A stretch of 64,000 nucleotides of DNA from Euglena gracilis (taxonomy: Eukaryota). The stretch is from NCBI GenBank assembly GCA_039621445.1, contig CP154954.1:19950642-20014641 (forward strand), in the 5' to 3' direction. Both the position numbers and the translations under genes were made by a program. Positions 1 through 64,000 of this stretch are shown here, one piece after another. The stretch's first letter is position 1. Every line of letters starts with the position of its first letter. Below the pieces are notes generated by a model. It was not told where the DNA came from and did not search any database. It worked only from the letters and a program-made list of their open reading frames with translations.

Positions 1-1129
1 TAGGGACATAAAAGCATCTGATAGGGTGGGGTGAGAAATATTTTTGCCACTGTGTGTTTACAAATCACTCTCAAACAGATCCAATTAAGGCGTCGCTTAG
101 CGACTCCTGGAGAGAAGTTCCAGCTCGAGGCTGGAAATTTTGCTCAAGCCAGCCCTGTGTGGGAGGCCAAGATGGCCAGCTTGACTGATGCCCACCGCAC
201 AACGTTGAATCCTTCTTGGTTGATAGCACGAATCAAAAACAGGTCATTGCTGTCATTCATGACCCCCCCCCTGACCCATGAAACTTAGACCGCAAAAGAC
301 AATTTTGCTGAAAATCCCGTCTGGGAGAACTGATTGAAAAAAAATCACAGCAAATGCTGGGATCTATTGGCAGGTACGCCACAGGCTGTGTGCAGTGGGA
401 AGAAATGCAACATGGACCCCCAAAGCAAAAAAAAATTGAATGAAATTCTGGCTTTTGGAAGAAGCTCCAGAGACTTATGAGGCAGCCTCCAACTAAAGGG
501 ACCCCCCCCCCGGGGGGCTTTAATTGGATCAGGGGGAGGCAATTTTTTTTTGTGTTATTGAAGGAATAGGGTTAGGGGTACGACTTAGGGTTAGGATGAG
601 GCCTAACTTACAGATTACTGTACAAGTTAGGCCTGAAGTTAGGCCGAATTTGTAACCCTGACCCCACTCCATCATGAACGCAAAAAAAAAATCATCGGGG
701 GTGGGGGGGGTGGGTGGGTCGGGGGCTGTAGTCCCCAGGGGTGGGGGGGGGGAATCCCAGGACGGTGGCCCAAGCCAGTCTTAGATTTCGGCGCTTTGCA
801 CCGAAAATTAAGGAGGGGTTTTTGGAAATGCCCTTACCAAAGCCATTACCCACAACCCGACCAAACCATCCCCGATTTTTTTTGGGGGGAAACCACCCCT
901 TGGGGTGTGTTGGGTTTCCCAAAACACTGGTTTATAGCCTTAAAAAAAAAGCCTCGCGCTCATGTCATTGTCCAGTTTACAATAGCCACCGGGGAGTTGC
1001 TTAAGCTGAAGGACACCCCATCTCTGGGGGGTCCAGCCAGCCAACCAGCAGCCTTTTCCACCCTCCCCCCATCGACAAGTTACCCATTTATTTTCCAGCC
1101 ACCCGAAGTGCCGCCCGAAGTAACGGTGG

Positions 1130-1574
1130 CAGGGTTCGATATAAGGAGGGCGTACATGGTTTAGGTGGGGGGGTGTCCCCCCCCCCCCCCCCCCCCCCCT
1201 GGCCCCCAGGGGGGGCCCTTGCCCCCCCCCCCCCACCTGCCAGGGGGGTCCGGACCGACCCTCGGGGGGGTTCCCGGGACCCCCCCCCCAAAAAGGGTCA
1301 ATTTTTTCCTCTGGAGCTTCGCGCCGAATTTTTTTTTGCATTTTTGGCACATTTTTGCCCAAAAAGTGCCCAAAATGGCACTTTTGGTCGTTTTGGGGGG
1401 TCAAAATTTTTCGCCCACCCTGACCGTGCACGTTTACCGACAAACACCTGTGGGGGGTGTCCCTGGGGGGGGTGTGCCTTCTCCCCCCCACGCCCCCCCC
1501 CCCCCCCCCCCCCCCTCTGGCCCGCAGGGGGGGTCCGGACCACCCCCCCCCTCCTCTCCTTATATCGAACCCTG
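1130..1574. mobile_element. MITE, hAT-like (CAG...CTG TIRs, 8-bp TSD)
   Basis: Perfect 18-bp TIR CAGGGTTCGATATAAGGA; perfect TSD AACGGTGG at 1122-1129 and 1575-1582. Confidence 0.92.
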
Positions 1575-1836
1575 AACGGTGGTGCAAAAAATTGGCCTAA
1601 ATGATATCATTTTTTTTTGCAGTTTTGGGGTAATTTTGCAGTTCCGTTTTTTTTTCCCTTTTTGGTGCCTGGTTTGTTCCTGGGTTCAACCCTGTGGGGG
1701 GGGGGGCAGCCCCCATATTTTAGCCCCTCAGCTCGACCCCCCCCCCGCAGGGGGGGTGGTTAAGTGACGCTCTGATTGTCGCCCGACCCGGTCACACGCA
1801 GCACCCGACCCAGGTCATGCCCTCCCCATCCCGCAG

Positions 1837-1940
1837 GGGGGCTCCTGCTGCTGCCCGGCTGCTACAGCGGCTTCATCCTGCTGCAGTACCTGCGGGGCGT
1901 GCCGGGCTTCTCCCCCAACCAGCTGCCGCACTTCGAGTGA
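1837..1940 (+). CDS. Terminal exon of a TMEM230/TMEM134-like small membrane protein (upstream exons not identified)
   Basis: After acceptor ccgcag (1831-1836) reads GLLLLPGCYSGFILLQYLRGVPGFSPNQLPHFE-TGA; resembles the family C-terminus (LPGxY...G..G.....P.F) from memory. Confidence 0.6.
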
Positions 1941-2078
1941 AGCTGACTGGCCGGGGCACGCCGCCCGTGCCCCGCCACTCACCCTCCGCGCTGATACGCT
2001 TGCGGCGCTCATTGTTGTATTTCTTACCCCCCTCGACTGGAGACAATGCATCCGCTTTGCCTGGGATGGGCTGGCCAG

Positions 2079-2305
2079 CTGGCTGAATTTTGAGGCGAGG
2101 TCGACCCCACCCCAGGGGGGGGGGGTCGACTGGGCAGGCACCCAAGGCACCCAGATCTGGGGGCGCAGGGTTGGGCATATGGCCGATAGTGCCTGGGCTT
2201 TGGGCACTTTTTTTGCCCCCACAACCAGGCAGTCACCGACCCGGGGGGGGGGGTTCCTGCCTGCCGAGGCACCCCAGGGCACTCGGAGGTTGACCAAATT
2301 CCCTG
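2079..2305. mobile_element. Degenerate MITE, related to the intron-forming element at 41947-42393
   Basis: Ends ctggctgaattttgagg ... ggttgaccaaattccctg; TSD CTGGCCAG/CTGGCCAA. Confidence 0.7.
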
Positions 2306-3898
2306 CTGGCCAACAGAGTGGTGAAGATTTGTGGGGTGTTGTCCAGTGTGTTTGGGGGGCACAGTATGTGTTTGTGTGTGTGTGTGTGTTTCTCTCTCTG
2401 TGTGTGTGATGTGTGTGGTGTGTGTGTGTGTGTGTGTCTCTCTCTCTCTCTCTCTCTCTCTCTGCGTGTGGTGTGGTATGTGTGTGCTTGCATGCGTGGG
2501 TGGGTGGATGGGTTTGTGGGGGTGGTGATGGGTGTGCGTGCTGGTTAATTTATTGTCCAGGAATGTTCATTTGAGGTTTGTTCGGGCTCGAAGGACGCAT
2601 GCAGAGATGCACGCCCCCCTCTATGGGTGCCAAGCAATAGGCCAAGTGGGTTATTTTGGCAAAGTGGTATAAAATGAGCACATTTCAGGCTTCACTGTCA
2701 GTGCTCAATTGGCACCCTCCATCGCAAGCACCCAGCTTGCCCCAGGCTGGATCATGTGTACATTGACCTCCCCCCCCCCGCACCCCTTCCCTCCCTTCCA
2801 TCCCCCCCCCTGTTGGGCTGGCCCTCCCCCACCATGCAGCCTCCCCTCTCCCCGGCCCCAGCGGCTGGGCCGCTGTGCGCTTTGTGACACAGCGTCACAG
2901 ACTCGATACGTACTCCTTGTAGGCCATGCCACTCCCGAGTTGTATAAGATGCCGCTTACAAAAATAACAGGGTCCACAAAGTTTCTTCCCACTTATAAAC
3001 CGCCTTTTAAGGGGAAAAGGCCCTTAGGTCTAAGTGCCAGCCAAGGGCCGGACTGGGGCTCGAACGGGGTTGAAATGAAAAAGCTGAAAAAAAAAACACA
3101 TTTTTTGACATTTTGGGCTGATGGGCATTGATCCAAGGATGCCAGAACCACGAAGTTTTTTTTTGCACCGAAGTTGACCTGTTTTCGCCAAAAATGGTAA
3201 TTTTTGCCCAAATTGGTCGGCATATCGAGGCCATCACCCCATCAGCCCACGTTGACAGGGGTTGCTAATTTGTATTGTCCAAAGTTGGGGTCCAATGCCA
3301 CTCACTGCAGTGTGAGCCGCCTCGTCCCCTTACCTGAGGCTGGGTTTGCTTCGCAGTCCAAAAGGGGCAGGAAATGGAAAAACCCTGCTCGCATAAAATT
3401 GGCCGGAATTTTGCACAGCGTGCTGCAGCAGAGCTGGCTGGGGCACTGCTGCGTGGGGCAGGGCCATGCCAGTGTGCACACACCATCACCACATCCCATG
3501 GGCTGGCAGAGGCTTTGGGGCTGGGGGTTGGGTATGACCCACAAAATTCTCAGGTGTCCCACTATTTAGTTTCCCTACTGTACGATATTCTAAGAGGAGG
3601 GTAATTCCCCAATGGAGTGTTCTTGGCCTGAGTAATTGAGTAATGGAGTTAATGACGATGTTACGTCGCTAGTTAGTGGTTGTGCATGCATTTTTGTCGG
3701 GGGAGGGGGTATGGTGATTGAATTGATCTAAAGTGGAGGGAATTCATGGACCTAAATTTAAGGGTTCAAATCAAGGATTTTTCTTAGCAACAAGATTTTT
3801 TTTACAGATGTGTTGGGGAATGTTTTTTTTTATTTCAGAAGCATAGGAAAGATGGACCAACATTTGTCAGGACCAGTTTTATTATCCTCCTCCACTTT

Positions 3899-4342
3899 AA
3901 CCCCCCCCCGGAATAGAAGCCCCCGGGGGCTTCTATTCGGAACGTTGGTCGAAAACCGAGGGGGGGGCTTCTATTGGGGGGGGGGGGGGCACTATTCGGA
4001 AAAGTGGTCGAAAACCAGGGGGTCCGAGAATTATCGAAGAAAATTCTTTGTGGGTCCACATGTCCTACCTTTCCAAACCATGTCAAATTTGCTACAAATG
4101 TTACTCTTGTGGGTGCATTGGATCATGAAACATAAAATCACCCAACCCTCAACCAATGCCTGAAGAAGCCAAAGTGCCATCCGTCCCAATTGACAGATCC
4201 ACGGGCAGGGGCCTACCAAACGGGGGGGGGGGGGCACTATTCGGAATTTTGGTCGAAAACCGAGGGTGGGGGGGCTTCTATTCAGGGGGGGGGGCTTCTA
4301 TTCGGGGGGGGGGGGGCTTCTATTCGGGGGGGGGGGGGGTAC
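3899..4342. mobile_element. Putative MITE with CTATTCGG/G-run subterminal repeats
   Basis: cccccggaatagaagccccc at the left end inverts to gggggcttctattcgggggg at the right end; ctattc(gg) motif repeated; ends approximate. Confidence 0.5.
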
Positions 4343-4495
4343 TCTTTTCACTCTTTTGCAGGCCGTTTTTTTTCACCTGCGCCACCTTCGCCATGCTCTG
4401 AGCTATGCCGGTATGTGTTCATTACGGGTGTCGTCTTTTTTGGTGCATCTCTCAAGCGTTGGAAATTTTTTAAGTCTGGAAAGCTTCAAATATCA

Positions 4496-7400
4496 ATGGT
4501 TTGTGCAGCTGATATCCAGCACTCTTAAGGAGGGATCTTGCCAGGATGTTTATGTGTCCTCGTTGCTTGCACAGGGGAAGAAGAAGGGAGCGAAGATGTC
4601 CTTGGGCGATTTCCTGGGCCCCCCGCAGCCAACGGTGTGTGGAACAGCCCATCACTGAACTTGTGGTGACTGAAGATGGTTGGATGGAATGCAGGGGCAG
4701 GGAGATATTCCGGTCCGGAATAAACCGGAATAAACCGGAATAGCAAAAACCGGAATAAACCGGAATAAACCGGAATAACCGGAATAAAAGTGCCAGCCAA
4801 TGGCTTGAAAATTCTGCAAGACACAAAGGCAATGAAGGTGAAGTTTGACAGATTTTCAGGTTTCAAAATCACAAGAGCAACAAACGAGCCCAAGCGTAGC
4901 ACAATCGGCATTTGATATCAGGAGCACACCTTTACTTTGCCTGTTTCTCCCCCTAGTTGTTTGGATTTTATCCCCACTTGTGGGGCTGCACTTAGTGAAT
5001 GTTTGTCCCTGAGTTCTTTCCAAAAGGGACATGAACTAGGACAATATGAACGCTGATTTTTGGGGGCAGGGATCCCATTGGACAAAGCGAAGCATCCTTC
5101 AATAACACTCTTAGGCCATTGCACTCTGTTTGAAACCCACCCTTTTGGCCCTCTGGTTCTGTGGGGACCCTCCACGGTGGCATGTGCATAATTTCCGGTT
5201 GTTGGAACCCAGGAAACAGGCCCCTTTGGTGTTTTTAAGCCTGTGCTCCATTTTAAAAAAGGTTCAAACCCCGGGTTTGAACGCCGGGACACGTGAATTT
5301 TCCCAAAAAAAGGGCCAACACCCCTGTTGTGTCTCCCTCATTTTTGAATCCTTGACTGTGTTCCCAAGATGGTGCTACACAGACCAGGTGACTGGTGGCC
5401 CATTTTGTTGCTGTTTTAGGCTCTGTGATCTGCCCGTGAAGGTTTGCCTGCTGAGGTGTCCGCTTCGGCACAACAGCCACGCCAATTTGCGGATGCGCAA
5501 TGAAAGCACATTATTATTGCGCAAGTGCGCAATGATCCCCACATTTAGAATTACAAAAAAATTAGAAACATTGTTCCAAAGCGCAATGTGTTTTATTTTT
5601 TGTAATGAAAAAAATTGTTGCATTATGGCGCAACTGCGCAATGGAGTTTTGTTTCATTACCTGTCGCTTTGGGGTCATGCACACTGGGCTCGTGAACCCT
5701 GTGCCTGGATAACGTGGAGTTCCAACTCGTTACTTCCGTCCCCAGGCCCTAGGGGTGTAGGGAGACACTAATTCGGACTGTCCTGAACCTCAGGCCTCGG
5801 TGTTCAAAAACAGAACTTTTTTGCAACATTGCACGTCGCGCAATTGTACACTTTCAAAGCTAAGTGCGAGTTAGGCCGCCTAAGACATTTGGCGGGACAT
5901 TTTTTGGGAAGAAAAAAGATAGCGGTGCCTCCTCCTCCGAGCGCCAATTTTCATCAGCTTGTTTTTCCCGAAAAGGCCGGGGTCTGCTGTGGTGTGCAGA
6001 CCCGCATCACCAAGTGCGAAGTGACCACTTGGTGGGGCAGGGCAACCAAGGAATGCATCCCTATTCGTGAAGCCCGGGTGAGCGCCTCGGCCCAATTGTG
6101 CTTCAAAAAAATCCCAAGTCCATTCAGACAGAAATTGACCGGAATAAACCGGAATAAATTCCGGAATAAACCGGAATAACCCGGAATAAACCGGAATAAA
6201 ACCCCGGAATAAAATTTTCGGCCGACCGGAATATCTCCCTGCCCCTGTGGAATGGCACCACAGCAAGAATCTGCTCCCTCCCACCTCAACCAATGTCAAA
6301 CTCGGGCAGTGGCAGTAGCTGATCCTTTCCAGAACCCTGGTTATGGAAAAATGAGAGCACATGTGCGGGTTTTATTCCACAGGAATCGGTGGCGCCGTTG
6401 AGAACAAACATCTCTGAGAAATTCATCTGCAAAATGGCCTTAAATGTTAATTAAGAAATTAAATGTTAATGTTAATGTCAAACGTTAATTAAAAAGGCAA
6501 AAAATGCCATACGTGCAGCCTGCCAAGTTTATTTAAAATCAATTTGTCTTCATCAAATCATCTTTGTTACCCGAACTTGAAGCCCCATGGCTTACGATGG
6601 GTATCCTGATTGACCAAGGGGGGGGGGGGGTTCAGGGCCCCCTTTTTCCAGGAAGCAGCCGGGACCGCCAAAAAGCCCAAGTTTTTCCCAGCGCTTTTCA
6701 TCCCAAATTTTATGTTTTGGGGGGCAAACATTTTGCTATAAAAATAGTTCTCCAACCGCATTTTTCTCCATTTTGGATTCATATTTTTCAGCTGGGCGTT
6801 TCAAATTAAACCAGAATGAAAATTGGTCATTTTGGCGATGCCACTGTTTAGCTGGTGGATGGGATATTGGAGATCCCCACTTGACCACGCCAAACCCTGT
6901 TCGCACCACAGGAGCATTCCGTTGAGGTCGAAGAGGCTCCCCTTTCGGCAGACCCCCTGCTGAAGTACAGCTCCTACTTCACCAACGAAGGAGGTATGGG
7001 CAAACCTTTCCGTCCGATCCCAATTGGTTGAAGGTTGGAACAAAGTTCAAAGGTAGGTTTCTCTGAAGACATCTGCTGGTGGCCAGATGACAATGGCAAT
7101 GATGATGTGTGCCGCTTGCGGTTCCACATAGTTTTGCACATTTTCAAGTGAACGTTCTCCGCGATTGACCTCCCAGAAAAATCGATCCAAGAAGCTTTTT
7201 CCAGGGTTGGTATCCCCCCCCCGAAAATCCCTTTCTGCCAACCAGTTTGTGACGACAGCACCAAAATCAAATACCTTTTCCCACATGGCTGGAACAAGAT
7301 GTGATCAAACCGTTTCTTAAGGAACCCGGGGGGGGGGGGGGGGTCCACTGGCTGGCCATTTGCTAGACACTGGGGAAAATGGCCTGGCTACCCCCCCTCC

Positions 7401-9025
7401 CAATCCAATCCGAGGTCCCCCCCTGACTGAAAAAAAAAAACTCCTCCAGCACGGCGCGCTGAGGTGAAATGAGGACTTAATGTGTTTCTTTTTTGGCTGA
7501 TTCTGTTCAAAAAAAAAATCCAAAATGGCCAAAAACGGGCATTTTGGCTATTTTGGAGGTCAGAAAATTTTCCAGCACTTCGCACTGGAAGAAAATTATC
7601 CACTAGCTAGCCCTGCTAACGGACTCCTCCCCCCGGGTTCACTGGGATCCCCACTAGCCAAATTTGGACTAGCTGCAGTCCAGCCCATCCCCCCGGGAGG
7701 GTACTGCATACCTTTCAGCAAATGCCTGGATGTGACCCTCCCAAGGTTTGCCAAGGTCTCTAAAGATATGTTTTTGAAGAATTGCAGTGAGCAAAGTCAT
7801 GTAGCTGTGTCTCTCACATGCATGTGGAACTTCAACGTATGAGAGAGCCTAACACTTCAAAAAAGAGCGAAGTGGGTGCCACGAAGGGGGTGGCAATATC
7901 CCCCCAGGGCCAAGGATGGCCTCCTCGCCCTCCAAAATCAGAACGGGGAGGCAAATGGTGCCCGGAACGTGGGTGCAGTGGAGCGGTGGTGCACTCGGTG
8001 GGCATTCACCCCTGCGGAACTCCAGTGCTTTCCCCAGTGTGCCGATTCCAAATCAAGGGCAACGTCGGCTGGGCTCTTCCGGGGAACTCAATTGTGCAAC
8101 CAACTTACAATGACCCATCTCTTGCCTTTTGTAATCGCTGGTCTGTCTGGATACAGTTTCCCAGGAGCGATGTGTCCAAAATTTTGCTGCAGGCGATTTC
8201 GAAGTTTCCTGCACTGTCTCGGGTTTTATTTAACAAGGTGTCCGCTTTCAGCACTCCTGATGACCCGACCCCTGGTGCCCTCAACATCGTCGTGGTCGTG
8301 GGGGTGGAGGCCCGCCTTCTTTAGGGCACCCAGATGGGAGTTTTGTCGACATTCTTTTTTGTGAGTTCTGCCATTTTTAGGGTGAGGATATTGTTTGGAT
8401 AGGGATTAGGGTGAGGGTCTGCCGTCAGGAAAGAAGTGGATCGAAATCAGGTGGAAGGTTTGGCCTGATATAGATTTTATAGACACCTAAATTTACGCAC
8501 CTAATCAAGGTCCAACAGTTTTGATCTTAACCTATTCCATACCAAAATCCGAACCTTACCTCTCAGAAATGACCCAGATTCTAATCCAGCAAGGAGGATG
8601 GCAAATTTGGGTTTGTGGCAGTATTTTAGGGCTGCCAGTTTTCATCAAAATCCATCGATGGGAGTGGTGAACAATTAACGGGGTGATTTTGTGTGATGTT
8701 GGCGTGTTTTTTGGACAAAGGTGCGGGAAGGTGACCTTTTTTTTTGCAAAGTTATTGTAATCGCCCGTCAGGTCTCGGTGGAGATTTTGCAAATGTCGGA
8801 TTGGCAAAGGATTCCTCAAAGGATTTGCTGGAATGTCCCAAAGCATCAACAGAATTAGGTCGGCTTTGTTTGGCAGTATTCCAATCGTGTAAGGGTCCCG
8901 GCACATCCTTCTTTTCACATTGAATGGTGTGCCTCTCCATGCAGACTGCCACGGCTACTATGCTGGAGATGAGCTGTGGGACGAGGCTTTCTCTTCAACC
9001 CATCAGGGGCACACACACACACACA

Positions 9026-9058
<33 letters not shown>

Positions 9059-12000
9059 CAATGTTTCATGATTCTGGGCCATGGCCCCCAGAGACCCCAT
9101 CTTTTTGGCCGTGGGGTGTTTGCCTGCCGACCACTGGGCCGGGTTCGACCTGAGGGTGTGCCTCCTTTGGCCCCCGAAGCTTCCGGTCCACCCCCCGTCG
9201 CCCACTGGTCTGGGCCATCACGGCATTCACGTCAAACCCGGGCGAGGGGGCCACCCACCCACCCCCCTGGGCCAAGGCCTCCGGGGGACAAGCTGGTGCA
9301 GGACCAGGACTGGACCCGGGTGACGGCGATGTACAACCACATCGCCCTCATCTTCGAGCGGGACCGGGAGCGGAGCACGAGCGTGGGCCGCTGGGGTGTG
9401 CCCGATGTGCGGCGGAGCGGCGCGAATTTGTTTTTGCCCGGGCAGTGTCGGAGGTGCAACGCAGGGGGTCCAACTGAGGGCACAAGACAAACATTAACTC
9501 AACCGAGTTCTTGTGACCCAGATTTTCAGCAATAAACTCCAAGAATAATTGTGTGGGATTTGAAATTTCGGCAATGTTCATAGCCGAAATGAAATTTGCC
9601 TTGGGATCCTACCACACTTCACCAATTGTCTCAACAAGAATTTCGGAGTTAAAAAGTGCATTGCCCATGGATTTGGCAGCCATGTTGGTTTTGGTTTAAA
9701 TCTGGTGCTTTTGGTGCTTCCATCTGATCGGCTGCCGCAGGAACCCACCCGACGTTCATGCAGCTGCTGTTGAAGCTCTGGGAGAGGTATGTTGCTGGTT
9801 TCTCACTTGTCCTTCCAGTCGGCAATTTATGGGTCGATGCCCACCCATGTTTTTTGCCTTGACTGGCTGTGTGGGTCGTTGCAGTGCCGTTGATTCTGCT
9901 CGCTTTTCGTTCTTGCGACGTTATTTGCCCCTGGAATTCTATTCGATTCTGTGCCCTCTGGGATGGCAGAATTGGCTGATTTGGCGACGCTTATGATCAC
10001 CCCAAAGCTCCCTTCCAGACCTGAGTTATCCAGCCAGCAAGGCTCTAAACTGGATGAATTTGCCAATCCCCCCAACTTTCAACACTGCCATTTCGCCAAG
10101 GTGAGTTCTTGGTTCCAAAATATGCCGAGGTGTGTGTTTGGGTTGAAAAAAAAATGTTGCAAAAGTATCTCGAAAATTTACCCCCAAATGGAGGTGTTTT
10201 GTAAAGCAGGGATCCAATCGCTCACAATTTTTCTCCCGCAAATGGGGTTGTGCTCAAGGTGATAATCCGCGGTTATCATTCCCTATCTGACCCAGGGGGG
10301 TCGAGCGCCAGGAGGGCGTCCTCCTTTTTCCGGGTGGTGAGGTTTCTCTTACCATAAGGAGATGAGAAAAGCGCAGCAAAGACCCCCTAAAAGTGTCTTA
10401 ATCTCCCCAAACATCCAGAGGGAAATGTGTTTCCATTGTTTTTTGTGCATTTTTCGGAACTTTCCAAAAAAAATGTTCATTTCTGCGCATTTATCGCATT
10501 TTTTTGCACTTTTTTTTCGATTTCTTTCAGCGCAATTTTTTTTTGCCATTTTGGCACATTTTTTTGTGATTTACCCAGTATTTCGCATTTTTGACCATTT
10601 TATAATTTTTTTCGATATTTTTTGAAACTGATATTTTCTTTATAATTCCATATAATTCCCGTAAATTTGGTGCCATTTTTTGCATGTTTTGGTGTAATTT
10701 TGCATGTTTTTTTATTTTTCTCCAGATTTTGCAAATTTTGCATATTTTTTGCGCTTTTTTTGCACACTTTGCGCTTTTTTTTTTTGCGGGGCTGGGCTAG
10801 CGCATCCACCCCCCCCCCCCTGAACCAGGGGTTTTTTTAGTCGTGGCCCCCCAGGGGGGGGGGTAGGGTGGGTGGGTCCGGCCGACCCCCCCCCCCGGGG
10901 GGGTCCGGTCCCCCGGAGGGGGGTGGGATATACTTTTCGGCGCCAAAGGCGCCGAAAGTGCTTTTTAGCACTTTTCGCGATTTTTCGACCATTTTTTGTG
11001 GGTCCCCCGGGGGGGCCCCCAGGGGGTGGGTGGGTGGGGGGACCCCCCCGGTGGGTGGGGGGACCCCCCCTCCCCCCCCCCGGTCTTAAAAAAACCCCTG
11101 CCCTGAACGTCCTGATTTTTTGAATTTTCGGGAAAATTTGCCATTTTTATGTGTTCAAACGATGTATCCTAATTTTTGAGACATATTCTTTTCACAGTGC
11201 ACGATCCTGGTTTTGGCGGCTTATTTTGGACCCTCCCACCAGAAAAAATTTTGGGCCAAAATTTTCAGTGAAAATCCCAAAAGGGTGATTTTCAGCAACT
11301 GACCCGAAAGGTCTAATTTCGGGGTGGGGTTTACAGGAGATCCCACAGGTTTCTTTTTTTCCCTTCTGAAGATGGACGTTTCGTTGTTGATATTGTTATT
11401 GCATAAAAGAAGGGTGCAAAGAAGAACATATTAAATGCAATGTTGTGAACCCGCGATGCTTGTTTTTTTTGCTTTCTTTTCTCCCGCACAGACTACGTTG
11501 GATGCTGGACCAAGGGGTCCTCACCCCCGAGTGCAAGCAAGCCAGTCGGCGGCTGTTCGACGCGGTGTGCTCCGCAACCCAGACCGAAAGGAACGCCCCG
11601 AGCGTGCGAGGCACTTTTGTGTTTATCCCGAGGAAGAAAGGGTCGAAGCCAGTGCAGCGCCTCCGCCAGACGGGACCCCAGCCAGTCCAGCCAGCTAGTT
11701 GCGTTTTTCAAGCCCTGGACGCCCTCCGTTTCCCACAGACATATTTCACCAGGCACCATCCAGCCGCCCTAAGAACGGCTGGATGGTAACAGGTTTTCCG
11801 CTTTGGAGGGTACCTAATTGGACCAACTTTGGGTGAAAAAGGGGTAAATTTGAATGCCCAGCTCAAATTCCTGAGCTGAAAATCAATTTCTGGCATAATT
11901 TGCCGGTTTTGGGACTTCGTTTGATTTTCCCTTGCCCAGTCCGACCCGGGTTCAGCCCAGGTTTAACTAGGGGGACCCCACCCCGGAGGGAAGGGGTCAG

Positions 12001-15000
12001 CCACCGCCTGTTTCCAATCAGCCCGAACGTTCTGGCTTCTGACCTCCCCCCGGGGTTGTCAAGCGACGCCCTAGTCGGAACTTCTTCTTTACGTGGTCGG
12101 AAGAATGAAAATTGATTGTAGGAAGGATTTATGAAAGCATTTTTTTTGTGAATTGATGATGGAGATTTGCGCAGGATATTGCTGACGGTAGAAAAGCAAC
12201 ACCCAAAGCGATACCGTCCTTGAAGGTGCAAAAGCACCGGAACCGGTGAAAAAAGTCCTTTGGGAATTTGTTTCGAAACCGCAGTTCCAGTCCCAACATG
12301 CTAATCCAGGTTTTCTTGGTGGTCGTTGTCTTATTTTTGGGTGGTCTCTTTCCGAGGGATATTGGATCAGGGGTTTTTTTCTTAGTCGTAGACCCCCCGG
12401 GGGGAGGGGGGGGTAGGGTGGTCTGGCCGAGCGTCCCCCCAGGGGGACGAAGGCGCCGAAAATTTTTGAAAAAGGTGCTATTTTTGGCATTCTCGCAATT
12501 TTTGGCCATTTTCGGGGAAATTGAGTGGGTCCCCTGGGACCCCCCCCCCTGGGGGCCCCCAGGGGGTGGGTGGGTGGGAGGACCCCCCCCCTCCCCCCGG
12601 TCTTGAAAAAAACCCTGGATTGGATTCAAGCATTGTGGGTTCAAGAATTGTGGGCCTGCGTTACTTATTATTATTTTGAGCCGATGGAGTACCTCTCAAC
12701 CCCCCCTCCCCAGGTCAACCTGGAGCTGACGTTCAAGCAGACCAGCAAGATCCCTAAGTGGGGCAGCTTGGCACAGCACGGAGATTGCAGCCGGTTTTAA
12801 GGAAGTCCGCACCTTGAGAGGGTGAGTGCTTTGGGGGGCAGTGGGCACCCCCGGGGGTCGGGTTTTGGGATGAGTGGGGAACACACCTTTCGGTGCCAAA
12901 GGCACTGGGGGGCCAAAAAATGGCCATTTTCAAGAAAAATTGTGCTTGACAGGCAGGCACCGGGACCCAAAACCGACCCCCCTTTCAGGGGTGTGCTTGC
13001 TGCGGGCCTGCACCCATATGGGGTGGGTAACAAGAATCCTGAATGGGGAGATGTCAGGGCATACCCAAAAAAAAAGACGAAACAGGCAAAAATGCCTTTG
13101 ACACATCAAAGGATGTGTCAAACCTTATTCAGTTGCAAGCAGAATATGGATTAAGACCGGCTGGCATAGTGGGACAAAATTTTTGAAGAAAAATATTGCT
13201 TGCCGTTTTTTTGCTGCTTTCGACAGCTTTTGGCCCTTTTTTGCTGCTTTTGACTTCTTTTGGGCACTTTTTGCTGCTTTCATTTTCAAAAATAGGGGAA
13301 ATGGGGTAAAAAAATGGCCAGAAAATGGTCCAAAGGTGGCCAAAAGTTGCTAAAATTGCCGAAAGTGGGCAAAAGTCAATTGAAAAATGATAAAAATGGC
13401 CAAAAAGCAATCAAAAGCAAAATGTGGCCTTCTTCCATTTGGTGGCATTTTTTGGCCATTTTTGGCCAAAAATGTCCAAAACTGGCCTTAAAGTGCGTGC
13501 CAAACGGTAGACTGGGGGGGGGGGTAGTGGGTAGTCGGCCGACTAGTCGGCCGACTACCCAATTGGTCGGCCGACTAGTCGGCCGACTAATTGGTCGGCC
13601 GACCAGTCGGCGGACCAATTGGGTAGTCAACAGACTAGTCGGCCGACTACCCACTCTAATGTACTAACGGGTCAAAACCGCCGACTTTTAAGCCCCCCCC
13701 CTGGGAAGAAAATTTTGTCTAAATCACCTCAACACCGGTAAAAACCCACCCAAATGGCTCCAGAACCCCCCAATCGGGGGTGAATATGCAAAAAAATTGG
13801 GGGAAAATGTCCATTTTGGGCCACTTTTGACAAAAGAACACCTCTCCCCATTGGATTTTCAATATAAGTCAAAATTTGCACAAAAAAAGGTCTTATCCCT
13901 CCAAGTCTATTGCCAACATAGAAGGGATTTTGTTATTTGAGGGGGGGGGGCGGGGGGGGGGGGGGCGGCCCCACCCCGCCTATGTCAAAGTGAGCCACAA
14001 AAACGACTTAGCCCCGAGTATGTTGCCAACACAGAAGGAATTTTGTTATTTGAGGCTCGGATTGGGGTGGAGGGGGGAGTTTTCTGCCTCTCGTGATGCA
14101 GAATGCTTGCATTTCTAAAGGATTTTCATGTAATCCCTGTTTCATCATTGGTTTTTTACCCCTCCGGACCCCCATCAAGGGCCCACCGACCCCCCACTGA
14201 CCAAAGATTTCCATCTGGGGGTGTTTATTTAGGCGTAAGACACTTATTTGGACCCATCCGGACCATTTCCGGGTGATTTGGGCCCGCCACAGACCATTTT
14301 TATGACCGCCGACTAGCCACCGACTAGTTTGCATTGGATTTTCTTCATTGGGGGGGGGGGGCTTAAAAGTCGGCGGTTTGGACCTGTTAGTACATTAGAG
14401 TGGGTAGTCGGCGGACTAGTCGGCCGACTACCCACTACCCCCCCCCCCCGTCTCGCCGATTAGCTACCGACGACCAGGCCTAGTCGGCCGACTAGTCGGC
14501 CGACTACCCACTACCCCCCCCCCAGTCTACCGCCTTGCGCCCTTAAAGTGGGCATACGTGGGCAAAAATGGTGAGAATTGGCAAAAGCAGCTAAAAGCAA
14601 AAGCAGCAAAAGCAGCTAAAAAGGCAGACGAAAGAAGCAAAAAAGTTGGCAAAATTGGTCAAAAAGTTTGGCGAAATTGGCCTACAATGGGCAAAGGTGG
14701 ACAAAAAAAAACGGCCAAAAGTGGCCTCAAAGTGGCCAAAGAGCAGCAGAAGCACTCCAGTGGGCAAAGGTGTCCAAATTGGGCAAAAGTGGGCAAAGTT
14801 GCCCAAAAGTAACCAAAAGTGACCAAAACGCAACTAAAGCAGCCAAAAGTGGACAAAAACAGCTAATAGCAGCCAGAAGTGGGCAAAAAGTGGCGAAAGA
14901 ATTTCGCTTAAAGTTGGGGTGACTGGGATTTCTATTGTCGTGATTGGGCGTTGGTTGCTTAAGCACTGGCCGACCCCCCAGGGGGGTGACTGACTGGTTT

Positions 15001-15401
15001 TTTCAGAGTGACTGACTGGTTTTGCCCCCGGGGTGTCAGCCAGGGGTGGGCAAAAGTGGCTTCAGTGACCCCGGCGCTTTTGGCGCCGGGGAATTTTTTT
15101 GGCCTAAAATGGCCTAAAGTGACTGGAGTGGCCGGTTTTCCTGAGAAGCCGACTCCCCCGGGGGGGGGGGGGGCAGTGATTAACGGTTTCCCCAAAAAAA
15201 GTGATTGACTGGTTTTTCGAAGAGTGGAGTGACCCCCCCGGGTCGGTAAAAAATTGTATGCTGGGTGTGACTGGGCGTAATCGGGTGTGACTGGGTCTAG
15301 GACTCTGGATGACCATAGGTGCTTGTTTCACTCCCCCCCCCCAAACGCAGACTCCGAAACTCCGTGCTGCGGCGGACTTGATGGCGACGTCCACCGCCTA
15401 G
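4496..15401 (+). CDS. Hypothetical protein ~174 aa; exons 4496-4498, 4575-4634, 6912-6993, 8945-9000, 9275-9395, 9741-9786, 11492-11564, 12714-12770, 15375-15401
   Basis: Phases chain consistently through six GT-AG and two CAG/CTG-type introns: MGKKKGAKMSLGDFLGPPQPT-EHSVEVEE..YFTNEG-DCHGYYAGDELWDEAFSST-RPPGDKLVQDQDW..-THPTFMQLLLKLWER-LRWMLDQG..LFDA-VNLELTFKQTSKIPKWGSL-DLMATSTA*. Confidence 0.65.
4692..6247. mobile_element. 1.56-kb non-autonomous TIR element with CCGGAATAA(A) subterminal arrays
   Basis: 24-bp TIR CAGGGGCAGGGAGATATTCCGGTC; flanking direct repeat TGGAATG; arrays at ~4715-4788 and ~6139-6212. Confidence 0.85.
7306..7728 (-). mobile_element. MITE, reverse-orientation relative of the intron-forming element at 20787-21176
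   Basis: Right end gggtactgcatacctttcagcaaatgcctg resembles the reverse complement of caggcttctgcttaagggattgcagtaccc; TSD GATGTGAT/GATGTGAC. Confidence 0.75.
10826..11100. mobile_element. MITE, hAT-like
   Basis: TIR CAGGGGTTTTTTTA/TAAAAAAACCCCTG; perfect TSD CCCTGAAC at 10818-10825 and 11101-11108. Confidence 0.9.
12368..12617. mobile_element. MITE of the same family as 10826-11100
   Basis: Similar TIRs and interior; TSD TATTGGAT/GATTGGAT. Confidence 0.85.
13495..14540. mobile_element. Mutator-like/foldback non-autonomous element
   Basis: 9-bp TSD CCTTAAAGT (13486-13494, 14541-14549); ~200-bp imperfect inverted arms built of TAGTCGGCCGAC units. Confidence 0.8.
14964..15263. repeat. Dispersed repeat family (cactggccgacccc...gtgactgactggttttt), also at ~20032-20368
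   Basis: Direct similarity between the two loci; termini not resolved. Confidence 0.65.
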
Positions 15402-18400
15402 CTGCGGAGCACCGGACCGTGGGATCGTCTCGCTGGGGTGGCCCCCCAGCCGCTGACCAGCCCGTTGCTCTCCGCCCCCACGCCGGACAACCTCCGACAC
15501 AGCCCCTCGACCCGCCCAGCCTTTCCCGGTCTCGACCACTGTTTTGTCCTCGCCCACTGCGTTCCGCGTGTTCCCACCCGCAGGCGCCTGGTATTGTCTG
15601 TCACCGACCGCACCAACCCCTGCCTCCCGCTGGCTGCTCACTGTCCCAAGGTGCAGCAAGTATGGCCGTGGAACGTCTTTCTCGCCGTTATGAACCTGCA
15701 ACTCAACCCCCTGCACCCGGACCCAACCACCTGGAGTTGGTTTGTGCGCTATTTTTTGATCGAACTCGAGTGGTCCCAAAGGAACCTCGCAGCGACCAAC
15801 TTCGGCAAAGTCTTCTTACCTTGGAAATATTGGAGATTGGCTGAGTGCTCTAAAATTGTGGTTTTACTGTCTCAGAGATTTAGAACTTCGTATTCCGATT
15901 CCAGGTTGAAGGCAATTAAGAAGCATTTAACGTGTCAAGGCAGGGGGGGATTTATATCCTCAATTCTCCCACAATTTCCGCAATTTTCTGCAAATTTTTG
16001 GTATTTTACCCCCCTTTCTGCATTTTTTACGCGAAATTTTAAATTGGAGCAGGGGGAAAATATGCAAGTCGCATACTTTGCATATTTTTTTCATATCCAA
16101 AATCTCGAAAATTTGCATAATTTGCATTTTTTTTGCATAATGGAAAATTTGTGAAAAGTCACATTTTTGCAGTTTTTTTCATAATTTGCCTTTCCGATTT
16201 TTGGGGGCATTTGCACAGGCAAATTTCTCCCACTTTTAGACAACTGGAAGTTGCATACCTCACGTTTTTGGACGAGTAGTTGTATAATGAAATATAACTA
16301 GGTGAACCAGCCACTTCACTTTTGCATTTTTTTCCGTTACGTATTCTGAGGAGCCTTGTTGCATATTCCCCAGCAAATTTCAGGGAAAAAAACACAAAAA
16401 AAATCGCCAAAATTGGCGGCTTTGCCAAAATTTTGCCAATGTTGGGAGAAAACACAAACAGATGCGAAAAAGCACTTGTTTTCCTCCTTGCCTGGTGAAC
16501 CATTTGTGGAATGGCCAGAACTCATTGCACCTTTATAATAATAATATAATAATTTCGATTTTATTATATTCGAAATTATTTCTAAGTCGCATTCGGACTT
16601 GATTCTTCCTGAGGTTTTTTGTCCAATTTTTGTCATTTTTTTAAACAAAATCCCCAAAGTTACATAAAGAACAAAGTTGCATGTTTTTGGACTATTTTGC
16701 TTTTGGAAAGAAATGTGAATGACAGCACAAAACACACACCGTTGCAAAATAATCAAGCAGGCGAAATTTTTCCAAGCACTTCCAGCTGAAATGTGTACGT
16801 TCCCAATAAATTTTTCCGCAATTTTTTTCCCTAGGGCGTCCAATATCACCCCCCCCCAGTCAAGACTTTGGTAGGGTACCATGTCAGCTGATGAAGATTC
16901 CTTCGGAAAAAGGAAAATTTTGGCAAAACAGGAATAGGTGCCCCTGGAAAAACGGGAATAGACAGTGGGGGTGCCGACCCCCCCCCCCCCCACCGAGAAC
17001 ACAGCAAACCATGGGTTTCCCGGGGATCCCATTCAGCCTTGTTCGGCCGATCACCACTAATCTCCCCCCCCCTTCAAACTCTACGGATTGGTTTGTGCAA
17101 CCTAGACAAGCCCCACAGTGAACATTCACCGCCGATCCTGATTTCATCCTCAGGTGTTGTATCATTATCAGGTGTGTTCTCCCCCCAAGGCTTTCTGGCC
17201 CAGAAACGAAAGACAACGTTGGGAAGGACATGGGGGGGGAGGGGGCTCTTCCCGTGCCGACGTCTTTCCGATCAGGGTTTGCGGTGGCGGCGACCCGCGA
17301 TGCTGGCGGAGCGATGCCCGAGACCGCCGCTGCGCTGAGCCGACCGCGCCATGCTTGCCGCGACCCCCGCATTGCGTCCCCCTCTCTGCCCAGGGGTCGG
17401 CGTGTGCCCGTTCCTGCGAACATTTGAGGGGTAAAACGAGTGGTGTTAATGCGGGGCCTCGTGCTACCAGTAACAGGAAAGATAACCAATAGATATGTCA
17501 AAATCTTCGTCCCAAAACCAATCAAACTCAGTCCAAAGAGCGTCCGATTTGTGATGATCGCCAACGTTACAAGGAAACAGGACTGCGGGAAATTGTTTAT
17601 TGCTTTTTTTTGTGAAGCTTTGACCGCGAAGATTTGGGCCATAAGCACCTCCTCCCCACTTGTGAAATACCCAGTCCCGAATGCCCACGACCCAGCCAAC
17701 AGCCACACTCGGCTAATAGTATCTCAGCTGCTGCGGTGCGGGGCTGCCATTTGTTGTATTTCCGTGACATTTGGGTGGTCCAATTGTCGTGGCCGATTCC
17801 TGGCCCCCTCCCGGAACACACCTTTCGCCGGCCCTTCCCCAGCGTCGCTCCCCCGGCGCCTCCCGCCACCGCTGCCCACCGTCTTTGGTGTGCCTGCCGC
17901 TGGCTTTGAAAGGAGTGCACTCTGTTTCCGCGGGTGCTCTTCCGCTGTGTGAAGGCCCGCAGCATGGGGATGGCCTGTTTTCCCGTCCCCAAATGTGCCA
18001 CGGTGTGCTGTTTGCAGACGCCATTTCTGCTCAGGAGGCGATGTCGTCACCCGCAGCCCTCTTTTGCCCTTTGCTGCGCTTGAAGTTGCCGCTTTCTTGC
18101 TCGCCGCCAGCTTCTTGACGTTCGCAAGACGGCTCTTTCCCCGGCGTCGGGTATGGGCGTCCAACACAAACCATCATCCAATCGGTGCATATACTGCCTC
18201 GCAAAACGAAGACTGGAAGACTGGATCCAACCCCCCCCCCCCCAGAGATCGCAGGCTGTGTGTTGGCACATCCATCTCTCCATTGGATCAACAGCGTGGC
18301 TTCAGCGTCCTTTGCTGGGAGCAAGGCTTGTCGAGTTTTGCATTAATGCATCCTGTCTTCCTGTGCCCATTCAACACCGGAAACACGTTGTGTAAACCTG

Positions 18401-19849
18401 ATCACAACCAAACATCCCAGACTTCCAGATATCATTTACCGGACATCATTTGTCTCTTCAGATGCTGTCTTTGATCACTCAACCCGTTGAAGGATTCCCC
18501 AACACTGACATGCGATTTGCAGTCTTTCAGGTCCCTTTTGTTGCCAATATCTGGCAAGCTTAACCAGCCAATGTCGGAGGAAACCGTTCAGGGGTGGTTA
18601 GTTCCAGGTTCATTTTTATCGCAATCACCAATGCTGAAGACTCCAAAGCAGAGCAGACGCTCATGGACCAATGCGTTGCACATTCAAACCACTATCTGTC
18701 CCAAACCATTACCTGTGCTTTAATATGCCACACTCATCTGAAAGGCCTGTGGCTGGGATTCGGGCCACTGCGGTTGCACAGACAGTTTGCATGGTTCTCC
18801 GGCAGCAATGTGTGACGCATTCTATATGCACTGTTTCTGTCTTGTTCGGGTCTCCTAACCTTCTTCGCTTCATTCTTTGAGATATTTTTCCACAAAAAAT
18901 ATCCTTCAAAAATCAATTCCAACGGCAGAAGGTGCCAAAGGAAATTTTGGCACCACTGGAAAATGAGAAAAGCTGACAAAGGGGGACCAAACCAACGCTT
19001 CCCGCATGCCCTTTTGGCCCTGGTTATTTAGGGCTTTTTCGAAGATTTTCGAGTATTTTTTTTAAAAAAAAATACGGCTGCTTCGCTTCCCCTTCCCCTT
19101 TCCAAGGATGAAGGCTTTTAAGGCATTTTTTTAGGTTTTTTGAAGACTTTTTAAGGTTTTAAAATTTGAAGGGTTTTCAGCTGTTTTTTTTGTTCTTTTT
19201 TTTGAAACGTGCAATGATTGTGCTTGCGTGTTTTTTTAAAAGAAAAATGTAAACCCAGTTCAAGACATCCACAGTGTTCGTGAAATGTTGTTGCATAATG
19301 GAGATTTTTTTTCGCAGACATGAATTTTTTTGATCTTTATCAACGTAAATGTGTACAGTCCGACATGGTGAAAAAATATATCGTCATGCTTTTCTTAAAG
19401 GCAATTTAAGTCATTTCATTTTTCAAGGCTTTGGAGCCTTGAAGAGGTGTAGGGCCTAAATTTCTCCCTCGACAGTCTGCGTACTTCTTTTCCAGGATGG
19501 CCGCACCCCCGGGGGTGTTGTAAGCAGGTGGAGGGGGGGGGCGTTTTCATCAACCCCCAGAGGCCTCCCCAAAACCCTGCGGCAGGGTTGGATATAAGGA
19601 CTGAAGGAGGGTGTGTGGAATTTAGGCGGCCCCACCCCTCCCCCCTCCTCCATCTCTTGAAACCTTGGGGTAGAATGCCCCGCCAAAAAAAGATCAAATT
19701 TTCTTTTCCGGCACTTCGTGCCAAAAACATTTGGGAATTTCGACATTTTTTTTACCCCCCTGTCCCGCTTGGCCCGGGGGGCGGGGGGGTCGACCCCCTC
19801 ACCTGCCATATCGAACCCTGAGCTGCAGACAGAAGCCAGCCATCTCCGA

Positions 19850-22800
19850 ATGGCGGTGCTGTGCCTGAGGGGCGGGAAGTCTTGCTGGCGCACGAAACTG
19901 AGTGGTCCGGTGGTCCAGTGGTCCTCTCGGCTCGGGTTGACCCAGGCCAATTTCCCTTTTAAGACAGACTCCAATTTTTGGACACCCGGCGCTGGGCGGT
20001 GTGCTATCCCCCCATCAGTCAATCATTTAGTCACTGGCCGACCCCCCCCCCCGGGGGGGGTGGGTGACTGGTTTTTCCAGAGTGACTGACTGGTTTTTGG
20101 TCCGGACCCCCTCCCTCCCCCTGGGGGGGGGGGGGGGGGTCCGGGGGGGGGGGGGGGCAAAAAACCGCCAAAATGACCCGGCGCCGAAGGCACCGGAAAT
20201 TTTTATTTGTCCTTTACATGTTTTGGGTCAAAATTCCCTTTGGATTGCAGAGTGGCCGACCCCCCAGGGGGGGGGGTTGACTGACTGGTTTCACAAAAAA
20301 AAGTGACTGACTGGTTTTTCAAAAGTGGAGTGACCCCCCTCCCCCCGGGGGTCGATAAAAAAGGTATGCCCCCCACCCATCCCCGCCCTTCAGGTCTCAA
20401 CATCGACTGCAGCGCCTGAGGGGTTTCTGTCAGATCCCCACCGTGAGGTTGGAGGGCATCCGTGGCTGCGCCAAACCGGAGGGGCCGAAGCGCTGAGGCG
20501 ACCTGAGGGCAATCCGTTGCCTCAGCCGGATGAGTTTGGACTGCGAAAGGTATTGACTCCACTGAACTGAGCTGCTTTTTTTTTGTGAGCTTGCTGCACA
20601 CCTCGGTTTTCTTTCGGTTCAGTGGTGTATCGTTTAATTGTGCTGGGGTTCAGAGTGTGTCGCATTGCCAGGAGTGGACCAAGTGCTTCGTGCCGGACGC
20701 CCCCGAAGTTGCTTTGGCGGACGTTTCGGAACATCTTCAAAAGCACGTGTATGATGTCCTGGTGGACGTGCGCGATGCGCGGCTACCAGGCTTCTGCTTA
20801 AGGGATTGCAGTACCCCCCCCCCGGGGGGGGGGGCTGGACTGCAGCTAGTCCAAATTTGGCTAGTGAGATTTCTAGCAGACCCCCCCCCCAGGGGGTCTG
20901 CTAGCAGGGCTAGCTGGTGGAATTTTTTTTCCAGTGACCGGCGTGAAGCGCCGGAAATTTTTGGGGGGAATTTTTGGAACAAAATCAACCAAAAACTTAT
21001 TAAAAACCTCATTTCCACCTCGGCGCACAGCACCTGAGGAAAAAAATTTCCAGTTGGGGGGGGGGGACCCCGGACCCCCCCCCTCGGGGGGAGGGGGGTC
21101 TAGCTAGTCCATTTTTTCCAGTGTTTAGCCGATTGGCTAGCCAGTACACCCCCGGGGATCCTTAAGCAAAAGCCTGGCCGCTACCACAATCATCCCTCCA
21201 TCCACAATACCAGGGATTGGCCAAAGTTGTGCAGGTGTGTGTGTGTGTGTGTGCGTGCGTGTGTGTGTGGTGCCAAACCTGGAATCAAAGTCTGATGGAT
21301 CCAATAGCAAGATAAGCCCGACAAATGTATTTGAAATGTTTTTTTTAAAAATATTTTCCTGTCAGAAAAGTTGAACATAAGGTCGCATGTCTTATGAAGA
21401 CAAGCCGAACGTATCTAACTGCTGGTCAAACTTTGTGGGGGGTGGGCTAGTTTCCCGGTTTCGCTGTTTCCGACTCGGCTGCTGATTTCTGTTGCATGCT
21501 GCGGTGGTGTTCATTGGCCCGTGACAACCCCCTCCCTCCCCCTGCCATCGCTGGCCTTCCTCCCAGGCCCACATCGTGTGCTACACCCACGCGGAACGGC
21601 TCCGCCGGGAGGACATCGACCGAGTCGCGGCGTGGACGGAGCACACCCACGGCCCCTCCGCCCAGCAGCCGTCTCTTCTTTCCACCACGGTGCCCGTTGG
21701 CCCCTCGTGGGCTGAGGGCTGGGCCGCCGACTGCTGAATGCGCTGCCGTCTTCTTCCTGAATCTGCGGCGTGTGCGGCGGATGGACCGGAAGCAGCCCTG
21801 GCGACTCCTTTCCCCACCCACATGGTGGACTCGGGCGAGGGGTTGGTGAGAGGTAGGGTGTTGGTTTGTGTAGAATGGGGACATTCTTAATTGCCGGCCA
21901 GGGTTTAGGGCAGGGTAAAGGGGAGGTACGGGGTCAGGGTTTGCGACAGCGTTGGGGTTGGGTGGGACACCAGGCCCCCACCTACTACCGGACCAAGTAT
22001 GGACACGGATGCGCGCCCAACAGCAAGGAACGCCGTCCAGCCGGCAGGCCACGCGTCGCACGTGCCCACGCTCCGCACCGTTTCAACCGATACATCCGGG
22101 ACCCAACTCCGGTGTCCAGCCCTGACAAGGTCCGGCATCACCGCCAACAACAGTCACCGGCCTGCGGGCGCATGGGTGTCGAACGGGGGTCATCCCGGAC
22201 CGCCGGAAACGAGGGAACGCCGTGCCCGGACCCCGAGGGGCCCCCAGCCCCCGGCCAGCGCCGCCCTCCGGCCCCTGCGGCGGGCGGTGGCCGCCGCGTG
22301 CCGGGCCGGCGGGGGCGCCGAGGCGCTGGTGGCGGGCCTCCCCAACGCCGGCAAGAGCAGCCTGCTGCACCCGCTGGCCCGCCGGTTCCTGCAGGCGGCG
22401 TGGAAGCGGAGGTCCGAGGACCACATGCCCCAGGTCAAATCCGGAACTCATGGTGGGGGACCCCCTGGGTGGGGGGACCCCCGATCTCAAGAAAATCCCT
22501 GACATATGTGTATTGCATCAAAGATCACCTCCTCACCCCCCCGTGGGAGGTGGTCCAGCCAGTCATAAGCCATTTTCCACCTTCCCCCATCGAGGTATTT
22601 TAATTTCTTTCCAGTTGCATTTCGGGCAGCTGGATAGTGGCGGGGTTTTTGCTGTGGTGGGTTCCAACGTGGCAACATGCCAAACTTCAGCAAAAGTGCG
22701 TCGAAAATTGCCCAAGCACTTTAAATTTTGGGCCTGAAAATTCATATCTTAAAATTTTGATATTTTTTGGGCTTGTCTGTTGTTTTATTTTTTTTGGCAC

Positions 22801-25800
22801 CCGGTAAGACCCCTGGGGCGGTCAGCCTTGATCCAGCCAGCCCTAATTTTCCAGCCTCTGATCTTCCTTCCCCCCTGCCTGTTTCATTTTTTTTCTCCTC
22901 AGAGCTTGCACCCAAAGCAAATTTGTCTTATTTGGTGCTGCCTTGCAAAAAGAATATAAATGCAATATGGTTGACATGGGCATGTTTTCCTGAAGATGCC
23001 TTTACTCAATATTTCAGACCGATTGGCTGGTCGGTCTGAAATGCCGACCAGTTTTTCTTTGGCTCAATAACCCAGGCGAGGGATTTGGCCAAAATTGTGA
23101 AGTGGCTCCGCACCTGCGCACCAAATTAAATGCGGACATTTCTCTTCGCCTCTTCGACCAATTTTCCCAACGTGGCTGCCAAGCACCTCCAATGGTGCAT
23201 CCCGACAAATCCCGATGAATCCCGACAAATTATGACAGAGCGCGACAACACGTATTTGGCCTCCTTGAGGTGGGGGTTCCATCAAATCCCGACAAAGCCC
23301 AACCAATCCCGACAACAGCGCCAAAATTTGTGACCAGGGATGAAGTTGCCAAGTCAGCATGATTTGGTTGGCTTTCTGTTTTGCACAGTTTTTTTTTTGT
23401 GAAACCACATAAAGAATTTGCATGAAAAAAGCTTCGTCACGCATCAGATATGGCCAGGACCCAGCTCCAACGTGCAGAACACAACAAACCCCGAAAAATC
23501 CCGACAAATCCCGCGGCCAGCACCCAATTATCAGACGGTCTGGAGGTGCGTGGTGGCTGCCTAACCCGGTGGGAGGTGGTGGCCAGGTTGCCTCTGAGGG
23601 AAAAGTTGCTGACTGGTGGGTGGGCGAATGAAAGGAACCCCCCAAGGGTCGGCCAACAGTCAATGATCCCAAACACATTAACTTCAGGTGGTTTTTGGCC
23701 AAACATCGTCCCTTCTGCCGGCGTTAAACCCTGGGATGGGTCAGGGGCCCCGCCGCCCCCGTCACAGGTCGCCTGCAAGCCGGGCACGACCACCTCCGTC
23801 CTGCCCTACCCCATGCCCAGTCCCTGTTTTGCTGTTCCCCCACTCCCAGAGAGCGAAATGGGGGGAAGGGAATTTGTGGTACCGCCCATCCGAAACCACG
23901 CCGTGTTCAGAATCAACAAGGGGGTACATGGGCTTTGGGAGCCCACTTGTTGTTGTTGTTGTTGTTCTTGTTGTTGTTGTTGCAATTGCACAAGTGGTCC
24001 AAAATTAATATATATTTTTGAGGCTTTTTTAGTGGTGATTTGTGAGACAAAAGGAGAATAAGAAGAACAGCGCCCACAAAGTGGAGGCGTTCGTACAGCA
24101 TTCCTGAGCACATATGTACATGTGCATATGCAGCATATGCAGCATGTCTGAGAGGGTCAAAGAAAGTTTGTCAGGGTATTGCACCATGTGCCATAAATTC
24201 AACGTGTACACACATTCACGTAATCTGCAAACCGGTCGTCTGTGTGGTCAGTTTGTGAAATCGCACAAGTAATTCATGTGTTCAAACGGACCACTTGCAC
24301 TATTGTGGGAACGTCTGTTCCCGTAATTACACAAGTGGAATACTCCCGCAGTTGCCCAAGTGGTTGGTTTGCACATTTTGCAACTGCTTTGTGTGTGCAG
24401 TTGCGCACGGAGACCGACTGGGACAATTTTTTTTAAAAAAAGTCAAAGTGCAAGCTCGCCAAGTAGCACACATGGTGCACGTTTGAAAGTTGTGTGTGTC
24501 GAAAGACCGGGGAAAAAAAGCCGGCGTTCCATGGCTTATGCAGTGCATCCAACCAAGTCAGGCGGCCGATCTTGCACTTAAAACGGCATTGGTTTTGCGG
24601 AACTGTGCAAACGGACGGTTTGTGTTTTTTGAAAGTCCCAACAAATGGCGCCTAAACCTGTTAATTTGATCAGGATGTGGTCTGGTGCCCCAGGACGGTA
24701 GAGGGTGGTTCAAAGACTTTGACCTATACGGTATTCATGAGGCAGGTGTCCCAAACAGCATACAGCGCATGGACACCCAGTATGTGTGCTTGGGAAACTC
24801 CCAACGGCTGCCTCATCAACTTGGGGTGTCGTGGGGCAGACGACATCGAGCCTTCCCCAAAAACGTACACTTAGACGCCGGGGAACAACGTTCGCATGGG
24901 CAGTCGGGGCCGAATCGCTCGGGGGCCGGGGGCGGCCCCTCTCCGTCTCCCCGGCAGCAAATGCCGGCCCGCACCGCCGGGCCTGCCCCCCAGCGTGCCG
25001 GCCGCAGTGGCTCTGGGGCATTGACACCCCCGGGCTGGACCCCCCGGCGGCGGCGTTCCACGCGGACCCGGAGCTGGGCTCAGGGGCTTTCTTAAGCTGG
25101 GGGGGTCCTGCCCCCCCCGGGGGGGGGGGTCCAGCCAGCCAGCACGTTTTATCCAGCCAACAACTCCCCCCCCCGTGTTCGCCGAAATGAAGTTGGGGCT
25201 GGGACAAAAAACCACCAAAATTTATTTCGCAAAAAAATTGGGGAAGGGGCCAAAAATGGTTTTTTTTTGAGGGGATTTGGGGCTTTCACCTGATGTTTTT
25301 TTTTTGAAAAGTCCCAACCCAGCTGAAATTGCACTTTTCTTTTTGCCGTTTTTCGGGTGCCAGGCAGGTCCAGCTGCCTGCCACCCCCCCCCCCCAGACC
25401 CCCCACCCCTCCAGAGGGATTCCAACCATCACCTTTTTTCTCTGGCTGCACCTTTTTCCAGCCGGCCCATGCCCCCCCCCCCCCCTGGGGGTCCATAAGA
25501 AAGCCCCTGGCTTGGCTTCAAGCTGTTCCTCACGGGCCACCTGCGCCGGGGCAGGGCCCCGTGTGCGGTGGACGTTGCCGACTACGTGCTGTGGAAGTGC
25601 AATTGGGTGCGTCCCCTGTTGCCTGGCCCTCGGTGGGGGCTGGAATGTCGCGGCAGGTTTTATCCGTTGGAGGCTGGCAGGCGCCGGAGGAGGAGGAAGA
25701 GATCTGTGTGGGTGCGCTCCGGTGCAAAAGCTATGACGTCCAATATGTTCATGTGGGATGAGTAACCCACGTGTGCACGCAAACCAATCACCCCCCACCA

Positions 25801-27948
25801 ATTGAAATTGCGCTTCAATTTTGGATTTTGGTATTCGTTTGGGTTTGCATCATTTTTGGGACTGTGTCTAATGGATGGCCACCTTTGGAAATTGCCATTT
25901 TGTTGTTTTCACAGCAAAATTGCTGGAAAGATCAACAATAAAAACCTATGGGTGTTGTGCTTTGCCCCATTGGGATTTGTCTTTTTTTAATTTAATGGTT
26001 GTCAATCCATGCAAAGTTTGGAAAGGGTCACCGTGTCTTCCAGGGTTCACCCATACGACCAATACAACTACCAGCGATGAGAACCCCAAGCTCCAATGTC
26101 TTTTCCGGGCTTCTGCTTAAGGAAATGGGGGGTTGCTATGGGCAGGCAGGGAGGGGGGGGGGAGGCAGGGGGTTGAAAGTGGGTTGGCAGTGCTATGGCA
26201 CACCCCCCGGTGCTGAAAGGCGCCAGGAGTCCGAAAACGACCATTTTCAAAAGACATGGGTCGGAGGGAATTTTCAAGGCTTGGTTGGCAGGCACCGATG
26301 TCCGAACGCCCCCTCCCCGAGGGGGGTGCTCGCAATGAGCAGGCACCCCATAGCACCCAACCCCCAGGGGGGTTGGTAAACAGAAGCCTGGTCTTTTGTT
26401 ATCTTATAACTCAGCCATTCTCCCTAAGTCAGCTTAATTGTTCCTTCGACATCTGTAATCTGAAGACGATCCCAAGGGTTAATCGAGCTACGATTGCTTT
26501 CTCATTTGCTTGCTCTACTCAGCTTCGCCACCATTTCTATGTTCCAATTTTAAAACTCCGTTCATCCCAGTGCTTGTTGACTCCCACGGTGGATCACTTC
26601 GGGTTTTCCCTCCTCCAATCTCCGTCCACCACCCATTCACTCAGCCATCTGCACGCACAGGGAGAGGCAAGAACGTGCACACACATACAGAAACCCACAT
26701 GCACACACATATACACACAGACACATACATACACACATAATTGCATACACACAACAACACATATGCAGACGCGTGCATCCACACAGACATGCATACACAA
26801 TCACACACATATGCAGACACATACACACACACATACATATATACACACATACCGACACACACATACATGCATTCACACATGCACACATACAGGCACATGC
26901 ATACACATATACACACAGGCACGCACATGCATAAACACACATACAGACACAAACATCCACACAGGTGCGCACAGACACAAGGCTTTTCATCTTGGCATTT
27001 TTCTTTTTTGTTGCATCCATGCATCCAATGCATTTCGGAAGCGGGGGGTTGCTGCCAGGGGCCGACGGATGACATCCAGCTGATCCTGCGGCAGTTTATG
27101 GGAGAGGCCGACCACGGTGTGGCCTGGCACCCCATGCAGCCACTGCTCCAATTTCCCTCCCTCCCAAGATTGTGGAAAACATTTTTTTACAGTTTTATAA
27201 AATTTTCATGGAATGCAACCAGTGTGCATCACATACTGCACATGTCACATGATGTTCACTTGCTGTGTTTGCTGGCACATCGGTGTCTACACAGCTCCAC
27301 ATGCATGTGCATTGCACACATGCGTTGATGGGACCCTTTTGGCCCTCTCTCACCATGCCCGGGCACCGGCTCCCTCCCTGCCGCCCGCAGGCGACCCGCG
27401 GGCGGCGGCCCGGGCGGCGGAGTGCTTCCTCGGGTTGGCCGCAGAGCACGGCTTCGACCGCCTCGTGCTGGACCCATTGCCGCTGCCCGCCGGAGCCCCC
27501 AGCCAGGCTTTTTTTTTTAACTCGGAAGACCCCCCGAGGGAGGTCCCACGCCCCCACAGCGTATGTCCTACGTCCAGGGTATGTCCCTACAGCGCTGGAA
27601 TTACCCCAGAGTTGCTCACCGGGCGAGGGGGAGCCACACACGAGCACTGGTGTCAGGGGTCCCTGGCCACTCACCACACAAATTGGGCCAGAAGCGAAGA
27701 AGTTAGTGCCGGCCATAAACCGACAAGAAGCCTTGGTGCAACTGAGGGGGTACTGGGTGGGGGGGGGGAACCCTCCGGGGACCTTAAATAGGAAGCCTGC
27801 TCCCGGCACCTTGACGCGGCCGCTCCACTTCCCGGGGGAGGGGCCGATCATTGCCACCAATTTCCGGCCGGAGAGTTTCCGTGGGCCTCGGCTAAGGGTG
27901 GTCGCCCCCCCCCCTCTTTTGGTTTCCCTGCTGTTTGAGCAACGCTGA
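19850..27948 (+). CDS. RbgA/YlqF/MTG1-family circularly permuted GTPase, paralog 1; exons ~19850-19935, 20394-20549, 20654-20783, 21182-21234, 21567-21659, 21742-~21790, ~22248-22433, 23768-~23819, ~24992-25077, 25515-25606, 27059-27116, 27391-27500, 27805-27948 (a short exon may be missing near 26 kb)
   Basis: Motifs in family order: DVLVDVRDARLP, G4 position THAE, G1 VAGLPNAGKSS, G2 KPGTT, G3 IDTPG, ELGFKL, VADYVLW, AAECFL..GFDRLVLD; basic N-terminus MAVLCLRGGKSCWRTKL (first exon tentative). Confidence 0.85.
20787..21176 (+). mobile_element. MITE forming an entire predicted nonconventional intron (20784-21181)
   Basis: TIR CAGGCTT(C/T)TGCTTAAGG; TSD GCGGCTAC/GCCGCTAC; removal restores DARLPQSSLHP. 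Confidence 0.9.
21660..21741 (+). other. 82-nt nonconventional intron
   Basis: tcc|gccCAGCAGCCG...CGACTGCTGaatgc|gct; removal eliminates an in-frame TGA and gives HGPSAAVFFLN. Confidence 0.8.
25081..25509 (+). mobile_element. MITE forming an entire predicted nonconventional intron (25078-25514)
   Basis: TIR CAGGGGCTTTCTTA; TSD GCTGGGCT/GCTTGGCT; removal restores DPELGFKLFLTGHL. Confidence 0.9.
26106..26390. mobile_element. MITE inside a conventional intron
   Basis: cgggcttctgcttaa...taaacagaagcctg; TSD GTCTTTTC/GTCTTTTG. Confidence 0.75.
27504..27799 (+). mobile_element. Older MITE forming a predicted nonconventional intron (27501-27804)
   Basis: CAGGCTT...AAGCCTG; TSD CCCCCAGC/CTCCCGGC; removal switches to the frame homologous to the paralog 2 C-terminus. 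Confidence 0.8.
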
Positions 27949-30364
27949 GACATCCATTTGCCCAGGTTCAAAACGGTTTGAAAGGCAGGGCGGAGACGCA
28001 AAAAAGGATGTATCTGTTAATGTTTTCATCGAGTCAAGAAAGATGAACAGGGGACACAGAGGCAGCACCAGGTTGTTGATCTCGAGTTGGCGTGCCACGC
28101 GCTCGGGTGTGGCCATGGGTGACCCAGCGGGTGTCCAGGGGGTGTACATGAAATGTCCCTTGGACATTTCATGTACCTCACCCCACAGTCAGCCTCCAGT
28201 CCCAAGGCCTCTCTCAGCCCATTGGGTTGTGATCGTGTGTGTGCACACTGGCACTTCCCCACCCATGTAGCAATGCCCCAGCTAGCTCTACCGCAAAAAA
28301 ATTGAAGCCAGTCCTGTGAGAGTGCACTTTGTGACAATAAGCTTTATCTGGCTCCTTTCATATCATAAGGGATCAATCAGGCAAGAGATTTTCTTTTGTT
28401 CTCAAGGATTGGCCTCTTTTTGCACAGCACGTTGCAGCAGAGCAGGGGGTAGGGCAGGGGCATTCAGGGGAGGGGAACGCAAATGCGTTTGTATTTTTTG
28501 ATTTTGGCAAAAATTGCGTGTTTTTTTTTGGCGCTTTTTTTTTGCATTTTTCCCCGCGATTTTCGGATTTTTGTTGGAAAATTTTTGACCATGAAAAATT
28601 CCTTATTTTGTCCCCGATTTTCCCCGAGACCTAAAATTTTGTCAAATTTTTTTGTCATTTATGCTTTCTGGGGCAAAAAAAATGCTTATGCTAAGTCCTT
28701 TCTTTTTTATTTTTAAGTCCTTTTTTATTTTGTTTTTATTTTTATGCTAACTCCTCTCCAGTGGAAAAGTGTACATCCTGGGGGAGCTCCTAAAGGATTT
28801 TACATGCAATTTTTTGTGTTTTTTTTTTGCTTTCTTTTGTGTTTATTTGCGGTTTTTTTGCGGCGCGGTTTTTTTTTTTGAGGGTCCACGTTGTGCCCCC
28901 CCCCCCCCTTGGGGCATTGCTGCGTAGGGTGGGGCTGCGCCAGTGTTCACACACCATCACCTCTACCAATGGGCTGGCAGAGAGTATAAGGTTGCTGATG
29001 ACTCAAATCCCTTGATGTCAATACTAAAGGTCGTTTATTGCAATGCAGAAGTTTAAAATGGGCCACTGCATTCGGAGGGTCAAGATTCTGTGCCGAATAA
29101 TGTCCACCTTTGCCAGCAGGCATCGACGTCGGATTTGCCTGTGTCGGAGTCCGGAACATCCCATGCGGGGGAGCCATTCTTTGCTTCAAGGTCCACACCC
29201 TTGGAATGGCTTGATTATTGTCTGGCATCATAACAGCTTCGCCTACGACCCATCGTTTGGTCCCTCCAGATTGTTGTTGCTTTTATGGATTCGTCTCACC
29301 CGTGTGAAGTGTTGAGGAATGACCCCCAAATCACCACTCTTTTTGCAACCAACCTGGCAGGGCATTCGCCTTGTACAAGGATACGCACCGTTCCACCCCG
29401 CACGCGTGCAGACCAGCGCTGCCCCCCCCCCCCCGCCGCCCGCTGAAGCCATCCCCCACAAGCAACCCCCCTGTTGTCACACAGGGCGGCCGGAGAAGAG
29501 TGGAGCTCCTGGGTCCAGGGCTTGGCTTCGCCCACAGCGCAGCTTCCGGTGCATCTTCTGATCTTTCCTGCCCTCAAAATTTAAACTCCTGGGGTTTATA
29601 GTCGTGCGTGGTTTGAAGACCCTCGAAAAGGGCATTACATCAGGAAGGTCCATTTCTTTCAGGTGGCCTCAACGAACTTTTTCTGCCTCCGCTGCAGTCA
29701 AATTCCACCACCATTCCAATTTTCTTCTGTGTACCCTCAATTCTTCCCAACCACATGTTACCTCGGGCCAACATTGACCGTTTCATGTTATCCAAAATCC
29801 AGTGTCTTTTCAGAAAATTCTCCTTGAAGAGGGTCTGTAAAAAAAAAATGCAAGGGTAACAAAAATCAAACCTGTCGGTTTAACTTTAGGGGGAGGGGTT
29901 ATGTTGACCCACCTGGCTGGCAGGAAGAAATGGAGTCAGAACGGGCGTTGGGGTAAGAAACACCATCTCCTTCTTGCTTTCTTTAAAAGTGAACCAGCGG
30001 TGCTACGCTGAGGTGTGCGTGCATACATACGTGTGTGTGTTTGTTTGTGTGGGTGGGTGGGTGGGTGGGTGGATGTGTGCATTAGCGTGAGCTGCATCCT
30101 TCCTTGGGGGTTAAAACCAGAGCCCTGTGCGAGGTTTCTGGTCTGAACCTGAAGATGACGATGCCTCGCTGGGGACTCCTCACGTGGCTGGTCTGTTCTT
30201 ATTCCGAACGCAAATTGTGGCTTCTTTGCAACCTTTATCAAGTCGGCCACGGTTACGAGACTATCCAAAAGTGGAAGTGCTTTCGACTTTCTGGCCCACT
30301 GTGATCAACCCCGGCTCCACCAGTCAGCCCACTGCATGGACCGCCACCTCATATTCAATTTTGC

Positions 30365-30686
<322 letters not shown>

Positions 30687-30720
30687 TTGATTGGTTGTTG
30701 TGATTGATAGGGTTGACAGG

Positions 30721-31569
30721 ATGGAGGGACATTGCTGCAGGGTTCCCTGCTGAGGAGGCTCTGGGCACTGAAGTGCAGGCGTGGTACAACCGGCTGCCGG
30801 CAGGGTCTGCCGCCACGGACAACGTGCCGGCTGGCGAAGCGGTTGGCGGCGCCGCAGCCAATCCACCCGATGCCCAGCGACCGGATGAGGCCCTGTGGAC
30901 TGAATCAATCTGCAATCCCCGCCCTTTTCTGGAAGTCGGAGACTGGTTGCAACCAGGGTTCAGTATAAGGAGGGTTTACAGGGTTCAGGAGGAGGGGGAT
31001 GCCCCCCATCCCCCCCCCTGACCCTCCCTCCACCTGCCCTTATATTGAACCCTGGGTTGCAGATCAGGAGAGTGAGAACTGTTAGGGACCGGTGCTGAAT
31101 CTGAACTCCGGCGTTATTTTTCTCCAAGATTGCTTTCTCCTTCTTTGTGCAATTTTTTTTAATTTTTTCAACTCAATTTAAAAACGGCCATGGTCGTGGT
31201 TGGGGGCAGAGGTTTTTTAAGTTTTGTGCAGGCAGTGCTTCCGGGCACTGCCTCGCCCCGGCCCTGTTGTCCAGCAGCAACGCCGCCCCGACTGCGCCAG
31301 CCCCCACCCAGAAGGTGCCTGCCCGTGTGCCCCGGAGCACGCCTCTCCAGCTCCCCCAGCCCATCCATTTGCGTCACGGCTGCTCAACACAGACTTGGCA
31401 ACAGTTTCCTCCAGTCCGGTGCTGCTTTCCCCTCCCGGGCAGGCAGGGGACTCGCGTCCCTCGTTCAGGACCGCCCTGGCAGCCCGGCGTTCCACGCCCC
31501 CGTGACCCCGAGGACCTCTGGCTTGGTCCGCAGTTTCCAAAGCGACGGTCCCTGGACCGTACGAGTTGA
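30721..31569 (+). other. Possible exons of an unresolved gene (copy at ~61002-61857)
   Basis: GC-rich, follows acceptor-like ttgacag; two indels between copies are +6 and -3 nt, but another is +1. Confidence 0.25.
30954..31054. mobile_element. 101-bp miniature member of the 1130-1574 MITE family (another at 19583-19820)
   Basis: cagggttcagtataagg...ccttatattgaaccctg; flanks share ggttgca. Confidence 0.7.
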
Positions 31570-31732
31570 GCCCCCGCTGCAGTATGATGGGGGCTGGGGG
31601 GTTTTGTTTTTTTTTGTTTCCTGCAGCTGTTCTTACAACGATCATTTTTTCCTGGGGAGGGGAAAGAGTGCCGAATGCCATGTCGGATTCACATTTGAAC
31701 GCACAGGCAATTGCCCATTCCCTGATGCATGG

Positions 31733-31859
<127 letters not shown>

Positions 31860-32118
31860 CGCGCGCGCGCATTCGTGCCAGTGTGTCTCTCTTGGCATGG
31901 TTGAAAGTTCGATTGTGCAGAAATACACACACATACATATACATATAACATGCATGCACATATGTTTATACATTATATACATATATGTATGTGTATAATC
32001 GAACCTTCAACCATGCAATTATATATATATTCAACTCTACATGTAATTCAATTATATATTTTATTGCAGGCGCATTTTTCACACCTCGGGTTGGGTTGGA
32101 ATTTCCTTCAGCTGAATA

Positions 32119-33190
32119 ATGGGATGCCCCAGACCCCCACGTGACACCGCGCTTGAGAATGCACTGCGTGTGTTGCGCACTGTCCCGTTCGCTGTTGTCT
32201 TGGAGGTGCGGGACGCTCGCATCCCACGGTCAACACACAGGGAGCCCTGGCACCCCATTTTTAAATCAATTTTGAGCTTGACGAGGGCAGGACCACAAGA
32301 GCTGCGCTCCTGCAATGTGCGGGGGAGTGTATGCTTTGTTTTCGGCCCGAGGCCATGGGATCAGAAGAGCAAAACCCCCTCTCAATATAAAGCTCCCCCA
32401 ATATATACACCCTCCATATATAAGTCCCCCCCCCGATATGCAAGCAGATGATGGTGCCATTCAGGAAAAATTGCAGAATTTGGGGTGTATTCCACATTTT
32501 TTTCCTCCAGAAATGCTCCCTTCTGGATAAAATTGCACATTTTTGGTGAAAATAGGAGGTGCACAACGAAAATTTGGCATAAAGTTGGTATTTGACTGCA
32601 GTTGAAGGCCGCCAATGTTTTTATCATCCACCCAGAAAGTTTGATTCCCCTCCCCCCCAATTATGTTGCCCTCCCCAGAGGGTATTGAAATCGGTTCACA
32701 TGGGGCTTGTTAATTGCGACGATAAAGCAGGGAGCATCCGAACGGGGGGGGGGGCATCCAATTGAATCACCCGGACCACGGCTGTACGGAATCCCCAAAC
32801 CCCTGTGGATGGTGGGTGGCCTTTCCACTTTTCCGGGGGGTGCCAATTTTTAGCCCAGAATTTTCCGTCGGCGCCACCGGGCAGTGCAGTGCTGTGATGG
32901 GGGGTCGCCCCCCCCCCCACCTCCCGGCTGGGGAGGTCGACCACCCTCCCGCCCGGCCATCCAGTGCCGCCCTGCCCCCCCCCCCATTTCTTTCAGTCGT
33001 GTGGCAGTGGGGGGGGGGGGGCTGCTGGCCCCGGCCTGTCCCCCTGCGGCCGGCCCACCCGCTGATCGGCAAGGTGGCCCGCCAGGCGGCGGTCCACTTC
33101 GTGGTCTTCACCCATGCGGACCTCCTGCCCCCCGCGGAGCTGCAGCGCGTCACCCGCTGGGCACTGCAGGAGGCCCGTGAACCGGACCCA

Positions 33191-33260
<70 letters not shown>

Positions 33261-33628
33261 TATCACAGCAAGACCAGGAGGAGAGAGCTTCAAACACAGA
33301 AAAATCAGGATCATCCCCTCTGTCTTGCCAGGCACAACAGAAAATTATCAAAATTGGTCGATAAATTCGACTTTGAATAACAACTCAGCAAGCATGACCA
33401 GATGAAACACAAAAAATTGGAATGTTGGCTGGAGGCTTGAATAACATCAGAAACATACCCTCTCTGTGTCTTTTTTTAGAAAAACCAGGCTGCTCAGGTG
33501 CAGATGCACAAATTCAAACACAAGCTGCGGGGGAAAATGTGCTGGACGCACTATGGCCACCCACCCACCCACCCACCCACCCACCCACCCACGCGTACGC
33601 GTGCACACACACATCCACACACACACAT

Positions 33629-33676
<48 letters not shown>

Positions 33677-33690
33677 CACACCCACACCCA

Positions 33691-33753
<63 letters not shown>

Positions 33754-36700
33754 GCACACACCCACACACACACACTGAGCTGAGATTTGCAAATCTACTT
33801 TTCTTCCACTCGGGTTTTCTGTTATCAGCCTGTTGTTGCATTAATTATTCTTATTCTCTCGAATCACTGGGCAAGCCATCGCTTGCTTGTGCAATCCTAG
33901 GACCCACGTCCACCCGGGTATGAAGAGGATATCAAATGTAATGTACGGAATGCGAATAGAGCATGAGGAGTCATGTTCACCGTTGTAAGACAAAAGCGGC
34001 GGATGTACTGTGGTGGGGAAGGTCTGGGGAATGGAAATGCAGGCCCGGGTACTGGGGAGCAGCGCTGCAGCAACCAAACCGCATAAATCCACCTGATACA
34101 ACAGAAACAGAGTGCGCCGGATCAAAATTATGTCGCCAGACTCCCAAACAGCAGATCACACAAGAGTGAAACGGAGGACCAATCTGATATGATATAATAG
34201 ATTTGGAAGATTGAAATAGACAAAAAAGGGGGAGATGGAACAATGCATGAGAATCAATGGCAACTGATAGAAAATTTTGTGTGGAAAGTCTAATAAATTT
34301 GACAATGTAACTTTGCGGGTGGAGTTACCTTAGGCCCTGGTGTTCGGCCCTGGGTGCATAAATGAGTGGGTGGGTAGGTGGGTGTGTGGGTGAGGGTGTG
34401 AGGGTGTGGGTGTGGGTGGCTGGGTGGGTGTGTGTGGGTGTGGGGGTGGGGGTGGGCGGGTGTGTGTGTGTGTGGGTGTGGGTGGGGGTGTGGGTGTGGG
34501 GGTGGGTGTGGGTGTGGGTGTGGGTTGTGGGTGTGGGGTGGGTGTGGGTGTGGGTGTGGGTGTGGTGGTGTGTGTGTGGGGTGTGGGTGGTGTGTGTGTG
34601 GGTGTGGGTGTGTGAGTGGGTGTGGGTGTGGGTGTGGGTGTGTGTGTGTGTGGTGGGTGTGTGGGTGCATGTGTGGGTGGGTGGGTGGGTGGGTGGGTGT
34701 CTCTGCACCAGCCCCAGAACATGCCACCAGTGGGTTGTCCTCCCCTCCGTCCCCCTTCAGCGGCAGCACGCCACCTCCGTGTGGTTCGTCAACACAAAGG
34801 ACGCCCTCACCCTGCCTCAGCGGGAGACGCAGCGCGCCTTCGGCCGCCTGTACGAGGCGCTGGTGGAGGCGTGCCGGCCGGGCCCCCATCGCTGCGATGG
34901 AACCGAAGCCGTTCACGGCGGCAACCTTTGCCTGGCAGCCCACTGCTTTGTGGTGATCCCCCATGGGCTGACTGTTTGGTTTGGTGTTGGCTTTTCGGGC
35001 TGGCTGATTTTTTTTGGAGTGACTGATTTGGTTCCGGACCCCGCCCCCCCCCCCCCCCCGAGAGGGTCGAAGGAGTGGCAGAAGGTGATACACCAGGTGT
35101 TGAAGGCGCCAGAGGTGTTTTTTGGGGGGGGAAATGGTCAAATCAATTAATTTTAGGATGGATTGGCTGCCCCCCCCCCAAGTAGGGAGGTCGGACGTGA
35201 GTGAGTGGTTTTCAAGTGAAGGGACTTTTCCTCTGGGTCGGTGAGTAGGTGAGGGCCCTGTGCCGATCGCCTTTTCAGTCATTTCGGGTTGGGACAGCGA
35301 GTTTTCCAGAAAACACGTTGGAAGAAATCAAGCCAATCATCGCCAATAGATGTATAAAAAAAAACTGATGTCTGAGCAGAGAGGGAAAGGAGGAACCATC
35401 AGAGAGGGGGGGGGTGCACGCGGCGAGGGGAGGGTAAGGGCCTTGGAGGAGTGACACCTGGTGCCCACTGTGTCGAGACAGGAGGAAGTGGTCCCGTGGT
35501 CCCAATTGAATTGCCAACCATCTCTCTTAAAAAAAAAATGACCAAAACTTGCACCAAATGCGCCATAAAAAAGGAGGATTTTTTTTGAGGGGCTAAAAAG
35601 GCCATTGTTTGGCCTCAATTTTTTTATCTGTCTTGGGGAGGGGTCATTAGGGGGGAGGCCTTTAAAAATTGTCATCTGCACAGGGGGGGAGGGGTGGTCC
35701 CCAAAGAAACACCAACTGTACTACCAACGCTCCCCTGGGCATACTGTGTCAACTCCCCTGAGAAGCTGTGTCAAAAAAATAGAAAAAAATAAAAGAAAAA
35801 GAAAATTGAAGGAAAAAACATCGAACCAATAAAGAATTAAGAGAAATTATCAAAATGGTGACGACCTGCTTTCAGAAAGCAACTTTGTGGTGGGGCTCAG
35901 AGGTCCCGGAAAAAAACAGCCCATTTGGGGCATTTTTTTGACCCACGGCCAGACAGGTGGGAGGGGGGGCTGCCCGGTCAGACATTCCAGGGCACTCCAC
36001 CCCCTCCACCTCCCCCCCCCCCCGGGTTGGTCAAATTCAGCCGGATGGGGGCCCCGGAGCGGCGCACGGCGACCGGGATGGTGCTGGTGGCCGGCACGCC
36101 CAACGTCGGGAAGAGCAGCCTCGTGGCGATGCTGACGAAGGAGCTGACCGCCAAGCGGCGCAAGAAGGTCCGCCGGGCCCTCTCTCGGTTGGGGGGGGGG
36201 GGGCGGCCTCGACTGCCCCCCCCCAGAGCTGTTTGGGAATCCCCGAAACCCTATGGGTGGCGGGTGGTGGGTGGTGAGGGAGTCAACCCCCCCCACCAGG
36301 CCCCACCAGGCCGCATCGCCCTGCCCGCCCCAACTGAACGGCCGCCGGTAGTGGGGTGGAGGCGGCAGAGCGGACGACTGCACTCAACCCCGTGCACGTT
36401 TGGCACTCAAACCGGGTGTTGTGGAGCCAAGTATTCCGCCGACACGGGATATTTGGCTCCACAGAAACCCGAGTTTGGGGCTGTGGGCTAAGTGTCAATG
36501 GAATTTCACCGGAATTGAAAAGTGGTCATTCACTGACGGAATATATGTTGACTTAAAAGAAGAATGAAGGAGCTGTGCAGCTTCCCACTGTATGTTCTTT
36601 TTTTGTTCTCTGGCTTTTCAAGCTTGTGCTTTGACAATCACATTTTGCAATTTCTGTGTGTACGGTGAATTTTAGATTTTCGCCCATTTTGCATGTGTTA

Positions 36701-39700
36701 AATTTGGCATTTGTGAGACAGTTTTTTTGCTCGTTGTCAAAAATCGCCTTTTACTTTTGACCCTTCCGCAGGAAGGCTTTTTTTCGGTTCAATTTTTCAG
36801 CAAAATAATAATGGAGACCCCAAAATATGACCCTTGGGATTTTAGCAACTTACCCCAAAAGGATATTTGGGTCTTATTTATTTAGGGGGACTGCGTGACA
36901 CATGCTATTTTCCCATTTCCCAATCACGTTAGAACACAGAAGATCCCGAACATTTCGGGGCATGCCCGCAGTCATTGGCCTTCCATGCCAGCCTCCGCCC
37001 CCGCCTTCAATCGGCCCGCCCCTGCGCAGGGGAAGCACCACGTGCCGCGGATCGTCAACGCAGCAGGCACCACCCAGGGCAACACGAAGCACTGCTTCAT
37101 GGAGGACCCACTGCTGTACATGGTGGACACCCCCGGCCAGGACGGCGGGGGGGGAGGGGGGCGGGTTGGGGGCCAGGCAGGAATTAGGTGAGCGTTGGCT
37201 TTGTACAAGGGGCGGGGGGGGTCCAACCGCCCCCCCAGGGGGGGGGGGGGTGCGGACCATCCCTCTCTCCAGCAGGCAGGGGGGGGGGGTGGGATGGGGA
37301 ACCCCATAGAACCAAAATATCTTTTTCTCAGCGTTTTGCACCCCAAAACTTGTGTTTTTTATCACCCAATCTCCCCCGCCCTGCAGCCGGCCTCATGCTG
37401 CCACAGGAGGTGTTCCACACCAATGCGGAGCTGTACTTTATGTTGCGGATGATGAACAACTGCCCGGAGTTCCCCGGGCACGACCCTTATGTATGGCGCT
37501 GCCTGCGATGGCTCCTGAACTGGTCAGCTTGAGCATCAGGGCCAAGGTTTTTTTCAGCCTTTTCGCCTTTGACTCTTTAGAGAGGACCCCAACCATACCG
37601 ATGGTTCCTACCTGTTCCTCCGACCTGTTCCTGATTCCTGATTTTATTAATTTTTCACTCTCGAAAAAAGATGTCTATTTTGTTGCCTGGTGAATTTTTT
37701 TATGAAAAAAAACTCAACGATGTTTTACAAAGAGTTCAATCTCAATTGGACTCAAGAGTTTTCTTTGGCTACAGTATTTTAAACTCCATTTCCAGAAATG
37801 TTGGGCTAAAATGTGACATCTCAAAACAGCATGTTCTGAACAGATTAACCGTTTGATCTCTGGAACCCTTAAAATGGAATTCGGCTTGGAAATTCATTTT
37901 GTGCATTTTTTTTTGCTTTTCTGCGGCTTCGTGCCAAGGATTGGGATGGCAGAGTGGACCTGCAACGGCCCCCAAAACGGGCGCCTCGAACCCCCACTCC
38001 CAGATCAGTGGATACCACCAAACCGAAGGTTCTCATGTCCAGCCGGGGTAACGTTTGCACCTGCGGAATGCGCCTTCTTTCAACGCTCCACCTGATCATT
38101 CCCCTTAACTTGTCCATCCAGCCAGCCGTTTTTTTCTTTGGAACAATCTCCCGTCCGTCGCGCCTCCGCTATGCCGGCACACGCACGTCACACACGGCAC
38201 ACGCACGTCACACACGTCACACGCACGTCACACACGGCACACGCCGGCACACGCACGTCACAGGTGTTCTGCGAGTACCTCATCTGGAAGTGCCGGCGCC
38301 TCCGCTTCACGGCTTGGCTGGCCGACCTCCGCCTGCCGGACACCGCCACGGACGTCAACCTCATCCTGGACCGCCTGGACCCGGACCCCGTCCCCGAGAG
38401 GCGGCCAGGGCTGCAGCTGGAACTGGGCAGCAAAGGGTTGGTTGCTGTGGTGGGGTGGTGGGAACCACAATGTGAGTTAAGAATCTGCACCACACAATGT
38501 GGGGCATCCGACACACAGCCTGACACCCATTATGCCCACCGGGGTTGTAGGATCCTGTTTGGTACTCCCTGGGGCTTCTAAATGTTTGCAAAAAGATTTT
38601 TACTGTTTAAAGAAAAACGAGATAGTGTCGAAAATTTTGAGCTTTTTCAAAAAAAATTTGATGGTGTGTAAGCCATATGCACCTATTTTTCAGCACCAGA
38701 TATGAAATTAGTGTGTTTGCCCTGCTGTTTTATTCCCACTGGATATTCTAAATTGAGTTTCAGTGATTGGGGAAACGAAGGGGGGACCTGAAGATTAGAT
38801 GGGAAGATTTATTATGAAAAAGTTCTGCACAAAATATCTGCCAGATTTTTCCTGCCATGTTAAGGATACATCCAGAATTTCCCTGCTTTTTTTTGCAAAA
38901 AAAAACACGCTTTGTGCCAACTTTTGATATTTGGTATTCCACTCTTCTTATTCACAAGTCTCTTGATTTTTTATTTGTGAAAAGGCAAATTTTTTGTATT
39001 GCATTGTTTTGCTTGCTTTTTTTGCAAAATTTAGGTTTGTTTTCGAAATTCTGGAGGGAAAAAAACTTGTTATCACATGTTTCAAGGATTTCCATGAGGA
39101 TTCAAACGATATTTTCCTGAATGAAGATTCAGAAAATTGCAAAAAAAAATGTCAAGGTCATTTAACATTTGGTGGTTTCTCAGATGCATGATTAATTTTT
39201 TTATTTATCTTGGTGTTTGCGCTGAAAAATAATACCAGACTCCTGACCCCGTTTCCAGTAGCCCAGTGCAATGCAAAAAAGAAACACATAGCAAACAGCA
39301 GAAAACAATTAACATTTTTGCTCTTTAAACATGGGTAAGTTTTGTTGTGCTTTTTGGGGGTTATTTCATTTGTTGTTTTCCCTGTATTTTGGACCCATTT
39401 CGCATTTTGGAAGCTCTTTCCCCTCGAAGTTTGCGTTTGTTTCAATTCGACATTGTGCAGCTTTCGTTCATTCCGAGCAAATTTTCCCATGTTTTTTTTG
39501 GAGAATGTATCAAAGATGGCATTGCATTTTGTTTGTTATTTGTTCGAATATTGTCATCAAAACATTGATATTTGAACCACGGGGATAGGTTTGGCCGTCC
39601 GGGGCACACAATCACTTAGTCACTGGCCTACCCCCCTCCCCAGTGGAGTTATCATAACAGTCTGTCATACTGTCATAACTGTCATAATTGTTATGTGGCC

Positions 39701-40398
39701 AGACTAGAGGGGTTTCTGGTATCTCTGCGGTTGCCCTTTCAAAAGGGGGAAGAGTCTCTCAGCCCAGCCCTGGGACGGAGCAACCACCGCCCGCCGCTTC
39801 CATGAAATGCTGCTGGGGAAGGGCCTGGCCGGGCTCGTGTGCGACGACCTGCCTGCCCTTCCCTCCGAGGCCAGCTCCGCTCTGGCGCCGTACGAAGGGA
39901 TACTCATGTGCAAAGTGCACTTCAAACAGACAGTTGTTTTGCCCTTCATGTGTGTGTGTGTGTGTGCCAGCAGGCAGGTGAGTCTGTGCTCACCCAACTC
40001 ACCTTCCTGCACGCACATGCACACGCGCACGCACAGGCATGCACACGCACGCCTGCACAGGCATGCACATGTAGAGAAATTTTCAATCTTCTTTCTTTAA
40101 AATCAAATTGTCTTTCATCCATCGTCTTTCCATTAAAACAGCTGCGCTTCAATCAGGGCGGTTAGCCCCTCAGAATGATCACAAATGAGTCACGGGGAGG
40201 GGGGGTTGGTTGCTGGTCGGGGGCATTCCCCGCCCTTCCCCCTGCTTTACCGCCGGCCCCAGCCCCGCCGCCCCGCTGCCCGTCTTCCCCGACCGGCTCG
40301 TCCTCGCCACCGACTACGAGCCGGGCCACTTCCGCGCCATCCAGGCCGTGGACCTGCCGCAGCCCACCGGGAAGGTGCCGAAGAAGCTGCAGCGCTGA
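32119..40398 (+). CDS. RbgA/YlqF/MTG1-family circularly permuted GTPase, paralog 2; exons 32119-32234, 33052-~33172, 34761-~34880, ~36044-36167, 37030-37134, 37389-37490, 38264-38402, 39778-39889, 40263-40398
   Basis: [18 protein letters not shown]4 position THAD, G1 [12 protein letters not shown]2 AAGTT, G3 [33 protein letters not shown]; colinear with paralog 1 to the C-terminus. Confidence 0.88.
38176..38262 (+). repeat. Minisatellite (ggcacacgcacgtcacacac variants) ending at a splice acceptor
   Basis: Direct reading. Confidence 0.8.
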
Positions 40399-41113
40399 CG
40401 GGACTGTGACAGTTCCGCGGGTGTTCGATGCAACCACGCGGTCTGTGTGTCGGTTTGCGTGGCGCACGGGGTGGAAGGACCCCAGCCTGACTTCGCATCG
40501 ACGGTGTTCGAGCTGCTGGGTTGCGGAACTCAGGGTTGCAAGAACCACAGGCACCATCCAACTGCTCCGCCTTTTCCTCGTGGAAGTGACCGGTTGTTGT
40601 TCATTCCCAACATGTTGGGGAAGCGGGAGTCAGAATTCCTGAACTGAGCCAAGGTGATCCTGATCAGGGAACTGATTGGCTGGTAAGCACAATGAAGAAG
40701 AAAGTGGATACCCCAACCCAACAGTCATCATGTAATGGCCTCTGTGATTTTTCCATTGTGCTGACGTGAGGAGAAGCCCACATTTGTGTATTTTCATTCC
40801 CAAGTCATTTGATAAAGCTGGGTTTAGGAGAGAGCTTGGATCCAAGGTGTATGATGGGAAATGCTATTGTTTACACTCATCTGATGCTGTCCGTATGTTT
40901 GTTTGGGGAAACAGAAGAATGGTTTTTTGGCTCACGGGCAATCCACCCATCCATAATAAAAACCCTAATGTCACACTGTGCCCCATACATCATTGGGCCG
41001 CCGAGAAACCTGTTTCTTGCTGGAGCGCACCACCCCAACCCCATCAAACCCACCGACCCGATAAAAATCCCCACCCACCCATCTCCTTCCGCAGTTCCCG
41101 CTCTCCTTACGTA

Positions 41114-43609
41114 ATGGTGTCCAGTGAGGCAATGTCTCCCCACGAGCTGGCGACCCTGTTGGACCTGGTCAAGGCGAAACGGTCCGCCCCAGCCAGCCAT
41201 GGAGGGGTTGGGGCGGTCTCGGGAGACCCCGGCCGGTGCGCGCGCGCATGTGCGCGTGCACGCGCGACACATTCTGGTTTAGAGTTGTGGCGCATGTGCC
41301 CGGGGGCTTCGGTCCGCATTTGCGTTGCATGCGTCGGCGTTGGTGTGTTGGCGTGGAGGTTGCGCTCGACTTGACTTGAAACGGGGGTGGATTGTTTCAA
41401 AGCAGACAGTCGTCCCACGTAGATGTTGGGAGGGGGGTCCGGACACCCCACTTCCCCTCCTCGGCTGGTTCCAAAAATAGCAAAAGGTTTTCTTCCGGTG
41501 CACAGCGCTGGAAAATGAGCAAACAACGCTCATTTTTGAGCATATTGCCCATTTTTTGAATGTTTTGGTGTTTCCCCCGTAGAATATGTGCAAAAAAATT
41601 CAAGAAATCAGCACTTTTGGAATCATTTTCAAAAAAAAGCGATCAGGGATTTTTGGCCAATTTTGGCTTGGTTTCCGGGCCTTTGCCGGTCCATAAAACC
41701 AAAAATTTTCCCGGTCCCCTTCAGTTTCGAGGGGGGAGTCCGACCCCCCCCCACTACCTCCTTGTTGAGAGGGGGGTCCGGACCCCCCCCCAGTGCACAT
41801 TTTGGCGACGACTGCTCGAACATCCCTCACTGCCCCCCTCCCCCCACGCCCAACCCTGGGGCCAGTCTGACGGCGGAGGAGGCGACCCAGCACTGGCTGG
41901 ACATGGCGGTGGAGGAGGTGAACACGCAGGCCCTCGCCGCGGAGGCCAGGCTGAATTTTGAGACGAGGCTGACCCTGAGGCGGGGGGGGGGGGGCTGCCT
42001 GCGTGTAATGGACTTACACCAGAGTTGCTCACCTGGCCCAAAATCAGCAACACAAGAGCACGGGTGTAAGGGGTCCCTGGCCACGCACCACACAAACTGG
42101 GCCAGAAGCGAAGTTAGTGCCGGCCATAAACAGACAAGAACCCTTAGTGCAACCAAGGGGGGGGGTGCCTGCGTGCCTGGGTATGCCAAGTCACCCAATC
42201 GACCCCCCTTGAGGGCAGGGGGGGGGGGGTTGGGCACATTCCAGCGCCAAAGGCACTGGAAGCCCAGAAATGGTCTGTTTCGGGCACCTTTTTCCGGCCC
42301 ACGCCCAGGCAGACACAACCCCCTGGGGGGGGGGTGCCTGCCTGCCTGCCTGCCCAGGCCCTCCCCCCCCCCCGGTTGGCCAAATCCAGCCTGTCGGAGG
42401 CGGAGGTGGAGAGGCTGCGGAAGGAGCTCGCAGCGACAGCAACAAAATGGGGCCGATGTGGCGGCCAACCTGAGTGTGAGGCGGCACCAACCCCACAGGG
42501 GGGGGGGGGGGGCTGCCTCGGCGTGGGCCGGAAGTAGCCCAAAAAATGGATTTTTCCCGAGTTCAAGGCACTTGTGGCCATGTGCCCAACCCGAGGTGCT
42601 ATTGAGTTCCTGCCCCCCCCCCCAGTTTGGAGTTTGGGTGGGCTCCAGGGCACTCCGAGACCCCCCTCCAGGTGGCAGTGTTGGTCGGAGCCCCCCTCTT
42701 GTGTGGGAAGCATTCTGTTGACTGAAAGAGGTGTATATATTTGGTTTGAGCTTCCATTTTCTGCAAGTGCATATTTTTTGTTCTCAACCACGTTGGATTG
42801 GAAAGCAATGAAACAGATAAATTCTCGAGACGTGCTGTTCCATCAATGGGCTGAAACTGTGGGAGTGTGCAATGTAAATCAGCTTCCCGTTTGATCATTT
42901 TGTCATCTCAGACCCTTCACCGAAATGTGAGAGGAAATCACACAATACTAACACACAGTATTGAAAGGAAGTTGGTGTGAGCGTTCCTGGGTTGCTGTCT
43001 TTTCTTCGCATTTTTTTGTGTTTTTTTCTCAATTAGTTTTTGTCATTGCGTAGACAACGCCTTGGTCACAGACTCATCGCATCACATCATCACACCTCTG
43101 CCGGGGGGCTTTTATGGGACGAAGCCAGCTGCGCATCGCAGCAACGACAAAAGAGGGAGGGACCGGGAATGGATCGCCTACCTTGTTGCCCTGAACGAGG
43201 TCCAAGGCACTCCATACCTCTGATTGGCTGACCCTCGGCCAAGGCAGCGGCTTCCATCGTTTTTGCCTATTTTTGTTTCGCTTGACAAAAGCGCCTTTCT
43301 CTTCAGCACATCCCCACTCGATAAGATAAATTGCAACGCAGTCTTGAAGCAAAACAGGCCGGATACCCATTTTCTTTCAATCCAATCAATGAAGATTCCG
43401 GATCAGCTTGCGATTGCTCTTGTAACAAACCAACGGTTTGCATTTGATGGGTGGGTTTATGTCTGGCCAGGACAGCCGCCAGGCCGGAAACGAGGAGCTC
43501 CTTGCCAGATGACATGACACAGCATGTGGAGCGGCGGCGCACCGAAATTCTGGAGTTGGAGAAGGAGGTTGCGGAACTGGAAGCGAATATCAACCATCCT
43601 GTCGCTTGA
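41114..43609 (+). CDS. Small hypothetical coiled-coil protein; exons 41114-41181, 41866-41943, 42399-~42435, ~43510-43609
   Basis: MVSSEAMSPHELATLLDLVKAKR-LTAEEATQHWLDMAVEEVNTQALAAE-AEVERLRKELA..DMTQHVERRRTEILELEKEVAELEANINHPVA*; last junction unresolved. Confidence 0.55.
41947..42393 (+). mobile_element. MITE forming an entire predicted nonconventional intron (41944-42398)
   Basis: TIR CAGGCTG(A/G)ATTT; TSD GCGGAGGC/TCGGAGGC; removal gives QALAAEAEVERLRKEL. Confidence 0.85.
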
Positions 43610-45986
43610 AACCACCAGATGATGACCAAAGGAGCTCAGGAATTTCCGATAATTGCGCCGGATTCTTTTCCAATCGGTCAAGATGTCTAAACTCACAGAT
43701 GGCAGAACCCGCATGAGGGTAGAGGGGGTAGGGCAAGAAGGCGGTGTGGAAGGGGGATTCTCCAATTTTTGGGGGCATGGTGCAGAATAAGGTTTAGGTT
43801 TGGTTTTAGGGTCAGCATTCGGGCTTGGGTTATGAACAGATTTTGTCCATGAAACCAGCAAACAAAGCACAACACCTGAATTGAGCTTGGGTTCGCTTTG
43901 TTGTTGTTGTTTTTTTCGTTCAAAGTTGTGTGTCTATACTCCATCAGAAAACAATGTTTTTAGTGAAACCCCCCGGAGGGTCTGTTTTGGGTCCTGTTGT
44001 TGCATTTCAACCTCTTGTTGAGCTTCGGCAATGTGCTCAATTTAATGGGAATTGGACGCATAGGGTGGGGGTGGGGGCAAAAAGCCCATCACCCCCAACT
44101 CCGAGGTGGAGGGGTCAAGGTCTGGGCTGCAGCTACGGATGAGAGGGGGCAACCAACCCACTAGGGCTCCGGCCACGAATGAGGAACAGGAGGACAGAAA
44201 GATCTTGAGGGCATTTCGGGGGGATTCAGGTTGATGAGAAGGTGGATTGTTTTCTGTTACCCCCGGTTTGGGCCCGCAGGATGGCATGGGCTCCCAGGGC
44301 TGAGGGTGGCTCGGGGGGCTGCTCGTTGCTGCCAACCCGCTCCGCACTCCCTGCACCCCTCACCAGGAGCTGCTCAGAAGCGTTTTGTCCAAACCATTAT
44401 TGAGTGTGTGTGTTCCAGCCCACCACCCCCAGGGGAGGGGGTGACTTGCTTTTTTTCTTCTTCGAAAGTGACCCCCCAGACCGACCAGGGGGTGGCACTC
44501 AGGATCCATCAAAGGGTTTCCTCCCGGCACCAAAATTTTTGGCATTTTTTTGAAAAGTTTTTGCGACGTGCCATTTTGGGTCGATGGAGGTCTGGAGACT
44601 CCGGAACAAAATCGGTAATTTTGTCTTTCCGCTGTTCAGGGGGTCAGACCCCCCAGGTGACCTGCGGTCCCCTAACACTGGGCCATCCATGCATCCATGC
44701 AGCCCTTTTGGCCCCCCCCCAAATCAAAATTGGTATATTTTAAATGCAGAGCAGACCCCACCAACATTGTGCCACTCTGTTGGAACCAATCTGGTTCAGA
44801 CGTTCATCCCGGCCTTGCTGTTTGCGATGGTAAACCCTCAAGTTTTTACTTGGCAAAGGTCTCTCGGGGGGGGGGGGGATATGCTGAGCACATATTTTGC
44901 TATATTTTGCATATTTAGTGCATATTCAGGGCATATTCTGAGGGTTTCAGGATTTTCCCACTGCATATTTTGCTCGTTCCCGCTTATTTTTTTTTAAATG
45001 TTTTCTTCATCTTATTCGGGCCGTCATGAATTGCTTCCAACCATTTCAGGCCATTTACTTCCATTTTGGGGACGGATTTTCGGCCCTTTTTTTTTGCGAT
45101 TCCGGACCTTTTTTTTTTGCCATTTTGGCCAAAAATTGGTCAAAAACTGGTCTAAAACGGCCCCAAAATGGCGAAAATGGTGGGAAATGGTCCGAAAACG
45201 GCGGATCGTGGCTGGGTTTGGGCTGAAATGGCCCTAAATGGCTTGAAATGACCTGCCATTTGGGTCACCTGAATATTTCCAGTTCCGGAAGAATTGCATA
45301 TTTTCTGCATATTTAGCGCACATTCCCACATATCTAAACGCATATTTGGGGGGCTTTTGGCACATATTTCCCCTGCCCTGTTATCTGTCGCAGAAGGCTG
45401 TCAGCTTTGCTCTCAGCCTTTCGAACCGGATTTCCTTTTCCTTTTTTTTTGCATTTGCAACCAACACCATGCAGAAGGTCAATGGGGACACAGTTATGTA
45501 TGCCCATGAACTAATCCGTCGTATAAAATCATGGCAAGTTCTATTTGTGTGCGGTTTCAATGTGGCAATCCGTGCCCCAATCCAAAAAACATTTTCAGCA
45601 GCAAGCAACCAAACCCATTGAAGGCCCAGCAGTGGGTAAGAAGACAGACGACAACAGAATACCATTCCGTTGTCACCTTCCAAAAAACCCAATAAATTTC
45701 AGGTTTGGGTATTAAAAAAAATCCCCAAGCATGGCAAGCCCAGCCCGCAACGCGAAGGCCGCTTGCATGTCCAGATGAAATCAGTGGCAAGGGCCAGCAG
45801 AAAACAGGCATGCCAGGACTGCACTTCCAGGGGCCAGGACTGCACTTCCAGGGCCACGCCGGACGGGGGGGAGAAAGATACCAGGCCAGCAGTGCACAAG
45901 AAGACCCAGGCGGCGCCAGTTCCCCAAAAATCGACTCCTGGCGGGGCACAAGGGACAAAATTGCACAGTGGAAAGGAATGGTTTCC

Positions 45987-47702
45987 TCAAAAGACTATTC
46001 GGGCTTTGCACACTCCTGCTTTGTGTGCCAGCTGTTTTGTTGTCTTTGTGTTCTTCTTGGCGGGGTGCTTCTTGCTGCTTTTTGGTGCCGGAGTCGGACT
46101 CCCACGACAGAGGAAGGGGGAGGAAGGGACCAAGAGGGCGAAGCACAAGAAGATGGTGAGGTCCTGCTTTCCTTGCTGGCTGTTCTGTTCTGTGTTTGTG
46201 CGTGCGCGGGGGGTGCTTCTTACTGCGCCTTTGTTGCCGGAGTTGGCGATGATGAGGCCTCCTCCGACACCTTTGCGAAGCTGAACCGTCGTGGCCCCGC
46301 CCCCCCCCCACTCCCATGGTCGCTTGGTGGGGGGCCCCCCCCTTGATGGGGATGGTTGTCTCTTTCTGGTGTGTTCCTGGGTGGGTGGTTGGGGCTGCTT
46401 GGTTGGGGGTCCCCTTTCTGGTTGGGATGTCTTTCTTTTTCTGCTGATTTTTTGGGTGGGAGGGATGGGCTCACCATCTTCTTGTGCTTCGCCCTCTTGG
46501 TCCCTTCCTCCCCCTTCCTCTGTCGTGGGAGTCCGAGACCATTCGGGCTCCGCACTGCGAGATGGTGAGGTACTGTGCACCCCCCTTTGGGCCATAATTG
46601 TTTGAATTTTTGATACGACCCCAAGTCGCAAATAATGGGCTTGGAAGGCCCCAAAATTTTTCCACTGACCCAGCTGCTGGACTTCTTCCACTTGCAAACC
46701 AGCATTTTTCCACCATAAAACCCCAGCCCCTCTGGTGCTGTGGGGTTTCCAATGGGTGGTGTCCACCCCCCCCCCCTCTTGCAGAATTTCTCTGGTAAGG
46801 GAATTCACCCTTTCTGATGTCAAAGATCTTTTACCATCCAAAGACCATAACAAATTATTTTTGTCTCCAACCATGTGGGCTGTCCTTTCCACATATTCTT
46901 TCAATAAATGCCAGGGGCTGATGAGGGGGGTGTGTGGCAAATTCAAAATCTCCTCCCATCTTGGGAATTGCCACCCTTTCCTTTGCAATAAAATGAAATT
47001 TTTTTCTCCCACGAAACTGATTTTCCGCTGTGTTCTGGCTAAATCAACCCCCCTGTGGAGGGCCAACAGCCTCCAACAGATGATGAGTCTGTTTCTGAGC
47101 TCTTTCACAGACAGGTCTGAGAGGGGTTTGGATTTCCTGATGATGTTTTCTAAGAAATCAGTGGGGTCCCAGAAATGGGCATACTTGCAGACATTGGAAT
47201 TCCACTTCCTTTTCAATGGAGACAAAAGAGGGGAAAACCTCAATGACCCAAACCCTGGGAGTAATAAAACTGCTGCATATGCATTTCGTGCAGTGTTGAG
47301 GCTGTGGGCAGCCAGATCAAGGATGGCCTCGGCCATCTTGTGGACTGTGCAGTCCTGCAGGGGCACCCCTTTGTGCAGCAATTGGCCCATCAAAGTCCTG
47401 AAGGCTGAGTCATATCTTTTGACATTTCCCAGATTTTTTATGTAAGTATCGATACTGGACATCGAAACTTTCTGGGATTGTAATATTTGCCTGACACAAT
47501 CAAGCAGGCCAAATTCCACCTTGGGGGGGGCATCTCCTCCCCCCAGCAGTTGGTGAACAGACCCCACTGGGGGGGTACTAGCAAAACCTTGCTGCCTGGC
47601 TGCCTGATTGACATTAATTGGCGCCACCATGATGTCGAAGCCCAGTGGGGTACGATCAACAGACAAATTAGGTCTGGGTTTAACATTAATCTCTGAACCC
47701 AT
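45987..47702 (-). CDS. Tyrosine recombinase of the DIRS element (the ORF reads through the ICR/ITR and stops outside the element)
   Basis: Catalytic pattern ALHRGVDL...HSTRGAG...LGQW...AHYL. Confidence 0.92.
   Translation of the reverse strand: MGSEINVKPRPNLSVDRTPLGFDIMVAPINVNQAARQQGFASTPPVGSVHQLLGGGDAPPKVEFGLLDCVRQILQSQKVSMSSIDTYIKNLGNVKRYDSAFRTLMGQLLHKGVPLQDCTVHKMAEAILDLAAHSLNTARNAYAAVLLLPGFGSLRFSPLLSPLKRKWNSNVCKYAHFWDPTDFLENIIRKSKPLSDLSVKELRNRLIICWRLLALHRGVDLARTQRKISFVGEKNFILLQRKGWQFPRWEEILNLPHTPLISPWHLLKEYVERTAHMVGDKNNLLWSLDGKRSLTSERVNSLTREILQEGGGVDTTHWKPHSTRGAGVLWWKNAGLQVEEVQQLGQWKNFGAFQAHYLRLGVVSKIQTIMAQRGVHSTSPSRSAEPEWSRTPTTEEGGGRDQEGEAQEDGEPIPPTQKISRKRKTSQPERGPPTKQPQPPTQEHTRKRQPSPSRGGPPTKRPWEWGGGGATTVQLRKGVGGGLIIANSGNKGAVRSTPRARTNTEQNSQQGKQDLTIFLCFALLVPSSPFLCRGSPTPAPKSSKKHPAKKNTKTTKQLAHKAGVCKARIVF
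46470..46571. repeat. Internal complementary region (ICR)
   Basis: Reverse complement of 46095-46159 joined through one A (46536) to the reverse complement of 50703-50737. Confidence 0.95.
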
Positions 47703-50499
47703 TGGGGAATGATGCTCCAGGGGGGGTTTGCATAAACTGGGGGAGGCCCCTCAAATCTGCCTTCAAGGCATCCACCAGCAAAGCCCCTTGGTGGGGGTAT
47801 CGACAAACAAACTTGGGGAATTTTTTGTTGCTGGGTGTGCAAAACATGTCCACCTCTGGGGTGATTTCCTTTCTGAAAAACTGAAGAATTTGGTGAAAGA
47901 TGTTTAGGTTTAGGGTATAATCCCCTGGGTCCTTTTGCTCCCTGGTCAGGGAGTCTGCCAATTGCTCCTTTGTGGGAACCCAAACCACCTGCAAATTGAT
48001 TTGCTTTTCTTGGCAATGATACAGCAGGGGTTTTAAGATGGAATTTAGGTATGGCTTTTTGCCTCCCCATTTTGTTAAATAACTTACAGCCACCTGGCTG
48101 TCCACGTGGAGCACAATTGTTTGTTTTGGTTTGGCTAGTGCCTTTACTGTTTCCACTGCAGCCTGCAACTCTTTTTGATTGATATGAAGGACATGCAGGT
48201 CCCTCCAAAAATCCTGCACCTTTTGGCCTGAAGCTTTGTCCAGCCCCCCCCACTGCCAGGTGCTGCTGTCTGAAAAGAGCTCCTGAGAGGCCTGGGACTG
48301 AAATGCCCTGCGCACACCTGGCTGTAAAAAGGCTTTTAACTCCACAATTTGATCTTTGACCCCCTGGAGAATGGTCAGGGTGTGGTCCCAACCCCACTTT
48401 GTGTGCAAATCCACCATTTTGCAAAGTTGATCTGTCAGAATTCTGAGAAATGGCATTGAAACTAAATAGCTTCTGACTTGTCCCACAATAGAACTGAGTT
48501 TTCTGCAGCTCATTTTCTGTGCTGTGAGCACTTTGCCTAGCTCCTTTCTTAAGGATTTTAGTTTTTCCTGAGGAATTTCCAATTGGCCTTTTTTCAAATT
48601 GATCCATTGGCCCAAATGTTTTATTTCCTGTGTGGGTTCCAGACAGGATTTGGGGAGGTTTAATCTGAAACCTGCCAGTAAAAGGTCTGTTTTTACTTCT
48701 GCCAAATGTTGGGCTGCTGTCTTTTTGCTGGGGGCTAACAGCAAAATGTCGTCCAGGTAGATGAAAACTACCCTGCCTTCCTTTCTCCATTTTCTGTCCC
48801 AGACTCTCATAAGAGTCATAAATTTTTGTGGCAGGCTGCTTATACCAAAGCATGCAGCTTGAAATTGCCACGTTTCCCCCCCCACCTGCATGCACACATG
48901 TTTTTCCAGACTGCTGTGCAGTTTTAAGTGGAAATATGCATCTTTCAGGTCTATTTTTCCACAGAACCAACCTTTTCTTAGATATGGGAAGATGTTTCCC
49001 ATGTGTTCCAATCTGAATTTCTGGGGGGTGAAATGGAGATTTAACTGTCGACAATCTGAAATCAGTCTTTCCTTGGTCTTTTCCCCTTCCTTTTTGGAAA
49101 TGATAAAATAAGGGACAAAATGTTTTGCCTCCTGTGGGGTGATTTGCCTGGTTGCCCCTGCACATTCGTATTCTCTCAGAATTTTCTGGGCAGTCCTTAT
49201 TTCTTGGGGAGTTTTGAAGGGAACTTTTAAGGACATCTGAGGGGGGAGGGGAAGATCTGCCCTGACCCCTTCCCTTATCAGGTTTAATACCTCTGTGCTG
49301 GCTCCTGCCTTGACCCAATGGGGGATGCTGGCCTGCAGGGCCCTGTAGGGGGGCACCCCTGGGTATAATGTGTCTGGGGATTCCACAGGCCCCATCACTG
49401 GGGTCCTTTCCCCTGGCTGCCCCATCACTGGGGTCCATTCCCCTGGCTGCCCCATCACTGGGGTTGCCTCTGGCCCTGCCATAGGGCTGCTCAAAGACAG
49501 GCTTTCCCCCTGTTTTTGAAAGATGGGGGAAGGTCTGTGGTGGGGAGGTACATATAATGCTGGGGGGTGAGGGCTGATTACCTTCTGGGGGGGCCCTGGT
49601 GTAGCCAATCTTGGGCCTCCCCCCCAAGGGCTGATATCTTGAATGTACTGGCCTCCAGTGGCCACCTGAATTTGCTTGAAATGGCCTCCATTGGCCTTGA
49701 TATCTTGATTGTAATGGCCTCCATTGGCCTTCAGGGCCATCTGGCCTTCTTGGTCTCCATTGACCTTCTCTCCAGCACTTTTCTTGTGTCTTCTTTTTCC
49801 CTCTTGGTTCCCCAGATGAGCCACCATGGCTGAATTGTTCTGAGGGGTTTGATGCCACCTGTCTTGGCTGTGGCTTGCTTCCCCTGGGGGGAATGATTTT
49901 GAGGGTTCTGGGGGGATAGTTGGACATACCTCTCCCCACTGGGGTCCCCTGCTGGGATTCTGGGTTCTGTGTCCTTGAGAATGGGCACCATGCCCTTTTG
50001 AATGATGGCTGCCATAGCCTTGGGCCCCAGGCCCTGTAGATAGATGGCCGCCATGGCCATTTTGAGGAGGGTTTCCACCTTCCTGACTTGAACCCTTTGA
50101 ACTTGTCATATTTCCCCTGCCATAGGGGTGGGGATGAGAAGGGGGATGGGTAGTCTGCCAGACCTGTTTTTCCCGCTCCTGACAATGTTTCCTTGATTGA
50201 TGACTGTGATGGGTCCCCATGACCCAATGGGCCTTGCCCTGGATGGCTCCTCTGACGCTTTGCTCTGACCACGAGTGTCCAGGGTCCATGGCCGTCACAA
50301 AAGCTTTGTTGAAAACAGGAAATTTCTGACGAACTGGGGGGCGGAAGGGTTGCGACGGCCACGGACGGACGTGTTGGCCCTGCTCCATCAGGTACTCCAG
50401 CGCCTGCAGTTCCTCGGTGTTTTCCAGCTTCGGCTGTCTGTCTTGAACGTCCTTGTGTTCCCACTTCCTCTTGACAGCTTGAAATTTTTTCCAACACAT
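47686..50499 (-). CDS. Reverse transcriptase-RNase H (-methyltransferase) polyprotein; the MT half continues to 47438 after a 1-nt frameshift at ~47741
   Basis: KIDLKDAYFH, FGISSLP, IYLDDILL; LFSDSS, HINQKELQA, VDSQ, LADSLTR; VDMF then YANPPW in the adjacent frame. Confidence 0.93.
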   Translation of the reverse strand: MCWKKFQAVKRKWEHKDVQDRQPKLENTEELQALEYLMEQGQHVRPWPSQPFRPPVRQKFPVFNKAFVTAMDPGHSWSEQSVRGAIQGKAHWVMGTHHSHQSRKHCQEREKQVWQTTHPPSHPHPYGRGNMTSSKGSSQEGGNPPQNGHGGHLSTGPGAQGYGSHHSKGHGAHSQGHRTQNPSRGPQWGEVCPTIPPEPSKSFPPGEASHSQDRWHQTPQNNSAMVAHLGNQEGKRRHKKSAGEKVNGDQEGQMALKANGGHYNQDIKANGGHFKQIQVATGGQYIQDISPWGGGPRLATPGPPQKVISPHPPALYVPPHHRPSPIFQKQGESLSLSSPMAGPEATPVMGQPGEWTPVMGQPGERTPVMGPVESPDTLYPGVPPYRALQASIPHWVKAGASTEVLNLIREGVRADLPLPPQMSLKVPFKTPQEIRTAQKILREYECAGATRQITPQEAKHFVPYFIISKKEGEKTKERLISDCRQLNLHFTPQKFRLEHMGNIFPYLRKGWFCGKIDLKDAYFHLKLHSSLEKHVCMQVGGETWQFQAACFGISSLPQKFMTLMRVWDRKWRKEGRVVFIYLDDILLLAPSKKTAAQHLAEVKTDLLLAGFRLNLPKSCLEPTQEIKHLGQWINLKKGQLEIPQEKLKSLRKELGKVLTAQKMSCRKLSSIVGQVRSYLVSMPFLRILTDQLCKMVDLHTKWGWDHTLTILQGVKDQIVELKAFLQPGVRRAFQSQASQELFSDSSTWQWGGLDKASGQKVQDFWRDLHVLHINQKELQAAVETVKALAKPKQTIVLHVDSQVAVSYLTKWGGKKPYLNSILKPLLYHCQEKQINLQVVWVPTKEQLADSLTREQKDPGDYTLNLNIFHQILQFFRKEITPEVDMFCTPSNKKFPKFVCRYPHQGALLVDALKADLRGLPQFMQTPPGASFPNGFRD

Positions 50500-50738
50500 C
50501 TTTCATTGAATTCCGTTGAACACGTGTTTGATTTTTGAATGTCTTTATCTTCAGTATTGACCGCACTCGTAGCGTTGAAATTCTTTCTCCTTGAGGTCGA
50601 AGGGCAGAAATAGTAATCAGCCAACTCCGGCAACAAAAAGCAGTAAGAAGCACCCCCGCGCACGCACAAACACAGAACAGAACAGCCGGCAAGGAAAGCA
50701 GGACCTCACCATCTCGCAGTGCGGAGCCCGAATGGTCT

Positions 50739-51742
50739 TGGCGGATAACGTCCTTCGAAAACATCAGGTGGCAACGTACGCAGAGAAACTGACATTCGAG
50801 GATGAAGCTGTATTCAACAATTTGTTGGGAGACTTGTTCTTCAACGAGGGCAATGTGGCGAAATCATTGGCAGAATCGTCCCCGGAATCCCTCGTTGCCG
50901 TCACCGAGGCCGGGCAAAAATGGCTTGGCGGCGGAGGGCACACTACGAAGCGTGCAAAGAAGGTCCACGAGCTGACGCAGGTGGCGATGGTCCCCATTCA
51001 GGTCGGAGACTACAGGAATTAGTTCTTGTACTCGGTGGCGTTATCAGGCAGCGTGGAGGTACCAGTGATCGACTTGGGGCAGACGGCAGCGGAGGTGGCG
51101 TTCAAGTTTGCTGACCGCTGGCTGGACAAGAGTTCGAAGAAAGACAAGGGGATGACGCAGAGAGCGGAACGGTCCGCGATGGAGGAGGACGCCGGAGACG
51201 ACGAGGAGGACAACAAAAACGACGAGGCGGACGAACGGCTCCCCTGGCAGGAGGAACTGGCGCCGGCGCCAGAGCTGGCAGCGTGCCTTCGGCACGCCGA
51301 AAAAGGAGATCAACTACCGTGGAAAATGGTGCTGAGGTAGCTACCAAGGAGTCAGGGGATAAAAGTAAGAGCGGAAGATAATAATCATGGTTCAGATGGA
51401 AAACGGGCCTGGGACAAGCAGCTGAAGGCGTTGCAACAAAAAATGCTGCAGCTGGAGAGGATGGTGGCATTCCTGTATGGAAGTGTTGATACAGATTATC
51501 AAGTATTGGCACAAAAACTTTTTTTTTTTGCTGTGGCAGAGCTGGAGCAGAAGCTGCTGAAGGAGTGGAAGAAATGCAGCATTCCTGGGGAAATCCCAAG
51601 TACAAACAACGGGCTGTTCTCCAAGGAAGATTTGGCAGTTGACAAATCCCAAAGGGCTCTGAATCAAGCAGGCTTGGCACCAACCTTCTCCAGATATTCC
51701 GTGTCTCACTTTCCCATTCCCTCAGGGAACAAAGGATTTTAG
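50739..51742 (+). pseudogene. Gag-like ORF of an internally deleted DIRS relative (copies ~52631-53635, ~54527-55535)
   Basis: One frame from VLRKHQVATY to LPWKMVLR*LPRSQGIK..DKQLKALQQKMLQLERM..LFSKED with TAG stops; lies between ITRs homologous to the DIRS ITRs; gag identity is inferred from position. Confidence 0.6.
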
Positions 51743-52527
51743 TTCAAACTTTGGATAGGAAAAGGCTATGGCACATACTTCGAAAGGCCGGGAGCCACTG
51801 AGGTTCACCTTCGGCAAGTCGGTGTCGGAGAGCACATCATCGCCAACTCCGGCACCAAAGTCGAAGTAAGAAGCACCCCGCCTAGAAGAACACAAAAACA
51901 ACAAAATAGCCGGCACAGAAAGCAGGATCTCACCCCCCTATTGTGCTCAGCCCGCGTGGTCACTTCCTCCCTGGTCAGACTTCCCGGGAGTAAACCCCCC
52001 CAAAATAAAACCCCCCGTTGTGTTATTTGGGCACCCGAACTGGAGGTCCAGGGGGGGTGTTATTCGGGGGGGGGGGTTATTCGGGCACCACTCCCTGAAC
52101 AGGTTCTTCCCAAACAATGTCTGATATCAGTGTCGAGGATACCCATTGAAGGCCCAGCAGTGGGTAAAAAGACAAACGACAACAGAATACCATTCCGTTG
52201 TCATCTTCCAAAAAACCCAATAAATTTCAGGTTTGGGTATTAAAAAAAAATCCCCAAGCATGGCAAGCCCAGCCCGCAACGCGAAGGCCGCTTGCATGTC
52301 CAGATGAAATCAGTGGCAAGGGCCAGCAGAAAACAGGCATTGTAAAGCCAGGACTGTACTTCCAGGGGCCAGGACTGCACTTCCGGGGCCACGCCGGACG
52401 GGGGGGAGAAAGTACCAGGCCAGCAGTGCACAAGAAGACCCAGGCGGCGCCAGTTCCCCAAAAATCTTGACTCCTGGCGGGGCACAAGGGACAAAATTGC
52501 ACAGTGGAAAGGAATGGTTTCCTCAAA

Positions 52528-53885
52528 AGACTATTCGAGCTTTGCACACTCCTGCTTTGTGTGCCAGCTGTTTTGTTGTCTTTGTGTTCTTCTTGGCGGG
52601 GTGCTTCTTACTGCTTTTTGGTGCCGGAGTTGGTGGATAACGTCCTTCGAAAACATCAGGTGGCAACGTACGCAGAGAAACTGACATTCGAGGATGAAGC
52701 TGTATTCAACAATTCGTTGAGAGAGTTGTTCTTCAACGAGGGCAATGTGGCGAAATCATTTGCAGAATCGTCCCCGGAATCCCTCGTTGCCGTCACCGAG
52801 GCCGGGCAAAAATGGCTTGGCGGCGGAGGGCACACTACGAAGCGTGCAAAGAAGGTCCACGAGCTGACGCAGGTGGCGATGGTCCCCATTCAGGTCGGAG
52901 ACTACAGGAATTCGTTCTTGTACTCGGTGGCGTTATCAGGCAGCGTGGAGGTACCAGTGATCGACTTGGGGCAGACGGCAGCGGAGGTGGCGTTCAAGTT
53001 TGCTGACCGCTGGCTAGAAAAGAGTTCGAAGAAAGACAAGGGGATGACGCAGAGAGCGGAACGGTCCGCGATGGAGGAGGACGCCGGAGACGACGAGGAG
53101 GACAACGAAAACGACGAGGCGGACGAACGGCTCCCCTGGCAGGAGGAACTGGCGCCAGCGCCAGAGCTGGCAGCGTGCCTTCGGCACGCCGAAAAAGGAG
53201 ATCGACTACCGTGGAAAATGGTGCTGAGGTAGCTACCAAGGAGTCAGGGGATAAAAGTAAGAGCGGAAGATAATAATCATGGTTCAGATGGAACAGGGGC
53301 CTGGGACAAGCAGCTGAAGGCGTTGCAACAAAAAATGCTGCAGCTGGAGAGGATGGTGGCATTCCTGTATGGAAGTGTTGATACAGATTATCAATTATTG
53401 GCACAAAAACTGTTTTTTTTTTGCTGTGGCAGAGCTGGAGCAGACGCTGCTGAAGGAGTGGAAGAAACGCAGCATTCCTGGGGAAATCCCAAGTACAAAC
53501 AACGGGCTGTTCTCCAAGGAAGATGTGGCAGTTGACAAAGCCCAAAGGGCTCTGAATCAAGCAGGCTTGGCACCAGCCTTCTCCAGATATTCCATGTCTC
53601 ATTTTCCCATTCCCTCAGGGAACAAAGGATTTTAGTTCAAACTTTGGAAAGGAAAAGGCTATGGCACATACTTAGAAAGGGCGGGAGCCACTGAGGTTCA
53701 CCTTCGGCAAGTCGGTGTCGGAGAGCACATCATCGCCAACTCCGGCACCAAAGTCGAAGTAAGAAGCACCCCGCCTAGAAGAACACAAAAACAACAAAAT
53801 AGCCGGCACAGAAAGCAGGATCTCACCCCCCTATTGTGCTCAGCCCGCGTGGTCACTTCCTCCCTGGTCAGACTTCCCGGGAGTA
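52528..53885 (+). mobile_element. 1.36-kb gag-only DIRS derivative (also ~45991-51992 interrupted, ~54423-55783)
   Basis: Left end agactattcgagctttgcac resembles agaccattcgggctccgcac; inverted repeat ~52549-52633/53735-53820; right end ..tggtcacttcctccc..gggagt resembles the DIRS right terminus; no ICR seen. Confidence 0.8.
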
Positions 53886-55922
53886 AACCCCCCCAAAATA
53901 AAACCCCCCGTTGTGTTATTTGGGCACCCGAACTGGAGGTCCAGGGGGGGTGTTATTCGGGGGGGGGGGGGGTTATTCGGGCACCACTCCCTGAACAGGT
54001 TCTTCCCAAACAATGTCTGATATCAGTGTCGAGGATACCCATTGAAGGCCCAGCAGTGGGTAAAAAGACAAACGACAACAGAATACCATTCCGTTGTCAT
54101 CTTCCAAAAAACCCAATAAATTTCAGGTTTGGGTATTAAAAAAAAATCCCCAAGCATGGCAAGCCCAGCCCGCAACGCGAAGGCCGCTTGCATGTCCAGA
54201 TGAAATCAGTGGCAAGGGCCAGCAGAAAACAGGCATTGTAAAGCCAGGACTGTACTTCCAGGGGCCAGGACTGCACTTCCGGGGCCACGCTGGACGGGGG
54301 GGAGAAAGTACCAGGCCAGCAGTGCACAAGAAGACCCAGGCGGCGCCAGTTCCCCAAAAATCTTGACTCCTGGCGGGGCACAAGGGACAAAATTGCACAG
54401 TGGAAAGGAATGGTTTCCTCAAAAGACTATTCGAGCTTTGCACACTCCTGCTTTGTGTGCCAGCTGTTTTGTTGTCTTTGTGTTCTTCTTGGCGGGGTGC
54501 TTCTTACTGCTTTTTGGTGCCGGAGTTGGTGGATAACGTCCTTCGAAAACATCAGGTGGCAACGTACGCAGAGAAACTGACATTCGAGGATGAAGCTGTA
54601 TTCAACAATTCGTTGAGAGAGTTGTTCTTCAACGAGGGCAATGTGGCGAAATCATTTGCAGAATCGTCCCCGGAATCCCTCGTTGCCGTCACCGAGGCCG
54701 GGCAAAAATGGCTTGGCGGCGGAGGGCACACTACGAAGCGTGCAAAGAAGGTCCACGAGCTGACGCAGGTGGCGATGGTCCCCATTCAGGTCGGAGACTA
54801 CAGGAATTCGTTCTTGTACTCGGTGGCGTTATCAGGCAGCGTGGAGGTACCAGTGATCGACTTGGGGCAGACGGCAGCGGAGGTGGCGTTCAAGTTTGCT
54901 GACCGCTGGCTAGAAAAGAGTTCGAAGAAAGACAAGGGGATGACGCAGAGAGCGGAACGGTCCGCGATGGAGGAGGACGCCGGAGACGACGAGGAGGACA
55001 ACGAAAACGACGAGGCGGACGAACGGCTCCCCTGGCAGGAGGAACTGGCGCCAGCGCCAGAGCTGGCAGCGTGCCTTCGGCACGCCGAAAAAGGAGATCG
55101 ACTACCGTGGAAAATGGTGCTGAGGTAGCTACCAAGGAGTCAGGGGATAAAAGTAAGAGCGGAAGATAATAATCATGGTTCAGATGGAACAGGGGCCTGG
55201 GACAAGCAGCTGAAGGCGTTGCAACAAAAAAAAAATGCTGCAGCTGGAGAGGATGGTGGCATTCCTGTATGGAAGTGTTGATACAGATTATCAATTATTG
55301 GCACAAAAACTGTTTTTTTTTTGCTGTGGCAGAGCTGGAGCAGACGCTGCTGAAGGAGTGGAAGAAACGCAGCATTCCTGGGGAAATCCCAAGTACAAAC
55401 AACGGGCTGTTCTCCAAGGAAGATGTGGCAGTTGACAAAGCCCAAAGGGCTCTGAATCAAGCAGGCTTGGCACCAGCCTTCTCCAGATATTCCATGTCTC
55501 ATTTTCCCATTCCCTCAGGGAACAAAGGATTTTAGTTCAAACTTTGGAAAGGAAAAGGCTATGGCACATACTTAGAAAGGGCGGGAGCCACTGAGGTTCA
55601 CCTTCGGCAAGTCGGTGTCGGAGAGCACATCATCGCCAACTCCGGCACCAAAGTCGAAGTAAGAAGCACCCCGCCAAGAAGAACACAAAACAACAAAACA
55701 GCCGGCACAGAAAGCAGGATCTCACCCCCCTCTTGTGCTCAGCCCGCGTGGTCACTTCCTCCCTGGTCAGACTTCCCGGGAGTAAACCCCCCCAAAATAA
55801 AACCCCCCGTTGTGTTATTTGGGCACCCGAACTGGAGGTCCAGGGGGGGTGTTATTTGGGGGGGGGGTTATTCGGGCACCACCCCCTGAACAGGTTCTTC
55901 CCAAACAATGTCTGAGATCAGT

Positions 55923-56685
55923 GTCGAGGATACCTTGTCCAGGAGTGCATCCCTGGTATCTGGGTCTTTGCGGAAGAATCCCAAAAAGAATTATTTCCAG
56001 AACCATCCAGTGTGCAAGAGGAGGAAGAAGAAAACCAAGGTTTTTCTGTGGCTGCCTCGCAAGTCGGAATGCGTTGCAAAATGCGGTCAGCCCATTTTTG
56101 AAAAAAAGAGCAATTTTGGAGTACGAAGCAATTAACCCCAAGAGCATGTCGTTCAGAAGCAACGAGTTACCCTGGCACGCTTGCGCCGCAAAGCTCTGGA
56201 GATATGCCCAACATATGGTGTCCCAAAACGCAACTTGACAGCCAAGTGGTTCTCTGGCTTCCGTCGGAGGTATTTTTTGCAAGCAACGTCAGGGCTGAAA
56301 AAAATTGTTCTTTATAGGCACAATATAGCCGACAGCAAGGAGAAGCGCCTTCTCAATATTTCGGAACAGGCAATGCTTGAAAGAGCTCAGGATTTCCATG
56401 GCTATATGAGCAAAATCTGGGAGGTGTTCAGATTCCCAATCTCGCACGTGGCGAACATGGACGAAACCCCGTTGTCTTTCACGGGGTCTTCCAAGTCGCT
56501 TCGCAGCCTCACAGTGAAAGGCATGGACAACGTTGTTGGTATGGATTTTGTTCCATCAAAGACTTACAGTCTGTTTCTTTGCAGGACCTAACCCGTTCAC
56601 CGAGGCAGACCACAAAAAGAGTGCAACGTTGATCATCACTTTCTGCGCGAAAAGCCAGAAAATGAAACCAACGCCAAGGGGGCAG
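55923..56685 (+). pseudogene. pogo/Tigger-like DDE transposase fragment, with 46-nt GT-AG intron 56539-56584
   Basis: AKWFSGFRRRY (CENP-B HTH-like), VANMDETPLSF, LTVKG, KKSATLIITFCAKSQKMKP; frameshifted and truncated. Confidence 0.8.
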
Positions 56686-57223
56686 GTGTGTACCAGGCAG
56701 CATGAACACCATGACACTGTGCATAGCAGCAATCTGCAGAATGTACAGTGGCATGCCAGATAGTACCATTCCAGGTTCTGCAATACAAATTGCTGAATTA
56801 GGAATGGCCTATCCTATCTCGGATCTGCCTTTCTTTCTCTTCACAGGTGGTATTATTTTATTCTTGTCATGAATAGCCTGATCAAAGGCAATTTCAAGCT
56901 CAAATCTCCGATAGGAGAACATTTGTGGAAGTAGTTTTCAAAAATCACACCTGGTTTGCCTTGTGCTCTGCATAAGCCCAAAGGCAATAAAAACTAATAG
57001 TTAAGCGAAAGAATTTTACTTTTGTTACTCTCCTGGTTCTGTTCCCACGGGAGGGTTTAAGTAGGCCCACAGGCAGTGGGAATAGAGTCAGGGGACTACA
57101 CTTGGTAGCAGATTCGGTTCCTTTCCTACGCCCCTTCTCCCCCCCATCTTAACAGGTGACTTCAAGCAGTGAGTGGTGCTGAGCCTATAAACTACAAAGC
57201 ATGCACGCTGTTCGGAGCCAACA

Positions 57224-57986
57224 TGTCGAGGATACCTTGTCCAGGAGTGCATCCCTGGTATCTGGGTCTTTGCGGAAGGATCGGGAAAATAATTTTTTTC
57301 GGAACCATCCAGTGTGCAAAAGGAGGAAGAAGAAAACCAAGGTTGTTCTGTGGCTGCCTCGCAAGCCGGAAAGCGTTGCAAAATGCGGTCAGCCCATTTG
57401 TGAAAAAAAGAGCAATTTTGGAGTGCGAAGCAATTAACCCAAAGAGCATGTCGTTGAGAAGCAACGAGACACCCTGGCACGCTTGCGCCGCAAAGCTCTG
57501 GAGATATGCCCAACATATGGTGTCCCAAAACGCAACTTGACAGCCAAGTGGTTCTCTGGCTTCCGTCGGAGGTATTTTTTGCAAGCAACGTCAGGGCTGA
57601 CAAAATTTTTCTTTATAGGCACAAGATAGCCGACAACAAGGAGAAGCGCCTTCTCAAGATTTCGGAACGGGCAATGCTTGAAAGAGCTCAGGATTTCCAT
57701 GGCTATATGAGCAAAATCTGGGAGGTGTTCAGATTACCAATCTCGCACGTGGCGAACATGGACGAAACCCCGTTGTCTTTCACGGGGCCTTCCAAGCCGC
57801 TTCGTAGCCTCACAGTGAAAGGCATGGACAACGTTGTTGGTATGGATTTTTTTCCATCAAAGACTTACAGTCTGTTTGTTTGCAGGACCTAACCCGTTCA
57901 CCGAGGCAGACCACAAAAAGAGTGCAACGTTGATCATCACTTTCTGCGCGAAAAGCCAGAAAATGAAACCAACGCCAAGGGGGCAG
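57224..57986 (+). pseudogene. Second pogo-like transposase fragment (tandem duplicate)
   Basis: Near-identical to 55923-56685, including NMDETP. Confidence 0.8.
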
Positions 57987-58380
57987 GGCACGTAAGTTTT
58001 TACATCTAATCATCTATTAGCGCTCCCCACCATTCAGTGTCCCCTGAAATCCCGCCAAGTGTCCCGCTGAAGCTCACATGGAACTTGAGGATCTATTTTT
58101 ACATCAGCTAACCACCCCTGCTCCAAAGCCTAAGCCCAAGGTGTTCCGTCAATCGGTTCTGACCTTCAAAAAATAACCAGGATGTGGACAGTGTCTGCTT
58201 GAGCACTCCTGGACAAGGAATCTGTCTGCTTATGCACGTTGTGCACAGGGTGGGGGGTGTTATTTGGGCCCTCGAAATCAGCCCCCAATGGGGGTGTGTT
58301 ATTTGGCGGTGTAATTGGGGGGGGGTTATTTGGGAGTGGGATTTACTCGAAATTGGCCAGACCTTTCATGTCGCCTTTTG

Positions 58381-64000
<5,620 letters not shown>

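Follow-up and report, generated by a model that had tools for sequence, protein, structure and literature searches.

Genes and interrupted exons

The window analysed is a stretch of 64,000 nucleotides of Euglena gracilis (assembly GCA_039621445.1, contig CP154954.1, positions 19,950,642 to 20,014,641 of the forward strand), and positions are counted from its first letter. Gene 1 (20633–25700, plus strand) is a YlqF/MTG1-like circularly permuted GTPase gene, of which a DARLP exon, a G1 exon (~22254–22436) and a DTPG exon (~24990–25077) were recognized. Gene 2 (32143–37529, plus strand) is a distant paralogue of gene 1. Exons of these genes, of a third gene and of a coding-like region between genes 1 and 2 are interrupted by elements e1–e5, all five of which start with CAG and end with CTG. 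These and the related elements below are given without strand. The coordinates, CAG/CTG termini and flank identities that a preliminary description had listed for them all proved exact on recheck.

The first element, e1 (20787–21176), is a 390-bp MITE that interrupts the DARLP motif in an exon of gene 1. The copies of its target-site duplication (TSD) at 20779–20786 and 21177–21184 are identical at 7/8 positions, and the intron predicted by the 3+5 rule discussed below is 20784–21181. The 429-bp MITE e2 (25081–25509) is also in gene 1, 24 residues past the G3 motif, with TSD copies at 25073–25080 and 25510–25517 (7/8), a terminal inverted repeat (TIR) match of 12/12 and a predicted intron of 25078–25514. 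The 447-bp MITE e3 (41947–42393) lies in a coiled-coil-like coding exon of gene 3 (TSD 41939–41946 and 42394–42401, 7/8; predicted intron 41944–42398). Downstream of gene 1, a coding-like exon contains the 296-bp element e4 (27504–27799), whose flanks match at 6/8 and whose predicted intron is 27501–27804. Finally, gene 2 contains e5 (37138–37383), a G-rich inverted-repeat element of 246 bp that directly follows DTPG, the G3 motif. Its flanks match at 6/8, its predicted intron is 37135–37388, and both its TIR and its TSD are the weakest among e1–e5.

Together with the six copies n1–n6 described below, the elements range from 101 to 447 bp. They are short and non-coding and have TIRs and a TSD of fixed length, as is characteristic of MITEs. 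The TIRs are ~16–19 bp long, match at 10–12 of 12 positions in six clean pairs and are adjoined by G/C homopolymer palindromes. The interiors, with 55–68% GC by codon phase, were not AT-rich; in this GC richness the elements differ from the AT-rich MITEs of textbooks.

Related copies outside coding exons

Six more copies were identified in five other places of the window, two of them with perfect 8/8 TSDs. These two are n1 (1130–1574, 445 bp, TIR 12/12) and n2 (10826–11100, 275 bp), both MITEs in a non-coding context. The 250-bp MITE n3 (12368–12617, TSD 7/8) belongs to the family of n2, to which it is 88% identical (194 of 221 aligned columns). Similarly, n5 (7306–7728, 423 bp) belongs to the e1 family, is inverted relative to e1 and lies in a non-coding context; its TSD (7/8) differs from that of e1, and the two elements are identical at 288 of 362 aligned columns (80%) over their full length. 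The family of n1 also includes n4 (19583–19820), a decayed member of 238 bp with flanks matching at 5/8, and n6 (30954–31054), a member of 101 bp whose duplication is in a 9-nt register (7/9) and which is also present at 61240–61340, inside a segmental duplication. Between e3 and e4, 201 of 249 columns were identical, and a core of 155 bp was common to both at 85%. The families in the window are thus e1/n5, e3/e4, n2/n3 and n1/n4/n6, so the elements are multi-copy as MITEs are, and the TSDs differ within e1/n5, e3/e4 and n2/n3.

The flanks of n1, n2, n3, n5 and n6 had a GC content of 0.39–0.50 and lacked codon periodicity. GC3 of the e1–e5 flanks was 0.61–0.90, well above GC2. Sibling copies with TSDs of their own indicate that these are real MITE families. 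The MITE-like nature proposed earlier is therefore borne out by the TIRs, the exact 8-bp TSD and the relatives elsewhere with different TSDs, some of them in non-coding DNA. A comparison of the two segmental-duplication copies in the window revealed neither an insertion polymorphism nor an empty site. Metagenome matches to the 17-nt terminus of n1 (23 loci) were attributed to chance, as each was a single match without an inverted partner or euglenid-like composition.

Length of the target-site duplication

The mean flank identity of the 11 elements was 0.81 at k = 8 vs. 0.20–0.39 at the other values of k from 3 to 12, a peak that includes a selection effect for e1–e5 and n1–n3, which were chosen by 8-mer flank identity. 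The three elements found independently of their flanks matched at 7/8 (n5), 5/8 (n4) and 3/8 (n6, which matched at 7/9 at k = 9). When pairs were chosen by their TIRs only (CAG...CTG pairs, TIR match of at least 10/12, low complexity removed, n = 143), flank identity of at least 7/8 was observed in 6/143 pairs vs. an expectation of 0.12 for random pairs of 8-mers. In the eight shifted registers that served as control, the number of such pairs was 0, except for 2 at shift -1. Chance as the source of the flank repeats is rejected for the set as a whole by this excess and by an identity peak solely at k = 8. Thus, the flank duplications, taken as a set and not each alone, are more than chance, and their length is exactly 8 bp.

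A 6/8 match of the flanks by itself was at background: of 1452 pairs chosen loosely, 15 had such a match at shift 0 vs. 5–15 at the other shifts. Thus, e4 and e5 are identified by TIR/family similarity, folding, reading frame and codon periodicity.

Possible transposon superfamily

An 8-bp TSD combined with short TIRs of 10–25 bp is the signature of hAT transposons (PMC3942097), and the elements possess both. Similar to hATs and hAT MITEs, they also have a CAG-type terminus. Their assignment to hAT is plausible, and the transposase that mobilized them may have been of this type. In support of the hAT origin claimed earlier, the TSD and TIR lengths fit; on the other side, hATs are not the only transposons with an 8-bp TSD, and a Pfam scan of 28 ORFs in the window found no transposase domain, only those of RT, RNase H and tyrosine recombinase. 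Different from hAT, neither a transposase nor an autonomous partner was seen in the window, a hAT target preference was not apparent, and the elements are GC-rich with G/C palindromes by the TIR.

It is quite possible that the elements are MITE-derived nonconventional introns whose transposase was not hAT, but P-like, Merlin-like, MULE-like or of an undescribed superfamily producing 8-bp TSDs. Some hATs prefer the target nTnnnnAn. This pattern was not seen in the 7 clean TSDs, where T was at position 2 in 0/7 and A at position 7 in 4/7. The fifth TIR base, which is C in e1, e3 and e4, also counts against hAT. The terminal motif of hAT is, however, compatible with CAGGG, and the CAGGG terminus fits it, as the short TIRs and 8-bp TSD fit the hAT signature. 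Among the non-hAT candidates, Merlin families with 8-bp TSDs occur in E. gracilis (PMC8101967) and resemble the elements as DNA transposons of a euglenid with TSDs of this length. Merlins have a conserved terminal 5'-GG, TIRs of at least 24 bp and TSDs of 8–9 bp (PMC8101967), whereas the elements start with CA, have CAG ends, with termini CA...TG within the inverted repeat, and shorter TIRs. Only the TSD length fits, and Merlin itself was rejected on account of its GG ends.

Reading frame and comparison of paralogues

After removal of each element plus 8 nt, the frame was open in 5/5 cases, and the alignment to the uninterrupted paralogue was gap-free at three sites. Gene 2 is continuous across the sites of e1 and e2, and gene 1 is continuous across the site of e5. 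Moreover, two conserved residues, Arg in DARLP and Pro in DTPG, need TSD positions 1–3 from the left copy, which fits the 3+5 rule. The earlier claim that removal restores the frame thus held, whereas the accompanying count of four cases with GTPase motifs was too high, since only e1 and e5 interrupt motifs (DARxP and G3, respectively) and e2 lies downstream of G3. The exons with e3 and e4 had no recognisable motif, only a codon-position GC bias.

An additional CAG...CTG intron, the candidate e6 (32235–33051, plus strand), is predicted in gene 2 by the 3+5 rule and the best fit to the paralogue. Its flanks match at 1/8 and are not duplicated, which suggests that the TSD either is not universal or decays.

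Searches of transcript-derived proteins with the exon after e2 (in longer and near lengths) and with the exon after e5 found no homologue, and no product of these genes was present in the protein databases. The single match of a protein representative to the G1 exon of gene 1 was repetitive junk, and the one ARAGORN prediction within this exon, a tRNA-Gly, is implausible. An Rfam search gave no match.

Splice signals and predicted removal

According to the text of a recent study (PMC12501133), nonconventional introns of Euglena are experimentally known to be cut 3 bp before CAG and 5 bp after CTG, the exon on the acceptor side starts with a purine, and designed artificial introns are spliced. 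CA at +4,+5 and TG at -7,-6 are likewise given for nonconventional introns in the text of PMC3935182. All five elements have CAG at +4..+6 and CTG at -8..-6 with exon spacers of 3 nt and 5 nt, which are positions 6–8 of the left flank copy and positions 1–5 of the right copy, respectively. The earlier equation of 3 nt plus 5 nt with one TSD length therefore agrees with a cut rule established experimentally, as described in the text of PMC12501133. Under this rule, the first base of the downstream exon is G in 4/5 and T in e1, where it goes against the purine preference of Euglena; this preference is not absolute in the text of the same study (PMC12501133).

In the MFE folds, 14–20 of the first 24 nt paired with the last 30 nt, so that the ends are paired as in nonconventional introns. 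CAG:CUG was paired in e1, e2 and e5, and A5 and G6 were paired in e3 and e4. No in-frame GT-AG pair giving the same product was found within 25 nt at any of e1–e5, in agreement with the earlier statement that no such pair is needed; e3 alone has one GC-AG position in its slidable range, giving the same mRNA.

Taken together, these features suggest that MITEs with CAG...CTG ends and an exact 8-bp TSD inserted in coding exons and are probably removed by the nonconventional pathway. Each insertion of such a non-autonomous DNA transposon would add the element plus 8 nt. Its ends would then act as the euglenid nonconventional cis-code, in which CAG and CTG are paired and the cuts fall 3 nt ahead of CAG and 5 nt past CTG. 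Because splicing would take away the element plus 3+5 nt, the message would be as it was before insertion. Since their ends match this code, e1–e5 are most likely removed from pre-mRNA by a non-GT-AG pathway. As the TIR is symmetric, removal should work in either orientation. The anatomy, 8-bp TSD, families, collinearity of frame and paralogue and terminal pairing in the predicted fold were computed in this study, and the 3/5 rule and its sufficiency are from the literature.

Alternatively, the elements could be MITE insertions that stay unspliced in decaying gene copies, where open frames after removal would reflect recent insertion only. Repeats abound in the window, which includes a segmental duplication and a retroelement, and gene 1 may shift frame relative to gene 2 near 25612–25648 (weak tblastx). 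A lack of splicing is unlikely, however, because every element carries the published sufficient code for nonconventional splicing. Moreover, although the TSDs and TIRs of e1–e5 have already diverged by 1–2 mismatches, the reading frames are still intact, as are DARLP, the G1 motif and DTPG, and the GC3 bias is strong. Such elements are also found in each of two distant paralogues.

It is very unlikely that the direct repeats arose from intron gain by double-strand-break repair, with filler DNA and microhomology, rather than from transposition. The 8-nt repeat of a new gapC intron of E. agilis is read in this way in the text of PMC4770533, and, according to the text of PMC12501133, 84.4% of the introns of E. 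agilis, a figure that includes conventional introns, are flanked by short repeats. In the window, however, the repeats have a constant length of 8 and adjoin conserved CAG/CTG termini. Members of a family are flanked by different 8-mers at different loci, some of which are in non-coding DNA and have perfect TSDs, and neither TIRs nor element families are expected from break repair. Spliceosomal introners were rejected, as neither element nor TSD, alone or together, supplies GT-AG sites.

Comparison with known introns

Similar to the elements, the euglenid nonconventional introns described in the texts of Milanowski 2014, 2016 and PNAS 2025 (PMC12501133) have CAG at +4..6 and CTG at -8..-6 paired with the flanking TIR, lack GT-AG borders, take positions specific to one paralogue and are bordered by junction direct repeats that make them "slidable"; a MITE-like origin has already been proposed for them. 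Different from these descriptions, the elements in the window could be linked to families of MITEs that have an exact 8-bp TSD and include copies outside genes, and the published spacers of 3 and 5 nt are here interpreted as a single TSD length. The text of the intron papers calls the origin "unclear", leaves slidable introns out of the motif analysis and gives no TSD length or superfamily. Earlier publications already contained a MITE origin (2014), repeats resembling TSDs (2024 review) and, in the text of PMC4770533, a direct repeat of 8 nt in an E. agilis intron of recent gain (2016). The degree of novelty is thus less than first assumed: in the text of the papers searched, only the explicit arithmetic (3+5 = 8 = TSD) and a superfamily name were not found stated.

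Introner elements of Micromonas, Aureococcus and dinoflagellates (PMC11282704) are also non-autonomous transposons with TIRs and TSDs that are removed from exons as introns, with a contribution of the TSD to seamless removal. Their splicing is spliceosomal, with GT/GC-AG sites partly from the element and partly from a TSD of 3–5 nt, whereas the elements here lack such sites, have a TSD of 8 bp and would be removed at distances measured from the CAG:CUG helix. Introns of Fritillaria borealis (PMC11282704) are likewise MITE-derived, with TIR and TSD, non-GT-AG borders and species-specific positions; there, a U2 spliceosome has become adapted to the removal of AG-AC and AG-AT introns. Euglenid nonconventional introns are reportedly released as full-length circles. 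Ds of maize, a hAT element, reportedly created a new intron, in work listed among the references of PMC3935182.

Between 2014 and 2025, it was called a mystery or unclear how euglenid nonconventional introns originated, and inverted repeats and short direct repeats were the sole basis of the MITE hypothesis. The window adds direct genomic evidence, as intronic elements are in the same families as non-genic copies with exact 8-bp TSDs of their own, and the experimental 3+5 spacers sum to this TSD. Tentatively, the spacers could be fixed because they sum to the 8-bp TSD of one CAG...CTG transposon family group. If so, any exonic insertion, whichever way it points, would be erased from mRNA at once. 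Of the ~70% of Euglena introns that are nonconventional, most, among them the slidable majority, might then be decayed MITE copies, and the splicing machinery might read a transposon TIR. An origin from 8-bp TSDs would also explain why most nonconventional introns are slidable. The hypothesis is now open to a simple genome-wide test, a flank-identity peak at exactly 8 nt, and the search for the transposase is narrowed to superfamilies that make 8-bp TSDs. At e4, a TSD mismatch at position 6 would make 3+5 splicing distinguishable in RNA by a Gly vs. a Ser codon.

Structure of the Predicted Intronic Elements

Five CAG...CTG inverted-repeat elements inside coding exons (e1–e5), which are predicted to be nonconventional introns, were all re-found with exactly the coordinates, CAG/CTG ends and flank matches of the preliminary description. 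The flanking 8-mers matched at 7 of 8 positions for e1 (20787–21176), e2 (25081–25509) and e3 (41947–42393), and at 6 of 8 for e4 (27504–27799) and e5 (37138–37383). All five start with CAG and end with CTG. Their terminal inverted repeats (TIRs) were good in e1 and e2 and moderate in e3 and e4; those of e5 were weak and G-rich. At all termini, CAGG is followed by a T-rich stretch, usually TTAAG(G), and then by G/C homopolymer palindromes. Within this common architecture, three types of TIR were distinguished. In MFE folds the termini were paired, with CAG opposite CUG in e1, e2 and e5, and with A5 and G6 paired in e3 and e4. Under the 3+5 splice geometry, in which the 3 nt before CAG and the 5 nt after CTG are removed with the element, the downstream exon would begin with G in four of the five elements and with T in e1.

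MITE Families in the Window

Six further CAG...CTG MITE copies (n1–n6) were found within the window, and the claim that the intronic elements are MITE insertions was borne out by these copies, which have flank duplications of their own. The flank duplications were 8/8 for n1 (1130–1574) and n2 (10826–11100) and 7/8 for n3 (12368–12617); the other copies are n4 (19583–19820), n5 (7306–7728) and n6 (30954–31054). Intronic e1 aligned with n5 from end to end, with identity in 288 of the 362 columns, in opposite orientation and with unrelated TSDs. In addition, n2 and n3 were 88% identical, n1 and n4 were 75% identical, and e3 and e4, from two different genes, had the 5' end and a 155-bp core in common. 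One family at several loci, with its own 8-mer at each, is the signature of transposition. Thus, judged by sequence comparison, e1–e5 belong to mobile-element families and are not intron-only structures, and this family evidence is the main addition to the earlier observation. The flanks of n1, n2, n3, n5 and n6 had a GC content of 0.39–0.50, with stop codons in the majority of frames and without codon periodicity, whereas the GC3 of the e1–e5 flanks was 0.61–0.90, far above GC2.

The 155-bp core of e4 (27596–27750) and e3 (42009–42161) was 85% identical and more conserved than the remainder of both elements; an Rfam search with it gave no match. A segmental duplication (28004–33259 and 58381–63629) of ~5.2 kb, with 92–96% identity between copies 30.4 kb apart, carries both the first exons of GTPase gene 2 and n6, whose second copy is at 61240–61340. 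No difference in MITE presence or absence was found between the two copies.

Length and Significance of the Flanking Duplication

Among 143 CAG...CTG pairs picked on TIR alone (≥10/12; low complexity excluded), adjacent 8-mers matched at 7 or more positions in 6, compared with 0.12 expected from random 8-mer pairs. In eight shifted registers of the same pairs, none reached 7/8 except two at shift −1. Among the 1452 pairs admitted by a loose TIR threshold, 6/8 matches numbered 15 in register and 5–15 in shifted registers. Thus, the TSDs of e4 and e5 alone are not significant.

The duplication length is exactly 8. Mean flank identity of 11 elements was 0.81 at a compared flank length (k) of 8 and 0.20–0.39 at k = 3–7 and 9–12, a profile in which e1–e5 and n1–n3 had been chosen for the identity of their 8-mers. 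For the three elements identified without reference to flanks, the values were 7/8 (n5), 5/8 (n4) and 3/8 (n6, 7/9 in a 9-nt register). With k = 8, a scan allowing any terminal trinucleotide again recovered these six CAG pairs; its other matches lay in low-complexity sequence and in a tandem array of palindromes. A palindromic-repeat cluster at 13543–14495 was the source of many spurious TIR/TSD pairs in the scans. Another type of MITE, or chance, could account for a 430-bp stretch at 35256–35685, which has an inverted repeat (11/12) with a start other than CAG and is bordered by G-rich flanks that agree at 7/8.

Host Genes and Frame Restoration

Genes 1 (~20.6–25.7 kb; e1 and e2) and 2 (~32.1–37.5 kb; e5) are distant paralogues of the YlqF/MTG1-type circularly permuted GTPase. 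Single exons weakly matched NCBIfam TIGR03596 at profile positions 24–46 and 120–145 (E 0.0014–0.063), far below the whole-protein cut-off. No match to the products of these genes was found in protein collections. The e1 site (VRDARIP) and the e2 site are uninterrupted in gene 2 and the e5 site (DTPGL) in gene 1, and after removal the alignments of the two genes were gap-free across all three joints. Removing the element plus 8 nt left an open frame in all five cases, as had been proposed; the accompanying count of four restored GTPase motifs, however, was too high, e3 and e4 having no recognisable motif.

At e1 and e5, respectively, the conserved DARLP Arg and DTPG Pro survive only with positions 1–3 of the left TSD copy, which excludes splits taking at least 6 nt on the left. 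This constraint fits 3+5 but does not pin it. The view that no GT-AG pair is needed also stands: a search within 25 nt revealed no in-frame GT-AG pair that would yield an identical product, and e3 has one GC-AG slide position. Long (GT)n microsatellites occur at 21233–21260, 30375–30545, 31734–31851 and 33194–33259, two of which start exactly at putative conventional GT donors, after exon ends 21232 and 33193.

Splicing Code and Proposed Origin

In E. gracilis knock-ins, the 3-bp spacer before CAG was strict and the 5-bp spacer after CTG somewhat tolerant, a purine start of the acceptor-side exon was preferred, and artificial introns designed on these rules were correctly spliced (PMC12501133). 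A CAG...CTG MITE with TIRs satisfies this noncanonical code by construction, and from sequence we infer that e1–e5 are spliced as nonconventional introns. Insertion would add the element plus 8 nt, and splicing would remove the element plus 3+5 nt; as the two are equal, the arithmetic that makes 3+5 one TSD length is sound, given the 8-bp TSD found here and the published spacers (PMC12501133). Given symmetric TIRs, orientation is predicted to be irrelevant. The introns of the PNAS 2025 knock-in study had no repeats, so a direct repeat is unnecessary for splicing (PMC12501133) and is best regarded as a historical footprint. In that study, 69.1% of nonconventional introns are reported as 'slidable' (PMC12501133), as would be expected from TSD decay. 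When gene 2 exons 1 and 2 are joined with the paralogue as guide, the best fit is a CAG...CTG candidate intron (32235–33051) that obeys 3+5 and whose flanks match at only 1/8, without duplication; if it is real, the TSD is not kept by every nonconventional intron.

The phenomenon is of a known kind. A 2014 paper proposed a MITE-like origin (PMC3935182), which was restated in 2016, 2024 and 2025 (PMC4770533; PMC11282704; PMC12501133), and the 2024 review notes TSD-like repeats at intron junctions (PMC11282704). An eight-nucleotide direct repeat at the newly gained E. agilis gapC intron was described in 2016, but was interpreted by its authors as break repair (PMC4770533). In the text of the euglenid intron papers cited here, we found no TSD length rule, link to 3+5 or superfamily name; 'hAT', 'superfamily' and '8 bp' are absent from the 2024 review (PMC11282704). 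Two things are new here: TSD length is explicitly tied to the spacer lengths, and the family evidence is direct.

Superfamily Assignment

The preliminary interpretation is supported in part: a MITE with an 8-bp TSD matching the nonconventional intron code is strong, whereas the hAT assignment is unproven. hAT is our best guess, and the CAGGG terminus agrees with its terminal motif; the fifth TIR base, however, is C in e1, e3 and e4, which counts against it. The hAT signature is an 8-bp TSD with short TIRs (PMC3942097), and this TSD length is common to other superfamilies. Merlin elements with 8-bp TSDs are documented in E. gracilis, but their GG termini (PMC8101967) do not fit the CAG...CTG elements. 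No transposase domain was found among 28 ORFs scanned in Pfam, the sole domain matches being reverse transcriptase, RNase H and tyrosine recombinase from a DIRS-like retroelement. This retroelement lies on the minus strand at 45613–55934; its reverse transcriptase match had an E of 1.3e-13, and those to RNase H and a phage-integrase-type tyrosine recombinase were weak. It is followed by ~1.9-kb tandem repeats (50738–54039 versus 52630–55934, 98.7% match).
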